Part shown: positions 1 through 55,987 of the stretch, one piece after another
How the letters are laid out: each line of letters starts with the position of its first letter
How positions within the stretch are numbered: the stretch's first letter is position 1
DNA from: a virus
Length of the DNA stretch: 55,987 nt
Virus record (IMG/VR): IMGVR_UViG_3300023106_000004
Coordinates: 1 to 55,987 of that record
Strand: one strand, 5' to 3'
Position numbers and translations under genes: made by a program
Notes under the pieces: generated by a model
The model's database searches: none
The model's input: only the letters and a program-made list of their open reading frames with translations
What the model was told of the DNA's origin: nothing

Positions 1-127
1 AAGAACTAAGGCGCGCCAAACGTTACAATATCAAATACCGCTAAAGCCTGCAACTGATGCTGACGTATTCAATACGGGTTACGGCGCTTTGCGTAAAAAA
101 TGGGCCATTCCGTTATGGATTGAGGCT
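1..127. repeat. 127-bp exact copy of 55861..55987 (assembly overlap of a circular/terminally redundant genome)
   Basis: Base-by-base identity of the first 127 nt with the last 127 nt of the window. Confidence 0.95.
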
Positions 128-1027
128 CAACCTGTGGGCACTGTTGCAAACGGCGCGACTTTAATTAATTGCATAACTAACGTTTATGATTTTAGAAATG
201 ATTCGTTAGCTTTTCTATTCGACATTACGGGTAAATATCAAGTATTAGAAATCAGTACGTTTGATTCAACTAAAATCAATTTGTCTAGCCCGATTGTCGG
301 ATTGTTTAGAAGTGCATATTTAATGCCATGCAGAATTGGCCGGGTATCCGGTTCAATGGCTAAACAATTTTCTGGTTATTCGGGTAATGTTAAAGTGCAG
401 TTTTTTGTAGAAGATACTTTAGCTATTACAGGTGCTGAACCTACACAGTATCTCAGTAATGATATTTATTTTGAAGCTGGATTATTTGAAAACGGTTCTA
501 CTGAAACTGAAATTGAACAACGTAATGACATTATAGATTTTAATTTAGGCGTTAGCGAAAGTCGCACACCTTGGTTACATGCTAAACATGGTAGACAGCA
601 TAATAGCCAAATGCGTAACGCACAAGAAATTAGAACCTACAAAGAGTTCTTATATCGTCGTGCGGGTAAATCTAAAGTTTTTTGGATGCCTACATTTTTA
701 AACGATCTACGTTTACAAAATACCGGAAACATTGTTTCAACTATCGTTACTTATCGTGATTCGTATTTAGAGTATACGCAAAATCGTGTTCATATTGCTA
801 TTGAAGCTGGCGGGGTTTGGTATCCTAGAATTATTTCCGCACCTACGCCGACTAGTGCGGATACAATGCAATTCACTATCGATAGCCCTTTGAACGTTGA
901 CGCTTCTACAGTTACACGTATAAGCTATTTAGGTTTATATCGCTTAGATTCAGATTCAATTGATTTAAATTATGGAAGTAGTTTATTGACTGAAGCATCA
1001 GTTAGAATTAAAGAATTATTGCCATGA
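2..1027 (+). CDS. minor tail protein, 3' part of the gene that starts at 55724 and crosses the assembly junction (387 aa in total); position of lambda gpM/L or GTA g12
   Basis: Frame of 55724..55987 continues without a stop into the frame of track ORF 89..1027 (55860 is divisible by 3). The gene lies directly downstream of the tape measure. The track start at 89 is a TTG artefact. Confidence 0.6.
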   Translation, partial: RTKARQTLQYQIPLKPATDADVFNTGYGALRKKWAIPLWIEAQPVGTVANGATLINCITNVYDFRNDSLAFLFDITGKYQVLEISTFDSTKINLSSPIVGLFRSAYLMPCRIGRVSGSMAKQFSGYSGNVKVQFFVEDTLAITGAEPTQYLSNDIYFEAGLFENGSTETEIEQRNDIIDFNLGVSESRTPWLHAKHGRQHNSQMRNAQEIRTYKEFLYRRAGKSKVFWMPTFLNDLRLQNTGNIVSTIVTYRDSYLEYTQNRVHIAIEAGGVWYPRIISAPTPTSADTMQFTIDSPLNVDASTVTRISYLGLYRLDSDSIDLNYGSSLLTEASVRIKELLP

Positions 1028-1800
1028 TTATTAAAGAACTGTATTTATTTTCTGATGGCGTAAGCACTTATTATTTTACTAGTTCAGATACTGAAGAAGT
1101 TTATTTAGGTAATACTTATATTCCGATTGCTTTAGGTAGAACAAAAAACCAAGTAAAAAACGAACTATCTAAAGCAAATATTGAAGTTAGTTTTAGTATT
1201 GATAATGAATTTGCACGCGGATATTTAAAATTGGTAGAAGCTATTTTAACGCTTACTGTATTCTCTAAAGTTGACGCTGAAACACCTTTAGTAGAATTTA
1301 AAGGTAGACTAGTTTCGATCAAGCCTGAAGAAACTAAATTAAAGCTTGTATTTGAAACTGTTTTTACGTCATTGCGTAGGCCGGGTTTACGGCGTGCGTA
1401 TCAACGCAATTGCCCACATGTGTTATATGGACGCGGTTGCAATCTAGACAAAGATGATTTTGCTGTTGACGCTGTAGCAACGGCTGTAACTACTACAGGA
1501 ATTGTAGTTCCTATTGCCGCATCGGAACCAGACGGCGTTTATAGTGGTGGCATGGTCCTAGCGCCGGGCGGATTTTTGCGCTTCATTACCGCACATGTGG
1601 GCAGTAATCTAACCCTTATTCGCCCTATACAATCGCTTACCGATACGATTTTAGATGAAGGCTCGGAAGAAATAACTATATACCCCGGCTGCGATAGAAC
1701 TAGGGATGTTTGCGTAAATCGATTTGATAACTTAGAAAATAACGGTTCTACGCCATTCATTCCAATTAGAAATATTTTTAACGGTTCGTCATTTACGTAA
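1024..1800 (+). CDS. tail tip/hub protein, DUF2163 / BR0599-like
   Basis: ATGA overlap with the upstream gene. C-terminal YPGCDRTRDVCVNRFDNLENNGSTPFIP resembles the C..t...C..F.N..nFgG.P.iP signature of the BR0599 / GTA g13 family. Synteny after the tape measure supports the call. Confidence 0.6.
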   Translation: MIIKELYLFSDGVSTYYFTSSDTEEVYLGNTYIPIALGRTKNQVKNELSKANIEVSFSIDNEFARGYLKLVEAILTLTVFSKVDAETPLVEFKGRLVSIKPEETKLKLVFETVFTSLRRPGLRRAYQRNCPHVLYGRGCNLDKDDFAVDAVATAVTTTGIVVPIAASEPDGVYSGGMVLAPGGFLRFITAHVGSNLTLIRPIQSLTDTILDEGSEEITIYPGCDRTRDVCVNRFDNLENNGSTPFIPIRNIFNGSSFT

Positions 1801-1804
1801 TATT

Positions 1805-2020
1805 ATGTGGTGGTATGTAGCAACATTTATTGTATCGTTAGTCTTAGCGGCTTCGATGCGCCCGAAGTCACAAAGTCAACCTGCGTCCGGTTTAAACGAT
1901 GTTCAAGCGCCTACGGCTGATGAAGGCTTACCTGTACCTGTATTATTCGGTACTAGGGTTATAGAAGGCCCTAATTGCGTTTGGTATGGCGATTTACGCA
2001 GCGAACCGATTAAAAAATAA
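1805..2020 (+). CDS. lambda gpI C-terminal-domain-like tail assembly protein (71 aa, N-terminal hydrophobic helix)
   Basis: Hydrophobic N-terminus followed by GLPVPVLFGTRVIEGPNCVW, like lambda gpI ...GNVLPVLYGEMRVGSRVV. Lies just upstream of the J-like gene. Confidence 0.5.
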   Translation: MWWYVATFIVSLVLAASMRPKSQSQPASGLNDVQAPTADEGLPVPVLFGTRVIEGPNCVWYGDLRSEPIKK

Positions 2021-2214
2021 TGTCTGATTTAATTATTAAAATGCGGCATGTCCGCGCCGCTAAAATGTGTGGCCCTGGCATTAGGCCATTCTTTACTAAA
2101 TATAAATTAGATTTAAATGATTTTCTTAAGAATGGCATTAGCGAACAGAAATTGTTAGCTACAAACGATGCTATCGTTTTAGAAGTAATTAAGGCTGCTA
2201 AGAATGACAAGTAA
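2020..2214 (+). CDS. hypothetical protein (64 aa) inserted between the gpI-like and J-like genes
   Basis: ORF with TAATG start overlap and an 11-nt overlap with the next gene; no recognisable motif. Confidence 0.5.
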   Translation: MSDLIIKMRHVRAAKMCGPGIRPFFTKYKLDLNDFLKNGISEQKLLATNDAIVLEVIKAAKNDK

Positions 2215-5200
2215 GAAAAAACAAACAGTAGGCTATCGCTACTTTTTGGGACTACATTTTATCGGTTGTCATGGTCCTATTGATAGCGCATTTGAATTTA
2301 TTGCTGACGATAAAATTGCATGGTCTGGTGTAAGCACCGGTGGACCTATTGACGTTGACGCTAAGAACCTTTTTGGTGGTGAAGATAAAGAAGGTGGTGT
2401 TTCCGGCCGTATTGATTTTGAACAAGGTTTGCCGACACAAGGACAAAACGATTATTTAGTTTCTAAGTTATCGCCTAGTTTAGTACCATATTTTAGAGGC
2501 TTGGCCGGTTTTGTTTTCCGTCAAACTTATATCGGTACACAAACATATATCAAGAAGTTCGCTTTTCGTTTATCGCGTATTCATGTACGTGAAAATGGTA
2601 TTGAACAATGGTATGATGAAAAAGCCGAAATTAGTGCATCGCCGCAAACTATAGAAGAAATTAATGCTCAATTAGACGAAGATTTAGGAACTATATCCGA
2701 AGGGTGGCGATATAAACAGGCTATTTTTTCAGATAACGCGGATTATTCAGACCCCGAATACGATGATTCCAGCTGGCCTATTGGTCAAATGCCGTTCGGC
2801 AATGAAAATCATTCTGCAAATTTAGATATTTACGGCTTTCCGACAAATCCTAATACATTTTGGGATGTTGATTCTAAAATTTGGATTAGAAAAACATTTG
2901 AATTAAGCGAAGTAGCTGACATTCTAATTAAAACTTTCCATGACAATTTTGCAACTTATTGGATTAATGGTACTTTAGTTCAAGCGCCATCGGGTGAATA
3001 TGATGAAGAAGGGTATCAAGAATTTATTATACCTAGAGAAGTATTAAGTTTAGGTACTAATCAAATTACAATATTGGCTGCTGATAGGGCTGATGTAGTG
3101 CCAGTTTTAGATCGTTCATATATTGCTACAAGAGCAACTATGGAGGATAGGGGGTATCAAAAGGATATGAACCCTGCCCACATTATTCGGGAGTGTTTAA
3201 CTAATCCTGATTGGGGTATGGGCTATACAGACGCTGATATTGACGATACAGCATTTACTAAAGCTGCTGATACATTATATGCCGAAAAAATGGGCATATC
3301 GCTATTGTGGAATCAGCAAACAGAAATTGAAGATTTTATTAAGTTAATCATTCGTCATATTGATGCTGTATTGTTTGTTGATAGACATACGGGTAAATTC
3401 AATTTAAAGCTTGTTCGTGCTGATTATATTGTCGATGATTTAATTATTTTAAACGAATCTAATATTGAAAAGTTAGACGATTTTACGCGCCCACAATTTG
3501 GCGAATTAACTAATCAAGTAACTGTTAAATATTGGGACGCTGTTAATAATATTGATGCAACAACCAGTATTCAAGATATTGCATTAGCGCAAATGCAAGG
3601 TGTTACGATTAGCGTAACTAATGAATACCCCGGTTTTACTAATGGCAATATTGCCGCTAGAGTCGCACAGCGCGACATGAAAACGCTTAGTTCAGCTATT
3701 GCTAGTTGTACGCTTTATTGTAATCGCGATGCATCGGTATTGAATATTGGAGATACTTTTAAATTATCGTGGACTGATTTTAATTTAAATGAGCTAGTAA
3801 TGCGGATTAGCGGTATTGATTATGGTGATGGAAAAAGCAATCAAGTTCGTATCCAATGCACAGAAGATATTTACGGACTGCCTGCTACGGCTCTAATAAA
3901 TAAAGAGCCTATTGAATGGGAAGACCCAAATTCTAGGCCAATGCCCGCTACAAATAGGCTTGTGTATGAGGTTCCTTATTTAGAAGCCATACAGCAATAT
4001 AGCCAAGCCGAAATCGATGCATTATTAACTGTTGATCCTAATATCGGATACGCAGGTGCTACTGCTGGAAAGCCTAAATCTAGCTATTTAAATGCAAATA
4101 TGTATGTGGATTCTGGCGCTGGTTATCAGAATGAAGCTACTGTTGATTTTTGCCCTATTGCTAAGTTACTTGCTGATATTGATAAAATGGCAACGGCTTT
4201 TGATATTGACAGTGTTGTAGATATTGCAAATGCTGTTGATGGGTCATGGTTTCAAATTGACAATGAAATCATGGTTAAGGTTAGCTATGTTGCGCCAACA
4301 TTGACAGTTAAGCGGGGTGCGCTCGATACGGTGCCCGAAATTCATAGTGCAAATGCAACATTGTATTTTTGGGATAATTACGCAAGTAATGACGATAATC
4401 AATATTTAGCTGGTGAATCGTTAAATATTAAGTTGGCAACTGTTACCGGACTTGGTGAATTGGCATTAGTAGCCGCACCTACTGACACACTAGATATTGT
4501 GGGCAGAATGGCTAGACCTTATCCGCCTGGAAACTTTAAAATTAACGATGAATATTTTCCACCTAGTGGTGGAAGTTCGTTAAATATTTCATGGGCACAT
4601 AGAAGCCGAAAATTGCAAACAGGCGGTATATATTTAGGCTTTACTGATGGTTCGATTGGTCCTGAAACTGGCACTACATATAACGTAAAAATTTACGATA
4701 ATACCGACGAAACTTTACTTTATCAAAACTTAGGTTTAGTTGGCGATTCAGTTTTTCCAATAGTTATTTCTACTAACGAAATTAGAATTGAATTGGAAAG
4801 CCAAAGGGATTCTTTAAATAGTTATCAAAAACAAGTTCATATTTTAGATTTAGGTACATCAGGCGTAGGATACAACTCTAGAGGTTTAGAGGTTGGCGGT
4901 GGTGCTGCTAGATGGGCTGTAGAAGTTGGCGGGTTTATTTATGCCATTAAGGATGCAGGTTTATTAAAACAAAATTTAACTACATTAGTAACTGTAGCGT
5001 CTGATGCTATTAGCAATAACTTAATGGGGATGGTTACGGACGGGACTAACCTATTTACCGTAGATATTGGTAACCCTGGCGGAAGTATCCCCGGAAAGTT
5101 AAGAAAATACGCACCTGATTTGTTAACACATACTGATGTGAATTTTCCAATGTTAGGCGATGGGTTCGGCGTGACATTTGTAGCTGGTTCCGTTTGGGTT

Positions 5201-5809
5201 TCTTTGCCTTACAGCGGTAAAGTGCGCAGATATAATCCCTCTACGTTAGCTACAGTTGCAGATATTACAGTTAGCTTAGAAGTCAACAGATTAACAAATG
5301 ACGGCACATATGTTTATGCAGTTGATCGTATTTCAGCAAAAGCTTATAAAATCGACCCTGCTACAAATACGATAGTTTTAACAATTACTCTATCTGAACC
5401 GCCTTTAGGCGACGTTGAAATAGCTGTTTCTAATAACTTGTTATTCATAACTGGTAGAACAAAAGTTATGGCGTATGACGTTACAACAGGCGTAGAAAAT
5501 ACAAGCATTCCAACATTTTCGGCAAATGTAGTTAACGCTGTTGATAATCTTGTTGCATTTTTAAGTTATAAGAATGTAATAGTTTTAAATACCGACGATT
5601 TTTCTACTGTCGGTTTGTTTACAATTCCTGTGCCAGATTATGCGATTGTTCCACCCCAATTAACTTTATTGGCCGACGAACTTTTAATTATCGATAATGT
5701 TGTGTATGTTGATTACTACAATTACAACGTTGTGTTTGAAAATCGAATTACAGAAGCTGGCGATAGAAGAATTACAGAATCTGGCGATGTTCGCCTAACG
5801 GAAACTTAA
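2204..5809 (+). CDS. host-specificity / central tail fibre protein (lambda J / GTA g15-like) with jelly-roll insert and C-terminal YVTN-type beta-propeller
   Basis: N-terminus GCHGPID resembles J-type SEGPIEG. NPAHIIRECLTNPDWGMGY...DFIKLI resembles the Phage-tail_3 core. aa 165-300 carry W..lPF...W.R..F.l...ylNG, a carbohydrate-binding jelly-roll pattern. aa ~880-1150 hold repeated VYAVD...KIDPATNTIV propeller-like units. The C-terminus has RITEAGDRRITESGDVRLTE repeats. Confidence 0.7.
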   Translation: MTSKKKQTVGYRYFLGLHFIGCHGPIDSAFEFIADDKIAWSGVSTGGPIDVDAKNLFGGEDKEGGVSGRIDFEQGLPTQGQNDYLVSKLSPSLVPYFRGLAGFVFRQTYIGTQTYIKKFAFRLSRIHVRENGIEQWYDEKAEISASPQTIEEINAQLDEDLGTISEGWRYKQAIFSDNADYSDPEYDDSSWPIGQMPFGNENHSANLDIYGFPTNPNTFWDVDSKIWIRKTFELSEVADILIKTFHDNFATYWINGTLVQAPSGEYDEEGYQEFIIPREVLSLGTNQITILAADRADVVPVLDRSYIATRATMEDRGYQKDMNPAHIIRECLTNPDWGMGYTDADIDDTAFTKAADTLYAEKMGISLLWNQQTEIEDFIKLIIRHIDAVLFVDRHTGKFNLKLVRADYIVDDLIILNESNIEKLDDFTRPQFGELTNQVTVKYWDAVNNIDATTSIQDIALAQMQGVTISVTNEYPGFTNGNIAARVAQRDMKTLSSAIASCTLYCNRDASVLNIGDTFKLSWTDFNLNELVMRISGIDYGDGKSNQVRIQCTEDIYGLPATALINKEPIEWEDPNSRPMPATNRLVYEVPYLEAIQQYSQAEIDALLTVDPNIGYAGATAGKPKSSYLNANMYVDSGAGYQNEATVDFCPIAKLLADIDKMATAFDIDSVVDIANAVDGSWFQIDNEIMVKVSYVAPTLTVKRGALDTVPEIHSANATLYFWDNYASNDDNQYLAGESLNIKLATVTGLGELALVAAPTDTLDIVGRMARPYPPGNFKINDEYFPPSGGSSLNISWAHRSRKLQTGGIYLGFTDGSIGPETGTTYNVKIYDNTDETLLYQNLGLVGDSVFPIVISTNEIRIELESQRDSLNSYQKQVHILDLGTSGVGYNSRGLEVGGGAARWAVEVGGFIYAIKDAGLLKQNLTTLVTVASDAISNNLMGMVTDGTNLFTVDIGNPGGSIPGKLRKYAPDLLTHTDVNFPMLGDGFGVTFVAGSVWVSLPYSGKVRRYNPSTLATVADITVSLEVNRLTNDGTYVYAVDRISAKAYKIDPATNTIVLTITLSEPPLGDVEIAVSNNLLFITGRTKVMAYDVTTGVENTSIPTFSANVVNAVDNLVAFLSYKNVIVLNTDDFSTVGLFTIPVPDYAIVPPQLTLLADELLIIDNVVYVDYYNYNVVFENRITEAGDRRITESGDVRLTET

Positions 5810-5818
5810 AGGTTAATT

Positions 5819-6307
5819 ATGGCTGACAAAAAAATTAGTGATTTGACCGCGGCCACAGTTGCCGCTGATGCAGATTTAATTGAAATTTCACAAGCGGCAG
5901 GCGGACCAACTTCTAAAAATCTACCGTTAAGTTTGTTAAATTGGGCTATTGAAAAAGATATTGCCTGTGGCGATGAAGTAACGCCGCTAACCACAGGCAC
6001 TAAGGTTACCTTTAGATGGAAGTCTAAGGACATTACTCAAGGTTTAAAAATCACAGCGTCACTTACCACAGCGCAGGCATCAGGTGCAACGTTAGTAACT
6101 ATTGATGTAAAGAAAAACGGCACTTCAGTTTTTAGTACTAAGCCGACTTTTGATAACACGGAAAAAATTACAGATACGGCTGCAACTGCCGCAGTATTGA
6201 CGGCTACAGGTATTGCGTATAACGATGAAGTTACTTGTATTGTCGATGCGTTACAATCTGGCTCTGTAGCTGCTGGACTGAAAATCTACATTGAAGGCAA
6301 ACCGTAA
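5819..6307 (+). CDS. putative tail fibre / virion-associated protein
   Basis: N-terminal KISDLTAATVAADADLIEISQ module typical of fibre/spike anchors; position after the J-like gene. Confidence 0.45.
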   Translation: MADKKISDLTAATVAADADLIEISQAAGGPTSKNLPLSLLNWAIEKDIACGDEVTPLTTGTKVTFRWKSKDITQGLKITASLTTAQASGATLVTIDVKKNGTSVFSTKPTFDNTEKITDTAATAAVLTATGIAYNDEVTCIVDALQSGSVAAGLKIYIEGKP

Positions 6308-7023
6308 TGTTATTAAATCCTTACCGATTTGGGCCGGGCATTGATGTGGATTTTGCAAAAGTTAAATTACTTTTGCATATGGAAGGTGCAAATAATGCCA
6401 CCAGTTCTACTGACAGTAGTAGTTCGCCAAAAACATTAACGTTTAATGGTAATGCAAAATTAAGCACTGCTCAAAAGCCATTTGGTGCCAGTTCTCTTTA
6501 TATAGATGGCGGTGCAACTAGCTACGTTACTATTGCCGACACTGCTGATTTAGAAATGGGTTCCGGTGACTATACGTTATCACTGTGGGCATACTTCATA
6601 GATGGTTCGCCGGGTGGCGTATTTATGAAAGGTGTTTACACTGGCGGGCCATGGTCCGAAGGTTTTGGAATGCGGTTTCTCGGTAGCTACATGAGGTTTT
6701 ATTACAATACAACTAATAGTAATGCAGGTGAAAAATATAATGATACTGACACAATTTCATTTACTACAGGAACTTGGAACCATTTTGAAATGTGTGTATC
6801 TGGTGGAATAGGATACTGTTTCGTTAACGGTACTTTAATAAGTTTCTTGACCGGGGTTGGTGCTATTACTGACTCTACAGCACCTGTAATAATAGGTAGA
6901 TTCCCGTTTAGTTCCGTAGATCAAGTTATGAATGGATATTTAAAAGATATTAGGTTGATCAAAGGTCAGGCGTTACATACTACTAGTTTTACGCCGCCTA
7001 CTGGACCTTACCCGGACTCTTAA
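6307..7023 (+). CDS. LamG / concanavalin-A-like lectin domain protein (tail accessory)
   Basis: LLLHMEG...FNGNAKLS...GSGDYTLSLWAYF...GYLKDIRLIKGQAL matches the Laminin_G_3 pattern; TAATG coupling to the upstream gene. Confidence 0.65.
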   Translation: MLLNPYRFGPGIDVDFAKVKLLLHMEGANNATSSTDSSSSPKTLTFNGNAKLSTAQKPFGASSLYIDGGATSYVTIADTADLEMGSGDYTLSLWAYFIDGSPGGVFMKGVYTGGPWSEGFGMRFLGSYMRFYYNTTNSNAGEKYNDTDTISFTTGTWNHFEMCVSGGIGYCFVNGTLISFLTGVGAITDSTAPVIIGRFPFSSVDQVMNGYLKDIRLIKGQALHTTSFTPPTGPYPDS

Positions 7024-9116
7024 TCAAATAGATTAGCCGTAACTGGTTTCTTATGAAAGCCTATATCAAATAACATTGATTGGGCTTTTTCTACGTAATA
7101 ACTATAGTTAATATCATCCGGGAACGTATCGGGCATATCCATAATAGGTTTAGCGCCATCGCTATCCCCTACTTTGTTCCCATTTGACACGTAGTTGATT
7201 TGCCCACAGGTGTCTAGAGCGTAATACCAGCGAACCTCTTTACCCAGGTACACCCCGTCTTTATGGCCCCCGCCAGCGACCGATTTGACGGCTACAAATC
7301 GATTTATGTTCGTGCAGCTTCTAATCGATTCTTCAATCGGTTTTTTGCTTATCAAAAAGTCTTTAACGGCTTCAATACAAACGGTAGTAACCGGGTTTTT
7401 GTGGAATCGGAAAATGGCTAATTCGGGATCATCCCACGGATTTTTATATGCGCCGATAGCTTTAGCTTTAACAATACCGTCTTTATCTGGTGTTTTAATA
7501 GCTATGTAGTTATTAACGTCCTTGCTGTAAACGGCTGAATACTTGGTGTTTTCAGTTTTGAATCCTGTATGTTCTTCCCATGCCTTAATAATCTCTGCTT
7601 TACGCGCCTTCAAGATTTTAGGATATTTAGTGACAATACCGTCAGTGTTTGCTGAAATAACGGGAATGTTATTCAATTCAAACATTTCAATAAGCATAAG
7701 CAATAATAACTGCCCGCTTAAGGTTACTTGAATCATCAAATCAGGCGCATAAATTGCGGACCAAATAGAACCAAGTTTACCAAATGAACCGTTAATAACA
7801 ATCTTCAGAGAATCGCTAATAACTTTCCACATCAAAGCGCCAGCTTTATCGCCTTCTTTTTTGCACTTGGCTGCATTGCGTTTGGCTGTTACGCGCTGTT
7901 CTACAATGCCGTCATAAACTTCTAAAAATGCTTCAGTAAGATGCTTTGGAAATAGCTTCAGAATTAGAATGATTCGCGGATAATATGATTCTACATCATC
8001 GTCGTCAATTTCCGTTTCATCATCGGCATAATGCGCAATAGTCTTTTCGCAACTATGAATACCGCCCATGCCCATTTTATAAAGAGCATTACCAACGGCT
8101 ACTTTTAAAACCCATCGGCCTTTATCTTCTGAATCGTCTTTATCGTCTTTAACCAGTTCGCCCAAACCTTCAGGCCAAAGTGGTGCACCCGAATCAGACG
8201 TTACGAATTTAGCCGCTTTGATATCTTCATAAACTTGCTTGAGATACGGGGTCTGAAACTCAATAAATGGCGGCGGTTTATACTGAAAAGTAGTACCGGG
8301 CGGAATATCAGGCCGTTTTACTTCTTTACCTGTAAGACGTTCAATCTCTTTCTTTAATACAGTTTCCGCAATTTGCGCATCAGATTTAGAGCGTAAATCT
8401 ACACCATACTTTTCAGTAAGGTTATAACGCAACTGCATTTGTTCCGATAATTCATCTAGAATTAATTCCGTAGCGGGAATATCGGAACCTAGACAATAAT
8501 TCTTTACGTCTTGCGATTCTTCAAACGTGAGTTCTTTGTTATGGTCAAACGGCAAATCTTGAATACGCTTACCCATTAACCGCGCTGCATATTTCTTTAG
8601 TGAACCTTGCAACGGGCAAACTTCAATCAAATCAATATGATCGATATTCGGTAACTTTAAATTGAATTCTTTACACGCCTGGAAGGGCGTTAATCCCATA
8701 TGAATATCTTTTTGCGGGATGATTTGATTTGAATACGTTTTCAAGCGTTCGGCATTGTAGCCGCGCAATGAAAGCATCAGCATTAATTCATCATATTTTT
8801 TGCTGTTGAATCCGATTAACTGAAAATTGAATATGATCCAATTCAGCAAATCTAAATTCATGCCGCCAATTGGCGTTATTTCTTCAGCCCAATATTTGCC
8901 GAGTTCCTTGCACTTGAATCCAATAAGAAAGTAATTCTTAAAGCATTCAATATCCCATATCATTTTATAGCCGCGTGCACCGGCATCTATTAATTCATCA
9001 AATGTAAAATAATCGATTGGAATTTGACTACGTTTTACAGCAATTGCATCAACCCTTTGTTTAGGCTTCTTAGATACTGCATTGCCGTTTTCATCAGCGA
9101 AAAACTTAATGGTCAT
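7020..9116 (-). CDS. family-B DNA polymerase with 3'-5' exonuclease domain
   Basis: ExoI WDIECF, ExoII NSKKYDELM, Pol motif A DVESYYPRII (DxxSLYPS-like), motif B KIVINGSFGKLG (KxxxNSxYG-like), motif C SANTDGI (DTDS-like). Confidence 0.85.
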   Translation of the reverse strand: MTIKFFADENGNAVSKKPKQRVDAIAVKRSQIPIDYFTFDELIDAGARGYKMIWDIECFKNYFLIGFKCKELGKYWAEEITPIGGMNLDLLNWIIFNFQLIGFNSKKYDELMLMLSLRGYNAERLKTYSNQIIPQKDIHMGLTPFQACKEFNLKLPNIDHIDLIEVCPLQGSLKKYAARLMGKRIQDLPFDHNKELTFEESQDVKNYCLGSDIPATELILDELSEQMQLRYNLTEKYGVDLRSKSDAQIAETVLKKEIERLTGKEVKRPDIPPGTTFQYKPPPFIEFQTPYLKQVYEDIKAAKFVTSDSGAPLWPEGLGELVKDDKDDSEDKGRWVLKVAVGNALYKMGMGGIHSCEKTIAHYADDETEIDDDDVESYYPRIILILKLFPKHLTEAFLEVYDGIVEQRVTAKRNAAKCKKEGDKAGALMWKVISDSLKIVINGSFGKLGSIWSAIYAPDLMIQVTLSGQLLLLMLIEMFELNNIPVISANTDGIVTKYPKILKARKAEIIKAWEEHTGFKTENTKYSAVYSKDVNNYIAIKTPDKDGIVKAKAIGAYKNPWDDPELAIFRFHKNPVTTVCIEAVKDFLISKKPIEESIRSCTNINRFVAVKSVAGGGHKDGVYLGKEVRWYYALDTCGQINYVSNGNKVGDSDGAKPIMDMPDTFPDDINYSYYVEKAQSMLFDIGFHKKPVTANLFD

Positions 9117-10129
9117 TAAACGCTCATTCCCATAATTCCGCCGCGCACCTTATCGCCAAAGAATAAAGTTAAATGCCTGTCATTCACTTCAAAGTGTACA
9201 CTGTGGGCATATGGGCGAATCAGTTTCAAATAATTCAAATTGAATGCTAAACCCGGTTTGATACCTTCAATATCATACGTTGTTGCATTTTCCAATTTTA
9301 CACCATTTGACATTTTACCGTCAAGAAAATAAATTTTATTGTCAGTTGTAAACGGTGCTACGTTTTCTAACGCTTCATAAAATCCTGCCGGTAACGGCCA
9401 CGGATTAGAAGCTACGTCTAAAATTAGTTCGTATTTAGGGTAACCGTCAACAAACAATTGCGACTTAATAAAACTACCATCTTCAAAGTAGAACGTTGCA
9501 CTGTTCGCACTAAAACCAAAAGACTTTAGCGGTTTGTCTGATTTAACAATTGCATTAGCGGATGCCTTTGGTAATAGGATATTTGGCGGTAAATCGATTC
9601 CGTGCCACGCTTCAATAATAACGTGTCCATTGGTAGCTACTGAGGTATTGGCCTGAAGCAACACGCTGCATTTAAAAGGTCTGTCGGCCTTGTCATCAGC
9701 AAGGGGCAGGCAAGCCGCTAGCGCGGTTTTTAGAGCATCGGTAAGGGTAGCAACAGGCGGGTCCGGTTCGATGCCTGGAATGTCGGAAAAGGGCACGCAT
9801 GGGACCAATGCGCGGAACTTGCCCGACTTGATAGACAAGCGCCCGCTATCCAGTTCGGTAATTGAAATTGCTTCTTTGCACTTTGACAGTGCTGCAATTA
9901 ACGTATTGGTGTGCGGACAAACGTTTAGTGTTTCGTCAACATAGTGGCCTGCTGCTAAACCGCCATCAAAGCCCGTTACCGTACCGCCTGCAATGCGACA
10001 ATGCATTTGCATCGGTGTTCCGTCTGAATGCTGTGCTACTGAAATAAACTTCAATGCTTCTAATAAGCTGCACCCCGGTGTAGCTTTTTCAGCGGCAGGT
10101 TTACGGGCGCGGGGTTTAGCTGTTGCCAT
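9116..10129 (-). CDS. DNA polymerase sliding clamp, bacterial beta (DnaN)-like
   Basis: LLEALKFISVAQ...; LSIKSGKFRALVPCVPFSDIP resembles the DnaN l.v.sG.s.f.l..l.a.dFP pattern; about 337 aa; translationally coupled to the polymerase gene. Confidence 0.6.
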   Translation of the reverse strand: MATAKPRARKPAAEKATPGCSLLEALKFISVAQHSDGTPMQMHCRIAGGTVTGFDGGLAAGHYVDETLNVCPHTNTLIAALSKCKEAISITELDSGRLSIKSGKFRALVPCVPFSDIPGIEPDPPVATLTDALKTALAACLPLADDKADRPFKCSVLLQANTSVATNGHVIIEAWHGIDLPPNILLPKASANAIVKSDKPLKSFGFSANSATFYFEDGSFIKSQLFVDGYPKYELILDVASNPWPLPAGFYEALENVAPFTTDNKIYFLDGKMSNGVKLENATTYDIEGIKPGLAFNLNYLKLIRPYAHSVHFEVNDRHLTLFFGDKVRGGIMGMSV

Positions 10130-10307
10130 ATAAATTATTACCGTATAAAGCGGTTGCTGTTACAGCAAACGACGAACTATAATCAATTCCTGGCTTTCCA
10201 AAAGGATTAGATTTACCATTAAATTCTAACCGTTTTTGCTTTTGTCCGCCTTCCATATGCATAATCCACAAATATGCAATAGGTTTGTCTTTTGGTTCGA
10301 TAATCAT
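10116..10307 (-). CDS. hypothetical protein (63 aa)
   Basis: ORF in an operon with overlapping start/stop; no motif recognised. Confidence 0.5.
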   Translation of the reverse strand: MIIEPKDKPIAYLWIMHMEGGQKQKRLEFNGKSNPFGKPGIDYSSSFAVTATALYGNNLYGNS

Positions 10308-10603
10308 TTGTTATCATCCGATTGTTTATCCATTTCAACTAATAAACGTTGCAAGTAATTAGCCATATCCAAAGCTTCCTCCAACGCATGATTAATCCAG
10401 TATCTCGAATCGCCTAAATTTTCATACAATGTGGTGTTGTATTTCTTAATGCCCACAGTAGACCGCGATTTAAGCTTTTCGCAAACCATATCTACAATTG
10501 GGTCTGATTTTAAACTAGCATCAAATGCTTTTAATCCACAATTACACGCGAATTTTTGGTTCATACCGCCGCCGCATTTAATACAATAAATAGTAGTTAG
10601 CAT
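10304..10603 (-). CDS. hypothetical zinc-ribbon protein with MazG-like helical C-terminus
   Basis: N-terminal CIKCGG...CNCG; C-terminal W.NHALEEALDMANYL resembles the EExxD helix of all-alpha NTP pyrophosphatases (weak). Confidence 0.5.
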   Translation of the reverse strand: MLTTIYCIKCGGGMNQKFACNCGLKAFDASLKSDPIVDMVCEKLKSRSTVGIKKYNTTLYENLGDSRYWINHALEEALDMANYLQRLLVEMDKQSDDNK

Positions 10604-10612
10604 TTTTAATCC

Positions 10613-10849
10613 TTAAAACGGAATTTCAAAATCGTGATCTTTACAACCACTTACAATAATGAAAGCTGGCGGTCTACCTTTAAACAGTAAACAGTTTTCA
10701 CTTTTTTCCTCAAAGTTACAGCAATTCATACAACTTTGCCAAGTGTAGTCACTGACAATTTTATCCTGAAATGCGATTCTGCGCAATACTTTTTCTTTGT
10801 TCAGTTCAAAAGAACCGACAATTGGCGGTGCTGGTTTGTATGCAGCCAT
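10613..10849 (-). CDS. small Cys-rich protein ending in an SSB-tip-like DFEIPF motif
   Basis: ATG at 10849, 2 nt after the helicase stop; CMNCCNF...C...C cysteines; C-terminus KDHDFEIPF. Confidence 0.55.
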   Translation of the reverse strand: MAAYKPAPPIVGSFELNKEKVLRRIAFQDKIVSDYTWQSCMNCCNFEEKSENCLLFKGRPPAFIIVSGCKDHDFEIPF

Positions 10850-10851
10850 AA

Positions 10852-12516
10852 TTAAAACTCCCAATTTATAACTTCTGGATAGCGTAAATTGGCATGCACC
10901 AACATCGCCTTAGGTTGTCGCAATTCATTTGTGCGACTCAAAAACTCATTAACCGTTTTTGGTGGTTCGGTTGCAGCGTGACGTTTCCACCATTCGCGGG
11001 CGTTGTGTCCTGGCCGTCCGGTGTGTTCAAAGCATAGAAACATATTAATAGTTCTAATGCCGAATGGGTAAATAGCTTTCACTGTGGGCGGGCTAATAAT
11101 TCCTGCTGCTTTTTGTTTACCTTCATGCCGTTGATAAATAACCGGGCGTTTAATTGGTACAGTTTCAAAAACAGGGTTTTCATCTTCTTTCATCGGTGCA
11201 TTATTAAATGCAGTAGCCGACAATTTAGTTTCAAAACTGAATTCTTCAGCGCAACCACAGCAAAATCTAACTGACGCATGGTTATATTCATCACAGCCTA
11301 AAACCCATTCTTTAGGGTCTTTGCCTTTATTAACTAGCAGTTTCTCGGCAGAGCAAATTTTAATTGGTGGCGGTTCGCCTGTTTTTTCACCCGGTTTGCG
11401 CGGCAATACAGGATCATCGATAGGACCATTGCGTCCGATATTGCCCACAAAATCCAACACCCTGCAATTGTTTTTGCCTGGACTAACCCGCGTACCGCGT
11501 CCGTATTTCTGAACGTGTTTGCCTGGGCTGCATGTGGGCTGAAAGTCTCCAATTAAATCAATACGTGGATTGTCGTAACCAGTGGTGAGCATATTAGCGC
11601 CGACAATGCACCAATATTCATCATTATCAAATGCTTCTAAACGTTTGCGGTTTGTCTCAGAATCCAATTTAGAATGCACAAAAGTTACTGACGCGCCAAA
11701 CGAATCAAGCATATTTGCAATATGTTCGGCGTTCTTTACACCGGCTGCAAATATCATGCATTTCTGCCTATCGTATCCAATCTCTAATAACTCTTTGCAA
11801 GCGTTATAGGTAATTTCATCTGTATCAACCAATGCTTCAGCCTGTTTATTATTGAAGTCTCCACCAATAATAGACAATTGCGAAACGCCGTTAATAACGG
11901 TTTTAGTGGGCTTACCAACTAGCGGGCTCAAGTAGCCTTCAGCAATCAAGCGTTTAAACCATTCGTGAGTAGTAATATCAAAACAAATATCGCTAAACAA
12001 ACCACCATCGGTAAGCTTGCCCATTTTCAAACGGTAAGGTGTGGCGGTGAATCCAATAACTTTAAGATATGGATTAATTTTAGTCAGTGCTGCAATAACC
12101 TTCAGGTATTGTGAATCTTCATCGGACCCTAATAGGTGCGATTCATCAATTAGAATCAAATCCCTATGGCCGAATGCTTCAGGGTTTTTAGCAACAGACT
12201 GCACGCCACCAAAGATAATAGGCATCATCGTATCGCGTTGACCCAATCCGGCAGAATGAATGCCAATAGGTGCGGTAGGCCAAAAGGTTTGCATTTTCTG
12301 CGCGTTTTGCAGAATTAGTTTCCAAACGTGAGTAAGCATCAATACCCGCTGATTCGGGTAGAACCTGAATACGTCGCGCAGAAAATCGGCAATAACAATT
12401 GATTTACCGGAACCTGTGGGCATACACACCAACGGGTTGCCCTTACCGCCTTTTTCGTAATAGTCGAAAATGGCGTTCTTTGCATCAGTTTGGAAATAAT
12501 GCGGGGTGATTATCAT
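10852..12516 (-). CDS. SF2 DEAD/DEAH-box DNA helicase
   Basis: Walker A MPTGSGKS, motif II LIDESH, motif III TATP, motif VI QKYGRGTR; Cys-rich C-terminal extension. Confidence 0.85.
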   Translation of the reverse strand: MIITPHYFQTDAKNAIFDYYEKGGKGNPLVCMPTGSGKSIVIADFLRDVFRFYPNQRVLMLTHVWKLILQNAQKMQTFWPTAPIGIHSAGLGQRDTMMPIIFGGVQSVAKNPEAFGHRDLILIDESHLLGSDEDSQYLKVIAALTKINPYLKVIGFTATPYRLKMGKLTDGGLFSDICFDITTHEWFKRLIAEGYLSPLVGKPTKTVINGVSQLSIIGGDFNNKQAEALVDTDEITYNACKELLEIGYDRQKCMIFAAGVKNAEHIANMLDSFGASVTFVHSKLDSETNRKRLEAFDNDEYWCIVGANMLTTGYDNPRIDLIGDFQPTCSPGKHVQKYGRGTRVSPGKNNCRVLDFVGNIGRNGPIDDPVLPRKPGEKTGEPPPIKICSAEKLLVNKGKDPKEWVLGCDEYNHASVRFCCGCAEEFSFETKLSATAFNNAPMKEDENPVFETVPIKRPVIYQRHEGKQKAAGIISPPTVKAIYPFGIRTINMFLCFEHTGRPGHNAREWWKRHAATEPPKTVNEFLSRTNELRQPKAMLVHANLRYPEVINWEF

Positions 12517-13604
12517 TTAAAGTCTAAACCCGATTCAATTTCATATTCTGTATCCTGTACTACTTTAGTAGTATTTTTAGGCTTTGTAATACTTTGCTGA
12601 GTGCCCACAGTAGCCGTTATATCTAGCCATTGCTCACAACCCAATCTTGCAAAATCTCGCGGTATGATGCCGTTATGTACTGAACAAAAGAATTCAGCAT
12701 TATCAACAGCGGAACAGTTAACGCAACTACGGCAATTTTTAACGGCAGGTTTTCCATGGTGGCAAACATCCTTGAAATCGCATAAACTTTTGCATTGGAA
12801 AAACGTAGGATTTTCGCTAATCTTAGCTGGTGGTTCCTGGCTGAAGATAATGGAATGCGCTTTGACTTCCATTTGTTCCGCTAAATTGAAATCCAGTTTA
12901 GCAACTTCAATATAAAGATCATCGTCGTTTTTATTAGCACAAATATACAATACATGCTGAATATCATAATCTGCCCCATAGATCGAATTTTGAATGTAAT
13001 GGGCAGGTTTGGCTTTAGCCAAACCTTTAGCTTCTAGGCTGTTGAAACCTGCGCCAGTGCCGCTAGTCTTTGATTCTAGAATGGCAAAGCCTGCAATGCC
13101 GTATGCACTAGGGAAAGCTACAATTCCATCTAGCGAACCGCCCAAATGGCCGGAACACTTATTCTTAATGCGCAATTGTGGATGCGTGCCGTCTGGTTTG
13201 GTTTGGCTTTCGTCGTGTGTCCAAACGGTAAAGCCCAATCCGCGCAACCATTCAGAATGTCGCTTTTCTTCTAGATGGCCGCGATTGAATAGGCGCATTT
13301 GGCGACCGTCTTTTTTACCTTGTGCTGCCCATCGGAAGCCATACCACAATGCGCGCTTGCATTCATCGCCAATTTTAGACGCGCCTAGATGCCACCTGAA
13401 GCCATCGTTATAAATAGTGGCGGTGTGTGCCTCAATCTCGCGCCTGACACGTTCAGAAACAATTGATAAAGGCGTGTCATTTAAACTAACCGGATTTGCG
13501 TCGTCCGATTTTGTCGTTTTGTCGAGCGTATCGCTCACGTTGTCGGGTTGCATTCTTTTCTTTACGCCTTTTAAATTGGATGTAGTTATTACTACTGTGG
13601 GCAC
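12513..13604 (-). CDS. PD-(D/E)XK exonuclease, Cas4/RecB-like with Fe-S cysteines
   Basis: D...ILESK (D/ExK) core; one N-terminal Cys (DECKRALWY) and a C-terminal Cys cluster (CKSLCDFKDVC...CRSCVNC). The start is uncertain: it overlaps the upstream ORF by 68-119 nt. Confidence 0.7.
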   Translation of the reverse strand: MPTVVITTSNLKGVKKRMQPDNVSDTLDKTTKSDDANPVSLNDTPLSIVSERVRREIEAHTATIYNDGFRWHLGASKIGDECKRALWYGFRWAAQGKKDGRQMRLFNRGHLEEKRHSEWLRGLGFTVWTHDESQTKPDGTHPQLRIKNKCSGHLGGSLDGIVAFPSAYGIAGFAILESKTSGTGAGFNSLEAKGLAKAKPAHYIQNSIYGADYDIQHVLYICANKNDDDLYIEVAKLDFNLAEQMEVKAHSIIFSQEPPAKISENPTFFQCKSLCDFKDVCHHGKPAVKNCRSCVNCSAVDNAEFFCSVHNGIIPRDFARLGCEQWLDITATVGTQQSITKPKNTTKVVQDTEYEIESGLDFK

Positions 13605-13980
13605 GCATAAGGTTTAATGCCAAATTCAAGTTAGAAGGCGACAATAAACCAATATGGCAATCTTCGTTATCTGGTAAATCTAATTCTTTTGCTAACCATT
13701 TATACGCATCGTCGCGGCTTAAATAACGTAATTGCCAAATAGGGTCAAATGCTTCATGCAATTTTGCACGTTTGCGTCTGATCGATGCAACCGCCATTAA
13801 TCCCATTGGATTATGTGTATTAGGATGACAGCCTACCATTGCGCCGCAATCATCGCAATAATAACAATAGGGCCATTCGCCCTTTTCAATACCATAAAGA
13901 ACAGAATTAGAAGTTAGTCCGATTCTGTCGGATTGACAGCTATCACAATTATCTGGCGGTGGTAACTGTTTCTTTTGCAT
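13486..13980 (-). CDS. zinc-finger protein (DUF3268-like)
   Basis: CDSC...CYYCDDCG pairs; basic C-terminus. Confidence 0.5.
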   Translation of the reverse strand: MQKKQLPPPDNCDSCQSDRIGLTSNSVLYGIEKGEWPYCYYCDDCGAMVGCHPNTHNPMGLMAVASIRRKRAKLHEAFDPIWQLRYLSRDDAYKWLAKELDLPDNEDCHIGLLSPSNLNLALNLMRAHSSNNYIQFKRRKEKNATRQRERYARQNDKIGRRKSG

Positions 13981-14156
13981 TACGTCAGAAACCTAAAACC
14001 AGTCTTACACTTCAATGCGGCTTCTTCAGTGCTAAACATCAATTCAGTTTGGCCGGGTTGACCCCACGATTGATATTTAACCTTACGCCACCAAACTTCA
14101 TATTTAAAATATGGCATATCGATAACTTCAGTTACTGTAGCGTCAACTAAATTCAT
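13980..14156 (-). CDS. hypothetical protein (58 aa, below the track cut-off)
   Basis: ATG at 14156; the TAA stop overlaps the ATG of the next gene (TAATG on the minus strand); translation MNLVDATVTEVIDMPYFKYEVWW... Confidence 0.4.
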   Translation of the reverse strand: MNLVDATVTEVIDMPYFKYEVWWRKVKYQSWGQPGQTELMFSTEEAALKCKTGFRFLT

Positions 14157-14196
14157 AATAAAAACCCCGACACTTATTAGGCATCGGGGTTTCTTT
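14155..14196 (-). terminator. stem-loop with flanking T tracts (possible attenuator/terminator)
   Basis: AAACCCCGA (14162..14170) pairs with TCGGGGTTT (14184..14192); T-rich on both sides. Confidence 0.4.
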
Positions 14197-14198
14197 AA

Positions 14199-14855
14199 TT
14201 ACCGCTTACCCCATGCCGGCTGTGCGCCTGCCGCTGGTGCAGCCTGTTGCGACCATCCGCCCGCCGCTGGTGCAGGGGCCGGTGCAGGGGCTGGCGCTGC
14301 TGCGGGCGGTGGTGCACCCCATCCACCCTGTGCGGCTGGTGCTGGTGCAGGGGCGGCTGCATATTGCTGCTGTGGTGCCGGTGCTGGTGCTGGTTGTCCT
14401 GCCGCTCTACCCGGTTCATTTCCATTCATATCAAACACTTTATGCACTTGCGTGAAAGGCGTAACTGTTTCACCCGCCGCCTGCTTATCGATTTGGGATT
14501 GCGTCAAAGGCTGTGCTTTAACTTCCACCACAAAAGGAATATTGTGTAATTGGCTAGTATCTTGAACCATAAACACGCCGGTAACATGGCACAGTGCCGA
14601 CAATTGCGATTCTGCAATCTGGCGCGGTTTTTCGTTAGCGTGGTATAGATTCAGCCGATGAAAGCCTGTAGCGCCCGCATGTTCACTACCCGGAATAGCC
14701 AGCAATTCAAAAACAAGCATACCGCCATTACCGTCAGCCGTACCCTTAATTTCAGATGCAGTAATAACTACAGGATATTTACCGATAGGCAATTGGCTAA
14801 ATCCGCCTTGTGATGGGTCTACTGCTTGCGCGTTGAATGGTTGTTGGAGTTGCAT
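14199..14855 (-). CDS. DUF669-like putative ssDNA-binding protein with Ala/Pro-rich C-terminal tail
   Basis: N-terminal LPIGKYPVVITASEIKGT pattern of DUF669; partner of an AAA_24/Sak4-type ATPase; C-terminal (AP)n low complexity. Confidence 0.6.
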   Translation of the reverse strand: MQLQQPFNAQAVDPSQGGFSQLPIGKYPVVITASEIKGTADGNGGMLVFELLAIPGSEHAGATGFHRLNLYHANEKPRQIAESQLSALCHVTGVFMVQDTSQLHNIPFVVEVKAQPLTQSQIDKQAAGETVTPFTQVHKVFDMNGNEPGRAAGQPAPAPAPQQQYAAAPAPAPAAQGGWGAPPPAAAPAPAPAPAPAAGGWSQQAAPAAGAQPAWGKR

Positions 14856-14867
14856 ATTAAATCTACC

Positions 14868-14900
14868 TTAAAAATGCCCACAGATAACCGCCTGTGTGGC
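14868..14900 (-). terminator. hairpin built from an imperfect inverted pair of the CTGTGGGCA word, followed by a T tract on the minus strand
   Basis: GCCCACAG (14876..14883) pairs with CTGTGTGGC (14892..14900, one bulge); AAAAA at 14870..14874 gives UUUUU on the minus-strand transcript. Confidence 0.45.
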
Positions 14901-14932
14901 TATGCGGTTTGGGTGAAAGTTAATCTTTAAGC

Positions 14933-15610
14933 CTATGTCATAGCCTTTTGAAAAATAGAGGTTAAATTAGGCGGTTCAAACGTTGCGAGTTTACCGGACC
15001 TATCGCGCGCCAAAATGTCGAATTGTTCATTACAGCAAAATGCGGTTTGTTGTCCGATAACACCCGGAATTGTATGTTTACCCAAATGAAAAACTTCATC
15101 AAACAAGTGCGGAATTTTAACATTTAATTCCTTACCAGGAAAATAAGGTTTACGTTTTTGTGCACCGGCTTGTTCTACTGTAGTTTGCTTGCAAATCAAA
15201 TACAAATGCTTTTGCGGATGGTAATTCAACTTATTCATAGTTGCCATTACTTCTTCAGCCATTTCACCATAGGCTTTCAAGCCATGCGAATGCTTATTTA
15301 GCATTTCTTCCAAAATAACTTCGCAATATTCACTAACTGAATCCACGCAAAGCGTATCATAGTTTTTAGTTTCTGCTGAAGAAAAGAACCATGTAAAGAA
15401 TTCACGTATTTCTTTCGGTTTGTTAGCTTGCCAAGTAGGGACGTTAGAACCCGCCATAGAGCGCAGACCGGGTTCGATAGATAGAAATACCGGGCGCGGT
15501 GCGGTATTAATAATAGGCGTCTTGCCTGTGCCTGGATCGCCAAACGTCAGGCATTTAACGCCGTAGAATTGGGCGATTGAACCAGCGGGGCGTAAGTCTT
15601 TAGCTTGCAT
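14933..15610 (-). CDS. Sak4-like RecA-fold ATPase (AAA_24)
   Basis: Walker A FGDPGTGKTP; about 225 aa; adjacent to the DUF669-like gene. Confidence 0.7.
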   Translation of the reverse strand: MQAKDLRPAGSIAQFYGVKCLTFGDPGTGKTPIINTAPRPVFLSIEPGLRSMAGSNVPTWQANKPKEIREFFTWFFSSAETKNYDTLCVDSVSEYCEVILEEMLNKHSHGLKAYGEMAEEVMATMNKLNYHPQKHLYLICKQTTVEQAGAQKRKPYFPGKELNVKIPHLFDEVFHLGKHTIPGVIGQQTAFCCNEQFDILARDRSGKLATFEPPNLTSIFQKAMT

Positions 15611-16009
15611 TTAGACCGCCATATGACGCATAAAATCGTCAACAGTATTGAAATGCTTTACTGTGGGCAAATGATGAAATACCGTTTCTTTGGGTCCAAT
15701 AATATAATTGGCTTTTTGCAAACCTAATGCAATTCCAAATTCTACATGTCTACCGCCACGCGAATTATTCCGGGGTTCTTCCATCAATGACACAATTGCA
15801 TCGCATGCAATAACATCTTCCAAATCTTCCAATGCGAAACGTTCACGCTCCAAATCAGCGGCTTGTTTAGATAGCCCGGTTGGCGTTACGTGGTCTGAAT
15901 CTGGCTTTACCCATCGGCTAGTAATGGTGTGACCCAAATCCATCAACTGATGCGCCAGAGCGTTGCATTCTGGACGTTTACTAAAACGTGCGGCAATATA
16001 AAATTTCAT
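15611..16009 (-). CDS. nucleoside 2-deoxyribosyltransferase-like protein
   Basis: MKFYIAARFS...; D..ACDAIV...GGRHVEFGIALGLQKANYIIG resembles the PF05014 pattern (aD.vv...d.Gt.fElGyA.a.gKpv). Confidence 0.45.
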   Translation of the reverse strand: MKFYIAARFSKRPECNALAHQLMDLGHTITSRWVKPDSDHVTPTGLSKQAADLERERFALEDLEDVIACDAIVSLMEEPRNNSRGGRHVEFGIALGLQKANYIIGPKETVFHHLPTVKHFNTVDDFMRHMAV

Positions 16010-16028
16010 TTCAGTAATTCCTAGTGTT

Positions 16029-16113
16029 TGGTGCGGCTGGCCGGAATCGAACCGGCACGCTGTGAAGCGACAGATTTTAAGTCTGTTGTGTCTACCTATT
16101 TCACCACAGCCGC
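16029..16113 (-). tRNA. tRNA-Leu (anticodon UAA), type II with long variable arm, CCA encoded
   Basis: Minus-strand read: acceptor GCGGCTG/CAGCCGC, D stem GTG/CAC, anticodon stem ACAGA/TCTGT with loop CTTAAAA, variable arm CGCTTCACAGCGT, T arm GCCGG-TTCGATT-CCGGC, then ACCA. Confidence 0.85.
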
Positions 16114-16119
16114 AATTAT

Positions 16120-16602
16120 TTATAGCTTACGGCTATTCTTTGGTGCAATGATTTCCAAAGATGGTGCACCTTCAGATGTAGTAATAGCCTTGTCAATAAT
16201 TACTTTGTACTTAGAATCAAGTTGATTGTATTCGGTTAGCGACAATTCCGCAGTCCATTTAATCAAACGTTTGGCAATCAATTCGCCTTCTGGACCACCA
16301 ATATTTTCGATAGCATCCAAAGACTCATTAATTTTTTCTTGATTCACATTGTAATTAAGTTTTTTAACGGCTTTAGCTTCATAACCGTTATTCAACTCGA
16401 CCCGTTCAGTGCCAGATTTTTTATTACTGTCAAAAGCAAATGCAACAAACTTTTTACGAAGTTCCATTTCTTTTGTCTTAGCGGTTTCAAGTTCTACTTT
16501 AGATTGTTCCCACTCAAGTAACAACGCATCACGTTTTTCTACAAATGCGTCTGCTGGCATTGCATCTTTTTCGCTGATGCTGGCAATTTCTGCTTCTGAC
16601 AT
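16120..16602 (-). CDS. hypothetical protein, Sipho_Gp157-like by size and synteny
   Basis: ATG at 16602 preceded by AAGGA. The longer track ORF overlaps the MazG gene, so the shorter start is preferred. 160 aa with a coiled-coil N-terminus, at the head of an AAA_24/DUF669 module. Confidence 0.45.
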   Translation of the reverse strand: MSEAEIASISEKDAMPADAFVEKRDALLLEWEQSKVELETAKTKEMELRKKFVAFAFDSNKKSGTERVELNNGYEAKAVKKLNYNVNQEKINESLDAIENIGGPEGELIAKRLIKWTAELSLTEYNQLDSKYKVIIDKAITTSEGAPSLEIIAPKNSRKL

Positions 16603-16684
16603 GGTTTGATCCTTAGTGAGTGTTGATGTAGCAATTCTATACGAAAATTCTACTACGTCAACACTTTGTTTTGTAACAGTTTGT

Positions 16685-17113
16685 TTAGAACTTTTTACCG
16701 TTTTCGCCCAAACGGTTAGCGATCTTGTGATCTTCACGACTTGCATTGTATTGCAATTTTTCAGCAATTGCACCGCCCAAATCCAAACCAATACCGCCAG
16801 CAAGATCGAAACAACGAATTACAGCGTCTGCCAATTCTACTTCCAACATTGGGCGATGCGGTAGCTTGTCATCCATCAAATTTTTGCGAAAACCTTCCAT
16901 GCCTTCACTAACTTCGCTATGGATCAAGCAAAGCTTTTCAGGTACGTTAATTTTCAACGTTTGCCCGTGGTCTGTACTAAGGTCTTCACCTGTTTTAATG
17001 TCAGTCCACCATCCCGATTGTTTGGCCAAATTGAAGCATGCCTGTTGCAGCGTAGATGCAGCGGTATCGACTTCACCAACGCTGTAACCTGCAATCGTTG
17101 TCTGTTCGCTCAT
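16685..17113 (-). CDS. mazG: MazG-like nucleoside triphosphate pyrophosphohydrolase
   Basis: LIHSEVSEGMEGFRK ... ELADAVIRCFDLA ... KLQYNASREDH ... GKKF, the typical phage MazG-like pattern. Confidence 0.8.
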   Translation of the reverse strand: MSEQTTIAGYSVGEVDTAASTLQQACFNLAKQSGWWTDIKTGEDLSTDHGQTLKINVPEKLCLIHSEVSEGMEGFRKNLMDDKLPHRPMLEVELADAVIRCFDLAGGIGLDLGGAIAEKLQYNASREDHKIANRLGENGKKF

Positions 17114-17274
17114 ATATGTATACCCGGTATGTTGCTGGTGCGATCTTGCGCCAGTGACTCAAGCATACCATGTATTTTTCTGTTGCGCAAGAATATTTCA
17201 CATGCTACACTTGCGCCAAAGTGCGACTACGCATCAGCCACAGCCCCGACCCTAGATACATTTTGGTTACATTT
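17114..17274. promoter_or_regulatory. divergent control region between the leftward replication operon and the rightward early operon
   Basis: 161-nt non-coding gap; CTTGCGCCA at 17145 and 17210; palindrome TTGCGCAA at 17183. Confidence 0.35.
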
Positions 17275-17472
17275 ATGCCCACAGATACCGTATGCCCTTG
17301 GTTAGACGAACCCTTGCAACGCCTACAAGAATTACCGCGTGGAACAACCCTAACGGCTGTTGCTGCGAACGCTGGCGTTCCGTTGCCCTGGTTGTCAAAA
17401 TTTGTAGCTGGCAAATACAGTTCTCCTAACATCCTGTACGTTTACCGTTTGCACTCCTACCTAACCAAATAA
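17275..17472 (+). CDS. helix-turn-helix DNA-binding protein
   Basis: ATG at 17275; TTLTAVAANAGVPLPWLSKFVAGK helix-turn-helix pattern; first gene of the rightward operon. Confidence 0.55.
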   Translation: MPTDTVCPWLDEPLQRLQELPRGTTLTAVAANAGVPLPWLSKFVAGKYSSPNILYVYRLHSYLTK

Positions 17473-19820
17473 TGTTTGAAAACATACCCACAGAAATGAG
17501 GGGTTTTCAGGCATGGGTGTTGTGGCGAAAAGAGGATACCGAAACCGGTAGACCTACTAAAGTTCCATACTCAATTACTGGTTACCCTGCTAGCCCTACA
17601 GATAGTGCAACTTGGACAACGTATGACAAAGTTGTGCAAGCCTATTTTGATAATCACACTTTGTATTCAGGCATAGGCTTTGTACTGTCAGATAATGACC
17701 CGTATACATTTATTGACTTAGATCAACCGAAAAACCCGGATGGTAGCCCGCTGGACCCCGCCGAATACGATAAACGTATGAAGCGCCAGCATGACATTTA
17801 CAACGCATTCGATAGCTATGCAGAGTTGTCGCCTAGTGGTGTAGGTTTGCACATTATTGTTAAAGGTAGTGTATCGAGTGGCCGTAAGCGTTCAAGCGTA
17901 GAGGTTTACAGTAATCAACGCTTTATGACAATGACGGGTAATGTCTATCGCAAAGCGCCAATTAATGAATACAACGAACTGATTAATTCACTGTGGGCAG
18001 AAATGGGCAAAGGGCAGGCCGGAATTCTGGCGTATGCCGGCCTGGATCAAGCGCCATTGTCACCGGATGAGGTCTACCGGTTAGCCTGTACGGCAAGTAA
18101 TGGCGAAAAGTTCACAGACTTATTTAATGATGGCAATTGGCAAAAATACTACCCTAGTCAATCTGAAGCCGACTTTGCAGTAATCGATATTCTTGCATTC
18201 TATTCAAAAAATAGAGCACAAGTTAAGATGATGTTTTTGGCATCTAAACTTGCACAGCGAGAAAAGTCACGCGCTAGCTATCGCATCAATTATATGTTAA
18301 ATCGTTGTTTCGATAACATGCTACCACCTGTAGATTTTGAAGGTTTGCGCGATCAAGTTCAAGCGGCAATTCTAAAAGCACAGGCTAAACCTAAAGCAAT
18401 TGAAATCAATGACGAAAAAGAATATCTTAATCTTGCCAAACCTCAATTACTATCTACAACGTTAGATTCTGTTTATAGTCCGCCGCCTGGATTGCTAGGC
18501 GACATTGCACAATACATTTATGCGCAAGCGCCTATCCCTGTAGCGGAAATCGCACTAGCTGGTGCAATCGGTTTAATGTCGGGTATCTGTGGGAAAGCGT
18601 TTAATATTTCAGGTACAGGATTGAACCAATATACATTGTTGTTAGCTGCAACCGGAACCGGTAAGGAGTCAGCCGCCGCAGGTATCGGTAAGCTGATGAC
18701 TGAAGTTATTAAGCTGGTTCCTACAGCTGCTGAATTTATGGGGCCTAGCACAATCTCTAGCCCGCAAGCATTGAACAAAGCGTTAATGCAAACGCCTAGT
18801 ATCATTTCAATGGTTGGTGAATTCGGATTGCACTTGCGGCAAATGGGGTCCGACAATGCTAGTCCGCACATGATTGGTTTGAAGTCAATGATTCTTGACT
18901 TATATAACAAATCTGGTGAAGGTGCAAAGCTTGGCGGTATGATCTATTCGGATAAAGAAAAGAACACTGCCGTTATTTCAGCACCAGCGTTTAGCATCTT
19001 TGGCGAAACTGCACCGGAACCGTTTTATGAAGCGTTAACCGAATCCATGATTAGTGGCGGTTTGTTGCCACGTTTTACGATCATTGAATATCATGGTGAT
19101 CGTAAACTAATGAATAAGGGTGCTGGTTCGGTAAAGCCTTCTAGTGAACTGGTGCAAAGCTTGTCTACCCTGTGTGCATCGGCTTTGGGTCTGGTGCATC
19201 AAAAGCGAGTGATTCACTTGCAGACAACACCACAAGCCGAAAAGATTTTGGATGCGTTCGCTCTACATGCCCACAATAACATTATTGGTTCGATGGAACT
19301 TAGACGCCAGTTGTGGAATCGAGCACATATTAAAGTGCTGAAGCTGGCCGCATTGGTAGCTATTGGAGTTAACCAGTTTCATCCTACCATTGATGAAGTA
19401 GCGGCAAATTGGGCCATTCGTATCGTTGAGACTGATGTTAAAAATATGCTTGGTAGGTTTGAAGATGGCGAAGTGGGATTGAACAATGGTGAAAACAAAC
19501 AATTGAATGTTGTTTGCTCAGCTATCAAAAAATTCCTAACGTCACCTTTTAGCGATGTGGAAAAGTCTAGCGGTGGTGAAAAGGCTAGAGCGTTGCATTC
19601 TGAACGCATCGTACCCTACAGCTTTTTGCAACGTTCTACCGCCAGCAATGCGGCGTTCAAGAATGACAAGATTGGCGCGAGTAGTGCACTAAAACGTACC
19701 ATCAAAATTCTGGTTGATCGTGGTGACTTGCAAGTAATGATGCGGGCCGATCTTATGAAAAAATTTGGTACAGGTGCTGAAGCCTACGCGATAGGGTCTA
19801 CTGTAGCTTTTGGATTGTAA
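17472..19820 (+). CDS. bifunctional primase-polymerase / DUF3987-type helicase
   Basis: N-terminal prim-pol pattern (KVPY...SATWTTYDKV...GIGFVL...FIDLD); PriCT-like SQSEADFAVIDILAFYS; central P-loop region LLAATGTGKES. Confidence 0.8.
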   Translation: MFENIPTEMRGFQAWVLWRKEDTETGRPTKVPYSITGYPASPTDSATWTTYDKVVQAYFDNHTLYSGIGFVLSDNDPYTFIDLDQPKNPDGSPLDPAEYDKRMKRQHDIYNAFDSYAELSPSGVGLHIIVKGSVSSGRKRSSVEVYSNQRFMTMTGNVYRKAPINEYNELINSLWAEMGKGQAGILAYAGLDQAPLSPDEVYRLACTASNGEKFTDLFNDGNWQKYYPSQSEADFAVIDILAFYSKNRAQVKMMFLASKLAQREKSRASYRINYMLNRCFDNMLPPVDFEGLRDQVQAAILKAQAKPKAIEINDEKEYLNLAKPQLLSTTLDSVYSPPPGLLGDIAQYIYAQAPIPVAEIALAGAIGLMSGICGKAFNISGTGLNQYTLLLAATGTGKESAAAGIGKLMTEVIKLVPTAAEFMGPSTISSPQALNKALMQTPSIISMVGEFGLHLRQMGSDNASPHMIGLKSMILDLYNKSGEGAKLGGMIYSDKEKNTAVISAPAFSIFGETAPEPFYEALTESMISGGLLPRFTIIEYHGDRKLMNKGAGSVKPSSELVQSLSTLCASALGLVHQKRVIHLQTTPQAEKILDAFALHAHNNIIGSMELRRQLWNRAHIKVLKLAALVAIGVNQFHPTIDEVAANWAIRIVETDVKNMLGRFEDGEVGLNNGENKQLNVVCSAIKKFLTSPFSDVEKSSGGEKARALHSERIVPYSFLQRSTASNAAFKNDKIGASSALKRTIKILVDRGDLQVMMRADLMKKFGTGAEAYAIGSTVAFGL

Positions 19821-19827
19821 AAATAAA

Positions 19828-20475
19828 ATGAAACCTGTTGCTATTTTTCTATGCGATAAAACTGGACACATGGCGGAACCATGGGAACAAGCCGGTTATG
19901 AATCTATCCTAGTTGACCCACAACACCCTAAAGGGGTTTGGTCTGGTGCGGTAAGAACTAAAGTTGGTGCAACAATTCTTGACTGTATGAGCTATCTTGG
20001 AAAAGTCATACGAACGCGCCAGGTAGCTTTTGTTTTTGGTTTTCCACCCTGCACAGACGTTGCGGTAAGCGGTAGCCGGTGGTTTGAAGATAAGGCAAAG
20101 CTGGATAAACACTTTCAAGCTAAGGCTGCGCTAGTGGCGGAACAGTGCCGTACTGTGGGTATGCTGTCGGGTGCGCCGTGGGGTTTTGAGAATCCTGTTA
20201 GCGTGTTTAGTAGCATCTTTGGAAAGCCTAACCATAGCTTTGACCCTATGGACTACACACTACATTGTGCGGATGACAACTATTACAAAAAAACGTGCGT
20301 TTGGTCCGGTAACGGTTTCAAGATGCCCATGATTGCTAGAGACTATACGTTAGGTGCACCAGACGAAAGAATCCACACTGCCGCGCCTGGTCCTGAGCGT
20401 GCAAACTTCAGAAGCGCAACACCTAGAGGTTTTGCAATCGCAACTTTTTTAGCTAACCAGTTGCACAAACCATAA
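19828..20475 (+). CDS. short C5-cytosine DNA methyltransferase-like protein (215 aa)
   Basis: GFPPCTDVAVSG resembles motif IV GFPCQxFSxAG; WGFENPV resembles motif VI ENV; RSATPRGFA resembles the C-terminal TPRE motif. The glycine-rich motif I is degenerate (FLCDKTG) and there is no room for a normal target-recognition domain. Confidence 0.5.
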   Translation: MKPVAIFLCDKTGHMAEPWEQAGYESILVDPQHPKGVWSGAVRTKVGATILDCMSYLGKVIRTRQVAFVFGFPPCTDVAVSGSRWFEDKAKLDKHFQAKAALVAEQCRTVGMLSGAPWGFENPVSVFSSIFGKPNHSFDPMDYTLHCADDNYYKKTCVWSGNGFKMPMIARDYTLGAPDERIHTAAPGPERANFRSATPRGFAIATFLANQLHKP

Positions 20476-20513
20476 TTCTATGTAGAATAGAGACTTCTTA
20501 ATTAGGAGCTAAC

Positions 20514-20636
20514 ATGCAAAATTCAGTTGAACAATTCGCTATCGATCTTGCAGCCGCCGAGTGGGTTCCAGTAGAAGGACAAGACGCCACACTGTATGAT
20601 TCGTTGGTTGCAGCGGAACAAGCAAAGCAAGACTAA
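20514..20636 (+). CDS. hypothetical protein (40 aa)
   Basis: AGGAG 6 nt upstream of the ATG; followed directly by a terminator; translation MQNSVEQFAIDLAAAEWVPVEG... Confidence 0.45.
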   Translation: MQNSVEQFAIDLAAAEWVPVEGQDATLYDSLVAAEQAKQD

Positions 20637-20642
20637 CAACTA

Positions 20643-20662
20643 AGCCCTTCGGGGCTTTTTCT
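20643..20662 (+). terminator. rho-independent terminator
   Basis: AGCCC-TTCG-GGGCT followed by TTTTT. Confidence 0.6.
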
Positions 20663-20700
20663 TCGCTTGTTGACCGTTACATATTTTTACATATTTATAA

Positions 20701-20745
20701 TTGCAAAGCTAAAATTCTTTGCTATAATTGAGTCACACCGACCGA
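20701..20745 (+). promoter_or_regulatory. early promoter, family member 1 (TTGCAA-16-TGCTATAAT) plus conserved leader
   Basis: -35 at 20701..20706; extended -10 TGCTATAAT ending at 20728; leader TGAGTCACACCGACCGAAAG shared with 23731, 26408 and 32870. Confidence 0.5.
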
Positions 20746-20754
20746 AAGACGAAA

Positions 20755-20901
20755 ATGCGCTACTTCAAAATTGAAATGACTGATGCTAACGGCAACAAGA
20801 CTCTTAGTGATCCAATTTGCAAGTGGACTGACGCAGAAATGTATCGTCGTGAAGTGTTGGAAAATGGCCTGGTTGTTGTTGCAATTTTGTTGTCCTACTA
20901 A
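20755..20901 (+). CDS. hypothetical protein (48 aa)
   Basis: First ATG after the promoter/leader; translation MRYFKIEMTDANGNKTLSDPICKW...; the track ORF 20783..20968 in another frame is less plausible. Confidence 0.45.
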   Translation: MRYFKIEMTDANGNKTLSDPICKWTDAEMYRREVLENGLVVVAILLSY

Positions 20902-20910
20902 AAACAGTGC

Positions 20911-20955
20911 TTGTAGTTCGTCAATTCTTAGCTATAATTCAATCATCGCAACAAG
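20911..20955 (+). promoter_or_regulatory. early promoter, weaker family member (TTGTAG-16-TATAAT)
   Basis: AGCTATAATTCAATCATCGCAAC at 20931; precedes the ATG at 20965. Confidence 0.4.
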
Positions 20956-20964
20956 GAATCTAAA

Positions 20965-21147
20965 ATGAACTACGAAACTGCAAAACAAAATATGGCTAAC
21001 GAAATGTCACGTTTGAAAGCATATTTTCCTTTTCGTATTGTTTGGGGTGCTATCCGCGAAGATGGTACATATGAAGTTGGTGCAACACCTACAAAGCGAC
21101 AAATCAACGATTTGATGCGCAAGGGTTATGCAGGTTTCATTATTTAA
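20965..21147 (+). CDS. hypothetical protein (60 aa)
   Basis: Track ORF lying behind a promoter-like element. Confidence 0.55.
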   Translation: MNYETAKQNMANEMSRLKAYFPFRIVWGAIREDGTYEVGATPTKRQINDLMRKGYAGFII

Positions 21148-21156
21148 GGATTTATT

Positions 21157-21330
21157 ATGTACGTTTTTAGCAACAAACTAATGTCAAATGACGGCAAACA
21201 AATTGCAGAATTTTCTAGCCATTGGGCTGCTGTTGCTGCTATGATTCGTCAAACTGATCCTGAATTTAAATCTTTAAGTGCAGATAAGCCTGAAGATTTG
21301 AAGATTGAACTGAAATTGAAGGCTAAGTAA
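21157..21330 (+). CDS. hypothetical protein (57 aa)
   Basis: ATG at 21157; the stop abuts the next ATG at 21331. Confidence 0.5.
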   Translation: MYVFSNKLMSNDGKQIAEFSSHWAAVAAMIRQTDPEFKSLSADKPEDLKIELKLKAK

Positions 21331-21600
21331 ATGACAACCCTATCATTCGACACCACAGTTCTAGGCGGTTTGCCTGTAACTATTGATTGTTATGTGTGTG
21401 GACCTGATGAAGACGTAGGAATTTTTGGATACTACGTTGAAAGTTGGGAAATTACACACATTAACGATAGAAAAGTTAAGAAAACACCCAATTGGCTTTA
21501 CAATCGAATTGAAGCTAAAAAGGGCGAAGAAGAACGGATTCGTGACAAACTTAACGACCTAGTTTCTAACTATCAACCGGAACCATACGAATATGAATAA
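21331..21600 (+). CDS. hypothetical protein (89 aa)
   Basis: Track ORF, tightly packed in the operon. Confidence 0.6.
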   Translation: MTTLSFDTTVLGGLPVTIDCYVCGPDEDVGIFGYYVESWEITHINDRKVKKTPNWLYNRIEAKKGEEERIRDKLNDLVSNYQPEPYEYE

Positions 21601-21748
21601 GTACAAAGTCACATTTTCTAATGGCAATAGCTGCACATTAGATGCATGCACAGAATTCGGTGCATTTTGCGATGCTATCGAGTGGTTTCTAGAAATAGGT
21701 GTGCATGTTTCAAAGTCTAATTTTACAATTCAACAGGTGCAACAATGA
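21593..21748 (+). CDS. hypothetical protein (51 aa)
   Basis: The ATG overlaps the upstream stop region and the stop overlaps the next ATG (ATGA). Confidence 0.45.
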   Translation: MNKYKVTFSNGNSCTLDACTEFGAFCDAIEWFLEIGVHVSKSNFTIQQVQQ

Positions 21749-21957
21749 CAATCAAAACTTACAAATTTGCTGACGGTAAATATGAATTTGATCGTGATAC
21801 AGATACAAGTTTTATACTTAATTGTCGGCGTAATGGTGAAGATTGGCCCGCAGGCATTCATGGATTTCAACATAACAATTGCGTGCATGCTATGCTAAAC
21901 TATATTGATGAACTTGAAGAACAATTGAAAGCTGCGCGTGGCTCGAATCAGAACTAA
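21745..21957 (+). CDS. hypothetical protein (70 aa)
   Basis: Track ORF. Confidence 0.6.
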   Translation: MTIKTYKFADGKYEFDRDTDTSFILNCRRNGEDWPAGIHGFQHNNCVHAMLNYIDELEEQLKAARGSNQN

Positions 21958-22663
21958 ATACAAAATCATTGCATCATTGATTGTTGGTGCTGCATTGTTC
22001 GCTATTGCTGAATCTGTAATTATGCCTGTACCCACAGTGAAGGCTGATTATTATGGTTCAATGGTTGCGCCCGATTCGTCAATTCATGTACCTGTTGACA
22101 TTAAAAAGGGATGCAAGATTGCAGCCTTTGGGGTAGCCCCCTGGCTAGCCCCTGGTGCTGTGCGTAGCCCCGCCTGGGAAGTTGCAACGCAAAAGGCACT
22201 ACTAGGTATGGGCGTACCCGTAGAAGCCGCACAGCGGGCGATTGTGGCCCTGCGCTCGGGGTCTGGTGGCTCACCTGTGGGCATGTCAGACAGCCATGGC
22301 GTATCCACAATTGATAATGTAATTTATTACCCTACTTTTAATACAACATATAAGATTGCGGAAAGGTATGCAGTTTGCAATGAATCTAGAACTAATTTCG
22401 GCAATAATCAACGGCAAGAATATGCAATTGTTTATAGAGTAACCGATGCGTCTGGTTATGTGTGGCATGTAGGGGAATTTTTGGCATGCGGTAATGTGTC
22501 GTTATTTAGTCCTGCACCTAAAGGATGGATGCCGGGTGATGGCACACCTAACGGTAATGGTTCAGGTGCTGGAATTAGCAATGTGCCTGAACCTAGTAGC
22601 TGGACACTATTTCTAGCCGCATTGGTTGTTATGTTATATATTGTTTGGAGAAAACGAAAATGA
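21938..22663 (+). CDS. secreted protein with C-terminal PEP-CTERM (exosortase) sorting signal
   Basis: GTG start; N-terminal signal-like KIIASLIVGAALFAIAESV; C-terminus VPEPSSWTLFLAALVVMLYIVWRKRK gives the PEP motif, a TM helix and a basic cluster (nt 22583..22660). Confidence 0.7.
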   Translation: MARIRTKYKIIASLIVGAALFAIAESVIMPVPTVKADYYGSMVAPDSSIHVPVDIKKGCKIAAFGVAPWLAPGAVRSPAWEVATQKALLGMGVPVEAAQRAIVALRSGSGGSPVGMSDSHGVSTIDNVIYYPTFNTTYKIAERYAVCNESRTNFGNNQRQEYAIVYRVTDASGYVWHVGEFLACGNVSLFSPAPKGWMPGDGTPNGNGSGAGISNVPEPSSWTLFLAALVVMLYIVWRKRK

Positions 22664-22851
22664 GTAATGAACCTACTATATTTGATCAAACTGTAAATTT
22701 TCTTAATACGAATCAACGTTTGGCACTAATTGAAGCTGCAAAAGCTTTTCTTAAATCTGAATCAATCGCAGCGGGTTCTATTATTTCTAATGATTTGTGC
22801 ATCATTGTTGGCACTAAAGAACAGTGTGCACAATTTGCAAAGTATTTGTAA
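22660..22851 (+). CDS. hypothetical protein (63 aa)
   Basis: ATGA overlap with the upstream stop. Confidence 0.55.
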   Translation: MSNEPTIFDQTVNFLNTNQRLALIEAAKAFLKSESIAAGSIISNDLCIIVGTKEQCAQFAKYL

Positions 22852-22928
22852 AACTTACCGATCTAAAATATACTTCTCATGTGTGACGTTTTGCCTTGTA
22901 AAATCCGCAAAACTCATGTAAGACAAGT

Positions 22929-23204
22929 ATGTTTTTCCATCTACAGCCCACTCGGCTAACAATTCGCATCTATAAGAATGAAGGTGGCTATGAAAGGCGC
23001 GAACCGTTTATTGGTACAGCACAAGTTGACCTAAAAAGTAATGGTGAAGCTTTTATACATGCAATGCATAATCGTGAACCATTGAAGCCAAACACGTTTA
23101 GAAAAGTTGCAATGGCACTTGCTAAAGAATATGGTGTAACATCCATCAAATGGGAACACAGTGGCAAAGATCAAGAATTTGAGACTAAGCCTGCTGATCT
23201 TTAA
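22929..23204 (+). CDS. hypothetical protein (91 aa)
   Basis: Track ORF. Confidence 0.5.
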   Translation: MFFHLQPTRLTIRIYKNEGGYERREPFIGTAQVDLKSNGEAFIHAMHNREPLKPNTFRKVAMALAKEYGVTSIKWEHSGKDQEFETKPADL

Positions 23205-23249
23205 TCTAATCCCCACTAACACCTAACTAACCCCCTTGCCGGGAAGACC

Positions 23250-23585
23250 ATGACTACTTTCACACTGAAGCGCCCCTGGCCGACCCCGGCAGATAACGAG
23301 TCTGCGCAGGCCTGCACATGCACGGAATATCCGCACTCCATGGAATGCGGCATGCCCTCGCTCTACGAGTTCACGGGCGACATCAAGCATGCGAACACGC
23401 TGCTCATCCCTGTGCAACGCCTGCGGAACGGCCGGCGTGAGCCCATGACCTCCGAAATGCGCGGCCTGCTTATCCTCGATACCTACGGGTTGGCGGCAGT
23501 CGCCGAGCAGCCGGCATGCGTGTTGGCTGCATTTGAGAAAGGCATCTTGGCCGCTGAAGCCGAACACGGCATCCTTCCTGCCTAA
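23250..23585 (+). CDS. hypothetical protein in the G+C-rich insert (111 aa)
   Basis: GGAAG before the ATG; G/C-dominated third codon positions in this frame; co-oriented with neighbours. Confidence 0.5.
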   Translation: MTTFTLKRPWPTPADNESAQACTCTEYPHSMECGMPSLYEFTGDIKHANTLLIPVQRLRNGRREPMTSEMRGLLILDTYGLAAVAEQPACVLAAFEKGILAAEAEHGILPA

Positions 23586-23644
23586 CCCATCCCCTGCCCG
23601 AGAGGCTAGTATTGTCTAACCATATCTAACCCACTCTAAGACCA

Positions 23645-23666
23645 GACCCTACGGGGTCTTTTCTTT
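23645..23666 (+). terminator. rho-independent terminator
   Basis: GACCC-TACG-GGGTC followed by TTTTCTTT. Confidence 0.55.
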
Positions 23667-23702
23667 AACCTTTGATCGTTACAAATATTTACACATTAGC
23701 TA

Positions 23703-23747
23703 TTGTGGTTCGTTAAATGTTTGCTATAATTCATTCACACTAACCGA
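23703..23747 (+). promoter_or_regulatory. early promoter, family member 2 (TGCTATAAT) plus conserved leader
   Basis: TGCTATAAT ending at 23730; leader TCATTCACACTAACCGAAAG; ungapped 62/88 identity with 20670..20757. Confidence 0.5.
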
Positions 23748-23756
23748 AAGCAACAA

Positions 23757-24215
23757 ATGAATATGACACGAAAACCATCACCATCTACCGAAGTTGAAGC
23801 ATTCCGCGCATGGTTCGCCGAGCACGGTACTGACCCCGTGGACATGCGTGGCCGCGCTGGGCATGCGTGGCAGGCTTGGCACGCTCGCGCATGCCTCCAA
23901 CCTCAAACGGAAATGCCGGCAGAAGACGGCGCAGACCTGAGTGGCGCCGAGGTTGATACCTTGGTGGCGCTTGTCGAAGCTGGCCCGCTTTGGGATGGCG
24001 ACGTGCCCAGCAAGCGCGGCCGTGATTCGTTGATTGCGCGAGGCTGGGCGGTTCGCGTCGTTGTCAAGGGCGAAGACGGCTACACGGCGGCAACCTATGC
24101 CGGGCGCGACGTGTACACAGCCCGCTACGACAACGCCGACACGATCCGCGAAGCGACGGCCATGCGCAAGGCGCGCAGGGCACTGAATAGCGCGTCGGTC
24201 AACAGCCGCCATTAG
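23757..24215 (+). CDS. hypothetical protein in the G+C-rich insert (152 aa)
   Basis: The ATG sits at the same distance from the promoter as in cassette 1. The first ~15 codons are A+T-rich and the rest is G+C-rich with G/C third positions. Confidence 0.55.
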   Translation: MNMTRKPSPSTEVEAFRAWFAEHGTDPVDMRGRAGHAWQAWHARACLQPQTEMPAEDGADLSGAEVDTLVALVEAGPLWDGDVPSKRGRDSLIARGWAVRVVVKGEDGYTAATYAGRDVYTARYDNADTIREATAMRKARRALNSASVNSRH

Positions 24216-24237
24216 TCACCCACCCCGTCTTAACTAA

Positions 24238-24450
24238 ATGTCAAAACATACAAACATTAAAGATAGAGAAGAAGCGGCAGAATGGGCTCGCCGTTATTCT
24301 TTAGGCGGAACCACACATCACGTTAATTACATGGTGGATAAGCAATGTAATATTATTGGTTATGAAGTCAGTGATTTTTATGAGTATGATTTTTACGCAG
24401 ATATTACATACGTTAGAGGTAATCGTCAATTGTGGAAAATTCCCGGTTAG
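24238..24450 (+). CDS. hypothetical protein (70 aa)
   Basis: Track ORF. Confidence 0.55.
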   Translation: MSKHTNIKDREEAAEWARRYSLGGTTHHVNYMVDKQCNIIGYEVSDFYEYDFYADITYVRGNRQLWKIPG

Positions 24451-24460
24451 TTGATGTTAT

Positions 24461-24492
24461 GCCCACAATATTTGTTTTGTTGTGGGCTTTTT
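24461..24492 (+). terminator. rho-independent terminator whose stem is an inverted pair of the genome-wide word
   Basis: GCCCACAA (24461..24468) pairs with TTGTGGGC (24480..24487), followed by TTTTT; lies between convergent genes. Confidence 0.6.
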
Positions 24493-24496
24493 GTTG

Positions 24497-25192
24497 TCAC
24501 TTGATTTTATAGCACTCTGCGCCGGTATCGTAATTGCGCAAAGTATCAGCCCTCATTAGTACGACTAACGTACCTTCTTTAATTAGCTTTTCAATAATTT
24601 TTCTGAGTGTGCCAGTTGCGCCTAAAGTTGTACGTTTGAAGCTTGAGACTGATGCTGTGTTGCGTTGCAAATATGAGTACGTTATCACTCTATCGTTTTT
24701 CATTTTACTAGTTAGCCTAGTATCAATGTTAGCCATCGATGCGTAATCTTTAACTAAATACTTGTCTATCAATATTCTAACCTTTGTTTCGTTATCTGTT
24801 GTCTCTACTGGCTGTGGATTTAGTTTTGAATAGAACGCATCATTGTTAGTATTGTCTATCATACGAACAATTTCATAAGTTGATTCAGTTTCAACTAATA
24901 CAAATCGTTTAGTGTTTTTAGAATTCATTGTTAAATAACTTTTAATATCTTTACCAGTTAACAACATTGAATCATCTTTAGGCGCAACGATTGATTCGTT
25001 TTCGGCTAACAATTCCATGGCATTTTTAATTGCTAAATATTCGGCGGACAACTTGATAGCGATGGGGTTTTGCATGATGACGTATAAGCGAGTATTAGGG
25101 CTTTTCATTATACACGAATTTACTATATATCTCTGATCGATTAATAAAAAGTCGATTTTCTCGTAAGTCGTTGATTTTAAAGGATAAACCAC
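24497..25192 (-). CDS. hypothetical protein whose C-terminal ~64 aa is a paralogue of the primase-helicase C-terminus
   Basis: RVITYSYLQRNTASVSSFKRTTLGATGTLRKIIEKLIKEGTLVVLMRADTLRNYDTGAECYKI aligns with primase RIVPYSFLQRSTASNAAFKNDKIGASSALKRTIKILVDRGDLQVMMRADLMKKFGTGAEAYAI. The start (GTG at 25192) is uncertain. Confidence 0.6.
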   Translation of the reverse strand: MVYPLKSTTYEKIDFLLIDQRYIVNSCIMKSPNTRLYVIMQNPIAIKLSAEYLAIKNAMELLAENESIVAPKDDSMLLTGKDIKSYLTMNSKNTKRFVLVETESTYEIVRMIDNTNNDAFYSKLNPQPVETTDNETKVRILIDKYLVKDYASMANIDTRLTSKMKNDRVITYSYLQRNTASVSSFKRTTLGATGTLRKIIEKLIKEGTLVVLMRADTLRNYDTGAECYKIK

Positions 25193-25245
25193 GATTTCAT
25201 TAGTTTACTTCAATTAATAAAACCGAAAGTAGGGGTGTTGCACGC

Positions 25246-25383
25246 TTACAGCCCATTACAGCCCGTTGTACGTAATTACGTGTAAATTACGTGTAATTAC
25301 AAATAACCGGATGTAAGGGGGATAACCGTGTAACAAAAGGGTATTTATATTATTATTATTATATTTATTATTATTACTAGTAG
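25246..25383. repeat. iteron-like direct repeats followed by an A+T-only tract; candidate replication origin or operator region
   Basis: TTACAGCCC x2 (25246, 25256); AATTACGTGTAA x2 (25274, 25285); CGTGTAA again at 25327; ATAACCG x2 (25303, 25322); (TTA/TAT)n tract at 25341..25383. Confidence 0.4.
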
Positions 25384-25499
25384 TACAGTCAGTTGTTACC
25401 GGTTACGTCCATTGATGCAATCGGGATAACATCATTGTATACAATTTATTAATCGTTATATGCCGTGAAGATGCATGTTCACTGTTACAAAAAATCGGC

Positions 25500-25527
25500 T
25501 TGCATCCATGTGGGCATGTGTTATAGT
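25500..25527 (+). promoter_or_regulatory. sigma70-like promoter TTGCAT-16-TATAGT
   Basis: -35 at 25500..25505; -10 at 25522..25527; the spacer contains TGTGGGCA (25509..25516). Confidence 0.5.
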
Positions 25528-25563
25528 AAGTTCTCCAATTACCAGTTTTAAGGAGTTATCCCT

Positions 25564-25719
25564 ATGTCACTTACTGAGGCTATTACCAAGTTATCCGAAT
25601 TACGCGAAAAGTTCGGTGATACCGATTTACAGTTATCGGAAGATTTGGCTGAACACGGACAATCTCAAGAATTAGATTTTGTTCATATTGATTTCAATGT
25701 TTACGTTGTTAGGAGTTAA
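25564..25719 (+). CDS. hypothetical protein (51 aa)
   Basis: AAGGAG 7 nt upstream of the ATG; translation MSLTEAITKLSELREKFGDTD... Confidence 0.5.
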   Translation: MSLTEAITKLSELREKFGDTDLQLSEDLAEHGQSQELDFVHIDFNVYVVRS

Positions 25720-25723
25720 AACC

Positions 25724-26149
25724 ATGTCGCGTCCTATTGTTGATTCATCCCCTGTTGCTAAAGAATCGGCTGACAGCCGCTTTAAGGCTAAATACGATTT
25801 CCCGTTTGAACAGCTTACTGTGGGCAAATCGTTTGCAGTTGAATTTAGTGAGGTTGCAAGCTTTGCCGTGTTGCGTGTTACTGCCGATAGACACGGTAAG
25901 AAGTTGAACAAGAAATTCCGTTGCATCAAACATGAAATCAATTACGAGGTTGCATGCGTTGCTGAAGTAGAACCCGAAAAGGCTGTTGCGCCAGTTGAAC
26001 CCGGTAGCGCCTGGACACCACCAAAAGACGTTGATCCAAATTTGTCGGTAGAAGATGCTGCAAAGCTATTTATGGTTCAGCCTGGACAAACCGTTAGTAA
26101 GATGCCGGTTTGGGGTACAGCTAGTTCTACCGAAGATGGTACGGATTAA
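25724..26149 (+). CDS. hypothetical protein, member of the (Y/F)PFxxLxVGxSF paralogue family
   Basis: AGGAG before the ATG at 25724; motif YDFPFEQLTVGKSFAV ... KKFRCIKH. Confidence 0.6.
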   Translation: MSRPIVDSSPVAKESADSRFKAKYDFPFEQLTVGKSFAVEFSEVASFAVLRVTADRHGKKLNKKFRCIKHEINYEVACVAEVEPEKAVAPVEPGSAWTPPKDVDPNLSVEDAAKLFMVQPGQTVSKMPVWGTASSTEDGTD

Positions 26150-26151
26150 TT

Positions 26152-26343
26152 ATGTTCAAACCAACTGTATACTTTGAACATGGTTGGTGGCGGGTGCGTC
26201 AACATTACGTATGGAGAAATCTAAATCGTGATGAACGAACAAATTTAATAGTTGTATACGAAAGGATTTCAATGATGAATAGCCTAAATAGTCCATTCAG
26301 ACATTTAGGATATGCAGCTATGCTAAAACGCGGTATTAATTAA
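26152..26343 (+). CDS. hypothetical protein (63 aa)
   Basis: Track ORF. Confidence 0.55.
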   Translation: MFKPTVYFEHGWWRVRQHYVWRNLNRDERTNLIVVYERISMMNSLNSPFRHLGYAAMLKRGIN

Positions 26344-26378
26344 CGTTACACCCTGTTGCAACTTAGTTGTCGAAATAC

Positions 26379-26425
26379 TTGCAAACGTTAGGAATTGACG
26401 TTATAATTGAGTCACACCAAACCAC
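26379..26425 (+). promoter_or_regulatory. early promoter, family member 3 (TTGCAA-17-TATAAT) plus conserved leader
   Basis: -35 at 26379..26384; -10 at 26402..26407; leader TGAGTCACACCAAACCAC. Confidence 0.5.
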
Positions 26426-26438
26426 TAAGGAAAACGAA

Positions 26439-26594
26439 ATGACCAAGATCACACTCAGCCAAGTAAAAGAATTGATCGCAACTAATCATGTTGTGTTTGC
26501 ATATCCCCGTAAAAACTTGGTTGTGGTCAATGGCTTCAAGCGTTACGAAGCAAGTGATGCGGTTTGTAAGTTTGTTAAAGAATCGGCTAAGTAA
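26439..26594 (+). CDS. hypothetical protein (51 aa)
   Basis: First ATG after the leader, preceded by AAGGAAAACGAA. Confidence 0.55.
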   Translation: MTKITLSQVKELIATNHVVFAYPRKNLVVVNGFKRYEASDAVCKFVKESAK

Positions 26595-26873
26595 ATGCAA
26601 TCCATCCCATACCAATTAGACCTTTGCAGTCCTGAAGCTGCAAAGCTAATTACTGGTTCAAAGCTAACACCTAACCCAATGGGTGAACGCGAACGCATGA
26701 TACCGATTAATAAGTTGCGTGTAGGTGAAAGCCTATTCTTTAATTATGGTGAAATCGTGCGCGTAAAGATTACCCTGGCACGCGAGTGTGCACAACGATA
26801 CAACAAACATTATGATGATATGTTTGCCATTGTTCGGCATGAAAAGAAGCTAGAGATTGTGAGGGTGAAATGA
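26595..26873 (+). CDS. hypothetical protein, (Y/F)PFxxLxVGxSF family member
   Basis: IPINKLRVGESLFF ... MFAIVRHEKKLEIVRV. Confidence 0.6.
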   Translation: MQSIPYQLDLCSPEAAKLITGSKLTPNPMGERERMIPINKLRVGESLFFNYGEIVRVKITLARECAQRYNKHYDDMFAIVRHEKKLEIVRVK

Positions 26874-27070
26874 GCAAATCTAGAATCGATGCACTATTGC
26901 TTGCGTGGCTTGCATTCGCTAATCCGCCACTAAAAAGCCATGCAATTAATGAGGTTTGGATTGACGAACTAGATAAGGTTATTGATGATGATGGTTTTGT
27001 TAACCCGCGTATTCGTGAACCAAAACAAAAAGCGCAATGGAAGCGTGAAGTAAACAGGGGTAGGAAATAA
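26870..27070 (+). CDS. hypothetical protein (66 aa)
   Basis: Track ORF, ATGA coupling. Confidence 0.55.
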   Translation: MSKSRIDALLLAWLAFANPPLKSHAINEVWIDELDKVIDDDGFVNPRIREPKQKAQWKREVNRGRK

Positions 27071-27270
27071 TGCTTTACTACGAACAACAATATGAACCAA
27101 ATGAAGTTGGTGTATATGCTTGCCGTGTTCCCGATGAATTGATTAAAGGTTTCTACAAAGATATTTTTCTTATGTGGCATGATAATAGATGGGGCTATTT
27201 GGGTAGTCCTGTTAATTACCGTGGTGAAGTTAGTGGATGGATTGGACCTTTGCAACGCAAGTTAGGATAA
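27070..27270 (+). CDS. hypothetical protein (66 aa)
   Basis: Track ORF, TAATG coupling. Confidence 0.55.
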   Translation: MLYYEQQYEPNEVGVYACRVPDELIKGFYKDIFLMWHDNRWGYLGSPVNYRGEVSGWIGPLQRKLG

Positions 27271-27558
27271 ATGATGGACAATACACCCATAGGCAACATC
27301 AACTTTGTCAAGTGCTATAAAGACGGTAGAGCTATTTACCGCGAGATTGACAGTATTGAACCAACGCAGTCTACTCGCTACGGTAGAGTACGCAACATTC
27401 CCAAGCTTGAACCCGGCGAATCACTACGCTGGACTGTAGACAATGAACCGCTTATAGTCCCTGGTGTGGTGCATGGCAAGATGCTTTGCCGTATCGAGTT
27501 TGGCGAATTCGGTACATGTGATTGTGCTATTGGTACGTGTATACAGGTGGTGAAATGA
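27271..27558 (+). CDS. hypothetical protein (95 aa), degenerate member of the LxxGxS family
   Basis: NIPKLEPGESLRW; Cys pairs near the C-terminus. Confidence 0.55.
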   Translation: MMDNTPIGNINFVKCYKDGRAIYREIDSIEPTQSTRYGRVRNIPKLEPGESLRWTVDNEPLIVPGVVHGKMLCRIEFGEFGTCDCAIGTCIQVVK

Positions 27559-27662
27559 TGAAACAAATACTAAAAGCGTTATTGATTGCCTTTATATTGG
27601 TATGGGTATTACCTTTTTGTTTGGCTGTAACGTTTGCATTGATACATAGTATTACACATTAG
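27555..27662 (+). CDS. small hydrophobic peptide (35 aa)
   Basis: ATGA coupling; translation MMKQILKALLIAFILVWVLPFCLAVTFALIHSITH. Confidence 0.4.
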   Translation: MMKQILKALLIAFILVWVLPFCLAVTFALIHSITH

Positions 27663-27725
27663 TATTTGACGAACTGAATTGTGGTGATATAATTGGTACA
27701 TCAACAACCAACTAGGGCGAACAAA

Positions 27726-27929
27726 ATGCTTTATCCACTCACACAACATAACGGTTATTGGGCTCAAGTTATGAAATCTGATATGGCAAAAGGTCGTACA
27801 GAACAACGCGTTTGTAACGATACATACCGTGCAATTTTGATGATGGGTCGCGGTCTTACTGAAGCAATGAACGTTACACAACAAGCTGCATATTTTGCAG
27901 GTATCGATAGTTCTAAAGTTAATTGGTAA
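27726..27929 (+). CDS. hypothetical protein (67 aa)
   Basis: ATG at 27726 within track ORF 27693..27929 (the track start is TTG). Confidence 0.5.
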   Translation: MLYPLTQHNGYWAQVMKSDMAKGRTEQRVCNDTYRAILMMGRGLTEAMNVTQQAAYFAGIDSSKVNW

Positions 27930-27986
27930 ATAACATGTGGCCATTCCCGTTTGTTTATGGTAAAATTCCTACTGAACCGAAATCAA

Positions 27987-28121
27987 ATGACATACCTAAA
28001 ACTAGCCGAACATTGTTATGCTCAAATGATGATGTTTAATCCCAACGGCGGAATGTGCAATCTTTTTGAAGAAGATATGTACACCTATTTATTTTTAGCC
28101 GCTGAATCTGGAGAAATTTAA
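27987..28121 (+). CDS. hypothetical protein (44 aa)
   Basis: The stop lies 1 nt before the next ATG. An alternative 34-aa ORF at 27935..28039 overlaps it. Confidence 0.35.
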   Translation: MTYLKLAEHCYAQMMMFNPNGGMCNLFEEDMYTYLFLAAESGEI

Positions 28122-28122
28122 A

Positions 28123-28296
28123 ATGTATGTACTAATGTATAGAAATCGAGTAAGCGATAATCCTGCTGAAAGTTGGAGAATCTTTCCAGAAGGCTTGTAT
28201 TTTAGTAAGCCGTCAGCTTTGTCGGATTGCAAGATTATGAATAGCAATGCTACTACATTCATGTATGCAGTATTTGAACTGAAAGAGGTTAAATAA
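28123..28296 (+). CDS. hypothetical protein (57 aa)
   Basis: Tightly packed; translation MYVLMYRNRVSDNPAESWRIFPEGLYF... Confidence 0.45.
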   Translation: MYVLMYRNRVSDNPAESWRIFPEGLYFSKPSALSDCKIMNSNATTFMYAVFELKEVK

Positions 28297-28297
28297 A

Positions 28298-28435
28298 ATG
28301 TCTACCAACGCCATCAAATTGTTGAATATTCAGTACGTGCTAAGTTTGTCGTATACAGGCGAACCGCTTAAAGATTGCATTCGCTATGACGTCATGCGCC
28401 ACATTGCCGCTAAAATTATTGGTGCGGGGTGCTAG
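28298..28435 (+). CDS. hypothetical protein (45 aa)
   Basis: Tightly packed ORF, 1 nt after the previous stop. Confidence 0.4.
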   Translation: MSTNAIKLLNIQYVLSLSYTGEPLKDCIRYDVMRHIAAKIIGAGC

Positions 28436-28437
28436 GA

Positions 28438-28560
28438 ATGTCCAATAAACACTTATGTCTAATTTTAGGTACGATAGCTATTGCACCACATATAACCGCA
28501 CCAATTGGCGCCATGATGGGACTAATCTGGTTTATTATTTCACTTTGCGTTAATGATTAA
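28438..28560 (+). CDS. small hydrophobic peptide (40 aa)
   Basis: Translation MSNKHLCLILGTIAIAPHITAPIGAMMGLIWFIISLCVND; 2 nt after the previous stop. Confidence 0.4.
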   Translation: MSNKHLCLILGTIAIAPHITAPIGAMMGLIWFIISLCVND

Positions 28561-28561
28561 A

Positions 28562-28789
28562 ATGTCATTACTAACTGACGCCCTATTGCAAGATGCCGAA
28601 TGGTGGTTTAGTCCACGTATGACGCCACCAATTAAGGATGATATTGATGTGCATGTGTTCCTAATGCGTGAACACTATGGTGTGGATCAAAATGCAAACG
28701 GCAAATCGCGCGCCAAGTTCAGTAACGAAACTGAAATGTGGTTTAATTTGATGGTTCGGGAAGATTTGATGTATGAAAATATTCTATAA
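28562..28789 (+). CDS. hypothetical protein (75 aa)
   Basis: ATG at 28562 within track ORF 28553..28789. Confidence 0.55.
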   Translation: MSLLTDALLQDAEWWFSPRMTPPIKDDIDVHVFLMREHYGVDQNANGKSRAKFSNETEMWFNLMVREDLMYENIL

Positions 28790-28973
28790 ACCAACTATCA
28801 AAATCGTCAACGGTTTGTATACTGTTGACCCTGATGACGTTAAAGATAGACTATTTAACGCTGGTAATTGGTATAAGGCGTTAGTTTGGTGCAACAAGAT
28901 GAATCGTAAAGTTTCATTGCAAAAAGAAATTAACGAATATATTCACGGCGATACGATCTACAGGTATTATTAG
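28773..28973 (+). CDS. hypothetical protein (66 aa)
   Basis: Track ORF. Confidence 0.5.
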   Translation: MKIFYKPTIKIVNGLYTVDPDDVKDRLFNAGNWYKALVWCNKMNRKVSLQKEINEYIHGDTIYRYY

Positions 28974-29006
28974 TGTATAATTGATGCATCAACTAAAGGA
29001 GCTAAC

Positions 29007-29318
29007 ATGCTACACACTACCCACCGCCTAGACAACACCATTCCGGGCATTGAAGTAACTGAAACGTTTGGTGATTTTGCTAACGATTTTGCTGAAACTG
29101 TGCCGATGGAATACACGCCGCCCGAAGATGCTCCGGTAGATTTGGTAGAAACTACTGTGGGCATTGCTACAAAGCGCCTGGACAGTTTCCTAGACCAATT
29201 GCAACGATTGAATTATCGTTATGCATACTCGGGTATACGCTATACGTCTAGCGCCGACTATCGCGCAGAATTGGCGGATATTAAATTGAAGTGTGTTAAA
29301 GATATGTTGGGGGTATAA
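29007..29318 (+). CDS. hypothetical acidic protein (103 aa)
   Basis: TATAAT (28976) and AAGGAG upstream; track ORF. Confidence 0.6.
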   Translation: MLHTTHRLDNTIPGIEVTETFGDFANDFAETVPMEYTPPEDAPVDLVETTVGIATKRLDSFLDQLQRLNYRYAYSGIRYTSSADYRAELADIKLKCVKDMLGV

Positions 29319-29322
29319 AATC

Positions 29323-29478
29323 ATGTCTAAAGGTGAATACCGCAAGTTAAACAGTTACGGCCCTGGTGGTTGGAAATGCACTTGCTGTGCGCCACCACCG
29401 GGACAACCGAAAAAGAAATCAAAACGAATTGCACGCAAAAAACTAAATTTGTTTCGTGATTTGCTTGATAAGGAATAG
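29323..29478 (+). CDS. small basic Cys-containing protein (51 aa)
   Basis: ATG at 29323; GPGGWKCTCC followed by a K/R-rich tail. Confidence 0.5.
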   Translation: MSKGEYRKLNSYGPGGWKCTCCAPPPGQPKKKSKRIARKKLNLFRDLLDKE

Positions 29479-29479
29479 T

Positions 29480-29671
29480 ATGCAAACCCTACACGAAAAG
29501 ATAGAATTGGCGCATCGTATAGCCAAATTGTATAAGTATCGTGTAGTAAATTGTGGAAGTCAGTTATTCCCACAATGGGTTATGTATTCTGAGTTTGGTA
29601 GCCGAATCGGTGCACGCAAAACTATTGACGGTATGCTGCGTTTAGTTAAACAGGTTACGGGTTACAAATAA
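29480..29671 (+). CDS. hypothetical protein (63 aa)
   Basis: ATG at 29480 within the track ORF. Confidence 0.5.
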   Translation: MQTLHEKIELAHRIAKLYKYRVVNCGSQLFPQWVMYSEFGSRIGARKTIDGMLRLVKQVTGYK

Positions 29672-29737
29672 TTACAACAAAACTTTAGATATAGTTTAAA
29701 TTTGACGTATAATTAACGTACCAACAAAGGAGATATT

Positions 29738-29917
29738 ATGCCTAATCTTACCCCGTCAGAATGGATGATTTTCGGTGCATCGGTTGTTGCAATTATCATT
29801 ATTGCAATGTATTACTTTTCTAGCCATTCACCAATCATTAACGATATCGACTATCCACCTACGGACAATGACCATATGATTTGTGGTAAAATTACCGGGC
29901 CTAAAAATGTTGATTAA
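29738..29917 (+). CDS. small membrane protein (59 aa)
   Basis: TATAAT at 29708 and AAGGAG upstream; TM helix WMIFGASVVAIIIIAMYYF. Confidence 0.5.
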   Translation: MPNLTPSEWMIFGASVVAIIIIAMYYFSSHSPIINDIDYPPTDNDHMICGKITGPKNVD

Positions 29918-30086
29918 AACTAAACAAGGTGTAGTAATTAAAAAATCACCTATGCATATCGGTGTTGCCCACAAGTTAAAGGCCGCTTGTCATAGTGATT
30001 CCGAAACTGGCGTATTCTGGCAACGTTACCCGGATTACTCGGCCGATACGCTTAAGCTACAAAAGGCTTTGCTGAATCATGTTTAA
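29907..30086 (+). CDS. hypothetical protein (59 aa)
   Basis: ATG at 29907 within the track ORF. Confidence 0.5.
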   Translation: MLIKTKQGVVIKKSPMHIGVAHKLKAACHSDSETGVFWQRYPDYSADTLKLQKALLNHV

Positions 30087-30264
30087 ATACCTATTCCGCG
30101 TAAAGTATAAAATTGTTCCTAAGTCGTATCCCGATGTGGTGCGCTGGTATTGGGAAATTCACTATAAGAAATGGTACTATTTTGATTACAAGAAATCCGG
30201 TATGATATTCAAGTCTGAATTAAGTGCACGTATGCAAATGGCTAGTCTTAACGCAAAGGTTTAA
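30079..30264 (+). CDS. hypothetical basic protein (61 aa)
   Basis: Track ORF. Confidence 0.5.
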   Translation: MFKYLFRVKYKIVPKSYPDVVRWYWEIHYKKWYYFDYKKSGMIFKSELSARMQMASLNAKV

Positions 30265-30552
30265 ATGTCAAAGCCAATCGAATCCGGCTGTCTTGCTGAA
30301 GTCATTTTTGGGTTATCTGGTTTGGATAGTCCTAACATCGGCCTAATTGTGCGAGTTGTATCGCTTCAGGGTGAACACACACAACACGGTAGAATTTGGC
30401 GCTGTAAGGCTGAATATGCAGAGCGCGGACAACCCGGTGTAAACGTACCGCCTGGATATAGTGATTTTGCACAAAATTGGTTGCGTCGAATCGATGAAGA
30501 TAAAACGAAACCTAAAGAACTAATTAAAGAAATGGAAAAAGAAAATGGCTGA
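30265..30552 (+). CDS. hypothetical protein (95 aa)
   Basis: Track ORF. Confidence 0.55.
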   Translation: MSKPIESGCLAEVIFGLSGLDSPNIGLIVRVVSLQGEHTQHGRIWRCKAEYAERGQPGVNVPPGYSDFAQNWLRRIDEDKTKPKELIKEMEKENG

Positions 30553-30715
30553 AGCAAATAAAATTGTAGGTAAAATGGAAATTGTTCTACTTGTCGATAT
30601 TGAAAAACAAGTTGACGATTTAGCAGAATTGATTGCACAACGAGCATATACAATAGATGGTGTATCTAATGTATATATTCAAGAAACTAAATATTTTAGG
30701 GCTGAAACAAAATGA
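30545..30715 (+). CDS. hypothetical protein (56 aa)
   Basis: Overlaps the upstream stop; its stop overlaps the next ATG (ATGA). Confidence 0.45.
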   Translation: MAEANKIVGKMEIVLLVDIEKQVDDLAELIAQRAYTIDGVSNVYIQETKYFRAETK

Positions 30716-30960
30716 CTGATATCGAATTGCGCGACAGTATTGCAAAAGAATTGTTTTTATATGGCATGACTAATCAACATGCTATATTACCTGATAACAT
30801 TAAGACGCAATCTAAAGATGTAGTAGACAAATGGCGAAAAGAATTTACAAAAGATGTTGCTATACTTTGTTTGGATGCAGCCGAAGTTTTCATGAATGAG
30901 AAATACAACCGTGCAGACAAAAAACCAAGTTCACGAGATTTCATCGGAAGTGCACAATAA
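30712..30960 (+). CDS. hypothetical protein (82 aa)
   Basis: Track ORF. Confidence 0.55.
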   Translation: MTDIELRDSIAKELFLYGMTNQHAILPDNIKTQSKDVVDKWRKEFTKDVAILCLDAAEVFMNEKYNRADKKPSSRDFIGSAQ

Positions 30961-31249
30961 AGAGCGTATATTTAACGCTCTACCCGGTTCAGCTAGCGAC
31001 ATTGCTGAACGCTTAGGATTGAAGCGCAATACTGTATCCCAATGGCTAAACGTAATGAAACGTGATGGTGATGTATTCATTTCCAAAAGTTTAGTAATTG
31101 ATGCATACAGGGAAAAGTATTGGGATAAGGGCGTCGGACGTACAGTTAAGATGCCTGCAATTGGTGCTAACGAACGATCAAAAACGTATAGACTCAAGTG
31201 CAAAAACATGGTAAAATCTGAGCACCTTAACGCTTTATTTGGAAGATAA
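30896..31249 (+). CDS. winged-helix DNA-binding protein
   Basis: SASDIAERLGLKRNTVSQWLNVMKRDGDVFISK. The start is uncertain: ATG at 30896 overlaps the upstream gene by 65 nt, and GTG at 30950 is an alternative. Confidence 0.5.
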   Translation: MRNTTVQTKNQVHEISSEVHNKERIFNALPGSASDIAERLGLKRNTVSQWLNVMKRDGDVFISKSLVIDAYREKYWDKGVGRTVKMPAIGANERSKTYRLKCKNMVKSEHLNALFGR

Positions 31250-31250
31250 A

Positions 31251-31445
31251 ATGAAATTATCCCAACTGATAGGCCAATTAACCACTATCGCATTAGCACA
31301 TGGCGATATGGAAGTATCGATTAGAAAAGAATTAGCAGACTTTGACGATACTAGACAAATAAAAGATGTTGACACTTGGCAGTATGATCCTTATGATAGT
31401 GATGAAAAAGCTAAACGTTATTGTGTTATAGAAATGGCAATATAA
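31251..31445 (+). CDS. hypothetical protein (64 aa)
   Basis: ATG at 31251 preceded by GGAAG. Confidence 0.5.
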   Translation: MKLSQLIGQLTTIALAHGDMEVSIRKELADFDDTRQIKDVDTWQYDPYDSDEKAKRYCVIEMAI

Positions 31446-31636
31446 TGGACGAAGCCGACATTACAGACGAACGAATTGCCATCGCATCAGAGAATGCCAT
31501 TAACAAGGTTAGAAACGCCGTTGCTCGGATACCTGTGGGCATTCCTGGCGAATGTGACAAATGTGGCGAAGATATGCCGCGATTGGTTGATGGATGGTGT
31601 TGCTGGTGTCGGGACAAATTTAAGGTGAACGTATGA
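31445..31636 (+). CDS. TraR/DksA-type C4 zinc-finger protein
   Basis: CDKCGEDMP...CCWCRDKF; about 63 aa; TAATG coupling. Confidence 0.6.
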   Translation: MDEADITDERIAIASENAINKVRNAVARIPVGIPGECDKCGEDMPRLVDGWCCWCRDKFKVNV

Positions 31637-32136
31637 ACCCCTGGCAACTAGCTGGAACTTCTGAAAGTTCACAACAGATTGCACTATTTTGTTTCGCTGC
31701 TAAGGCGTGTAAGTATGGTTTTACTATTGCTAAAAGTCAGGATGCATATAAACCATTAAATGAATTCTTTAAAGCTGCACCAGTAGAAGAACTTAAATGG
31801 TTATTCCATATTCCGAATGGTGGCAAACGTGGCGATACACAACGTTCGGCCACTATTGCGGGCGGATTGCTGAAGGCTGAAGGCGTTAAAGCTGGTGTGC
31901 ATGACATTATGTGGCCTTTACATAGGGTATCTATGGAAGGTAAAGGGCAAAGTTATCACGGCCTATTTATCGAAATGAAAGCACCACGAATTAAAACTAA
32001 ATCTAATCCGCAATCTGGTTGTAGTCCTGAGCAAATCGAATTCGGTAATTTTGCCCACAATCAAGGCTTCGCTGTACACGTTTGCTATGACTGGTTAGAA
32101 GCTGCTCACATTTTAGAATGGTATTACACGCTATGA
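31633..32136 (+). CDS. VRR-NUC domain nuclease
   Basis: HIPNGGKRG...GVKAGVHDIMW...GLFIEMKAP...SPEQIEF (D...ExK core and the typical flanks). Confidence 0.75.
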   Translation: MNPWQLAGTSESSQQIALFCFAAKACKYGFTIAKSQDAYKPLNEFFKAAPVEELKWLFHIPNGGKRGDTQRSATIAGGLLKAEGVKAGVHDIMWPLHRVSMEGKGQSYHGLFIEMKAPRIKTKSNPQSGCSPEQIEFGNFAHNQGFAVHVCYDWLEAAHILEWYYTL

Positions 32137-32405
32137 CTATTATCCTACGCGATTACGAAGTGCCAAATTGCCCGGTTAAGGCACTGGCGCAAGACTATAC
32201 AGATAGACTCGATAAACTAGAATCCATACGCTTACGTTATCGTGAAGCTGAAGATTTATATAACGAAACTTTAAATGAAACAAAACAGTGTGAAACACAT
32301 TTAGTTAAACTTGTCGGTTCAAATTGTGTTAGCGTTTCAAACGGTCGAATTCTTGTAGCTAATCAAAGTTATAACAGAATTGAACTAAAACAGTGTATTA
32401 AATAA
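32133..32405 (+). CDS. hypothetical protein (90 aa)
   Basis: ATGA overlap with the VRR-NUC stop. Confidence 0.5.
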   Translation: MTIILRDYEVPNCPVKALAQDYTDRLDKLESIRLRYREAEDLYNETLNETKQCETHLVKLVGSNCVSVSNGRILVANQSYNRIELKQCIK

Positions 32406-32406
32406 T

Positions 32407-32868
32407 ATGACATTTGACGAACTAAACAAATGGGATGCCCGATTTTTAGAATTGGCTGATGTTGTTGCTACATGGTCCAAAGGCCCGCGCAAGCGCGTAG
32501 GGGCCTGTTTAGTGCGTCCTAATCGATCCATTGCAAGCCTGGGTTATAACGGCCCGCCTAGAGGCTTTGACGACGAATTATTTCTGACGTTACCGCGCGA
32601 CGAACAACATAAAATTGTTGTGCATGCTGAATACAATGCTCTTGAACAATTGTCCGATAGTGACAAATTGTTAGGCTCGGCTGCAAACCTAACGCTCTAC
32701 GTTACGCCGCTCTACCCATGCAAGCATTGTGCCGAAAAGATCGTGAAAGCTGGAATCGTTAGGGTTGTTGCCTACTGTGGGCACATTTCCGACGATTGGG
32801 CCGAGTCAGCAAAAATTGCTGAAAATATTTTTAAACATGCTGGTGTAGATTACGTTCCTGTTGTATAA
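32407..32868 (+). CDS. dCMP (deoxycytidylate) deaminase
   Basis: HAEYNAL zinc-binding motif and PCKHCAEKI (PCxxC); about 150 aa. Confidence 0.9.
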   Translation: MTFDELNKWDARFLELADVVATWSKGPRKRVGACLVRPNRSIASLGYNGPPRGFDDELFLTLPRDEQHKIVVHAEYNALEQLSDSDKLLGSAANLTLYVTPLYPCKHCAEKIVKAGIVRVVAYCGHISDDWAESAKIAENIFKHAGVDYVPVV

Positions 32869-32885
32869 TTCAGTTGTCACACCGA
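32841..32885 (+). promoter_or_regulatory. early promoter, family member 4 (TATAAT 32864..32869) plus conserved leader
   Basis: GTATAATTCAGTTGTCACACCGACAC; overlaps the deaminase stop; precedes the strong RBS of 32914. Confidence 0.45.
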
Positions 32886-32913
32886 CACAATCTAAACTTT
32901 TGGAGTTAACACT

Positions 32914-33576
32914 ATGGCTACCGCATCACCACGTAAGAGCAAGCCCACTTCCGTTGCTAGTCCTGTTGCTACTGCGTCCGTTCCCGTTTATCAAGAACTT
33001 TCGTTGAATGATGTAATTGAAGCAACCAAGGCTGGTAATATCGTATATACTAGCCCTGCATTTCACAATCCGCTGATCGCATCGGGACAAGTTGAAATCA
33101 ACCCCGATATGATCGATGAACATGGCAATATCGCCACTCGCGCAATTCTTAAGGAAAACAAAATGACTGATACCGCTACCGTTGAAACCAAGCCCGTCTT
33201 TGAAATCGAAGATAACGTTGAAATTCCTGAAAAGGTTCGTAAGACTTCTGGCACGCGTGCCGGTCGTACTGCTGTGTATCCTTTTGAAAAGCTGGAAGTC
33301 GGTCAATCCTTTTTCGTGCCAAATAAAGAAGGTACGAATAAGAAGGGTCAACCGTTTAGCCCTGCCGTTAAGGCAATGGCTTCTACCGTTGCAGGTGCTA
33401 ACGCACGCTACAGCGAAGTGATCGAAGGCGAAACCCGCACGATGAATCGCGGTAAGAACAAGGGTGCAGTTGTTCCCGCAACAAAGCAAACCCGCCTGTT
33501 CAAGCTGTTTGAAGCATCGAAGACGCTGCAAGACGGTTCTACGGTTCCTGGCGCATACGTTAAGCGTATGGAATAA
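32914..33576 (+). CDS. hypothetical protein (220 aa), (Y/F)PFxxLxVGxSF family member
   Basis: GGAG RBS; VYPFEKLEVGQSFFVP; followed by a strong terminator. Confidence 0.6.
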   Translation: MATASPRKSKPTSVASPVATASVPVYQELSLNDVIEATKAGNIVYTSPAFHNPLIASGQVEINPDMIDEHGNIATRAILKENKMTDTATVETKPVFEIEDNVEIPEKVRKTSGTRAGRTAVYPFEKLEVGQSFFVPNKEGTNKKGQPFSPAVKAMASTVAGANARYSEVIEGETRTMNRGKNKGAVVPATKQTRLFKLFEASKTLQDGSTVPGAYVKRME

Positions 33577-33699
33577 TAGTTACGGCCGATTACTAGCGGC
33601 TTAAGGTTTGGTATTCTTTGCTCTGCTAAACCGGTTAACTATAAAAAGCGACTAGGGTTCAGACCCGTGATTCAAGTGTGACCCGCTTGCTACCGCTTC

Positions 33700-33729
33700 A
33701 AACCCCGCCTTTGTGCGGGGTTTGTTTTT
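33700..33729 (+). terminator. rho-independent terminator closing the early region
   Basis: AACCCCGC-CTTTGT-GCGGGGTT followed by TGTTTTT. Confidence 0.65.
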
Positions 33730-33792
33730 GGGGAGTGCCTATGCCCTGGCCGATGCTCTACGGCCCGTCCTGCGGCTGATGCGTGCCCATGC

Positions 33793-33820
33793 TGGACATT
33801 CGGTTACCAAGCCCTACAAT
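33793..33820 (+). promoter_or_regulatory. possible promoter TGGACA-16-TACAAT
   Basis: Hexamers at 33793..33798 and 33815..33820, 21 nt upstream of the ATG at 33842. Confidence 0.3.
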
Positions 33821-33841
33821 ATCCGAATTTAAGGATAAATC

Positions 33842-34192
33842 ATGCCTGGAACTTCCCGCGTTTTAATTCCCGTTTGCTTCGAGAAAACCACAACTGGTAT
33901 TCAAACAGCGCCAGATGGTAGAGCCTATGCTAGTTTGTTTGGTAGCGATGCGTTAGATACAACTTATCAAGCCACAGTAGAAGGTACGGGCGCAGTAACT
34001 GCAACTGTTCAAATTGAAGTATCTAACGATCTTAAAGGATGGTTAGTGGATGCAATTGCTACTTTAGCTTTAACTGGTACAAACGTAGCTACGGCAGGTT
34101 TTACTTCTAGTGCAAACTGGATGTATGTACGCGCAAATATTACCGCAATTACCGGCACTGGTGCTAAGGTAACAGTTACGATTGGCGGTTAA
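33842..34192 (+). CDS. hypothetical beta-rich protein (116 aa)
   Basis: Track ORF; T/A/G/V-rich composition. Confidence 0.55.
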   Translation: MPGTSRVLIPVCFEKTTTGIQTAPDGRAYASLFGSDALDTTYQATVEGTGAVTATVQIEVSNDLKGWLVDAIATLALTGTNVATAGFTSSANWMYVRANITAITGTGAKVTVTIGG

Positions 34193-34193
34193 T

Positions 34194-35489
34194 ATGGGAC
34201 TAGGCTTTTCTAGTTCTTTAAAACGTGCTCAATCTGGTGCGGCTGCTGGTAAAGGGTTTTTAAATTCTTTACAATTTAGTAGTGGTATTGGTGGCGGTAG
34301 TTCACAACCAGTAATCATTAATCCGATAATGTTTGCCAACAGAATTGGCACACCTACTCAGCCAATTTTGAATAGTAGTAATTGGAAACAGTTTAATCAG
34401 CGCGTCGGAATTACAAATTTATCTGACGTTTCGTTGCAACAACTTTTCTTTCGATTTGCTAACGTTAAGGCTGACGGTAATGGCGATTCTGCTGCTACGG
34501 TAAAAATCGGATTGATTGGTGGTAATACTACTTCTACCGATCCGGGACGTTCGCGGCTGTTGACCTGGGACGCTGGCGGCTCAACTTCAAAAGTTATTGC
34601 AGCCGGTGCAATCGCTGAAACCTATCCAACAGACCTTGGCGCACCACTAGCACCGGGTAACATGCTTCAGTTGACTATCAATATTACATTCCCGACTGCA
34701 CCCGCATACGTACCCTGTACTAATATTCAATGTGGCAGTTTCCCATATGATTCTAATGAAGCTGGTGTAACGGTTACTGATAAGAGTATGAGTGGTGTTC
34801 TCGGTTCTTATGCAATGACTCGGCAAATCTTTGGGCCAATCGGTGCATACGGTACGCCTGTTGTTGGCCCTACTGCGGTTAAACCACGTGTGTTGATTTT
34901 TGGCGATTCTATCGTTGTTGGTGCTAACGATACAACAAGTGGTGCGCTAATTGGTTGGTTGCAACGTGCATTGACGGGTTCATATTCCTGGGTTGCTGCT
35001 GCACAAAATGGTTATTCGTGGACCAATATGGTAGGTGCTGCACGTGCACGAACTTTAAGCCCTGTGCGAGATGGGGCATTCACACATGCAATTTCAGGAC
35101 TAAACACTAACGATTTTGGATATGCGGTAAGTGCTGCACAAATTTACGCAGCCATGATTAGCGTTCGTGATGAATTGCTAACAAAAGGTGTAAAGTTAAT
35201 TGTTTGCACATCCTGGCCTCGCACCAATGCAGGTAACACGGCGCAACAAGCTGGTGATCCTGCTAACGTATTTACACGCCGTTCAGACCTTAACCAATTG
35301 ATTCGAGATAACAATGGGGTTGGTTACGGCTATTATGATTTAGCCGCACAAACGGAAGACGGCAATACGGGTTTATGGCGTACCGATCTTGGTTCACCAA
35401 CTGCTGATGGTATTCATCCTGAAACAGTAATTCATACAAATGTTAGAATTGATTTAGCATCTAAATTGTCTACGCTTTTAGCGGTCTAA
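34194..35489 (+). CDS. SGNH/GDSL-family hydrolase (putative polysaccharide/LPS esterase) with N-terminal beta-rich domain
   Basis: Block I VLIFGDSIVVG; GLNTND region; block V DGIHPE near the C-terminus. ATG at 34194 is preferred to the TTG track start. Confidence 0.7.
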   Translation: MGLGFSSSLKRAQSGAAAGKGFLNSLQFSSGIGGGSSQPVIINPIMFANRIGTPTQPILNSSNWKQFNQRVGITNLSDVSLQQLFFRFANVKADGNGDSAATVKIGLIGGNTTSTDPGRSRLLTWDAGGSTSKVIAAGAIAETYPTDLGAPLAPGNMLQLTINITFPTAPAYVPCTNIQCGSFPYDSNEAGVTVTDKSMSGVLGSYAMTRQIFGPIGAYGTPVVGPTAVKPRVLIFGDSIVVGANDTTSGALIGWLQRALTGSYSWVAAAQNGYSWTNMVGAARARTLSPVRDGAFTHAISGLNTNDFGYAVSAAQIYAAMISVRDELLTKGVKLIVCTSWPRTNAGNTAQQAGDPANVFTRRSDLNQLIRDNNGVGYGYYDLAAQTEDGNTGLWRTDLGSPTADGIHPETVIHTNVRIDLASKLSTLLAV

Positions 35490-35507
35490 TTATTTAACAA
35501 TTCTTGC

Positions 35508-35532
35508 AAAGCCGCCTACGGGCGGTTTGTGT
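35508..35532 (+). terminator. stem-loop terminator (weak T tract)
   Basis: AAAGCCGCC-TACG-GGCGGTTT followed by GTGT. Confidence 0.45.
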
Positions 35533-35675
35533 CGTATGCACATCTGACAATCAGTTGCAGACATTGACAGTATGGACGCCTACACTGTGGGCTATCTATG
35601 ACCTACAAGGGCATTATGTTTGCACGTCCATGCTACAGCGGGTATCATTGGCCAATCCGGCCTGAAAGGTCGCAA

Positions 35676-36029
35676 ATGAACTTACCTTTTAAAATGCCCG
35701 ATAAAGATTCAAATTTTGGCAAGTTGACAGATCACACCGGTACAGCCGTTGTAAAGTATTGGCCTATCATTATTGCTGTAGTTGCCGCATCATTATCTGT
35801 AGGTGCGATTTATACTAAGCTTGACTATATCGCTAAGGTGTTAGATCGTAACGAATCGCAATTTAATGCGTTTAATGATCGTCAAACTTTATTTAGTCAA
35901 TCGACTATTGAAATGCGTAGCCAGTTAAGTAATCAAAACGAAACAAACGCAAGGTTTGTGCAACAACTTAACGATATCAATAGGCGCGTAGATGCTATTG
36001 CTGATAAACAAAGGTGGGCTCCAAAATGA
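35676..36029 (+). CDS. single-pass membrane protein with coiled-coil ectodomain (lysis-associated?)
   Basis: ATG at 35676 preceded by AAAGG; TM WPIIIAVVAASLSVGAIY; first gene of the lysis cluster. Confidence 0.5.
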   Translation: MNLPFKMPDKDSNFGKLTDHTGTAVVKYWPIIIAVVAASLSVGAIYTKLDYIAKVLDRNESQFNAFNDRQTLFSQSTIEMRSQLSNQNETNARFVQQLNDINRRVDAIADKQRWAPK

Positions 36030-36319
36030 GTATTGGCATCCGAATCCGTTTCATCGATACTGCTAAAAGCTGGTGGCGCATGTGGAGCATTCGTTTCACC
36101 GCTTTAGGTACTGCCCTATACACATATTTAATTGCATCACCTGATGTAGTTTTACAAGCATGGAACTTTTTACCAAATGATGCTAAATCTTTTATTCCCA
36201 CAGATTATGCTTTATGGATTCCAGCAATCCTTATGGTATTGGGTATGTTTTCCAGAGTCGTTAAACAGGAAAAAATTCCAGACCCGAAAGTAGAAGATGG
36301 CACGCCTAAAAACGATTAG
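36026..36319 (+). CDS. putative holin
   Basis: ATGA coupling; 97 aa with 2-3 hydrophobic helices and a charged C-terminus; directly upstream of the endolysin. Confidence 0.55.
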   Translation: MSIGIRIRFIDTAKSWWRMWSIRFTALGTALYTYLIASPDVVLQAWNFLPNDAKSFIPTDYALWIPAILMVLGMFSRVVKQEKIPDPKVEDGTPKND

Positions 36320-36968
36320 TGCTAATCTGAATGCGCTTTTGGAAACAATTGCGTATGCTGAAGGTACATCAACTAGTCCAATTACCAAAGACGAAGGTTA
36401 CGATGTAATCGTGTCCGGTGTTGATGGTCCTGAGATTATGACTAGTTATGTTGACCATCCGTTTGCAAATGGTCGCAAGTCTAAAGTAATTAACTCTAAA
36501 GGCTTAACTTCTAACGCTGCTGGTAAATATCAGCAAATGTTAAAAGATTGGGCGCACTATAAAAAGTTGTTAGGTTTATTTGATTTTGGACCAATCGCGC
36601 AAGATAGGTTAGCTATTCAACATATTAGAGAATGCCGCGCATTAGTGTTGATTGAGAATGGGGATTTTGAAGGTACGATTGAACGTATTCGTAATATTTG
36701 GGCGTCTTTGCCCGGTGCTGGTTATGGTCAACGTGAACATAATTTCAATGACCTATTGGCAGTATATTTAAGCAAAGGTGGCAAACTGTGGGCATCGAAA
36801 CAATCCTCGGCTTCATTGGTGCAGCCATTGCCGGTATCTTTGGAGCCTTCTTTATCGGACGCACCAAAGGTAAATCCAAAGCCGATACAGACAACCGAAT
36901 CAGACAATCCGAAATCGACTCTCAACGGGTTGTTCAATCTAATCAAAAAGCTGCTGACGCGCAAGTAA
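36297..36968 (+). CDS. endolysin, lambda R-type lytic transglycosylase (GH104) with 60-aa C-terminal extension
   Basis: AYAEGTS...GYDVIVSG...HP...NIWASLPGAGYGQREH is near-identical in pattern to lambda R (WSEGT...GYDVIVGG...NIWASLPGAGYGQFEH). Confidence 0.9.
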   Translation: MARLKTISANLNALLETIAYAEGTSTSPITKDEGYDVIVSGVDGPEIMTSYVDHPFANGRKSKVINSKGLTSNAAGKYQQMLKDWAHYKKLLGLFDFGPIAQDRLAIQHIRECRALVLIENGDFEGTIERIRNIWASLPGAGYGQREHNFNDLLAVYLSKGGKLWASKQSSASLVQPLPVSLEPSLSDAPKVNPKPIQTTESDNPKSTLNGLFNLIKKLLTRK

Positions 36969-37087
36969 AAGCCGCTACAAATTCAACTGAAGTACGCAAT
37001 GAAGTTACTAAGCTTGATAATGGTGATGCTCTTAACGAGTTGCGCACAAACTTCGCCCGTGATTCAGACGGAAACAAAAGTAATTGA
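36788..37087 (+). CDS. i-spanin (Rz-like)
   Basis: GTG start inside a CTGTGGGCA copy; N-terminal TM ILGFIGAAIAGIFGAFFIG; charged coiled periplasmic part; contains the start of the o-spanin gene. Confidence 0.6.
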   Translation: MGIETILGFIGAAIAGIFGAFFIGRTKGKSKADTDNRIRQSEIDSQRVVQSNQKAADAQVKAATNSTEVRNEVTKLDNGDALNELRTNFARDSDGNKSN

Positions 37088-37205
37088 TACGTCTTGCAGT
37101 TGGGTTAAAGTCATTTCAATTTCAATTAAAGATGAGATTAGCGACGTTACCGCCCGTCAGATACTGGCGCATAATCGCCTAGTATTAAAGAATTGTCCGA
37201 AGTGA
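36999..37205 (+). CDS. o-spanin (Rz1-like outer-membrane lipoprotein), overlapping architecture
   Basis: Signal peptide plus lipobox LLTS-C; 68 aa; starts inside the i-spanin gene in another frame and extends beyond it. Confidence 0.7.
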   Translation: MKLLSLIMVMLLTSCAQTSPVIQTETKVIDTSCSWVKVISISIKDEISDVTARQILAHNRLVLKNCPK

Positions 37206-37230
37206 TGTTATATTCGGGCTAAGGCCCTTT

Positions 37231-37617
37231 ATGCAACAAGACGATGAACTTAAATTAAAGGCTGCTTTTGCAGCCTTTTTACTTGAAACAGGCGATAGAT
37301 TCGCGGCCGCATTCAAGCTATACGGCGCTGAAAAAGATCGCGGTGAAGCCCTGCGCATCGCCTTTGCATGGGAGAAAGACCCCGCTGTAATCATTGAAAT
37401 GGAGCGGCTGAAACAGAATCAGCCAAATAAGAATATTCCTACCAAAGAACAGGTTATCGAACAACTTTGGAACATGGCACAAAACGAAAAAGTTTATGCT
37501 AAGGATAGGTCTACCGCTGCATTTATGGTTGCAAAGATGCTGAAGTATGTTGATTCTGATGATACAGAATCTAAACGCATGCCTACGCAACCTGTCTATC
37601 AGATTGTTAAAGAATGA
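37231..37617 (+). CDS. putative terminase small subunit
   Basis: 128-aa helical protein immediately upstream of, and overlapping (ATGA), the large terminase. Confidence 0.5.
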   Translation: MQQDDELKLKAAFAAFLLETGDRFAAAFKLYGAEKDRGEALRIAFAWEKDPAVIIEMERLKQNQPNKNIPTKEQVIEQLWNMAQNEKVYAKDRSTAAFMVAKMLKYVDSDDTESKRMPTQPVYQIVKE

Positions 37618-39074
37618 GTTTCGGCCTAGAGCCATTAGAACCGCTAGAAGCTGTCGTAAGTGAGATATTTCCCGCTTATGCTGAATTGCTGCAACCTGCG
37701 CGATTCAAGTGTGCTTATGGTGGTCGTGGTTCTGCTAAAACTAGAACGTTCGTAACGATCCTATTAAATAACGTCCAATACTTTGGATGGCGCTTAGTTT
37801 GCTTTCGTGAAGTAATGAAGTCGTTAGATGATTCAGTGTTTCAAGAGTTCACTGATGAAATCGAACGAACCGGACGTAACGAATATTTCAAGATTACAAA
37901 AGGGCACATATCGTGTCCTTTGTCCGGTGGTACGATTAAATTTGATGGTTTGTTTAGAAATCAACAAAAACTAAAAGGCTATGCGGGTTTTGATGCGGCA
38001 TGGGTAGAAGAAGCAGAAAACGTTACTGCTGAAAGTTGGAAGTTTCTAATTCCGACATTGCGTAAAGATGGCTCTGAAATTTGGGTTTCTTATAATCCCG
38101 ATGACCCATTAAGCGCAACGCATACAATGTTTGTATCGGATAGAAAATATCCCGATTATGTAAAAAACGATGACGGTACACAACGCCGATATTGCATTGT
38201 ATTAAAAGTTAATTATACCGAAAATCCGCGCTTTCCTGAAGAATTGCAAATTGACATGCAATTAATGAAGGAAAATGATTACGATTTATATTTGCATGTT
38301 TACGAAGGTGAACCCGTAGGTAACAGCGATCTAGCGGTGATTGCTCCTAAATGGATTGCTGCCTGCATTGATGCCCACAAAAAGCCCATAGCGGGCACGG
38401 AAGACCTACTGCCGTTCACTGGTGGCGGATGGATGGCAGGGTTTGACGTAGCTGACGAAGGTAAAGATAAAAATGCTTTCATTTGGCGTCATGGACAAAT
38501 TGTTGTAGGTGCTGAAGAATGGAAAGACGAAGACCCTAATACGGCCGCACGAATGGTATTTAACAATTCGCTGCAAATGGGTATGGATACCGTTACATAC
38601 GATAATATCGGTGTTGGTGCTGGTGCTAAAGGTGCAATTAGGGAAGAGGCTAAAAAAGTTCGTGCTAAAAGCATTAAAGTTAAAATACCTCAATATAGAG
38701 GTTTCACAGCTAATGCATCGCCATTAAATCCCGAAATGCAATACATGCCGGGTAAAACGAATGAGGATATGTTTGTCAACTTAAAAGCACAAACATGGTG
38801 GTTAGTGCGAGATAGGTTTAAAAATACTTACGATGCATTGGCCGGAAAGCCTTATGATCCACAAAAGCTAATCAGCCTGGATTCAACTATCCCTACTGTG
38901 GGCAAACTGGCCGCAGAATTGGCGCAACCTAGACGCGATTTGCAAAACGGCAAAGTTATAATTGAATCCAAAAAAGACATGAAGAAACGCGGTGTTGTAT
39001 CTCCTAACTTAGCAGACGCTTTAGTTATGGCATTTGCACCTGAAAGCGGTTTCAAAATTGAGAATTTAATTTAA
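37614..39074 (+). CDS. terL: terminase large subunit
   Basis: Walker A YGGRGSAKT; Walker B-like AAWVEEAE; C-terminal nuclease-like region; position upstream of the portal. Confidence 0.85.
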   Translation: MSFGLEPLEPLEAVVSEIFPAYAELLQPARFKCAYGGRGSAKTRTFVTILLNNVQYFGWRLVCFREVMKSLDDSVFQEFTDEIERTGRNEYFKITKGHISCPLSGGTIKFDGLFRNQQKLKGYAGFDAAWVEEAENVTAESWKFLIPTLRKDGSEIWVSYNPDDPLSATHTMFVSDRKYPDYVKNDDGTQRRYCIVLKVNYTENPRFPEELQIDMQLMKENDYDLYLHVYEGEPVGNSDLAVIAPKWIAACIDAHKKPIAGTEDLLPFTGGGWMAGFDVADEGKDKNAFIWRHGQIVVGAEEWKDEDPNTAARMVFNNSLQMGMDTVTYDNIGVGAGAKGAIREEAKKVRAKSIKVKIPQYRGFTANASPLNPEMQYMPGKTNEDMFVNLKAQTWWLVRDRFKNTYDALAGKPYDPQKLISLDSTIPTVGKLAAELAQPRRDLQNGKVIIESKKDMKKRGVVSPNLADALVMAFAPESGFKIENLI

Positions 39075-39082
39075 GGTTAGTT

Positions 39083-40486
39083 ATGGCTAAAAAAGTACGA
39101 TTAGATAATGGCTATATGAATGCGTTTATGCCAGTTCGGCGTGGCCGTAGTTTAAATTACAGTGCTGAAATGATGGGCGGTGGTAACTATCTTAGTCAAC
39201 CGCAATTGCAATCGTTATATATGCATAACGGTTTTGCACGTATTATTTGCGATAGTGTCGCTGAAGAAATGACTAGGGCGGGTTTTGAAATCAAAAGTAA
39301 AAACGATGCTTTAACTGAAGATGACATTGATACTATTAAATCACGTTTAGAAGAATTAGACGCCGTTAAACATTTTAATGAATCGCTTAAATGGAGCGGT
39401 GCGTTTGGTGGTGGATTAGTTGTTTTAGGTTTAGATGACGGCAATAAAGATATGGCTGTAGAATTAAATGAAGAATCTATTACTCGCGTTGATTTTATGC
39501 GCGTATATGATCGTTTCGATGCTATACCCGAAAGCCGATACGACGATCCAACTAACGAAAAGTACGGAAAAGTGGCAGTTTGGAAAATAACGCCGCGTCA
39601 AATGGGAGGTTCCTATTTGGTACATGAAACCCGTACTTTATGGTTTGACGGTGAATCTGTACCAAATGATATTAGGTCTGAAAATGATGGATGGGGTGCA
39701 GCTAGACTTCAAACTTGTTTAGTTCAACTAGTGCGCATGGATAGTGCCCACAAGTTAGCACTATTGCTGATGGATCGCATGCAACAAGCTGTGCATAAGA
39801 TTCCCAATTTATCTGAAATGGTCGGTGACGCTGAAGGGGAAGCGGCAGTTGCTAAGCGTGTTCAAGTTGTTGATATGGTACGCGGCGCATTGAATACCAT
39901 TATTATTGATGCGTTAGAAGAATATCAAATTACATCATTATCTATTTCTGGTGTTAATGATTTGTTAGATAGATTCGCTGAAGCATTAAGCGCAGTATCT
40001 CGCGTGCCTGTATTCATCTTAATGGGGCGTACAGTTGGCGGTTTAGGCGGTAATGGCGAATCGTCTAAAGAAGGTTGGTATGCGCAAGTGGAAGCATGGC
40101 AAAACGACAAACTGCGTAAACCGCTAGATCGTTTAATCTCATTTATTTTGTTAGAAATGTCAAAGGGTAAAACCGATGGCGGTTCTTACACACTTGAATT
40201 TAATCCGTTGTCCGCACCTAGTGACAAAGATCAAGCTGAAATTGATTACAAAAAAGAACAAGCTAAAAAGGCCAAAGCTGATACGTTAAACGTTTACGTT
40301 ACTGCCGGTGCAATGGATCAAGACGAAATGCGCGAAGAAATCCGCGAAGAATACAACTTGATTGGTACAGCACCAGAGCCAGAGCCTGAACCATTAGAAA
40401 ACGTTGTGTTAAACCCTGGACAAAAGATCGCACCAAATCTACCGGGCCATAATAATCCTGCCCTACCTGTGGGCAAGAAGAAATGA
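39083..40486 (+). CDS. portal protein (DUF1073-type)
   Basis: Size, position after terL, and the conserved ...GGGLVVLGLDDG... / WFDGE... pattern of DUF1073 portals. Confidence 0.8.
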   Translation: MAKKVRLDNGYMNAFMPVRRGRSLNYSAEMMGGGNYLSQPQLQSLYMHNGFARIICDSVAEEMTRAGFEIKSKNDALTEDDIDTIKSRLEELDAVKHFNESLKWSGAFGGGLVVLGLDDGNKDMAVELNEESITRVDFMRVYDRFDAIPESRYDDPTNEKYGKVAVWKITPRQMGGSYLVHETRTLWFDGESVPNDIRSENDGWGAARLQTCLVQLVRMDSAHKLALLLMDRMQQAVHKIPNLSEMVGDAEGEAAVAKRVQVVDMVRGALNTIIIDALEEYQITSLSISGVNDLLDRFAEALSAVSRVPVFILMGRTVGGLGGNGESSKEGWYAQVEAWQNDKLRKPLDRLISFILLEMSKGKTDGGSYTLEFNPLSAPSDKDQAEIDYKKEQAKKAKADTLNVYVTAGAMDQDEMREEIREEYNLIGTAPEPEPEPLENVVLNPGQKIAPNLPGHNNPALPVGKKK

Positions 40487-41367
40487 TTGCGTGGCTGCAA
40501 CCTAGACATTGGGAAAGGCGCTACGGCAATTTTCTCAAAAAGACCAATGCAGAATTGCGTAGGGAATTCTTAGCGCGCTTAGGTCATATTATCAAACTAC
40601 AAACGTTAGCTAGTTATCAGGAATCGTTAGTTGATGATACGCAATTAATCATTAATCAAAATAAAATTCAAGAAGAAACTAACAATTTACTTCTTTGGTG
40701 GAGTGGTAGAAAGCCTGAAGTTTTATATACGATTGCAGGATATTTTAGCGTTGTAAATATTTATAACGATAAACAGTTTCGCGCAGTTGTTAGAAGTGCA
40801 ACAGGTTTATCTATTCCACCGACGCAATCTGTAGGTTATGAAGTCGGTTCTTTATATTCGTCACCTACTGATATTCTAAATAAATTTGGTGAAGCTGCTG
40901 ACGTATACAGAACTGAACCATTTTTAAACGGTTTGTCTGAAAACTGGAAAGCTGTACAGGAAACTTATATTGATAAAACGGTACAACAAACTATTTCAGA
41001 AGCTGTTTTAACAGTTAGAAACGGTTTAGTAACTTCTGCTGTTGCAAAAACCATTTTAAACGCAGTTAATACTAAGTTTGAAAGTGTTGACAAACGTGTT
41101 AATTCGTTTGGTTCACAACAAATTGATAAGTTAGATAATCAACTAACTAGTAAACGTCAACAGTCATTAGGTCTAAATCAATATGTTTGGGATACCCGTA
41201 AAGATGAAAGAGTGCGGGGCGATCCTACCGGTTTATATCCAAACTCTAAACCTTCTCATTACGCTAGACAGAATGACATTTACAGTTGGAATAATCCACC
41301 TGAAGGCGGACACCCTGGCGAAGCTGAAGGCTGTAGGTGCCGTCCGTTAATTCGACTGCCTAGATAA
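40483..41367 (+). CDS. head morphogenesis protein (Mu F / SPP1 gp7 family)
   Basis: C-terminal HYARQND...PPEGGHPGEAEGCRCRP resembles the HPNCRC signature; position after the portal. Confidence 0.75.
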   Translation: MIAWLQPRHWERRYGNFLKKTNAELRREFLARLGHIIKLQTLASYQESLVDDTQLIINQNKIQEETNNLLLWWSGRKPEVLYTIAGYFSVVNIYNDKQFRAVVRSATGLSIPPTQSVGYEVGSLYSSPTDILNKFGEAADVYRTEPFLNGLSENWKAVQETYIDKTVQQTISEAVLTVRNGLVTSAVAKTILNAVNTKFESVDKRVNSFGSQQIDKLDNQLTSKRQQSLGLNQYVWDTRKDERVRGDPTGLYPNSKPSHYARQNDIYSWNNPPEGGHPGEAEGCRCRPLIRLPR

Positions 41368-41412
41368 AAATATTTTGTGCAACTGCCCACAATCGGTTAT
41401 ATACTCGCGCAC

Positions 41413-42489
41413 ATGGTCACCAAAACACGATTTGATTACGTAGAATTAAAAGTCAAAAAGACTGACGAAGGGTTTATTTTAGATAGCCCTAACGTTGCTC
41501 GCACTGGCATTTTGACCTATCGTAACGATGATGGATCAATGCGGCGTGAGTTGCGTTTACCGGAAGACGTTTTCCATACCGATGCTTTAAATAGCTTCAA
41601 AGGAAAACCCGTAACGGTAGATCATCCGAAAGGATTAGTAACGCATGCTGATATTGATAAATATCAAATTGGTACGATGTTATCCGCTGGCCGTCAGGAC
41701 GGCGATAACGTACTGGCTGATATTGTTATTCATCAACCTGGTAAAATTGGTGAACGTCGTCAATTATCGTTAGGTTATAATGTAGATTTAGACGAAACGC
41801 CCGGTGAATGGAATGGACAAAAATACGATGCTATTCAGCGTAATATTCGCGTTAATCATTTGTCGGTAGTGAAAAGCGCCCGCGCTGGTGCGCAAGCTCG
41901 TTTGAATATGGATTCAGACGAAGAACCTTTATTAACGGAAGTAAATCAAATGCCTAAAATTCGCTTGGATTCTGGTATTGAATACGAAGCCGCACCGGAA
42001 GTTATTGTTGCAGTTGAAAAGCTGCGCATTGACGCTACGGCGCTGGCAGATGTAGTCAAGACCAAAGATACTGCTATTGCAACCCTTACGGGTGAACGTG
42101 ACACGCTTAAAGCGCGTGTTGATGGTTTGCCCGCTGAAATTGAAAAGGCTCGCACTGATGCAGCCGCTGAAATTGAAGCACACAATAAGCTGGTTGCAGT
42201 TGCAACTAAGTTTAACGTTGATTCTAAGGATAAAACCGCAGATCAAATTAAACATGCTGTGATTCAAAAGTTCAATAAAGACTTTGACCCTAAAGACAAG
42301 TCGGCTGAATATGTGCAAGCTGCATTTGATATTGCAGTTTCTAGTTTCAAGACTGATGCGATCGCAACGCAACGTCAAACGGTTAACTCTACCCAAAAAG
42401 TTAATAACGATGGCGATGATAAAAAGGTTGATCCCCGCGAAGCATATATTGCAACGTTGGGTTCTAATGGCACTAAGGCTAAGGAATAA
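41413..42489 (+). CDS. scaffolding protein (DUF2213-like N-terminus, coiled-coil C-terminus)
   Basis: EGFILDSPNVARTGILTYRNDDG resembles the DUF2213 start; long Ala/Glu/Lys coiled-coil half; lies between the portal module and the capsid gene. The start may instead be GTG at 41377. Confidence 0.55.
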   Translation: MVTKTRFDYVELKVKKTDEGFILDSPNVARTGILTYRNDDGSMRRELRLPEDVFHTDALNSFKGKPVTVDHPKGLVTHADIDKYQIGTMLSAGRQDGDNVLADIVIHQPGKIGERRQLSLGYNVDLDETPGEWNGQKYDAIQRNIRVNHLSVVKSARAGAQARLNMDSDEEPLLTEVNQMPKIRLDSGIEYEAAPEVIVAVEKLRIDATALADVVKTKDTAIATLTGERDTLKARVDGLPAEIEKARTDAAAEIEAHNKLVAVATKFNVDSKDKTADQIKHAVIQKFNKDFDPKDKSAEYVQAAFDIAVSSFKTDAIATQRQTVNSTQKVNNDGDDKKVDPREAYIATLGSNGTKAKE

Positions 42490-42491
42490 TC

Positions 42492-42977
42492 ATGCAATTA
42501 AGCTACACTCAATATCCGTTGCCCTTAGCCCTGGGTAATATTTACGATACGTCTTTACGTCAAATCGATAGCTTCATTGCGCAAGGTGCCGTAGGCATTG
42601 CTAAGGCTGTCGTTTTGGGCACGGCTAAGGAAAGCGCCACCAAGCGCGGTCAAGTCGTGCAAGCCGGTACGGGCGCAGGTCAAGGCGCATTGATCGCTGG
42701 TATCACCATTGTTTCGCTGACGGTTGAACAAAGTTCCGCTGGTCTGGTGCAATACGCGGATAAAGATACCGTGCCAGTTATGACCAAAGGCCGGGTTGTG
42801 GTTGAAACCAATGACGCAGTAGTTGCCGGTTCGGTTGCTAACTTCCATCTTGCTACTGGTAAATGGACCGATGAAGCCGTGGCTGCTGGTATTGAAGCTA
42901 CCGTTTTAATTAAAGTGCGATTCATTACTGGCACTACTGCTGCCGGTTTGGCCGCTGTTGAAGTTACCAAGCAATAA
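42492..42977 (+). CDS. capsid-associated protein (decoration/cement-like, function uncertain)
   Basis: 161-aa Gly/Ala/Val-rich protein between the scaffold and major capsid genes. Confidence 0.45.
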   Translation: MQLSYTQYPLPLALGNIYDTSLRQIDSFIAQGAVGIAKAVVLGTAKESATKRGQVVQAGTGAGQGALIAGITIVSLTVEQSSAGLVQYADKDTVPVMTKGRVVVETNDAVVAGSVANFHLATGKWTDEAVAAGIEATVLIKVRFITGTTAAGLAAVEVTKQ

Positions 42978-42986
42978 GAGGATACC

Positions 42987-43967
42987 ATGCCTAATACACA
43001 ACGTTACGATGAAGATTTAGCCGATATTGAAGCGGCTATTCCAAGTGCTGGCGGTGCCCGATTAGATGCTAATGAAAGCGTTTTCTTCGCCCGCCAATTA
43101 GAATACATCCGTTCTAAGATTTACGAAATCAAGCGCGTTCGTATGAGCGCATTGGAAGTATTTCCAATTGATCGTTCGATTCCTGAATGGGCTGAAACCA
43201 TTACGTATCGCATGTACGATGCAACTGGTATTGCTAAAATCATTGCGTCTTACGCTGATGATTTGCCAATGGTTGGCGTTAGTGCTCAAGAGTTTGCATC
43301 TAAGGTTAAAACCCTTGGTGATGCATACGGTTGGTCTACCGCTGAATTGCGCGCAGCCGCTGCAACTAATATGCCATTGAAGGCCACCAAAGCCACTATG
43401 GCTAAAAAGGGTCACGATATCGCAACGAATGAAATTGCATGGTTTGGCGATGCGAATTCTGGTTTGCCGGGTTTCCTGAGCAATACCAACATTCCAGTTT
43501 GGACGGTTCCGTCCGATGGTACGGGTTCTAGCAAGCTGTTTTCTAATAAGACGCCCGATCAAATTATCCGTGATTTGTCAGCCTTTGTGAATTCGGTCAA
43601 GTCCCAATCCAAGGGTGTGCATCGCGCTACTGAACTGTGGTTACCCGATGACGAATATACGTACATTTCTAGTACTCTGCGCGGTGCTTACAATTCCGAT
43701 TCGATCCTGAAAACGTTCCTTACGAATAACCCTGGTGTTATCGTGCGTCAACTTATCGAATTGGCCGATGTTGCAACCTACAGTAACTTAAACGTTATGG
43801 TTGCAATTGAAAATACTGAAGAAAATCTGCAACTGGTGTTGCCGATGGCCTTTAAGGAATATCCCCCACAGCCTAATAACCTGTCGTGGAAAGTTCCGTG
43901 CGAGTCGCGTATCGGTGGTGTGATCGTGGAATATCCTTTTGCAATGGCTATTGCATCGGGTATTTAA
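42987..43967 (+). CDS. major capsid protein (DUF2184-type)
   Basis: FFARQLEYIRSKIYE...DDLPMVGVS...YGWSTAELRAA...IAWFGDANSGLPGFLS matches the DUF2184 capsid pattern; followed by a strong terminator. Confidence 0.8.
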   Translation: MPNTQRYDEDLADIEAAIPSAGGARLDANESVFFARQLEYIRSKIYEIKRVRMSALEVFPIDRSIPEWAETITYRMYDATGIAKIIASYADDLPMVGVSAQEFASKVKTLGDAYGWSTAELRAAAATNMPLKATKATMAKKGHDIATNEIAWFGDANSGLPGFLSNTNIPVWTVPSDGTGSSKLFSNKTPDQIIRDLSAFVNSVKSQSKGVHRATELWLPDDEYTYISSTLRGAYNSDSILKTFLTNNPGVIVRQLIELADVATYSNLNVMVAIENTEENLQLVLPMAFKEYPPQPNNLSWKVPCESRIGGVIVEYPFAMAIASGI

Positions 43968-43975
43968 TTTAAAAC

Positions 43976-44024
43976 GGCCCTATAAAAGCTTGCATCACTG
44001 TGGGCATTTATAGGGCCTTATTTT
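43976..44024 (+). terminator. 11-bp perfect stem-loop plus T tract after the capsid gene; the loop carries CTGTGGGCA
   Basis: GGCCCTATAAA (43976..43986) pairs with TTTATAGGGCC (44007..44017); the 20-nt loop ends with the motif (43998..44006); followed by TTATTTT. Confidence 0.6.
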
Positions 44025-44036
44025 GGAGTTTATAAA

Positions 44037-44321
44037 ATGGCTAATGAAGAACTAACCTATTTTAACGTTAAGAATAAAAGTATTCGCCTTGTCCATATCG
44101 GCGGTGTTTCTATTCCACCTGAAAAAGTGGTTGCGGTATTGGATGATGAAAAGGGTATTAATCGTATTGACGTCGAAGGTTCGGAATATCTGGAAGAAAC
44201 CGACGAAGAGGTTAGCGATATGCCCACAGTAGAAGCTGAAAAGCCGAAAGCTACTAAGAAGGCCGCTAAAACCGAAACCGCTACTAAGACGGCTACTGGT
44301 GCAGGTTGGAATTCTAAGTAA
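44037..44321 (+). CDS. hypothetical acidic protein with Lys/Ala/Thr-rich tail (94 aa)
   Basis: GGAG RBS; track ORF. Confidence 0.55.
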   Translation: MANEELTYFNVKNKSIRLVHIGGVSIPPEKVVAVLDDEKGINRIDVEGSEYLEETDEEVSDMPTVEAEKPKATKKAAKTETATKTATGAGWNSK

Positions 44322-44328
44322 TTGACGT

Positions 44329-44715
44329 ATGAGCACACCACTAGAATATTTTAGGCAATTTGCATCGGAATTTAATCAAATTCCAGATGGTACGGTGGAT
44401 GCTTGGATTAATAGCGCAAAAGTAATTATTGCAGCTACTGAGTACGTTACTGAAAAGTCTAAATTAAGTTTAGCTTTATACGGTGCGCATTTATGCTGGA
44501 TCAATCGTTATCCTGCGTCTGGTGGTGGTTCACGCGGCAATGTAATTTCTGAAAAAGACGATAAGTTAGAACGTAAATATAGGCCGATTCAAGGTAGTGA
44601 TACGCCTTTAGGTCAATCGCCTTACGGTCAACAATATATTGAGTTGACGGGCAGTAATGTTAGACGCGCAGCAATTTTAACAAGATTTGGAACAGGATTA
44701 ACAAATGGGTACTAA
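44329..44715 (+). CDS. head-tail connector protein (DUF4054-like)
   Basis: YFRQFASEFNQIPD...ALYGAHLCWIN resembles the DUF4054 pattern. Confidence 0.55.
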   Translation: MSTPLEYFRQFASEFNQIPDGTVDAWINSAKVIIAATEYVTEKSKLSLALYGAHLCWINRYPASGGGSRGNVISEKDDKLERKYRPIQGSDTPLGQSPYGQQYIELTGSNVRRAAILTRFGTGLTNGY

Positions 44716-45337
44716 AACTAATTATCTGCGAAATAAACTGGTTGATTGGTTTTGGCGTGCCCAAACGTTCACGCCGCCAGCAACGCATTATTTTGGTCTG
44801 TTGACTAGCACTAAAGGTGCACGCGCTAACTCTACTGCATATGCTCTTAACGATACACTATCGTTAACGGCAAATGATGGTAAAACCCATTTGTATAAAG
44901 TCACCACGGCAGGCACATCCGCCGCCGCACAATCGACGCTCTACCCTGGCGTTGACGGTGAAGCCATCACAGATGGCACGATGGTAGCCACTGAGCAAGC
45001 CGCCGCCCTGCGCGCTGGCACTGCCGTAGAGGTTTCCGGGGGTTCCTATGCTCGCGTGGCCGTTACGGCGTCCCTGGCGAACTTTGCAGGCACGCAGTCG
45101 GCAGGCTCTACTTCTGCATCATCGGGCACAACTGGTTTAACCAGTAATAACGCTGCAATTACTTGGCCTGCGCCTACTGCCAATTGGGGTTTCGTTTGGG
45201 GTGTTGCAACTTATGATGCATCCACTACAGGTAACCCATTAGAGTATGGCGGTTTAACTACGGTTAAAACGGTCAATAATGGTGACGCTGCACCTAGCTA
45301 CCCAATCGCCGCATTTACTGCAACTGAAGACGTTTAA
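44705..45337 (+). CDS. virion structural protein (unknown role)
   Basis: Track ORF in the head-tail module; contains a G+C-rich internal patch. Confidence 0.5.
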   Translation: MGTKTNYLRNKLVDWFWRAQTFTPPATHYFGLLTSTKGARANSTAYALNDTLSLTANDGKTHLYKVTTAGTSAAAQSTLYPGVDGEAITDGTMVATEQAAALRAGTAVEVSGGSYARVAVTASLANFAGTQSAGSTSASSGTTGLTSNNAAITWPAPTANWGFVWGVATYDASTTGNPLEYGGLTTVKTVNNGDAAPSYPIAAFTATEDV

Positions 45338-45353
45338 TAATTAAAAGGTTCAC

Positions 45354-45677
45354 ATGGCTACATATTCTGAGTTGGCGGCTGTCGCTGCTGATAGAACATC
45401 GCAAACCGAAGCTTTACGGGTTCGGATTCAGGTAGCTTCAGTATTAGCATGTGAAGCTATTAGACAAGAGGTTGTAACTACACCTAACCATGCTGCGCGG
45501 GTAGCATGGGCAGTTAACGTAATGAATAGCCCCGGTGCGTGGCAAGATCGCGTACTGTGGGCAGTATTGGCGCAAAACTCTACTGCTACCACTGCACAAA
45601 TTTTAGCTGCTGATGATGCAACCGTGTTAGCTAAAGTTTTATTAGCTGTAAACCTGTTAGCTGGTGGCATTGCATAA
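45354..45677 (+). CDS. hypothetical structural-module protein (107 aa)
   Basis: Track ORF. Confidence 0.55.
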   Translation: MATYSELAAVAADRTSQTEALRVRIQVASVLACEAIRQEVVTTPNHAARVAWAVNVMNSPGAWQDRVLWAVLAQNSTATTAQILAADDATVLAKVLLAVNLLAGGIA

Positions 45678-46189
45678 TGGCTGACATTAAAGTTAAATAT
45701 CCTGCAAATAGCACAGTAGCATTAACCCATGCGCTGGCTAGTTTAGCATCAGACACTAATTTATTAGCCGGTCGTGCTAGTACGGCAGTTGATAATACAT
45801 CCAATCAAGATTTGGACCATTTGTTAAGTGGTGTTATTCGTATGGGTTCTACCCCTACAGTAAATACTCAAATTGAAGTTTGGATTTATGCGCCAATTTC
45901 TATTGCATCGGGCACACCTACTTATCCCGATGGAATTACCGGAACTGATGCTGCTAAAACAATGACTAGTGCAAATGTTAAATTTTCTGCATTGCGATTA
46001 GCTACTACAATCATTGTAGACGCTACCGCTAGTAGAGATTTTTCGATTGCCCCTATCAGTATTGCCGGTTTATTTGGTGGCGTATTGCCGCCATTTTGGG
46101 GCGTATTTCTTACACAAAATACCGGTGCAGCATTAAATGCAACACAAGTTGCATTGCAATATAATCGCATTCAATCTCAGACGGTATAA
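45677..46189 (+). CDS. hypothetical structural-module protein (170 aa)
   Basis: Track ORF, TAATG coupling. Confidence 0.55.
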   Translation: MADIKVKYPANSTVALTHALASLASDTNLLAGRASTAVDNTSNQDLDHLLSGVIRMGSTPTVNTQIEVWIYAPISIASGTPTYPDGITGTDAAKTMTSANVKFSALRLATTIIVDATASRDFSIAPISIAGLFGGVLPPFWGVFLTQNTGAALNATQVALQYNRIQSQTV

Positions 46190-46192
46190 ATT

Positions 46193-47953
46193 GTGGCTGG
46201 AAATATATTCCCGGCTGTGCGTAGACAACTACCGCAAACCCTCACCCCAATTAATTGGAACAATCCAATTACAAGAGGTTTGGCAGAATGCCTTACAGGC
46301 GGTATAGATCACGTAAATGGAATACCGTTAGAATCCCGCCTTAATATCGGTATTAATCGATCCGGTTTGTTAGTTAGCGGACAGGGCTCGCATCGCCCTA
46401 ATTCTGATGTATCGCCAGTTACTGTTATTGGTCATCATCGAATAACTTTCGATAACAGCGACTACGGCGGAATTCTTTACGGGTTCTATTACGATGGTTC
46501 GGACAACTCACAATTTGGAATGAGTTTCGCCGATGGTGTCATATATTGGATTAACCGTGCAAACAGTAGCATAGTTACCGTAATCGGTAGTTACACACTA
46601 GGTCAGGATAGTGTTTACGGGTTGACTGGTGTTCTAGGCAGCGGTGCCGATGCTACAGCCTATAGGGATGGAGTTGCCCTCGGTACGCCAGTACCTCAAT
46701 CTGGCAGCGGTGTGTTTGTCCCGGATTCGCGCCGGGTCATGTCCCAGGCAAGCTCCAATAGCGGCGCTACTGGTAAGTCATCGTCGTGGTTCTATCGGTT
46801 CACGCGGGTGCTGTCGGCGCGGGAAATGGCTTTACTTAGTGCCGATCCTGCACAAGTATTCATGCCTGTGCAAAAACGGTTGTTTATTCCCGTATCATCC
46901 GCACCGGCTGCAACTTTTCAAAGTGATCTTTTAACTAAGCATTTGGTATCAAGTAGTGTTGCCACTCAGATTTTATTAAACGCAGGTTTAATAAACAAAA
47001 ATTCTTTATCTGGTTCTTTAATTGGAATCAGTGCAAGTTTTGCCGCGTCGTTATTAAATAAAAATAATGTAACAGCTAACCTTTCCACAAGCGTTAGATT
47101 AGCTTCAGCATTAGCTAACAAAAATACAGTAACCTCTGCATTAAATGCATCAATTGCATTTGCGGCATCGCTGACAAATAAAAATGCGATAACGTCGGCA
47201 TTAAATACAAGCATTGCATTAGCAAGTCAGCTAAATAATTATAATTTAATTATTTCCAATTTGGCCGGTACTGGTGCCACTTTTGGAAGTTCATTAAATA
47301 ATAAGAATGAAATTACATCTAGTTTATTAAGTGCTATTAATCTTGCCAGTAGTCATAATAACTATAATACTATTGTATCAGCGTTAACTACGCAAGCCGC
47401 AGGCTTAACTAGTAGTTTAGCCGCTAGAAACTTATTAGTATCAGATATTTTAACGGCGGTTCGTTTAGCATCTTCAGTATCTTCTAAGAATGATATTACG
47501 GCGGCTTTTGGTACTAATGCCGCTTTATTTTCTTCTAACTTACAAAACTATAATTTAATATCGTCGATATTATCTAGTCTGTCAATTTCTCTGTCTAGTT
47601 CGATTCAAAGTAAATCGACTATTCAAAGCAATTTGCAAACTCTGATTAAACTGGCGTCAGCATTACAATCTAAATCAAATATTCAATCACAGTTAGGCGC
47701 TCTAGCGAATGCGTTTGCTTCTAACTTAGAATCTAAATCGAAAATTGAATCTATATTGCAAACTGCAATTAGACTCAGTACTTTAATCGAATCTAAAAAT
47801 TCTATTACTGCACGTTTTGAAGTATTTGATTTAGGTAATTCGGTTCGTTATGCCTTTGTACCTAATTACAGCAACTTAGAATATTTAGGCCAAGAGAAAG
47901 ACTTAGCCCTTATAATGCAGGCGCTGAATCTTGATTTTCTAATGGGCGAATAA
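46193..47953 (+). CDS. LamG-like domain protein with long 20/21-residue-repeat fibre (possible neck/head fibre)
   Basis: The N-terminal ~220 aa look LamG-like (...AYRDGVALGT...WFYRFTRVLSAREMALLSADP), followed by 14 tandem units such as NKNAITSALNTSIALASQLN. GTG start. Confidence 0.6.
   Translation: MAGNIFPAVRRQLPQTLTPINWNNPITRGLAECLTGGIDHVNGIPLESRLNIGINRSGLLVSGQGSHRPNSDVSPVTVIGHHRITFDNSDYGGILYGFYYDGSDNSQFGMSFADGVIYWINRANSSIVTVIGSYTLGQDSVYGLTGVLGSGADATAYRDGVALGTPVPQSGSGVFVPDSRRVMSQASSNSGATGKSSSWFYRFTRVLSAREMALLSADPAQVFMPVQKRLFIPVSSAPAATFQSDLLTKHLVSSSVATQILLNAGLINKNSLSGSLIGISASFAASLLNKNNVTANLSTSVRLASALANKNTVTSALNASIAFAASLTNKNAITSALNTSIALASQLNNYNLIISNLAGTGATFGSSLNNKNEITSSLLSAINLASSHNNYNTIVSALTTQAAGLTSSLAARNLLVSDILTAVRLASSVSSKNDITAAFGTNAALFSSNLQNYNLISSILSSLSISLSSSIQSKSTIQSNLQTLIKLASALQSKSNIQSQLGALANAFASNLESKSKIESILQTAIRLSTLIESKNSITARFEVFDLGNSVRYAFVPNYSNLEYLGQEKDLALIMQALNLDFLMGE
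46934..47830 (+). repeat. in-frame tandem array, 14 units of 60/63 nt (20/21 aa) plus a partial unit
   Basis: Unit lengths read from the translation: 20,21,20,20,20,21,20,21,20,21,21,20,21,20 aa (286 aa in total). Confidence 0.7.
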
Positions 47954-48291
47954 TGAGCATTACAGAAACTGGCGATGCGTGGGATTTATCGAATCCGTTA
48001 AAGCCTATTGCAATACTTGATCCAAATGATATTTGGGATGTTCCGTTTTCAGTTGCACCTTTAGTTGCAGTTGTTGGATTCCCGTATGCATCTCATAGCA
48101 TTCTATGTGGTCCTGAATTAGAGTGCTCTACTAGTACGTTTGATGATATTGACACAATTACAGCTAGGTTCAAACAGGCTTCAGGGCAAGTTTTAGCCAC
48201 TGGTACTACTTATAGTGCAACTTTTCGCATTGTTTTAACTAATGGCGAAAGCCGAGATAAAACACTTTATTTTAAAATGAAGGCTCGATAA
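47953..48291 (+). CDS. hypothetical structural-module protein (112 aa)
   Basis: Track ORF, TAATG coupling. Confidence 0.55.
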   Translation: MSITETGDAWDLSNPLKPIAILDPNDIWDVPFSVAPLVAVVGFPYASHSILCGPELECSTSTFDDIDTITARFKQASGQVLATGTTYSATFRIVLTNGESRDKTLYFKMKAR

Positions 48292-48803
48292 TGGCACTAA
48301 TCGTTGAAACTGGTAATGGGGTTTCCGGTGCTAATTCGTATGTTGATTTAGCGTATGCGCGTGCCTATGCCGCGCAGCAAGGCTTAGACCTACCCGTTGT
48401 GGATGCAGATGCTGAAGTGCTGTTACATCAGGGTATGGCCGCTATTGAATCGTTCGGCGGAAAGTTTCAAGGCTTTAAAGCGGACGCGGACCAAGCTACG
48501 CAGTTTCCGCGAAGCCAAGTTTATTTAGACGGTTTTAAATTAAGCAATGATGTAATCCCTGAAACACTAAAAGTTGCTCAGGTTCGCGCCGCTATTTTTG
48601 TTGGTGAAGGTATAGACTTTTTCGCTACGGTTGACGGGCAATTAATTATTGAAGAAACCGTTGGACCTATTACAACAAAATATGGCGATGAATATTTTGC
48701 CACTATTGACGGTCAACCTATTTATAAAACAATTATTAGTTTCCTAGAACCTTTGCTAGTAAAGGATTCTGGTTATCGTTTAACTAGTAGGCACGGTTTC
48801 TAA
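48291..48803 (+). CDS. head-tail adaptor (DnaT-like / gp6-like connector family)
   Basis: MALIVETGNGVSGANSYVDLAYARAYAA is the typical N-terminus of this adaptor family. Confidence 0.55.
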   Translation: MALIVETGNGVSGANSYVDLAYARAYAAQQGLDLPVVDADAEVLLHQGMAAIESFGGKFQGFKADADQATQFPRSQVYLDGFKLSNDVIPETLKVAQVRAAIFVGEGIDFFATVDGQLIIEETVGPITTKYGDEYFATIDGQPIYKTIISFLEPLLVKDSGYRLTSRHGF

Positions 48804-49180
48804 TGGCTCGATTTGATAGACAAATCAAGACCGCGCTACGGTTGATCCAAAAGAACGGGCAAGCTGTAGCATGGGTTAAAACGGTGGATGCGATTCCAGA
48901 TGCGGATATGCCATGGTTACCTGTGGGCACAACGAACACGAATTTTGCACCGTACATTTGTTTCTTGCCATTAGATTTACAGGGTAAAGAGTTTTTGCAT
49001 GCGTTAGGGGTTACCGATGCATTTACAGGTACATATTACGGTTTAATGGGTAATGTACCTTTTGAACCGTTGGTTACTGACGTTGTTACTAGGGATGGCG
49101 TTAAATTGGATATTGCAAGTATTGATTTGCTTTCTCCAAACGGCCAAAAGATTTTATACACAATCATTTTTAATGGGTGA
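48803..49180 (+). CDS. head-closure / head-tail joining protein (tentative)
   Basis: Size and position; TAATG coupling. Confidence 0.4.
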   Translation: MARFDRQIKTALRLIQKNGQAVAWVKTVDAIPDADMPWLPVGTTNTNFAPYICFLPLDLQGKEFLHALGVTDAFTGTYYGLMGNVPFEPLVTDVVTRDGVKLDIASIDLLSPNGQKILYTIIFNG

Positions 49181-49183
49181 CAT

Positions 49184-49438
49184 ATGACTAAGAAACTTGT
49201 AAACGAAATTCTTTATTTTATTGTTGGCGAAGTTCCGACTAATAAAGAATTTGAAAAAGCTGAACCTTTTATGAATAAAGGTCCGTTTCTCGAATTCGTT
49301 AGTTTGGTTACTTTAGATTTGAATGCGCCGTTACGCGATAACGTTGGTGTAGCAGGTGCTGTACCTGATGCGTATAAACAATTTAAAGTGTTGGATGCTA
49401 CGCCGGTTAAAGTTAGCGAAGAAAAAGCTAAGAAATAA
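49184..49438 (+). CDS. hypothetical protein (84 aa)
   Basis: Track ORF. Confidence 0.5.
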   Translation: MTKKLVNEILYFIVGEVPTNKEFEKAEPFMNKGPFLEFVSLVTLDLNAPLRDNVGVAGAVPDAYKQFKVLDATPVKVSEEKAKK

Positions 49439-49884
49439 TGATAACGTCATATTCAATCGCTAGGAATGAGATATTCGGGCAATTGAATATCGTAAAACCG
49501 GCTTTGGCAACGCTGTTAGGCTATGCTCCGAAAATTATTTATCAAGGTGTTGAATCTAGCGATAAAATGCCCACAGATGGGCTTTGGATTCGCGCATCTA
49601 TGGTCACTGTTGACGAGAGCCAAGCAACATTACGTGATGATAACGGGCGACGTTATAACACTGATGGTATATTTTTTGCACAAATTTTTATTCCTAAAGT
49701 GCCTGTTGAAATGTATGACAAAGGTGTAAAAACGGCCGAAATAATCAAAAATGCTTATCGGGGTAAACAAACCGAAAGCTGTATATGGTTCAATCGGGTG
49801 CGAATTCAAGATAACATACCGTCCGAATCGGCTTGGTTCCGGCTTAATGTGGTTGCAGAATATCAATACGACGAAATAGGATAA
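49438..49884 (+). CDS. tail terminator-like protein (DUF4128-like)
   Basis: Pattern ...KIIYQGVE...DGLWIRASMV...GIFFAQIFIP...AWFRLNVVAEYQY; lies directly upstream of the major tail gene. Confidence 0.5.
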   Translation: MITSYSIARNEIFGQLNIVKPALATLLGYAPKIIYQGVESSDKMPTDGLWIRASMVTVDESQATLRDDNGRRYNTDGIFFAQIFIPKVPVEMYDKGVKTAEIIKNAYRGKQTESCIWFNRVRIQDNIPSESAWFRLNVVAEYQYDEIG

Positions 49885-49894
49885 AGGGGTTAAT

Positions 49895-51451
49895 ATGGTT
49901 TGCGCAATTAATAAAATCGATTCAAACATTACCGGTTTAGCTTTTGCTGAAGAGGTTTGTTTGAAACAATTACCTGCTACGGTGCCAGATGGTTTTGAAC
50001 CCACATGGTACGGGTTAGAGCCTAATAGTTATTCTGATTTAGGTGGTGAAATCTCTACGGTTGCACGCGCACCTATTGATCCGTCACGCCAAAATAAGAA
50101 GGGTACTATTACCGACTTGGATGCATCGGGCGGTTTCAATACCGACTTTACGCAATCCAATATGACTCGTTTATTGCAAGGTTTCTTCTTTGCAGATGCG
50201 CGTCAACCATCTAGCACGCAACCTTTAAACGGTACGCAAATTCCTGTAACTGGTGTTGTTGGTTCGTCTAAGACGTATTCGGCTGCATCCGGTTTGGCCG
50301 TCTTTGCAGTGTCTAATTTGATCGAAGCCACAGGCTTCAATCAAGCATCTAACAACGGTTTAAAGACTGTTGCAACCTCTGCCGCAGGTGCTATTACAGT
50401 TGCCGAAGTTCTGGTTGATGAAGCAAGCCCGCCAGCTACCGCACGTTTAGACCGCGTAGGCTTTCAGTTTGCATCGGCCGATATTAACATTGCGGTTACT
50501 GCCGGTATTCCATCGCTGACGGCTACGGCTGCAACGTTTAATACTAATGCAGATTTGTTTCCTGGCAAGTGGATTTTCTTAGGTGACGATACTGTAGGTA
50601 ATCGTTTTGCAAATAACGTTGGTTATGCGCGCATCAAATCGATTGCAGCTAAGTCTATCACGTTTGACCAAACGACTTGGACGCCAGTTAACGAAACGGG
50701 CACAGGTAAGACTATTCGTATTTATGTGGGCACTTCCATTAAAAACGAATTGCTACCATCGCTGATTAAAAAGCGTAGCTATAATATTGAACGTCAATTA
50801 GGTTTAGGCGCGTCCGCTACTCAAGCTGAGTATTTGGAAGGTGCAGTTGCTAATGAATTCACGCTGAATATTCCACAAGCTGACAAGCTGAATGCCGATC
50901 TTTCGTTTATTGCTAGTGGTAATACGCAACGTTCGGGCGAAAGTGGCGATTTGATTAAAGCTGGTACGCGAGTTGCTGCTCCTGGTGAAGATGCGTTCAA
51001 TACGTCATCTAATATCTATCGCATGAAGCTGTCTGTTGTTGATCCTACATCCTCTAATCCTACGTCTTTATTCGGTTACGCAACTGAAGCAAATGTTTCG
51101 ATTAATAATGGTGTGACTCCAGATAAAGCAATTGGTGTATTAGGCGGATTCGACGTTAGCTTAGGTAACTTTGAAGTTGGCGGTTCGGTTACTGCTTATT
51201 TCACTACTGTTGCTGCCGTTAAAGCTGTTCGTAATAACGCTGACGTAGGTTTACATATCATTGCAGCTTCTAAGAATGCAGGTTTCATCTTTGACATTCC
51301 ATTATTGGGCTTAGGTGGTGGTCGTGTGACGGTTGAAAAAGATGCGCCTGTCATGTTGCCATTGGAAACCGCCGGTGCACAAAATGCTAACGGTTATACG
51401 ATGCTTTATGACAACTTCCCATATCTGCCGAATATTGCTATGCCGGTCTAA
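49895..51451 (+). CDS. major tail (tube) protein, 518 aa
   Basis: Synteny (after the terminator-like gene, before the chaperones and tape measure); strong RBS and a strong downstream terminator imply high expression. Confidence 0.6.
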   Translation: MVCAINKIDSNITGLAFAEEVCLKQLPATVPDGFEPTWYGLEPNSYSDLGGEISTVARAPIDPSRQNKKGTITDLDASGGFNTDFTQSNMTRLLQGFFFADARQPSSTQPLNGTQIPVTGVVGSSKTYSAASGLAVFAVSNLIEATGFNQASNNGLKTVATSAAGAITVAEVLVDEASPPATARLDRVGFQFASADINIAVTAGIPSLTATAATFNTNADLFPGKWIFLGDDTVGNRFANNVGYARIKSIAAKSITFDQTTWTPVNETGTGKTIRIYVGTSIKNELLPSLIKKRSYNIERQLGLGASATQAEYLEGAVANEFTLNIPQADKLNADLSFIASGNTQRSGESGDLIKAGTRVAAPGEDAFNTSSNIYRMKLSVVDPTSSNPTSLFGYATEANVSINNGVTPDKAIGVLGGFDVSLGNFEVGGSVTAYFTTVAAVKAVRNNADVGLHIIAASKNAGFIFDIPLLGLGGGRVTVEKDAPVMLPLETAGAQNANGYTMLYDNFPYLPNIAMPV

Positions 51452-51471
51452 TAAACCATAGTACACTACAA

Positions 51472-51500
51472 GGGCCGCGTAACACCGGCCCTTTTCTTTT
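51472..51500 (+). terminator. rho-independent terminator
   Basis: GGGCCG-CGTAACAC-CGGCCC followed by TTTTCTTTT. Confidence 0.65.
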
Positions 51501-51523
51501 GTCTAAATTTAGGAGTTACATTA

Positions 51524-51943
51524 ATGAGTCTGTATAAAAACTACGCCACCGATTCGGTTAAAGAACAAACCGGAGTGCCAATTACGTTTGAACCTAATGA
51601 TGATGGGACTATTCCTACTTTTATTTGTTCGCGTATTGGTGAATCAAATAAAGAATATACAAAAGCATTGCGGCATGCAACTAAGCCTTACGAACGTCAA
51701 ATTGCCCTAAAGACTTTGCCACAAGAAAAAGATGCTGAAATTTATTTGAATGTGTTTGTGGATACGATCTTAAAGGGTTGGTCTAATGTTCGTGATGAAA
51801 CGAATGTTGATATGCCATTTAATAAAGCTAACGCTAAGAAGTTGCTAACAGACTTGCCCGATTTGTATACCGAATTGAAAAATCAAGCTGGTGAAGCTGC
51901 ATTGTTTCATAAGTACGGATTGGAAGACGAAGCAAAAAACTAA
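51524..51943 (+). CDS. tail assembly chaperone
   Basis: AGGAG RBS; 139 aa; ...ILKGWSNVRDE...PFNKANAKKLL... pattern; position before the tape measure. Confidence 0.55.
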   Translation: MSLYKNYATDSVKEQTGVPITFEPNDDGTIPTFICSRIGESNKEYTKALRHATKPYERQIALKTLPQEKDAEIYLNVFVDTILKGWSNVRDETNVDMPFNKANAKKLLTDLPDLYTELKNQAGEAALFHKYGLEDEAKN

Positions 51944-51951
51944 TAGAAGTT

Positions 51952-52302
51952 TTGGCGTATTTGCTTGAACATGGGCCAAACGAGCAAAATATAGCTAGGC
52001 AAGCTCTGCAAATGGGTCAACCATTACCAGACTTCTTAGTTAATGCGCCAAAACTACAATTAGGCTTGCAAGTATTTTTGCAAGCCTTTTTTGATTTAGA
52101 TAGCGAACGGTCTAACGGTATGGGGGTTACAATGATCCCTTGGAGTAGTATAAAAAACTACGCACAGGCTTATGATTTTGATACTGAATTGACAGAAGAT
52201 TTAATTTATTTAGTTCGGCAAATGGATATTGCCCACACTAAGAGAATGGAAGAAAAATCAAAGGTTAACGATGGCGCGAACTCTAGGCGGATTGGCGGAT
52301 AG
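51952..52302 (+). CDS. second tail assembly chaperone-like protein
   Basis: PKLQLGLQVFLQAFFDLDSERSNGMGVTMIPWSSIKNYAQAY...DLIYLVRQMD resembles small chaperones found upstream of tape measures. TTG start, uncertain. Confidence 0.5.
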   Translation: MAYLLEHGPNEQNIARQALQMGQPLPDFLVNAPKLQLGLQVFLQAFFDLDSERSNGMGVTMIPWSSIKNYAQAYDFDTELTEDLIYLVRQMDIAHTKRMEEKSKVNDGANSRRIGG

Positions 52303-52690
52303 GTTAGATAAATTGGCGGAAGAATCGCCAAAAATGGGTTCTAATTTGGCCGTTAAAACTGCATTTATCGGCTTAAAAGTTTTGTATAACCGGACGCCTG
52401 TTGACACTTCACAGGCTGTTTCTAACTGGATAGTTTCTTTAGAGAAACCTGATTACAGGTTTATTGATCCATATGTACCGGGTTATTTAGGTTATACGGC
52501 TGCATCTAGTATTGCTGCCGCAATGATGCAAGCTGAAAACATTTTAGCTACTAAGAAGCCTGGACAAACAATTTATATTACCAATAACGCGCCGTATATT
52601 CGTGATTTAAATTCCGGTACGTCTAGACAAGACCCGGGCGGATTTGTGGAAGCATCGGCTTTAATTATGCGCAAGTCGCTAAAACATTAG
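52271..52690 (+). CDS. HK97 gp10-like tail-completion family protein (tentative)
   Basis: RTPVDTSQAVSNW resembles the vDTGnLrnS motif; ATG at 52271 inside track ORF 52229..52690; 32-nt overlap with the upstream gene. Confidence 0.45.
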   Translation: MARTLGGLADRLDKLAEESPKMGSNLAVKTAFIGLKVLYNRTPVDTSQAVSNWIVSLEKPDYRFIDPYVPGYLGYTAASSIAAAMMQAENILATKKPGQTIYITNNAPYIRDLNSGTSRQDPGGFVEASALIMRKSLKH

Positions 52691-52697
52691 GATTAAT

Positions 52698-55600
52698 ATG
52701 GCTGACGAAAGTGTAGTTATTGAGATTATCGACAAAGTAGATAATTCTATTGCGTCAAAAATTAAAGCAATCGCAACCGAAGCAAGGGCCGGGCAAACAT
52801 CATTAAATAGTCTTCAAGACGCTATTAATAAATTAGACGGTACAAAATTACAAAGCATTGTTAATAACTCCAGTTTGGCTAGTTCGGCATTAAATAAACT
52901 AGCTACCGCACAATCGCAATTAGCTACAGCACAAGCAAAGACTGCACAGGCCACGGCACAGGCTCAAGCGGCGCAGTCGCGCGCTACGGCTGCGGCAACT
53001 GCCGCCCAGGTGGCTACCGAAAAGCTTGCCGCCGCAGAGGCTAGGACGGCTGCTGCGCGTGATGCTGCCACGAAGTCAGCACTTAGCCTAGCTGCCGCCC
53101 AGGATCGCGCCACAGCCCGTGCTAAGGCCGCTGCCGATGCAGCTACCGCCGCCGCTGTGGCCGCTGCAAAAGGAACAAGCGCCATTGAAAAACAAGGTGT
53201 AGCGTTTAACAAATCTGGAATTTCTGTTAAACAATATAACGCTGCAATGCGTGGGGTTCCTGCGCAGATTACCGATATTGTTGTATCGTTACAAGGCGGA
53301 CAACGCCCTCTAACTGTTTTGCTGCAACAAGGCGGACAATTAAAAGATATGTTCGGCGGTGTATTGCCTGCATTGCGGGCGTTATCTGTGGGCTTACTGG
53401 CGCTGATTAATCCATTTACAGCCGTAGGTGCAGCAATCGCATTGTTTCTTTTTTCAATGTATAAAGTTGAAACGGCAATGCGAGAATTGAATGGTTTAGC
53501 TGCACAGTTTGCAGCAACCGGACGAAGTGATATCGATAAAAGTTTCATTGTTCAATTACGTAAAGAATTGATGCTTTTACCGGATGTGTCTAAAGCCGCC
53601 GCAAATGAAATTATTTCTTCTTTTGCTGAAGTTAGAAACGTTAGCTCTACTACGTTAAAAGCTGCCGCTGGTGTAGTTTCTGACTTAGCAACCGCATTGG
53701 GTACAGATACCCCTAAAGCTGCTAAAACTTTAGCTGATGCTTTAAAAGACCCTGTTAAGGGTGCTATTGATCTAGATGAAAAGTTAGGTTTCTTAACTGA
53801 AACTGATTTTAAAACGATCAAAAGTTTGCAGGATTTAGGTAAAACTGCCGAAGCTCAGAAAATCATTATTGATAGGTTAAGTGGCGCAATTGGTGGCTTA
53901 ACTAATGATTCGATGACGCCATTGCAAAAAGCGACAACTGATTTAGGTAATGCGTGGAATAAGTTTACTGGTGAAATGGCTAATACCGGCCCTATTGCCG
54001 CCGCAAATGCTTTCTTAGCTAAAACATTAGACGGTTTAACTTGGATTTTGGATAAGCTTTCAAGCTGGAAAATGCCCACATGGTTAGAAGGCATGTTCAA
54101 AGGTGGCTTGAATGGCATGGTGGCTAATGCGTTAGGCATGAATGACCAAAAAGGCGGTGCTACTGGCTCATGGGAACAGCCGCGTACACGCACGGCTGCA
54201 CAATTAAAGCCTACCAAATTAAAGACTGACGCGGCAGGTATTACGGGTAAAAAAGGTTCAGATAAAACTGAAGAAAACCGCGCTACAGCTTTAGCTAAAG
54301 TTAATCTGCAATTAGATAATCAGCTAAAAGTTATGCGTATGCTTGGCCCTGAAGCTGAGAAATATGAAATGTTTAGCCGTATTGAAGAAGGTTTAATTGG
54401 TCGCAAAATTAAATTAAATGCTGAAGAAACGCAAACAATTAAAGACAAAATTGCCGCTATTGTAAATGGCCGTGAACTGCAACAGGAAACTAACCGTATT
54501 TACGAAGAATCGGTTTCACCTTTACGTAATTATCAAACGTCTTTGCAAGCAATTAATAATTTGCTAGAGGCCGGTACGATTACACAAGCTGATGCCAATA
54601 AGCAAACTTTACTAGCTTTCCAAGCATATGAGAAAATTAACGCACCGTTAAATGAGTATCACAAGGCGCTAGACGATGAAGCTGCATTGCGTAAGTTTCA
54701 CGGTACTCAATTAGAGCAAGAAACCGCACAACAGAACATTATTAACGATTTGTTGACTAAAGGTATTGTTTTACGTAAAGACGAATTACAGACGCTGTTT
54801 GATCGTATCAAAGCCGGTCGTGAACTTAACGCAATTCACGCGGCAGAGAATCAATTAATTGCGGATTCTGTGGGCAAACGTCAAGCCGAAATTACACAGT
54901 TAACTGCAATTAAGAATTTAAAAGCTGATCCGAAAAGCGGATTTACTGAAGGCGATGCTTCTAAAGCTACTGCCGATATTCTACAATCGTCGGGATTTGA
55001 TACGTCAATGTTGCAAGTTGGTGCTGACGCACAAGTTGCAGTTTATCAAAGCATGTACGACAAGATTAAACAGTTGCGCGAAGCAAATTTGATTAATGCA
55101 CAAGATGCAGCAATGTTAGAGGCGCAAGTTAAGATTAAACAACTTGATACGCAGACGGCATTTGCACAAAGTTACTTTACCGGTTTAGCGCAATTATCAA
55201 ATTCCTCTAACAAAAAGTTAGCGACTATTGGTAAAGCTGCCGCAATCAGCAATGCTATTATTGACACGTACAAGGCCGCTACGGGCGCGTATGCGTCCCT
55301 AGCGTCTATCCCCTTTGTCGGACCTGCATTGGGTGCTGCTGCCGCTGCTGCCGCCATTGGCGCGGGTATGGCGAACGTGCAAGCCATTCGGTCACAGGGA
55401 TACAAAGAAGGCGGCTACACCGGCAATCTACCAAAGAGTGCTGTAGCTGGTTCGGTTCACGGTCAAGAGTATGTTATGGATGCTGCAACTACTTCGCGTA
55501 TCGGTGTTGACAATTTAGATGCAATGCGACGTAACGGTAGATTGCCCACAGGTGGCAACAATACTGCGCCTGCTGTAAATCAAAACAATAACAACATGAA

Positions 55601-55724
55601 AATTATTAATCTGTTGGACCCTAGCATTGTCGGTGATTATTTAGCTACCGCTGAAGGTGAACAATTAATTGTTAACACTATGCGAAATAATCGTGATAGC
55701 CTTAACGCTGCTGGTGCATCCTAA
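52698..55724 (+). CDS. tape measure protein (1008 aa)
   Basis: Length; Ala-rich coiled coils; internal hydrophobic segments (LSVGLLALINPFTAVGAAIALFLF; FVGPALGAAAAAAAIGAGMA); position. Confidence 0.85.
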   Translation: MADESVVIEIIDKVDNSIASKIKAIATEARAGQTSLNSLQDAINKLDGTKLQSIVNNSSLASSALNKLATAQSQLATAQAKTAQATAQAQAAQSRATAAATAAQVATEKLAAAEARTAAARDAATKSALSLAAAQDRATARAKAAADAATAAAVAAAKGTSAIEKQGVAFNKSGISVKQYNAAMRGVPAQITDIVVSLQGGQRPLTVLLQQGGQLKDMFGGVLPALRALSVGLLALINPFTAVGAAIALFLFSMYKVETAMRELNGLAAQFAATGRSDIDKSFIVQLRKELMLLPDVSKAAANEIISSFAEVRNVSSTTLKAAAGVVSDLATALGTDTPKAAKTLADALKDPVKGAIDLDEKLGFLTETDFKTIKSLQDLGKTAEAQKIIIDRLSGAIGGLTNDSMTPLQKATTDLGNAWNKFTGEMANTGPIAAANAFLAKTLDGLTWILDKLSSWKMPTWLEGMFKGGLNGMVANALGMNDQKGGATGSWEQPRTRTAAQLKPTKLKTDAAGITGKKGSDKTEENRATALAKVNLQLDNQLKVMRMLGPEAEKYEMFSRIEEGLIGRKIKLNAEETQTIKDKIAAIVNGRELQQETNRIYEESVSPLRNYQTSLQAINNLLEAGTITQADANKQTLLAFQAYEKINAPLNEYHKALDDEAALRKFHGTQLEQETAQQNIINDLLTKGIVLRKDELQTLFDRIKAGRELNAIHAAENQLIADSVGKRQAEITQLTAIKNLKADPKSGFTEGDASKATADILQSSGFDTSMLQVGADAQVAVYQSMYDKIKQLREANLINAQDAAMLEAQVKIKQLDTQTAFAQSYFTGLAQLSNSSNKKLATIGKAAAISNAIIDTYKAATGAYASLASIPFVGPALGAAAAAAAIGAGMANVQAIRSQGYKEGGYTGNLPKSAVAGSVHGQEYVMDAATTSRIGVDNLDAMRRNGRLPTGGNNTAPAVNQNNNNMKIINLLDPSIVGDYLATAEGEQLIVNTMRNNRDSLNAAGAS

Positions 55725-55987
55725 TGGCTAGAGTGACAACTACTCTTTTCGGCAATCTGGCGTTAATTCCTGCGCCTGCTGTAGTGCCATGTGTTGAATC
55801 GCTTCAATTCTTAACTGATATGTCCGAATCTAATGATGGTTCGGAACAAAACATTCAGTTAAGAACTAAGGCGCGCCAAACGTTACAATATCAAATACCG
55901 CTAAAGCCTGCAACTGATGCTGACGTATTCAATACGGGTTACGGCGCTTTGCGTAAAAAATGGGCCATTCCGTTATGGATTGAGGCT
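55724..55987 (+). CDS. minor tail protein, 5' part (continues at 128 after the duplicated 127 bp, ends at 1027)
   Basis: The ATG overlaps the tape-measure stop (TAATG); open to the end of the window in the frame that continues into 2..1027. Confidence 0.6.
   Translation, partial: MARVTTTLFGNLALIPAPAVVPCVESLQFLTDMSESNDGSEQNIQLRTKARQTLQYQIPLKPATDADVFNTGYGALRKKWAIPLWIEA
55861..55987. repeat. 127-bp exact copy of 1..127
   Basis: Base-by-base identity with the start of the window. Confidence 0.95.

Follow-up and report, generated by a model that had tools for sequence, protein, structure and literature searches.

Known Systems with Short Recognition Words

The primase gp4 of phage T7 (5'-GTC-3' based) and bacterial DnaG (trinucleotide) read strand-specific template words, which set the starts of Okazaki fragments. 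As these sites are 3-5 bases long and therefore frequent enough by chance, their genome-wide enrichment is not needed and is not known. The alpha protein of phage P4 has origin iterons, TGTTCACC octamers in ori/crr, which are bound as double-stranded DNA by its C-terminal domain. The primase-polymerase (PrimPol) of NrS-1 primes at 5'-TTTGGTTA-3', with GTGG or GTGA (5'-3') being more efficient, whereby its helix-bundle domain (HBD) binds the site and synthesis begins at the 1st-4th base 5' of it (PMC8718748). In NrS-1 an 8-nt site was reported twice per genome, at a putative origin (PMC7102993). The host-defined Chi is GCTGGCGC in Pseudomonas and GCTGGTGG in E. coli, and in the phages LLS, P1, and MD8 it is the most frequent octamer with about one copy per 1.3-1.9 kb (PMC12315714).

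The window, i.e., the whole stretch of 55,987 nucleotides analyzed here, belongs to an uncultured lytic phage. It carries numerous copies of the octamer TGTGGGCA, which is a signature common to a broad set of phages sharing the same replication genes. In the literature, we found no account of such genome-wide enrichment. We infer, with a probability of roughly 0.6, that these copies are putative dispersed priming sites, and that both the phage's own primase-polymerase (17472-19820, + strand) as reader and priming as function are most likely.

The Octamer in the Window

An exact census of both strands revealed 43 copies of TGTGGGCA (23 on the + strand, 20 on the - strand), with 1.65 expected and a shuffle maximum of 6. 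The 9-mer CTGTGGGCA occurs 27 times in the whole window (19 +, 8 -), compared to 0.23 copies expected from dinucleotide shuffles with a maximum of 2. Synonymous-codon shuffling within genes, which preserves proteins and codon usage, yielded 6.75 +/- 1.7 copies of the octamer and at most 16, so that both controls proposed in the initial annotation stay far below the observed number. Among all words of 6-11 bases in the window, TGTGGGCA alone is strongly over-represented. The initial annotation had located 26 copies of the 9-mer and 16 additional copies of the 8-mer, each of which is at the position given, but its totals of 26 and 42 are one too low, as the copy at 12414 (+) had been missed. The one-mismatch copies it named are present as well; however, this class as a whole is rarer than chance (26 observed vs. 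about 41 expected), which shows that the exact octamer is a sharply defined word.

On the + strand the sites lie at 133-140, 1596-1603, 4498-4505, 6584-6591, 9202-9209, 12415-12422 (the one absent from the earlier list), 13596-13603, 15662-15669, 17992-17999, 22276-22283, 25509-25516, 25819-25826, 29156-29163, 31534-31541, 32776-32783, 36787-36794, 38897-38904, 40468-40475, 43999-44006, 45556-45563, 48922-48929, 50725-50732, and 54869-54876. Those of the - strand are found at 1411-1418, 3175-3182, 7201-7208, 10450-10457, 11442-11449, 12602-12609, 14875-14882 (intergenic), 17276-17283 (in the divergent region 5' of the primase-polymerase gene), 19268-19275, 24460-24467, 29966-29973, 32052-32059, 38372-38379, 39745-39752, 41384-41391, 44221-44228, 49568-49575, 52230-52237, 54073-54080, and 55543-55550. 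The copies fall into all six frames; 21 lie on the sense strand of genes, 19 on the antisense strand and three are intergenic. The reading frames assigned previously were verified, and the use of six frames together with the excess over synonymous-codon shuffles bears out the view that what is selected is the DNA word, not a peptide. Within each strand, the spacing is far more regular than random (gap CV of 0.42 for + and 0.56 for -, compared to about 0.97 in simulated random placement). Neighboring copies are of opposite orientation in 35 of 42 pairs, a pattern for which two independent regular arrays, one per strand, fully account. The directly observed enrichment, which covers both strands and every frame, and the regular spacing per strand count for priming. 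Along the entire genome the two strands have sites at equal frequency, and there is no polarity switch. This counts against priming insofar as lagging-strand-only priming that starts out from one origin should produce such a switch.

The Word in Other Phages

The census proposed for related phages returned the same octamer as the top word in all uncultured relatives with a large terminase at least 66% identical (L001, L002, L007, L008, L009, L014, and L020), and likewise in L267 and L023; in L015 the enrichment is weak with four copies. The uncultured relatives carrying the word span 35 to 47% G+C. TGTGGGCA also tops the list of over-represented words in those cultured phages that have a primase-polymerase 35-55% identical to that of the window, namely Pseudomonas phage Epa40 (17 copies vs. 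0.32 expected), Xanthomonas phage Pfeifenkraut (18 vs. 0.54), Burkholderia phage KL1 (18 vs. 0.36), Rhodobacter phage RcSpartan (16 vs. 0.25), Sphingomonas phage Eidolon (24 vs. 0.39), and Acinetobacter phage D0 (24 vs. 0.66), whereas for Achromobacter phage Axy18 it is the 7-mer TGTGGGC that occurs 24 times vs. 3.9 expected. These phages all have the replication module of the window, and their hosts are alpha-, beta-, and gamma-proteobacteria, so that it is directly observed that a wide range of phages have the word in common independently of the host. Also directly observed is the switch to a related word in the sister clade of the primase-polymerase tree, the Queuovirinae (about 26-32% identical), which infect E. 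coli, Alteromonas, Pseudomonas, and Vibrio and carry TGTGGT(T/C)A in place of TGTGGGCA. The E. coli phage CAjan has 40 copies vs. 2.3 expected, R7M has 25 + 16, PaMx25 32 + 11, and the Vibrio phage CHI 32. Even two phages of P. aeruginosa differ, Epa40 having TGTGGGCA and PaMx25 TGTGGTCA/TGTGGTTA. The word thus tracks the phage primase-polymerase tree and not the host, and its switch alongside the primase-polymerase clade across diverse hosts counts for priming. However, polymerase, clamp, SF2 helicase, Cas4 nuclease, Sak4, VRR-NUC, and primase-polymerase are inherited as a block, and therefore co-variation alone cannot single out the primase-polymerase.

The individual positions turn over while the density of sites stays similar: seven of 13 are kept in the closest relative and none of eight in a distant one, the site at 40468-40475 being kept in five relatives. 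This drift of single site positions also counts for priming. In the 5' flank of the word G is avoided: for the window clade it makes up 1-9% at the four preceding bases, for the cultured phages 7-8% at -1/-2. A is preferred at -2 in all three phage groups; both features speak for priming. Against it speaks that lineages differ in the base preferred at -1: the window clade has C, which the cultured phages almost never show there.

Primase-Polymerase and Replication Module

The proposed reader combines an AEP catalytic domain, an HBD and a DUF3987 helicase (Pfam, 28.2 bits). Its residues 5-257 match PDB 7OLA, deposited as "DNA primase" (E 9e-31), and the N300 fragment of NrS-1 primase (6A9W, E 3e-17), so that the homology to NrS-1 PrimPol is a direct observation. 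The match to the Pfam NrS-1 HBD is below the cut-off (21.2 vs. 27.9 bits), which has to be counted against priming. Its orthologs (48-55% identity) exceed this cut-off, as do the enzymes of Epa40, KL1, RcSpartan, CAjan, and PaMx25, and the HBD of NrS-1 type in these enzymes, together with the N300 structure match of the window enzyme, counts for priming. The same module encodes on the - strand a DNA polymerase (7020-9116, phrog_1252, E 1.6e-186), a clamp-like polymerase processivity factor (9116-10129, phrog_947), an SF2 helicase (10852-12516, Pfam ResIII and Helicase_C), a Cas4/RecB-family exonuclease (12513-13604, phrog_1990), a single-strand DNA-binding protein (14199-14855, phrog_6015), and a Sak4-like annealing ATPase (14933-15610, phrog_124).

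The window enzyme resembles NrS-1 PrimPol in having an AEP catalytic domain, an HBD and a D5-type helicase, and its word would, like the NrS-1 site and the GTG site of pRN1 ORF904, be a short asymmetric word with a GTG(G) core that is read on the template. GTGG is part of both enriched words, TGTGGGCA and TGTGGT(T/C)A, and TGTGGTTA of the sister clade differs from TTTGGTTA in one position and is contained in the iteron cluster adjoining the NrS-1 primase gene, at the NrS-1 origin. The biochemistry of the NrS-1 homolog and the shared GTGG count for priming. Unlike in NrS-1, with two origin copies, the word here ends in GGCA, is present in 17-46 dispersed and even copies per genome, and occurs in phages encoding a separate DNA polymerase. 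NrS-1, C7, and H40/1, which have a primase-polymerase and no separately annotated DNA polymerase gene, are without genome-wide word enrichment, and this also counts for priming. On the other hand, NrS-1 PrimPol is described as flexible and a minimal GTG suffices, which leaves the requirement for the full octamer unaccounted for. Octamers are also what the primase-helicase of P4, with its helicase of the D5/DUF3987 type, reads, but the P4 iterons sit together at the origin instead of being scattered along the genome. Similar to T7 gp4 and DnaG, the primase-polymerase would recognize a strand-specific site, TGTGGGCA preferably after A-N and not after G, on single-stranded template DNA. The primer would begin just 5' of the word and be elongated by the separate phage DNA polymerase with its clamp. 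Since an 8-base site has less than one chance copy per strand in 56 kb, selection would keep one per 2-3 kb and strand, an interval on the scale of Okazaki fragments.

Alternative Readers of the Word

The initial annotation favored a DNA-uptake signal of a naturally competent host, and the word indeed resembles Haemophilus USS and Neisseria DUS in its frequency (about one copy per 1.3 kb), its presence on both strands, its even spacing and its occasional location in terminator stems. The recruitment into such stems is real but was overrated as a hallmark, as it is based on two hairpins only (two of the three intergenic copies): the site at 24460-24467 is one arm of the terminator-like hairpin 24461-24487 and that at 43999-44006 lies within the hairpin 43976-44017, 3' of the major capsid gene. 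USS and DUS belong to a competent host lineage and its chromosome, whereas TGTGGGCA is no known USS or DUS and is a trait of a phage lineage infecting unrelated hosts. Moreover, this is a group of lytic phages (no integrase turned up, and all related contigs are at most 56 kb), so that no uptake sequences would build up by transformation. An uptake signal is contradicted by the range of hosts and scarcely conceivable. A host Chi (RecBCD or AddAB), gathered by the phage for protection or recombination, is highly improbable as well. Like Chi in LLS, P1, and MD8, the word is the top octamer of its genome, of similar density, G-rich and orientation-dependent, and in two distant relatives, L018 and the Lelliottia prophage L022, GCTGGTGG is a top octamer. 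However, Chi is set by the host enzyme and varies with the host, whereas the word stays constant across alpha-, beta-, and gamma-proteobacterial hosts that differ in Chi sequence and end-processing enzymes, and changes with the phage replication module. The different words of Epa40 and PaMx25 are neither of them GCTGGCGC, and CAjan carries TGTGGTTA and not GCTGGTGG, which contradicts this alternative. Both host readings fail because they need the word to belong to the host lineage, and the evidence points to what the annotation had kept as a fallback, a phage-private site bound by a phage protein. That the 1-kb island 23223-24235 (58% G+C vs. 35-42% in the flanks) lacks the word, read earlier as fitting a foreign origin, is correct but carries no weight, as only about 0.8 copies are expected there.

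Within the phage, another protein of the conserved module might read the word, which we consider unlikely: the SF2 helicase and the neighboring Cas4/RecB-family exonuclease could together use it as a "private Chi" halting the nuclease on phage DNA, or the VRR-NUC nuclease could be a site-specific nickase. The helicase-exonuclease pair, Sak4 and usually VRR-NUC are present in every phage with the word, and a Chi-like attenuator acting on linear molecules whose ends may lie anywhere would likewise be orientation-specific, even and on both strands. P1, with 14 + and 13 - copies of Chi in its first 50 kb, has both orientations. However, the words fit sites defined for the primase-polymerase and not for a nuclease (PMC8718748), and an enriched word is missing from NrS-1, C7, and H40/1, although these possess the helicase, RecB/Cas4, and SSB set. 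No Chi is known for any phage helicase-nuclease of the SF2 helicase and Cas4/RecB exonuclease type. It is quite improbable that a phage-encoded DNA modification acts on the word, or that the word marks site-specific single-strand interruptions as in T5 and tf. In favor of this reading, the window encodes a small C5-methyltransferase-like protein (19810-20475), Epa40 a C5 methylase and KL1 a Vsr endonuclease. However, a modification target requires neither enrichment nor even spacing, RcSpartan, D0, and Eidolon have no annotated methyltransferase, and T5/tf nicks are confined to one strand whereas TGTGGGCA is on both. The extended word of the window clade, TACTGTG..., resembles the phage tf nick consensus TACT/RTGMC, but this flank is specific to the lineage, and in the cultured phages the core is preceded by AT/AA.

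Enrichment and spacing of the octamer

An exact search of the window found the 9-base word CTGTGGGCA 27 times, 19 times on the + strand and eight times on the - strand. All 26 positions listed in the initial annotation were correct and one further copy, at 12414 (+), had been overlooked. Dinucleotide-preserving shuffles of the window contained 0.23 copies of this word, with a maximum of 2. The 8-base core TGTGGGCA has 43 copies (23 + and 20 -, vs 1.65 expected). When all 6- to 11-base words were compared with a second-order Markov model, this core was the sole strongly over-represented word of the window, and all other top words were sub-words or extensions of it. Shuffling synonymous codons within each gene, which keeps the proteins and the codon usage per gene, including the codons that come from the sites themselves, left 6.75 ± 1.7 copies (maximum 16) compared to the real 43. 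The enrichment originally described therefore persists beyond both kinds of shuffle. The copies occupy all six reading frames, with 21 in sense and 19 in antisense orientation and three intergenic, and encode V-G, W-A or C-G in sense and P-T, A-H or C-P in antisense. Since all six frames are used and the excess over the synonymous shuffles is large, selection acts on the DNA word, as had been proposed before. The one-mismatch copies reported earlier are indeed present, but as a class they are rarer than chance (26 vs about 41 expected), so that the exact octamer is sharply defined. In the window clade the 5' flank of the word is poor in G, with 4%, 9%, 1% and 4% G at positions -4 to -1, and position -2 favours A. 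A bias towards the transcribed strand is essentially nil, as 170 sense and 139 antisense copies were counted in 12 genomes with crude gene calls. The G+C-rich island at 23223-24235 (58% vs 35-42% in its flanks) harbors long overlapping ORFs on both strands, among them one of 152 aa at 23757-24215. It lacks the word, from which a foreign origin had been argued, but this absence is not significant over 1 kb.

Copies on the same strand are evenly spaced. The gaps between them have a CV of 0.42 (+) and 0.56 (-), compared to about 0.97 under random placement, and a mean of 2.5-2.8 kb, which is about the spacing of Okazaki fragments. Even same-strand spacing is general, with a CV of 0.24-0.69 in ten further phage genomes. 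Because of this evenness the orientations alternate along the window, where 35 of 42 neighbouring pairs differ (21.4 expected, p < 1e-5). Two independent regular arrays gave a mean of 30.0 differing pairs in simulations and therewith most of the alternation; what is left has p = 0.025 in the window and is not significant in five other genomes, and a coupling between the strands is thus not needed. The positions of the sites are conserved for 7 of 13 in the closest relative and 6 of 12 in the next, and for 0 of 8 and 1 of 8 in distant relatives, while the density is kept. Hence, selection is for a site every few kilobases and not for particular places.

The phage and its uncultured relatives

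The window derives from a metagenome-assembled sequence of 56,001 bp (ENA sample ERZ27228489) and encodes a large terminase, portal, major capsid protein, tail tube, tape-measure protein and lysis genes. It carries a complete replication module consisting of a DNA polymerase (7020-9116), a clamp-like factor (9116-10129), an SF2 helicase (10852-12516), a Cas4/RecB-family exonuclease (12513-13604), an SSB (14199-14855), a Sak4-like ATPase (14933-15610) and a primase-polymerase/helicase (17472-19820). No integrase was found in the window, and the approximately 120 portal relatives in public data are all located on contigs of at most 56 kb, none of them a prophage. In relatives that share the window gene order and have a large terminase at least 66% identical, TGTGGGCA is the top octamer, namely in the phage contigs L001, L002, L007, L008, L009, L014, L020 and L267. 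It is weakly enriched in contig L015 (4 copies) and also carried by L023, a contig with a related replication module that was retrieved via another protein. The G+C content of these word-bearing phages is 35-47%. More distant portal relatives do not carry TGTGGGCA. One relative without it, L013 (IMG/VR 3300020045_001912), contains TTGGGGTA five times vs 0.12 expected, which is a very small sample.

Searches with the portal, terminase, polymerase and a tail protein yielded no cultured relative above 57% identity. Scanning 185,579 species genomes with the portal protein gave no host DNA but only phage-sized MAG contigs, of which one from a Pseudomonadota MAG has the word and those from Methylotenera and Burkholderiaceae MAGs do not. 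Neither a search of viral contigs for two copies within 30 bases nor one of metagenome contigs for three copies at 200-310 bases revealed host DNA among the matches listed, which were mostly unrelated tandem repeats and minisatellites with an incidental octamer. The JGI metagenome contigs (L146-L265) contain many unrelated minisatellites with periods of 11-160 bp and TGTGGGCA in every unit, probably eukaryotic DNA, and these defeat any spaced-pattern search for dispersed copies.

The word follows the phage replication module and not the host

Orthologues of the window primase-polymerase with 35-55% identity are present in cultured phages of many hosts. In each genome with such an orthologue, no word is more over-represented than TGTGGGCA or its 7-base core, and the copies lie on both strands. 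The octamer was found 17 times in Pseudomonas phage Epa40 (Septimatrevirus; 0.32 expected), 18 times in Xanthomonas phage Pfeifenkraut (0.54), 18 times in Burkholderia phage KL1 (Kilunavirus; 0.36), 16 times in Rhodobacter phage RcSpartan (Titanvirus; 0.25), 24 times in Sphingomonas phage Eidolon (0.39) and 24 times in Acinetobacter phage D0 (Lokivirus; 0.66). Achromobacter phage Axy18 has 24 copies of the 7-mer TGTGGGC vs 3.9 expected. The hosts are alpha-, beta- and gamma-proteobacteria. Epa40 and KL1 furthermore contain 14 and 10 copies, respectively, of AAGGAGT (about 0.1 expected), probably a very uniform ribosome-binding site.

The Queuovirinae have a primase-polymerase that is about 26-32% identical to that of the window, and a tree of the enzyme places CAjan and R7M as the sister clade. 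Their word is TGTGGT(T/C)A, which is related to TGTGGGCA but distinct from it. CAjan of E. coli contains TGTGGTTA 40 times (2.3 expected) and TGTGGGCA twice. The corresponding counts of TGTGGTTA, TGTGGTCA and TGTGGGCA are 25, 16 and 1 in R7M (Alteromonas), 11, 32 and 3 in PaMx25 (P. aeruginosa), and 1, 32 and 0 in CHI (V. parahaemolyticus). Beside TGTGGTCA, the latter phage (vB_VpaS_CHI) contains 37 copies of the near-palindrome GCCTGGC/GCCAGGC (2.7 expected), possibly a target site for restriction-modification or methylation. Epa40 and PaMx25 infect one host species, P. aeruginosa, and have two different words. The specificity of the word thus tracks the phylogeny of the primase-polymerase, with GGCA in one clade, GTYA in the sister clade and hosts mixed in both. 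The same word across unrelated hosts and two words within one host species exclude a host uptake signal as well as a host Chi; the word is a property of the phage replication module.

The word had originally been taken for a DNA-uptake signal. Besides the two words of the P. aeruginosa phages, this reading fails because the octamer is not bound to a host lineage but ranks first in phages that infect Pseudomonas, Xanthomonas, Burkholderia, Achromobacter, Acinetobacter, Rhodobacter and Sphingomonas. Recruitment into terminator stems, named as a hallmark of uptake sequences, is limited to one inverted pair (24461-24487) and one copy within a hairpin (43976-44017) among the 43 copies, where uptake signals frequently form inverted pairs as terminators. 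A host Chi was the alternative suggested at the same time. It was favoured by Chi being the top octamer in distant relatives, by the accumulation of host Chi in the phages LLS, P1 and MD8 (PMC12315714) and by the presence of Chi on both strands of P1. Two sequences with a portal of about 29% identity and without TGTGGGCA have GCTGGTGG as a top octamer: L018 (IMG/VR 3300047469_000407), where it ranks first with 13 copies vs 1.5 expected, all but one of them on the same strand, and L022, a prophage of Lelliottia (Lelliottia wanjuensis NZ_JASSOQ010000049.1), with 11 copies, nine of them on the same strand. Both resemble the classical case of an enterobacterial temperate phage that accumulates Chi. 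The window word resembles Chi in its pattern only, as it is orientation-specific and no other octamer of the phage is as frequent. Chi is GCTGGCGC in Pseudomonas and GCTGGTGG in enteric bacteria including E. coli (PMC12315714), but the Pseudomonas phages Epa40 and PaMx25 are enriched for TGTGGGCA and TGTGGTCA, respectively, and CAjan of E. coli for TGTGGTTA. A host Chi is rejected since cultured phages of many hosts share the word, which follows the phage lineage. Localised single-strand interruptions of the T5, phiKMV or tf type are confined to one strand, and the 23 + and 20 - copies of the window do not agree with them either.

The primase-polymerase as putative reader of the octamer

Residues 5-257 of the window primase-polymerase match the primase-helicase structure 7OLA (PDB; E 9e-31) and the N-terminal fragment N300 of NrS-1 PrimPol (6A9W; E 3e-17). 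The NrS-1-type helix-bundle domain (HBD) lies at the same place in the enzymes of Epa40, KL1, RcSpartan, CAjan and PaMx25 and scores above the Pfam cut-off (28-35 bits), whereas in the window protein it scores 21.2 bits and is below the cut-off of 27.9. NrS-1 PrimPol primes de novo at 5'-TTTGGTTA-3', with 5'-GTGG-3' or 5'-GTGA-3' being more efficient, and binds this site by its HBD (PMC8718748). Synthesis starts at the first base 5' of the site, with slippage up to the fourth (PMC8718748), and the reliance on a site of 8 nt was remarked as unusual (PMC7102993). This experimentally defined site is nearly identical to the Queuovirinae word TGTGGTTA, with 7 of 8 positions alike and one different. 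The GTGG core lies within both enriched words (T-GTGG-GCA and TGTGGTYA). The G-poor positions -4 to -1 of the enriched word are the same span in which NrS-1 PrimPol begins synthesis. The NrS-1 genome contains TGTGGTTA at four places; two of them flank an iteron cluster adjoining the primase gene, with the sequence CTC-TGTGGTTA-CACTT-TTGGTTA-CACTT. The cluster of Nitratiruptor phage NrS-1, at 17190-17440 just downstream of the primase gene, contains 11 copies of GTTACACTT, and these iterons embed the published site TTTGGTTA and the variant TGTGGTTA.

No word is enriched genome-wide in NrS-1 or in C7 and H40/1 of Pseudoalteromonas. The genomes of these three phages contain a primase-polymerase gene, but a DNA polymerase gene is not annotated separately. 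A polymerase and a clamp are encoded by every phage with the enrichment, which fits a division of labour where the primase-polymerase only primes. C7 (MK387309), whose primase-polymerase is very divergent, shows a different and weaker enrichment of AGGCGCTAA (9 copies vs 0.66 expected) and GGCGCTAA (15 copies), dispersed on both strands. The sequences L016 and L017 contain GGGCGCTA six and five times, respectively, all on one strand.

From this homology and the joint change of word and enzyme we infer, with a probability of roughly 60%, that the phage primase-polymerase reads the octamers as priming sites dispersed over the genome. The enzyme would start primers at the octamers, which would be kept on both strands at the spacing of Okazaki fragments; selection would have to keep them there, as chance alone would provide far too few sites of 8 bases. 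The equal use of the sites on both strands along the whole genome of the window, with no polarity switch, calls for an explanation. Replication forks may move in both directions, or restart or multiple initiations may make use of the sites. However, the replication module is inherited as a whole and therefore co-variation cannot single out the primase-polymerase. It is possible that the pair of SF2 helicase and Cas4 nuclease reads the word as a 'private Chi', and a VRR-NUC protein or a modification enzyme are possible readers, too, since co-variation alone cannot separate any of these from the primase-polymerase. What distinguishes the latter is its homology to an enzyme with a nearly identical site.

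If priming by the primase-polymerase is extended to all phages with the word, many tailed phages, forming a large group of wide distribution, would use a strand-specific 8-base 'priming code', for which we see about even odds. The group would comprise Septimatrevirus, Kilunavirus, Titanvirus, Lokivirus, relatives infecting Xanthomonas, Sphingomonas and Achromobacter and the uncultured clade of the window, as well as, with the variant word, the whole Queuovirinae. Synthesis would start only at TGTGGGCA (TGTGGTYA in Queuovirinae), a copy would be kept every 2-3 kb per strand, and enzyme and word would co-evolve. The long site would let the phage replisome prime its own DNA and not that of the host.

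Novelty and implications

Sequence-specific priming and the NrS-1 site are already known. That an 8-base site is enriched evenly along whole genomes, is conserved over many phage genera and hosts and has a clade-specific variant appears to be new. No discussion of the octamers, whether on their own or in connection with Chi, RecBCD, primase or the phage genera, was found in open-access papers and preprints, which is no proof of novelty; one incidental occurrence is in a table of ribosome-binding sites of KL1. If the octamers are priming sites, this would give an in vivo reason for the unusual length of the sequence that NrS-1-type primase-polymerases recognise. Sequence alone would then suffice to predict the start sites of discontinuous synthesis in many genera of phages, among them candidates for therapy against Pseudomonas, Acinetobacter, Burkholderia, Achromobacter and Stenotrophomonas-like hosts. 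Likewise, the octamer would be a simple metagenome marker for this replication module, and the GGCA and GTYA phages a natural system to study the co-evolution of a DNA-reading domain with its genome-wide sites. A highly enriched and evenly spaced phage word need not be a host signal and therefore no host should be predicted from such a word without this control.

Further features of the window and its clade

Within the replication module a tRNA-Leu gene with the anticodon TAA is located at 16029-16113 (-). In contig L023 the SF2 helicase gene (1-1226) contains an intein with Pfam matches to Hom_end_hint and LAGLIDADG. The protein encoded at 21938-22663 (+) has a signal-peptide-like N-terminus and a PEP-CTERM-like C-terminus (VPEPSSW, a hydrophobic helix and RKRK); its homologues are all phage genes in related phage contigs, one of them with Pfam PF07589. 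The proteins encoded at 25679-26149 and 32914-33576 are paralogous and have the motif '(Y/F)PFE(K/Q)L.VG.SF' in common. The latter, a DUF7303 protein (phrog_7597), occurs in every relative of the window clade.

Follow-up and report, generated by a model that had tools for sequence, protein, structure and literature searches.

Strand alternation of a short word in a phage genome

Why should copies of a short asymmetric word alternate almost regularly between the two strands of a phage genome? The question was raised by an initial annotation of the 55,987 nt viral sequence analysed here (the window), which had listed 42 copies of the 8-mer TGTGGGCA and noted that their orientation nearly alternates. 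Our computer-made list contained all of these and one more, a + strand copy at 12415 between the - strand copies at 11442 and 12602, giving 43 exact copies (Table 1) where shuffles predict 1.65. Totals are balanced, as had been stated (23 on the + strand, F; 20 on the - strand, R), the density is about one per 1.3 kb over both strands, and 40 of the 43 copies are intragenic, with all six frames represented. Since positions 1-127 are repeated at 55861-55987, the unique circle measures 55,860 bp; the 127 bp repeat itself carries no copy.

In the resulting order, FRFRFFRFRRFRFRFRFRFRFFFRFRFFRFRFRFRFFRFRRFR, the strand switches between 35 of 42 adjacent copies (36 of 43 on the circle), slightly more than the 33 of 41 (34 of 42) first counted, and label shuffling predicts 21.4 (SD 3.2). 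The runs test suggested with the initial annotation is significant (exact Wald-Wolfowitz P for at least 36 runs = 1.15e-5; P = 1e-5 from 200,000 label shuffles), and alternation recurs in 12 other genomes that carry this word or a sister of it (runs tests combined by Fisher's method, P = 9e-9). One-mismatch copies had been thought to restore alternation where exact copies fail to do so. The four that had been named are present (F at 11083, 20154 and 53387, R at 22029), but as a class one-mismatch words are at background in the window (26 copies across 24 variants, without enrichment) and their placement shows no significant bias (P = 0.10), so that they add no support to alternation. The reported preference of the 9-mer CTGTGGGCA for the coding strand of rightward genes was reproduced (15 sense, 4 antisense) and is due to the codon frame xxT-GTG-GGC-A (Val-Gly), used in 15 of 22 sense copies. 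A frequent context of the word in the window is TAC-TGTG.

Table 1. Copies of TGTGGGCA in the window (F and R rows, all exact matches) and the gene of the putative reader of the word
Feature	Position	Strand	Remarks
Copy F	133..140	+	
Copy R	1411..1418	-	
Copy F	1596..1603	+	
Copy R	3175..3182	-	
Copy F	4498..4505	+	
Copy F	6584..6591	+	
Copy R	7201..7208	-	
Copy F	9202..9209	+	
Copy R	10450..10457	-	
Copy R	11442..11449	-	kept at homologous site of relative G001
Copy F	12415..12422	+	absent from initial list; kept in G001
Copy R	12602..12609	-	
Copy F	13596..13603	+	
Copy R	14875..14882	-	intergenic
Copy F	15662..15669	+	
Copy R	17276..17283	-	
Copy F	17992..17999	+	
Copy R	19268..19275	-	
Copy F	22276..22283	+	
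Copy R	24460..24467	-	intergenic
Copy F	25509..25516	+	opens sole same-strand gap <990 nt (310 nt)
Copy F	25819..25826	+	
Copy F	29156..29163	+	
Copy R	29966..29973	-	
Copy F	31534..31541	+	
Copy R	32052..32059	-	opens longest same-strand gap (6320 nt)
Copy F	32776..32783	+	
Copy F	36787..36794	+	
Copy R	38372..38379	-	kept in G001
Copy F	38897..38904	+	
Copy R	39745..39752	-	
Copy F	40468..40475	+	
Copy R	41384..41391	-	kept in G001
Copy F	43999..44006	+	intergenic; kept in G001
Copy R	44221..44228	-	
Copy F	45556..45563	+	
Copy F	48922..48929	+	
Copy R	49568..49575	-	
Copy F	50725..50732	+	
Copy R	52230..52237	-	
Copy R	54073..54080	-	
Copy F	54869..54876	+	
Copy R	55543..55550	-	
AEP primase-polymerase/DUF3987 helicase fusion, 782 aa, putative word reader	17472..19820	+	profile and PDB matches
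N-terminal 310 residues: AEP catalytic and helix-bundle domain	17472..18401	+	model, Foldseek, tblastn

Even spacing on each strand and independence of the strands

Copies on the same strand are more evenly spaced than random, as the initial annotation had proposed to ask. The CV of same-strand gaps is 0.435 for F (P < 5e-5) and 0.563 for R (P = 0.005); apart from one gap of 310 nt all measure at least 992 nt, which is the smallest R gap (P = 0.0004), and the mean interval is 2.5 kb on the + and 2.8 kb on the - strand, within a range of roughly 1-4 kb. Evenness holds across genomes (Fisher P = 7e-18): among 384 pooled same-strand gaps, 2.3% fell below 0.25 of the mean, against an expectation of 22%, and 4.4% exceeded twice the mean, against 13.5%, with a gamma shape of 3.3. 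We compared the switches with a rotation null, in which the array of one strand is turned against the other so that the spacing of each is preserved. This null gives 30.6 ± 2.35 switches in the window, far above the expectation from label shuffling, since alternation arises almost by itself when two regular arrays of similar density interleave. The arrays of the two strands are placed independently of one another, and alternation is a by-product of even spacing on each strand rather than a separate property.

These results bear directly on the proposal that alternation is an optimal, selected layout, or that copies work together in inverted pairs, for looping, bridging or head-to-head encounters with a translocating enzyme. 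The runs test as such is very strong (P = 1.2e-5) and the window taken by itself lies slightly above the rotation null (P = 0.038), but over 14 genomes no excess of switches over that null was detected (Fisher P = 0.77). Nearest opposite-strand distances are those of independence (724 observed, 719 and 673 under two rotation nulls). The closest opposite-strand neighbours in the window lie 185-222 nt apart, and no preferred F-R distance was found in the window and its relatives, where the range is 2 nt to several kb. We regard selection for inverted pairs as very improbable. Two other parts of the original proposal fared better: the data support an orientation-dependent, strand-specific reading of the word and are consistent with a site needed at close spacing whichever way its reader travels.

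The prim-pol/helicase and the distribution of the word

The product of 17472-19820 matches phrog_3022 (E 1.8e-232), contains the Pfam domains DUF3987 and NrS-1 HBD, and matches the NrS-1 primase in the PDB (E 2.7e-17). A structure model of its N-terminal 310 residues (pLDDT 87.6) returned NrS-1 N300 (E 4e-17) and the pRN1 primase as top Foldseek matches. The NrS-1 primase-polymerase (prim-pol) is its closest solved relative, and the model predicts an AEP plus helix-bundle fold like those of NrS-1 and pRN1.

We defined prim-pol phages as those with a full-length homologue of this protein (at least 26% identical), whatever their host. In all tested prim-pol phages TGTGGGCA or a clade-specific TGTGGNNA variant is enriched 10-40-fold and evenly spaced on each strand. 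Other phages, which infect Pseudomonas, Xanthomonas, Rhodobacter, Sphingomonas, Achromobacter and Acinetobacter, have 13-19 exact copies of the 8-mer in roughly 36-45 kb, where 1-1.6 are expected; their hosts span the Alpha-, Beta- and Gammaproteobacteria, and all of these phages have the prim-pol. In more distant clades of the prim-pol the word is TGTGGTTA (46 and 42 copies), TGTGGTCA (39, 38 and 43 copies) or TGTGGYCA (43 copies). The word is missing from capsid relatives that have no prim-pol, which served as negative controls. Clusters of 5-9 copies of TGTGGGCA, TGTGGGTA or TGTGGTCA in about 4-9 kb are present in six chromosomal integrase islands, and in tblastn searches with all window ORFs the prim-pol N-terminus was the only one detectably common to the word-bearing islands. 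The chromosomes of three island hosts were searched and carry the word at background level, with 60-137 copies in 4.3-4.8 Mb; an exception is the prim-pol island, which was checked in one of the three.

Taken together, these comparisons tie the word to the prim-pol across hosts and islands. In phages, an SF2 helicase and a clamp track the word as faithfully, which counts against a specific role of the prim-pol in priming at the word, and the islands are the only evidence separating it from these two proteins. A clear word cluster is missing at about half of the chromosomal loci whose prim-pol N-terminus is 40-48% identical, which also counts against such a role. Phage VpKK5 is a discriminating case in favour of the prim-pol as partner: its SF2 helicase is sister to that of VspDsh1, yet its prim-pol falls outside that clade and its word set differs. 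In relative G001, 5 of 8 alignable copies are conserved within DNA that is 65-75% identical; together with genic placement in six frames and the lack of one-mismatch enrichment, this points to selection on the DNA.

The word is a feature of the phage rather than of its host. An uptake sequence or host Chi accumulated by the phage was considered and refuted. The uptake sequences of Haemophilus (USS) and Neisseria (DUS) are likewise short asymmetric words present about once per kb on both strands and inside genes, a density that the window recalls, and for Haemophilus significant even spacing, though not alternation, is attributed to Karlin et al. in PMC1939737. But USS/DUS are a property of host chromosomes and specific to bacterial families; the present word follows a phage replication protein through three proteobacterial classes, is at background in host chromosomes, is missing from capsid relatives without the prim-pol and leaves no one-mismatch decay products. 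We consider a host-determined signal practically excluded.

Possible readers of the word

The same comparisons link the word to the prim-pol/helicase and to orientations that are not interchangeable, and not to a given activity. The prim-pol/helicase or another protein of the module might read it strand-specifically for some task other than starting primers: as a helicase pause or loading signal, for example, as a switch of the Chi type that acts on a translocating enzyme, or as a self-mark steering replication or recombination to the element's own DNA. Spacing of several kb, with gaps of up to 19 kb in relatives, fits guidance as well as priming, and profile searches still recognise a DUF3987 helicase domain in island homologues; however, island L085 has a lone prim-pol domain (338 aa) without DUF3987 and still has 7 copies of TGTGGTCA. 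Chi sites (RecBCD/AddAB) likewise have 8 nt, depend on orientation and are read on one strand by an enzyme on the move, and the both-directions logic of the initial annotation applies to the window word, but Chi is host-specific, co-oriented with replication and without even spacing. No helicase-nuclease is consistently present alongside the window word; a Cas4-type exonuclease is absent from phiAxp-1 and the islands, and a RecB-like reader is therefore unlikely. The GTGG core, moreover, agrees with what is documented of template specificity in this enzyme family. We give a non-priming reader an appreciable but minor chance.

A role of the word as a mark of nicks, the site-specific single-strand interruptions known from the virion DNA of T5, phiKMV-like phages, tf and Rembedalsseter, is rather improbable. 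The established nick motifs (tf TACT/RTGMC, Rembedalsseter WACTRTGAC) are short, asymmetric 9-mers dispersed through genes and intergenic regions and conserved across a phage group, and they share ACT-GTG letters with the commonest window context; the Bruynoghevirus/tf motif WACT/RTGAC resembles TAC-TGTG, with the nick exactly before RTG (PMC11780129, PMC3517423). In those phages nicks were demonstrated physically, whereas the window word is known from sequence. Moreover, the tf and Rembedalsseter motifs all lie on one strand, but here both strands are used equally; nicking at both members of the opposite-strand pairs only 2-24 nt apart in VpKK5 and Loki would produce double-strand breaks; no homologue of the prim-pol N-terminus was detected in LUZ24 or tf; and no nuclease is common to the window and the islands. 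Nanopore studies of the Iggy lineage and CAjan mention neither nicks nor the word, a weak argument in the same direction.

A candidate initiation site of the phage prim-pol

Most likely, and with somewhat better than even probability in our estimate, TGTGGGCA is where the phage's own AEP prim-pol/helicase recognises its template and initiates with high efficiency. T7 gp4 is also a phage-encoded primase fused to a helicase that starts at a defined word on the lagging-strand template. Its family (DnaG/TOPRIM, SF4 helicase) is unrelated to the window enzyme, and its sites (5'-GTC-3', extended to pentamers) rest on recognition of 3-5 nt and are frequent by chance; we know of no planted or evenly spaced array of them. 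A genome-wide, evenly spaced, clade-specific 8-mer array was not described in the literature that we searched. The window enzyme shares fold and domain order (AEP plus helix bundle) with the prim-pols of NrS-1 and pRN1 (ORF904). The pRN1 helix-bundle domain binds template 5'-GTG-3', and for NrS-1 prim-pol initiation is reported at 5'-GTGG/GTGA-3' and at an 8-nt site, 5'-TTTGGTTA-3', with synthesis beginning at the base immediately 5' of it (PMC8718748). The words in the phages studied here share the form T-GTGG-NNA and so also contain GTGG, TGTGGTTA is one base off TTTGGTTA, and reading is strand-specific in both systems. The NrS-1 and pRN1 sites were defined on oligonucleotides; TGTGGGCA is a candidate from genome statistics.

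Several observations count against priming at the word. A codon effect partly accounts for the 5' flank preference that the word shows in the window. The NrS-1 genome contains TTTGGTTA once only and shows no enrichment of TGTGGNNA, some relatives have a strand imbalance (Lucius 14:5, Pfeifenkraut 6:12), and copy-free stretches of 10-19 kb occur on one strand in relatives; the 8-mer therefore cannot be the sole priming site.

If initiation at these sites is nonetheless its function, TGTGGGCA would be a cis-acting word of the phage replication module, laid out as one array per DNA strand. The enzyme would bind it on single-stranded template through the helix-bundle domain and start primers there, with + strand copies serving forks in one direction and - strand copies those in the opposite direction. 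Even spacing may then arise from diminishing returns: a new copy would be retained only where a long stretch of the strand has none, and a redundant copy near an existing one on the same strand would not be maintained.

Word copies and their orientation in the window

The window record is complete: its first 127 bases recur exactly at its end as a direct repeat, leaving a unique circle of 55,860 bp. This length is typical of the k-mer overlap that an assembler leaves on a circular assembly, so the ends of the record may not be the true genome ends. By pattern search we found 43 exact copies of TGTGGGCA (hereafter, the word), made up of 23 + strand (F) and 20 - strand (R) copies, against 1.65 expected from shuffled sequences. 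All the copies listed in the initial annotation were correct, but one F copy had been left out (Table of features). The word is sharply defined, since its leading T is obligatory (GTGGGCA without it is never found in the window) and all 24 one-mismatch variants summed give only 26 copies, which is background.

The near alternation of F and R copies reported in the initial annotation is real. Of 42 neighbouring pairs, 35 differ in orientation (36 of 43 when the circle is closed), against 21.4 expected under label shuffling (SD 3.2; exact runs-test P = 1.15e-5). It had also been proposed that one-mismatch copies fall where they restore alternation; the four copies named do exist, but the class is not enriched and its placement in gaps is not significant (P = 0.10), so we rejected these copies as alternation rescuers.

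Per-strand spacing and the origin of alternation

Copies on the same strand of the window are far more even than random points. Gaps between F copies have a CV of 0.435 (P < 5e-5) with a maximum of 4,284 nt, and those between R copies a CV of 0.563 (P = 0.005) with a minimum of 992 nt (P = 0.0004). F and R neighbours lie as close as 185, 187 and 222 nt. We used a rotation null, in which the R array is turned relative to the F array on the circle with both arrays left intact. This null already yields a mean of 30.6 switches (SD 2.35), and the 36 observed are attained in 3.8% of rotations (P = 0.038); the median distance to the nearest opposite-strand copy is 724 nt, compared with 719 nt expected under independence. 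Nearly all of the excess alternation is thus the arithmetic result of two regular arrays, similar in density and independent of each other, and alternation is a by-product of even spacing on each strand rather than the design feature it was taken for. Before the alternation of any dispersed word is called design, it should be compared with a null that preserves per-strand spacing. The longest same-strand gaps hold near-cognate words, among them TGTGGTCA and TGTGGCCA, which serve as the words of other clades; they are suggestive of weak back-up sites, although this is not statistically significant.

The pattern generalises, as per-strand evenness. Alternation recurs in relatives (runs tests over 12 other genomes combine to P = 9e-9; Vibrio phage VpKK5 alone gives P = 1.4e-6), and the same-strand CV tests combine to P = 7e-18. 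Among 384 pooled same-strand gaps, 2.3% are shorter than one quarter of the genome mean (22% expected) and 4.4% exceed twice the mean (13.5% expected); the pooled gaps have a gamma shape of 3.3 and a 5th percentile of 1.1 kb. In all 14 genomes the rotation null accounts for the switches (Fisher P = 0.77), and the distances between opposite-strand copies agree with independence; such copies lie 2 nt apart in VpKK5 and 24 nt apart in Loki. The VpKK5 pair is expected from the overlapping form TGTGGCCACA, and the spacing in this phage (L042-L044) is the most regular among the tested genomes (CV 0.25, 0.30). Avoidance on the same strand, together with independent placement on the opposite one, indicates that the two orientations neither substitute for each other nor interact: the word is read strand-specifically and its orientations are not interchangeable.

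Forty of the 43 copies in the window are intragenic. They occupy all six frames and encode different residue pairs (Val-Gly, Trp-Ala, Pro-Thr, Ala-His and others), which eliminates a protein motif as their origin. Five of the eight copies that can be aligned with G001, the nearest capsid relative, are exactly conserved there, in DNA that is 65-77% identical; by our own arithmetic an 8-mer would be conserved by chance about 6% of the time at 70% identity. The exact 8-mer is kept by selection within genes, evenly spaced on each strand.

Features of the window and of an island locus
Feature	Location	Strand	Remark
Direct terminal repeat	1-127 = 55861-55987		exactly 127 bp
DNA polymerase	7020-9116		replication module
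F copy absent from initial list	12415	+	TGTGGGCA
AEP primase-polymerase/DUF3987 helicase fusion (prim-pol)	17472-19820	+	replication module; 782 aa
Sliding clamp; SF2 helicase; Cas4-type exonuclease; SSB; Sak4			replication module
Product with PEP-CTERM sorting signal	21938-22663	+	Pfam E 5e-6
231-aa product	24497-25192	-	matches prim-pol/helicase C-terminal end
Near-cognate words in longest gaps	26522, 27936	+	
Near-cognate words in longest gaps	34334, 36195, 37041	-	
L081 island (Pseudotabrizicola sp. chromosome)	L081:7858-15194		small integrative island
L081 word cluster	L081:8286-14980		9 copies; 20.8-kb locus

Distribution of the word among phages and hosts

Megablast against the phage collection returned no near relative of the window. 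The word occurs 19 times in G001 (capsid 63% identical; 35.7-kb fragment) and 0-2 times in more distant capsid relatives. The replication module of the window is similar to the one found in Pseudomonas phage 73 and in numerous other siphoviruses, and its prim-pol is 54% identical. We counted the word in whole genomes of prim-pol phages, each of about 43 kb, where 1-1.6 copies are expected (Table of word counts). The hosts of the six phages rich in TGTGGGCA belong to three proteobacterial classes, and no terminase or capsid similarity was detectable between these phages and the window. Five capsid relatives without prim-pol lack the word as well. The word thus travels with the replication module, and not with the host or the virion. 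A packaging or capsid signal was rejected on the same grounds, as the 73-like phages bearing the word have a terminase and a capsid unrelated to those of the window.

In the three chromosomes searched among those that host prim-pol islands (two Sphingobium and Pseudotabrizicola) the word occurs 60-137 times per 4.3-4.8 Mb, which is background (control word, 38-80). In the host chromosome G010, nine of the copies lie inside one 6.7-kb island. As to the host of the window, the PEP-CTERM signal on one product points to an exosortase-bearing Gram-negative bacterium; the contigs with the nearest prim-pols belong to Pseudomonadota and Methylococcaceae MAGs.

Clade-specific sister words

Phages whose full-length prim-pols are more distant (26-33% identity) almost lack TGTGGGCA; in each of them a sister word of its own is massively enriched. 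All the words found have the form T-GTGG-NN-A (general form TGTGGNNA); the exact 8-mer is conserved in phages from Rhodobacter through Acinetobacter, and its last letters vary by prim-pol clade. A full-length prim-pol homologue (at least 26% identity) was accompanied by the word in 13 of the 13 other phages compared. In Rhizobium RHEph05 (prim-pol 24% identity) enrichment is limited to the shorter CTGTGG, and in NrS-1, Salmonella Sasha and Bacillus rho14, where the prim-pol match covers 20-41% of the length, we found no word of TGTGGNNA type. The NrS-1 genome (L060+L061) has a different 9-mer, AAGTGTAAC, 11 times against about 0.2 expected, and the published 8-nt primase site TTTGGTTA just once. 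Sasha (L068-L070), whose prim-pol match spans about 40% of the length in the N-terminal part, has an unrelated 11-mer, CACGAGCGGAA, 13 times against about 0.1 expected.

Copies of the words in phages with a prim-pol homologue
Phage	Word	Copies
Pseudomonas phage 73	TGTGGGCA	19
Xanthomonas Pfeifenkraut	TGTGGGCA	18
Rhodobacter RcMotherGoose	TGTGGGCA	16
Sphingomonas Lucius	TGTGGGCA	19
Achromobacter phiAxp-1	TGTGGGCA	14
Acinetobacter Loki	TGTGGGCA	13
Cronobacter CSP1	TGTGGTTA	46
Pseudomonas Iggy	TGTGGTTA	42
Stenotrophomonas Siara	TGTGGTCA	39
E. coli JenP2	TGTGGTCA	38
Vibrio VspDsh_1	TGTGGTCA	43
Vibrio VpKK5	TGTGGCCA + TGTGGTCA	21 + 22 = 43

The prim-pol tree unites the GTTA/GTCA phages in a clade with 100% support and places VpKK5 outside it. 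In a quick tree of the SF2 helicase, VpKK5 is sister to VspDsh_1. The word set of VpKK5 is also the odd one out, a small but discriminating hint, from the comparison of these trees, that the word may follow the prim-pol. Flank preferences are confined to the 5' side and depend on lineage: Loki and Lucius favour AA, phage 73 favours AT. In the window C is preferred at -1, which is largely a codon effect.

Chromosomal islands with prim-pol and word

Among phages, prim-pol, SF2 helicase and clamp always accompany the word, and the Cas4 exonuclease is missing from phiAxp-1. We scanned bacterial genomes with the prim-pol alignment and obtained 74 loci, six of them chromosomal (L081-L085 and L087; Pseudotabrizicola, a Paracoccaceae MAG, two Sphingobium, a Syntrophobacteraceae MAG and Caballeronia). 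Each of the six has 5-9 copies of TGTGGGCA, TGTGGGTA or TGTGGTCA, limited to about 4-9 kb around the prim-pol gene in an otherwise word-free chromosome. These small integrative islands consist of a tyrosine integrase, a few small ORFs and the prim-pol/helicase, and resemble satellite-type elements that carry a primase-and-word pair of their own. When all window ORFs of at least 40 aa were compared with the six loci by tblastn, only the first ~290 prim-pol residues matched, which isolates the AEP and helix-bundle part as the only shared component. The L081 island encodes, besides its integrase, a 781-aa protein with DUF3987 and an NrS-1 HBD domain that scores 38 bits and so passes the cut-off; L085 has the prim-pol domain as a protein of its own, 338 aa long. 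Of the chromosomal loci whose prim-pol N-terminus is 40-48% identical, about half have no clear word cluster, and some of these are broken genes. We also noted that a product of the window on the - strand matches the C-terminal end of relatives' prim-pol/helicases (for example L073, L074 and L075; residues ~145-230).

Fold and published specificity of the enzyme

The AEP domain is homologous to solved prim-pols (phmmer against PDB: NrS-1 primase 6A9W, E 2.7e-17; 7OLA primase, E 8.7e-31). A model of the N-terminal 310 residues (mean pLDDT 87.6) gave as best Foldseek matches NrS-1 N300 over its whole length (E 4e-17) and pRN1 3M1M, helix-bundle domain included (E 6e-8). This domain directly follows the catalytic domain (model helices 198-304; NrS-1 N300 alignment of ~306-317 columns), and Pfam NrS1-1_pol-like_HBD scores 21.2 bits in the window, below the cut-off that the L081 homologue passes. 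The pRN1 helix bundle binds template 5'-GTG-3', and NrS-1 prim-pol initiates at 5'-GTGG-3' or 5'-GTGA-3' plus the 8-nt 5'-TTTGGTTA-3', with synthesis beginning at the first base 5' of the site (PMC8718748). The sister word TGTGGTTA differs from this 8-mer by one base, and the words described here contain GTGG.

Candidate role of the word

The word is a strand-specific cis element linked to the prim-pol, with which it co-occurs and co-varies (13 phages with both, five capsid relatives with neither, six islands), although about half of the prim-pol islands have no clear cluster. From these comparisons we predict that it is probably the site at which the prim-pol initiates with high efficiency on single-stranded template. 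Whichever way a fork moved, it would then meet an initiation word every few kb, and the evenness would arise if a copy were worth keeping only where its strand has none nearby. Since relatives tolerate stretches of 10-19 kb without a copy, the 8-mer cannot be the sole priming site; long word-free stretches would be served by less efficient starts at plain GTG, of the kind known from NrS-1.

Some other strand-specific use of the word by the prim-pol protein is a rival to this priming reading. So is the possibility that the words are nick sites, as the tf/Rembedalsseter motif WACT/RTGAC resembles the TAC-TGTG context in the window. However, the nick-associated motifs of T5, tf and Rembedalsseter are placed on a single strand, while the word occurs on both strands in the window and in all relatives. 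LUZ24 and tf are moreover without this prim-pol; we tried to tie in their nick motif via a common primase and found none shared. Neither the word nor nicks come up in the Nanopore papers on CAjan and the Iggy lineage. Inverted pairs acting in looping or bridging, raised in the initial annotation, or as sites for head-to-head enzymes, find no support and are rejected by the rotation null, opposite-orientation positions being independent.

A host signal, whether for uptake or of the Chi type, is rejected by the cross-host distribution and the host-chromosome counts. DNA uptake sequences (USS/DUS) show family-specific, genome-wide enrichment in the host, unlike this word, which is shared by phages of three proteobacterial classes. 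A Chi site would call for a helicase-nuclease (RecBCD/AddAB or a phage analogue) wherever the word occurs, whereas the Cas4-type exonuclease is missing from phiAxp-1 and the six islands, which also eliminates it as the reader of the word. What stands of the earlier interpretation is its strand-specific, both-direction logic, and not the alternation as design, the uptake-sequence framing or the mismatch rescue.

A literature search returned no description of these words, of over-represented primase recognition sites or of evenly spaced priming sites. The array of 8-mers described here, which is under selection, evenly spaced and specific to each clade, probably consists of primase recognition sites. 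The usual view of primase specificity is that of a preference for 3-5 nt that any genome meets by chance. Were the word a priming site, the pattern of lagging-strand fragments would be predictable from sequence and testable in cultured phages such as 73, Loki and JenP2, and the word could also serve to spot this replication module, as well as satellite-like islands not yet recognised, in metagenomes. More tentatively, these phages and islands may write the start points of discontinuous synthesis into their genomes, as a TGTGGNNA word every few kb per strand read by their own prim-pol. If so, word and enzyme would be a portable pair by which an element's DNA is marked as its own when it is replicated, and islands that carry this pair could be selectively replicated or could make use of the enzyme of a helper.

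Follow-up and report, generated by a model that had tools for sequence, protein, structure and literature searches.

The window (the whole stretch of DNA that was analyzed, 55,987 nucleotides) is a complete siphovirus genome. One of its genes encodes a protein that ends in a PEP-CTERM sorting signal and is a genuine phage version of a sorting class already known. Alignments and a tree of homologs place this gene in a branch of a bacterial protein family that consists of phage copies only and had not been described before. PEP-CTERM/exosortase sorting is common among Gram-negative bacteria that form flocs or biofilms, and, judging from the sequence features described below, the phages of this branch probably borrow the sorting enzyme of their hosts to place a protein of their own in the cell envelope.

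The gene and its sorting signal

The gene occupies positions 21938..22663 of the plus strand and encodes 241 amino acids followed by a stop codon, with homologs at 35-49% identity. The open reading frame is exactly the one given in an earlier note on this DNA, and an independent gene caller reported an identical 241-aa product for the source contig. The gene starts with GTG, and the sequence upstream offers no more than a weak GAAAG. The internal ATG at position 22022, which the same note considered as a possible true start, finds no support: no Shine-Dalgarno-like sequence is seen in the 22 bases upstream of it, and 54 of 58 family members share the basic and hydrophobic N-terminus of the longer product.

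The surroundings leave the gene firmly in a phage, as had been claimed. Genes for tail, DNA polymerase, helicase, primase, terminase, portal, capsid, tape-measure, endolysin, and spanin proteins are present in the window, and the host of this siphovirus is a diderm bacterium because the phage encodes spanins. Among cultured phages, the replication module comes closest to siphoviruses of Xanthomonas, Pseudomonas, and Variovorax (about 54% identity). As to the host, the capsid (37% identity or less) and the primase (about 54%) point only to "Proteobacteria-type" relatives. The single tRNA-Leu in the genome is uninformative on the host. No polytopic (exosortase-like) membrane protein is encoded by the phage, so any exosortase must be the host's. 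The gene is not placed like a component of the lysis cassette (a holin or spanin): it is not adjacent to the endolysin, holin, or spanin genes, and the cassette (35598-37205) lies 13 kb away. A terminator-like hairpin at 20642-20657 followed by promoter-like sites at 20686-20728 (together 20642..20728, plus strand) could, from its intergenic position, mark the start of a transcription unit that contains the PEP-CTERM gene, and a terminator-like hairpin plus T-run at 23644..23659 (plus strand) could mark its end. Both were found by a consensus scan in which the counts of terminator- and promoter-like sites were not above those of shuffled controls. The position of the gene likewise suggests that its expression may be "early."

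The PEP-CTERM sorting domain (22583..22660, plus strand) consists of V216-P217-E218-P219, a helix (W222-W237), and a basic tail (R238-K241), so that residues 216-241 read VPEP, WTLFLAALVVMLYIVW, and RKRK up to the stop codon. The tripartite signal recognized in the earlier note is confirmed by both curated HMMs named there: PF07589 scores 26.8 bits over residues 216-240 (gathering cut-off 20.7, E 5e-6), and TIGR02595 scores 17.4 bits, only just above its cut-off of 16. A regular expression for the tripartite tail, run over the window's 230 six-frame ORFs with a length of 50 aa or more, matched a single one, the ORF at 21938..22663. Ahead of the signal lies the Gly/Asn/Ser linker that had also been noticed earlier (22538..22582, plus strand; residues 201-215, GDGTPNGNGSGAGISN). 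It is predicted to be disordered (AlphaFold pLDDT <50 over residues 202-218) and, among homologs, is hypervariable in both length and sequence (12% mean identity).

In an alignment of 50 members, which share only 25-44% identity, E218 and P219 never vary and P217 is kept in at least 90%. PF07589 matches 41 of the 50 members at E ≤ 0.01 and the remaining 9 fall short; the copy at locus L008 is without the basic tail. Given that the Glu-Pro pair is invariant across divergent members beside a linker of 12% identity, and that a plain membrane anchor would not need such conservation, the PEP-CTERM signal is kept by selection across the homologs.

The marginal TIGR02595 score and the GTG start with its weak upstream GAAAG might raise the suspicion of a chance ORF or a chance motif. 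To this reading we assign a negligible probability: it is already excluded by the homology data, an exhaustive profile search having returned 260 representative proteins at E ≤ 1e-3, 44 of which reach E ≤ 1e-30, and it is also opposed by the Pfam E value and by a core that AlphaFold folds with high confidence.

Phage and cellular branches of the family

The conserved core domain (residues 50-200; 22085..22537, plus strand) is delimited by alignments and by a domain-only AlphaFold model, in which two helices pack on an antiparallel beta-sheet (pLDDT 91.9, pTM 0.87). Five residues of the core, among them three cysteines, are invariant in the 50-member alignment (C59, P68, C147, C184, and N186), and G65, A87, P94, and E161 are present in at least 90% of members. 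Fold searches of the PDB with the full-length and domain-only models gave no significant match; the best hit, an arylamine N-acetyltransferase (E 0.05-0.11, TM 0.14-0.21), was rejected. A fold search of BFVD returned a single unnamed viral protein (A0A1B0UZY4, E 9e-4), a sequence-profile search of the PDB with the core returned nothing, and no Pfam or PHROG family was found for the core. A Cys-His-type enzyme was considered and rejected, as H175, conserved in the cellular group discussed below, is not conserved in the phage clade.

The earlier note knew of no characterized phage member. We found no description of a PEP-CTERM protein of a tailed phage in the literature consulted, and to that extent the statement stands, but the gene does not stand alone: the exhaustive profile search yields about 54 representatives of the same architecture, counted as one per 50%-identity cluster. 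All six members whose genomic context was checked, gp29 of EBPR siphovirus 1 among them, are on phage DNA, with G+C contents of 35-63%; homologs occur in IMG/VR and in other phage-like contigs. One contig (L003) shares the replication module of the window and carries the PEP-CTERM gene directly after the primase gene. A neighbor-joining tree splits into two clades, with all six verified phage copies on one side and every one of the 23 verified chromosomal copies on the other. None of 185,579 reference genomes contains the phage motif, and none of 2.9 million viral contigs contains the cellular motif.

A search (tblastn) of 50,697 phage records with four queries, the window protein and three divergent members of the clade, returned only EBPR siphovirus 1 (ESV1), and no cultured phage with a known host among these records carries the gene. 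Its gp29 (AEI71193, JF412302) has the same family assignment and architecture, 45% identity in the core, and the C-terminus VPEPSTLALLCLALLLGRKFYA, and it too lies among small non-structural genes. ESV1 is nonetheless a different phage (54% GC), with no other gene detectably shared with the window in the 8.5-kb stretch around gp29; a megablast search of the 50,697 records with 24 kb of the window gave no match. Deposited in 2011 as "hypothetical," gp29 receives no discussion in the paper on EBPR siphovirus 1, which gives the host as "unknown" (PMC3097231).

Compared with host-type PEP-CTERM proteins, as the earlier note had suggested, the phage core is homologous to a chromosomal PEP-CTERM family of Rubrivivax, Ideonella, Aquabacterium, and Pseudaquabacterium (loci L010-L089). 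Profile comparison of the phage clade with this chromosomal group (hhalign) gave a probability of 99.9% (E 4e-31) with the tail and 99.6% (E 7e-25) for the core only. The chromosomal group in turn matches positions 2-120 of NF038119, the MHFG family (E 1e-15 to 1e-21), although it reaches only 57-78 bits against a whole-protein cut-off of 100. The window protein was rejected as a member of NF038119, scoring 16.8 bits against the same cut-off, on its tail alone. These profile matches indicate that the phage clade and the MHFG-like group share a homologous core at the superfamily level. The cellular branch of this superfamily, which is related to NF038119, is carried on the chromosomes of floc-forming Burkholderiales.

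The two branches have in common the three invariant cysteines, a Glu, and a C-G-N motif; in both, a linker and then PEP-CTERM come after the core. They differ in that their cores are about 25% identical and form separate clades, and in that the cellular proteins begin with a cytoplasmic Cys4 zinc-ribbon-like module followed by a transmembrane segment, whereas the phage clade is without the Cys4 module. The cellular family was found only in high-GC Burkholderiales, where its genes lie among housekeeping genes. No partner gene is universal beside the cellular homologs and their neighborhood is not conserved; histidine-kinase genes are found within a few kb of 19 of 38 loci, and sigma-54 activator genes within the same distance of 9 of 38.

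The relationship raises the question of whether the phage protein could be a decoy or dominant-negative mimic of the host MHFG-like protein, which would titrate a partner or saturate the exosortase and thereby stop the host's PEP-CTERM sorting or signaling in the course of infection. A core and tail homologous to those of the cellular family, in a protein that has no Cys4 module, would suit such a mimic, as would the histidine-kinase and sigma-54 activator genes near some cellular copies and the RpoN-dependence of floc-related PEP-CTERM genes in a related genus (PMC9850573). Precise mimicry, however, is poorly served by cores of about 25% identity in separate clades, the cellular neighborhood is not conserved, and a family found only in high-GC Burkholderiales contrasts with phage copies that span 35-63% GC. 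We consider mimicry quite unlikely.

The gene has a G+C-rich stretch inside its core (22100..22300, plus strand; 58-64% GC) between flanks of 30-40%. The GC3 of codons 51-125 is 0.51, compared with 0.24-0.30 in the remaining parts of the gene and a genome mean of 0.35, and among windows of 75 codons across the genome this value ranks near the 94th percentile; the segment is rich in Ala, Gly, Pro, and Arg. The G+C-rich center described in the earlier note is therefore real, but the acquisition from a host that was read into it is not borne out as a recent event, since the segment is not closer to any homolog than is the rest of the protein (36% versus 42% mean identity) and segment-wise identities give no support for recent recombination. 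Kinship with cellular PEP-CTERM proteins extends over the entire core, and the descent from them is ancient, with the two groups in separate clades. GC-rich islands of clearly foreign origin also occur close by, at 23250-24215.

If the gene were host cargo captured recently, without any phage-specific role, the elevated GC3 of the center would be accounted for, and the foreign islands close by would be in keeping with it. Against this, there is no close cellular homolog, the phage-type motif is missing from all the reference genomes searched, the close relatives are all on phage DNA in a clade apart from the cellular one, and no homolog resembles the G+C-rich segment more closely than the rest of the protein. 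A recent capture is thus highly improbable.

Proposed export, sorting, and role

The N-terminal segment (21938..22009, plus strand) was identified by hydropathy and by an AlphaFold helix over residues 3-27. It comprises a basic n-region (M1-K9, MARIRTKYK), the hydrophobic stretch IIASLIVGAALFAIA, and then E25. The h-region spans 15 residues (I10-A24; Kyte-Doolittle up to 2.7), and an AXA-type site, A22-I23-A24, is predicted before E25 (AIA|E). The signal-peptide-like N-terminus that had been proposed thus has the features of an export or anchor segment, which are kept in the 54 of 58 family members mentioned above. Twin-arginine export was considered because several homologs carry KRR-V-I-V-K, and it was rejected as a family feature: the RRx-hydrophobic motif occurs in only 9 of 54 members and is absent from the window protein, so there is no consistent Tat signal.

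In many family members the n-region is long and strongly basic, which is nearer to a signal anchor than to a typical signal peptide. The product could accordingly be an exosortase-independent inner-membrane protein, anchored by its terminal helix or helices, with a periplasmic core that acts there and a PEP motif that is an inherited relic. Classical inner-membrane superinfection-exclusion proteins block DNA injection; a location among early or accessory genes fits proteins of this kind, and the phage protein has two terminal hydrophobic helices. In addition, the cytoplasmic N-domain and transmembrane segment of the cellular relatives imply that the cellular proteins, and perhaps those of the phages, may stay in the inner membrane unreleased. 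A relic would decay, however, whereas the Glu-Pro pair is invariant and the first proline retained in at least 90% of the 50 aligned members, right beside a hypervariable linker, and PF07589 still scores 41 of them. We regard retention in the membrane with a relic motif as unlikely.

We propose instead, as a rather probable reading, that the gene encodes a phage-clade PEP-CTERM envelope protein that is exported and processed by the host exosortase and that alters the infected cell at its surface or in its matrix. Expression would be from the part of the phage genome devoted to non-structural functions (replication and accessory). The basic and hydrophobic N-terminus would carry the ~150-aa core with its three cysteines into the periplasm, and the C-terminal helix would keep the protein anchored in the inner membrane, RKRK facing the cytoplasm. 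The host exosortase would recognize VPEP, cut off the anchor, and hand the core to the outer envelope or EPS layer, where this phage-made counterpart of a host envelope protein may change the infected-cell surface or matrix. This would most likely prevent any further adsorption or injection, or change the way EPS is retained by the cell. Exosortases carry their PEP-CTERM substrates out to the cell exterior, and such proteins keep EPS attached to cells (PMC12188702, PMC9850573). Because the core is without an analogue in structure or function, the surface role is a guess by analogy, and for superinfection exclusion or receptor masking the evidence is positional (the non-structural region and, in contig L003, the place directly after the primase gene).

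More broadly, we tentatively conjecture that a clade of uncultured tailed phages (35-63% GC) exploits host exosortases, with an accessory gene, expressed before or alongside replication, that delivers a phage-evolved three-cysteine domain to the surface or EPS and rewires the binding of matrix polymers or phage particles. If this is true, the protein would be the first phage-encoded exosortase substrate and would provide a small, portable means of reporting to what partner exosortases attach the proteins they sort. To our knowledge, exosortase chemistry is poorly understood with regard to the acceptor of the substrate and its final destination, and a compact (~150-aa core), well-folding, and recurrent phage substrate would offer a simple model for exosortase biochemistry. 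It would also suggest that phages manipulate the EPS/protein matrix or the cell surface via a host sorting enzyme, which is relevant to the ecology of phages in activated sludge and biofilms, and would serve as a host-range marker, limiting hosts to exosortase-bearing lineages. The protein family, including the EBPR siphovirus 1 protein, here receives its first annotation.

Comparison with known systems

Like the PEP-CTERM substrates of cells, for example the floc protein PepA of Zoogloea and Aquincola, the phage protein has an extreme C-terminal tripartite signal that scores above curated thresholds, a putative N-terminal export segment, and a low-complexity linker ahead of the signal. Its core is unrelated to PepA-type proteins, and, whereas substrates such as PepA are cell-encoded, the gene described here sits in a lytic-type siphovirus with no exosortase or EPS locus in cis.

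Llp of T5, Cor of phi80 and N15, and Ltp of TP-J34 are phage-encoded, lipoprotein-type exclusion proteins that ride a host sorting pathway. They have no sequence or fold relation to the phage PEP-CTERM protein, and they use a lipobox/Lol signal in place of PEP-CTERM and exosortase; their role in exclusion is known, whereas it is putative here. By analogy, the concept may be the same in both cases: a non-structural phage gene equips its product with a host sorting signal, and the product acts at the envelope of the infected cell.

The PEP-CTERM tail and its phage relatives

The target gene (21938..22663, + strand; 726 nt) opens with a GTG codon according to the ORF list and the sequence, and its first 20 nt overlap the end of the small ORF that precedes it. 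Gene calling done independently on the source contig (ENA ERZ27228489, 56,001 nt) yields an identical 241-aa product. As the earlier note had claimed, this protein ends in a tripartite PEP-CTERM signal: VPEP is followed by a 16-residue hydrophobic stretch and then by RKRK. Both PEP-CTERM models score above their cut-offs, with PF07589 of Pfam matching residues 216-240 (26.8 bits, E = 5e−6; gathering threshold, 20.7 bits) and TIGR02595 of NCBIfam matching at 17.4 bits (cut-off, 16). Six-frame translation of the window gives 230 ORFs of ≥50 aa, and a regular expression describing the tripartite tail matches the target ORF alone; applied to each related phage locus, it matches the homolog alone. 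That the ORF or its motif is a chance match is a reading to which we assign a negligible probability.

A Megablast search with 24 kb of the window found no match among 50,697 phage records. Against the same records, tblastn with the window protein matched a single one, EBPR siphovirus 1, whose gp29 is 45% identical over residues 39-190 and shares the layout of the window protein, with VPEPSTLALLCLALLLGRKFYA at its C-terminus. This was again the sole record matched when three divergent family members were used as tblastn queries. EBPR siphovirus 1 is listed as non-temperate and its host as unknown in its description, which does not discuss gp29 (PMC3097231). A word-indexed protein search added seven further homologs (37-49% identity), all with the same four parts, which in the window protein are the N-terminus (aa 1-24), core (aa 50-200), linker (aa 201-215), and tail (aa 216-241). 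An exhaustive HMMER search of 1.84 billion cluster representatives, with an alignment of the homologs as the query, retrieved 260 proteins at E ≤ 1e−3, 44 of them at E ≤ 1e−30. The 58 top-ranked proteins (P0001-P0058; 188-308 aa) form a phage-type clade, and almost all have this architecture.

Homologs reside in varied phage surroundings. P0007 directly follows the primase on a 14.7-kb low-GC phage contig, L003, which has its replication module in common with the window (primase, 55%; Cas4 exonuclease, 63%; SSB, 62%; Sak4, 57%). P0003 is encoded in a cluster of small genes alongside DUF3850 and an Rv2179c-like exonuclease. Copies also occur on three IMG/VR viral contigs, one of which also encodes relatives of the window's terminase and portal. 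The homolog-bearing loci span 35% to 63% G+C. The target gene is essentially the only gene that loci other than L003 have in common with the window; it thus moves between phages that are otherwise unrelated. The phage-type motif, searched as a single degenerate pattern, has no copy in one genome each of 185,579 prokaryotic species.

We evaluated conservation in an alignment of 50 members that are 25-44% identical to the window protein. Eight columns are invariant (M1, C59, P68, C147, C184, N186, E218, and P219), and P217 and L224 are kept in ≥90% of members. On average, identity to the window protein is 40% in the PEP-CTERM tail, 12% in the linker directly before it, and 36% and 42% in the first (aa 50-125) and second (aa 126-200) halves of the core. 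PF07589 is matched individually by 41 of the 50 members (E ≤ 0.01), and no other Pfam domain recurs among them. The tail is thus under selection. Our main argument that the signal is used is that Glu-Pro is invariant beside a hypervariable spacer, a pattern that an ordinary membrane anchor would not call for. For this reason, we consider it unlikely that the product is simply an inner-membrane protein independent of exosortase. The copy on the IMG/VR contig L008 (9785-10630, +) keeps IPEPSS and the hydrophobic helix and ends in FFFGAS, lacking the basic cluster; its tail is possibly a degenerate or variant sorting signal.

Predicted fold and topology

AlphaFold2 with an eight-sequence alignment gave pLDDT > 85 over residues 50-200, and a domain-only run reached pLDDT 91.9 and pTM 0.87. 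The predicted core consists of a short strand, two helices, and a six-to-seven-stranded antiparallel sheet. Foldseek searches of the PDB with the full-length and domain-only models returned nothing significant (best E, 0.05-0.1; TM, 0.14-0.21), and a profile search of PDB sequences found no match. BFVD contains a single matching viral protein (E = 9e−4), and no PHROGs family matches the target protein. The three invariant cysteines in the predicted exported domain may form one disulfide and leave one free thiol.

The window protein begins with MARIRTKYK (net charge of +4 over nine residues), and then has a hydrophobic stretch of 15 residues whose last three, A-I-A, form an AXA site before E25. 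A basic n-region and a hydrophobic segment of 9-22 residues are present in 54 of the 58 clade members. The alternative start at the internal ATG 22022, which the earlier note had named as a way in which the signal peptide could be lost, is not upheld, because family members retain the N-terminal segment and the 22 bases upstream of 22022 show no ribosome-binding-like sequence. In many clade members, the n-region is long (12-22 residues) and very basic, and a signal anchor fits such sequences as well as a signal peptide does. With either type, the predicted topology would be the same: a cytoplasmic N-terminus, a periplasmic core, and a cytoplasmic C-terminal basic tail. A subset of the phage clade (e.g., P0005, P0007, P0025, and the L008 copy) has a twin-arginine-like n-region, SRSPxKRR-V/L-I-V/I-K/R. 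We rejected Tat export as a family trait, given that RRx-hydrophobic-hydrophobic fits only 9 of 54 members and is absent from the window protein.

Cellular homologs and origin of the gene

Lower-scoring proteins from the exhaustive search (P0059 onward; mostly 300-420 aa) likewise have a C-G-N motif and a PEP-CTERM tail. The core of this cellular group matches positions 2-120 of NF038119 ("MHFG family PEP-CTERM protein") at E = 1e−15 to 1e−21, with 57-78 bits, below the family cut-off of 100 bits. The window protein reaches 16.8 bits, through its tail; it therefore lies outside NF038119 and within the same superfamily. A profile-profile comparison of the phage-type alignment with the cellular group gave 99.9% probability (E = 4e−31). 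Homology of the core to cellular PEP-CTERM proteins was thus found, and it is independent of the common tail, because the comparison of core-trimmed alignments still gave 99.6% (E = 7e−25 over 121 columns). A decoy of a host MHFG-like protein or of exosortase would be one use for a protein with such relatives; we regard this as quite unlikely.

A genome scan with the cellular-group motif identified 80 loci, all in Burkholderiales of the Rubrivivax/Ideonella/Aquabacterium/Pseudaquabacterium type and many on contigs of 0.1-3.7 Mb; the motif was not found in 2.9 million viral contigs. The neighbors have housekeeping or regulatory roles and include an SRP54-type GTPase, cytochrome c assembly, PHB depolymerase, a hybrid histidine kinase, and a sigma-54 activator, and no neighbor gene is universal. 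Hybrid histidine-kinase genes occur within a few kilobases at 19 of 38 cellular loci and sigma-54 activator genes at 9 of 38. At their N-terminus, the cellular proteins have an additional Cys4 zinc-ribbon-like segment, after which comes a transmembrane helix. This conserved cytoplasmic segment (CxxC...RYxC...CxWxG at loci L010-L089; e.g., P0059 aa 1-60) is an unusual architecture for an exosortase substrate. In a neighbor-joining tree of 173 core domains, built without support values and with a verified genomic context for only a minority of leaves, one clade (57 leaves) includes all 6 context-verified phage copies and the other (116 leaves) all 23 context-verified chromosomal copies.

The earlier note had also attributed the G+C-rich center of the gene to acquisition from a host. 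The enrichment is real: G+C is 58-64% at 22100-22300 and falls to 30-40% on either side, and codons 51-125 have a GC3 of 0.51, versus 0.24-0.30 in other parts of the gene. Among 75-codon windows of this genome, the GC3 of aa 50-125, a segment rich in Ala, Gly, Pro, and Arg, falls at about the 94th percentile. Because aa 50-125 are no more similar to any sampled homolog than is the remaining protein, recent import of this piece or of the whole gene is unsupported, and recent host cargo is very improbable. Our data support an old common origin with the cellular PEP-CTERM family and later diversification among phages.

A far stronger G+C island lies just downstream, at 23250-24215 (ORFs 23250..23585 and 23757..24215, +; 52% G+C over 23001-24000), where GC3 of 23757-24215 is 0.65-0.80 (genome mean, 0.35). 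The second ORF has PHROG matches only of unknown function (phrog_4365), and terminator-like hairpins lie between the two ORFs (23644-23659) and past the second (24461-24487). The island resembles a moron gained recently from a high-GC source.

Genome setting and proposed role

PHROG matches identify a tail protein (2204-5809), DNA polymerase (7020-9116, −), processivity factor (9116-10129, −), helicase (10852-12516, −), Cas4-type exonuclease (12513-13604, −), SSB (14199-14855, −), Sak4 annealase (14933-15610, −), primase-helicase (17472-19820), endolysin (36297-36968), terminase large subunit (37614-39074), portal (39083-40486), major capsid protein (42987-43967), minor tail protein (49895-51451), and tape-measure protein (52698-55724). 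With the tape-measure gene at its right end and tail genes at its left, the window is consistent with a complete siphovirus genome that is circularly permuted. The scanned ORFs included no integrase. A single tRNA-Leu gene (anticodon TAA; 16029-16113, −) separates the recombination genes from the divergent primase operon. ORF 24497-25192 (−; 231 aa) is similar to roughly the last 100 residues of the primase family (phrog_3022 positions 689-784, E = 1e−11; 30% identity to the L003 primase C-terminus), as a stand-alone copy of that domain. The window helicase aligns with the 909-aa L003 helicase (1-1226, −), which has Hint and LAGLIDADG (intein, homing endonuclease) matches, only in short flanking pieces (75-83% identity); hence, an intein absent from the window copy seems to interrupt the L003 copy.

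The lysis cassette (35598-37205) comprises two small ORFs with one transmembrane segment each (35598-36029 and 36014-36319), the endolysin, an i-spanin-like ORF (36788-37087), and an overlapping o-spanin-like ORF with the lipobox LLTSC (36999-37205). The spanin-like pair at the endolysin indicates a diderm host. Just upstream, ORF 34182-35489 (+; 435 aa) has a weak lipase-like match (phrog_6102, category moron/auxiliary; E = 1e−6). ORFs in the window have at most two hydrophobic segments each, so the phage encodes no exosortase. The target gene shares the strand of the primase and follows it at a distance of 2 kb, in a group of small ORFs; the lysis cassette is 13 kb away. A consensus scan, whose hairpin and promoter counts are not above shuffled controls, placed a terminator-like hairpin and promoter-like sites at 20642-20728 and a terminator-like hairpin at 23644-23659; judged by position only, these may delimit its transcription unit.

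Exosortases move PEP-CTERM proteins to the cell exterior, and such proteins favor flocculation and stabilize cell-bound EPS (PMC12188702, PMC9850573). By analogy with this behavior, the target protein would be translocated across the inner membrane and held by its C-terminal helix, host exosortase would recognize its VPEP, and the protein would be passed on to the outer envelope or EPS. We consider this sorting-dependent reading, as a whole, moderately probable. Our guess, the most economical one, is that the protein modifies the infected cell's surface or matrix in a way that benefits the phage, excluding further phage or changing EPS retention; any particular benefit we rate far below sorting itself.

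The phage PEP-CTERM proteins are well supported as a sequence family, and the proposed sorting yields a clear, cheap experimental prediction. The analysis also gives an annotation to a family labeled "hypothetical" since 2011. In agreement with the earlier note's statement on characterized phage-encoded members, full-text literature searches (PEP-CTERM with phage or bacteriophage) found none described from a tailed phage. The sorting signal is of a known kind; what is new is a conserved phage clade that bears it on a core without a structural match.
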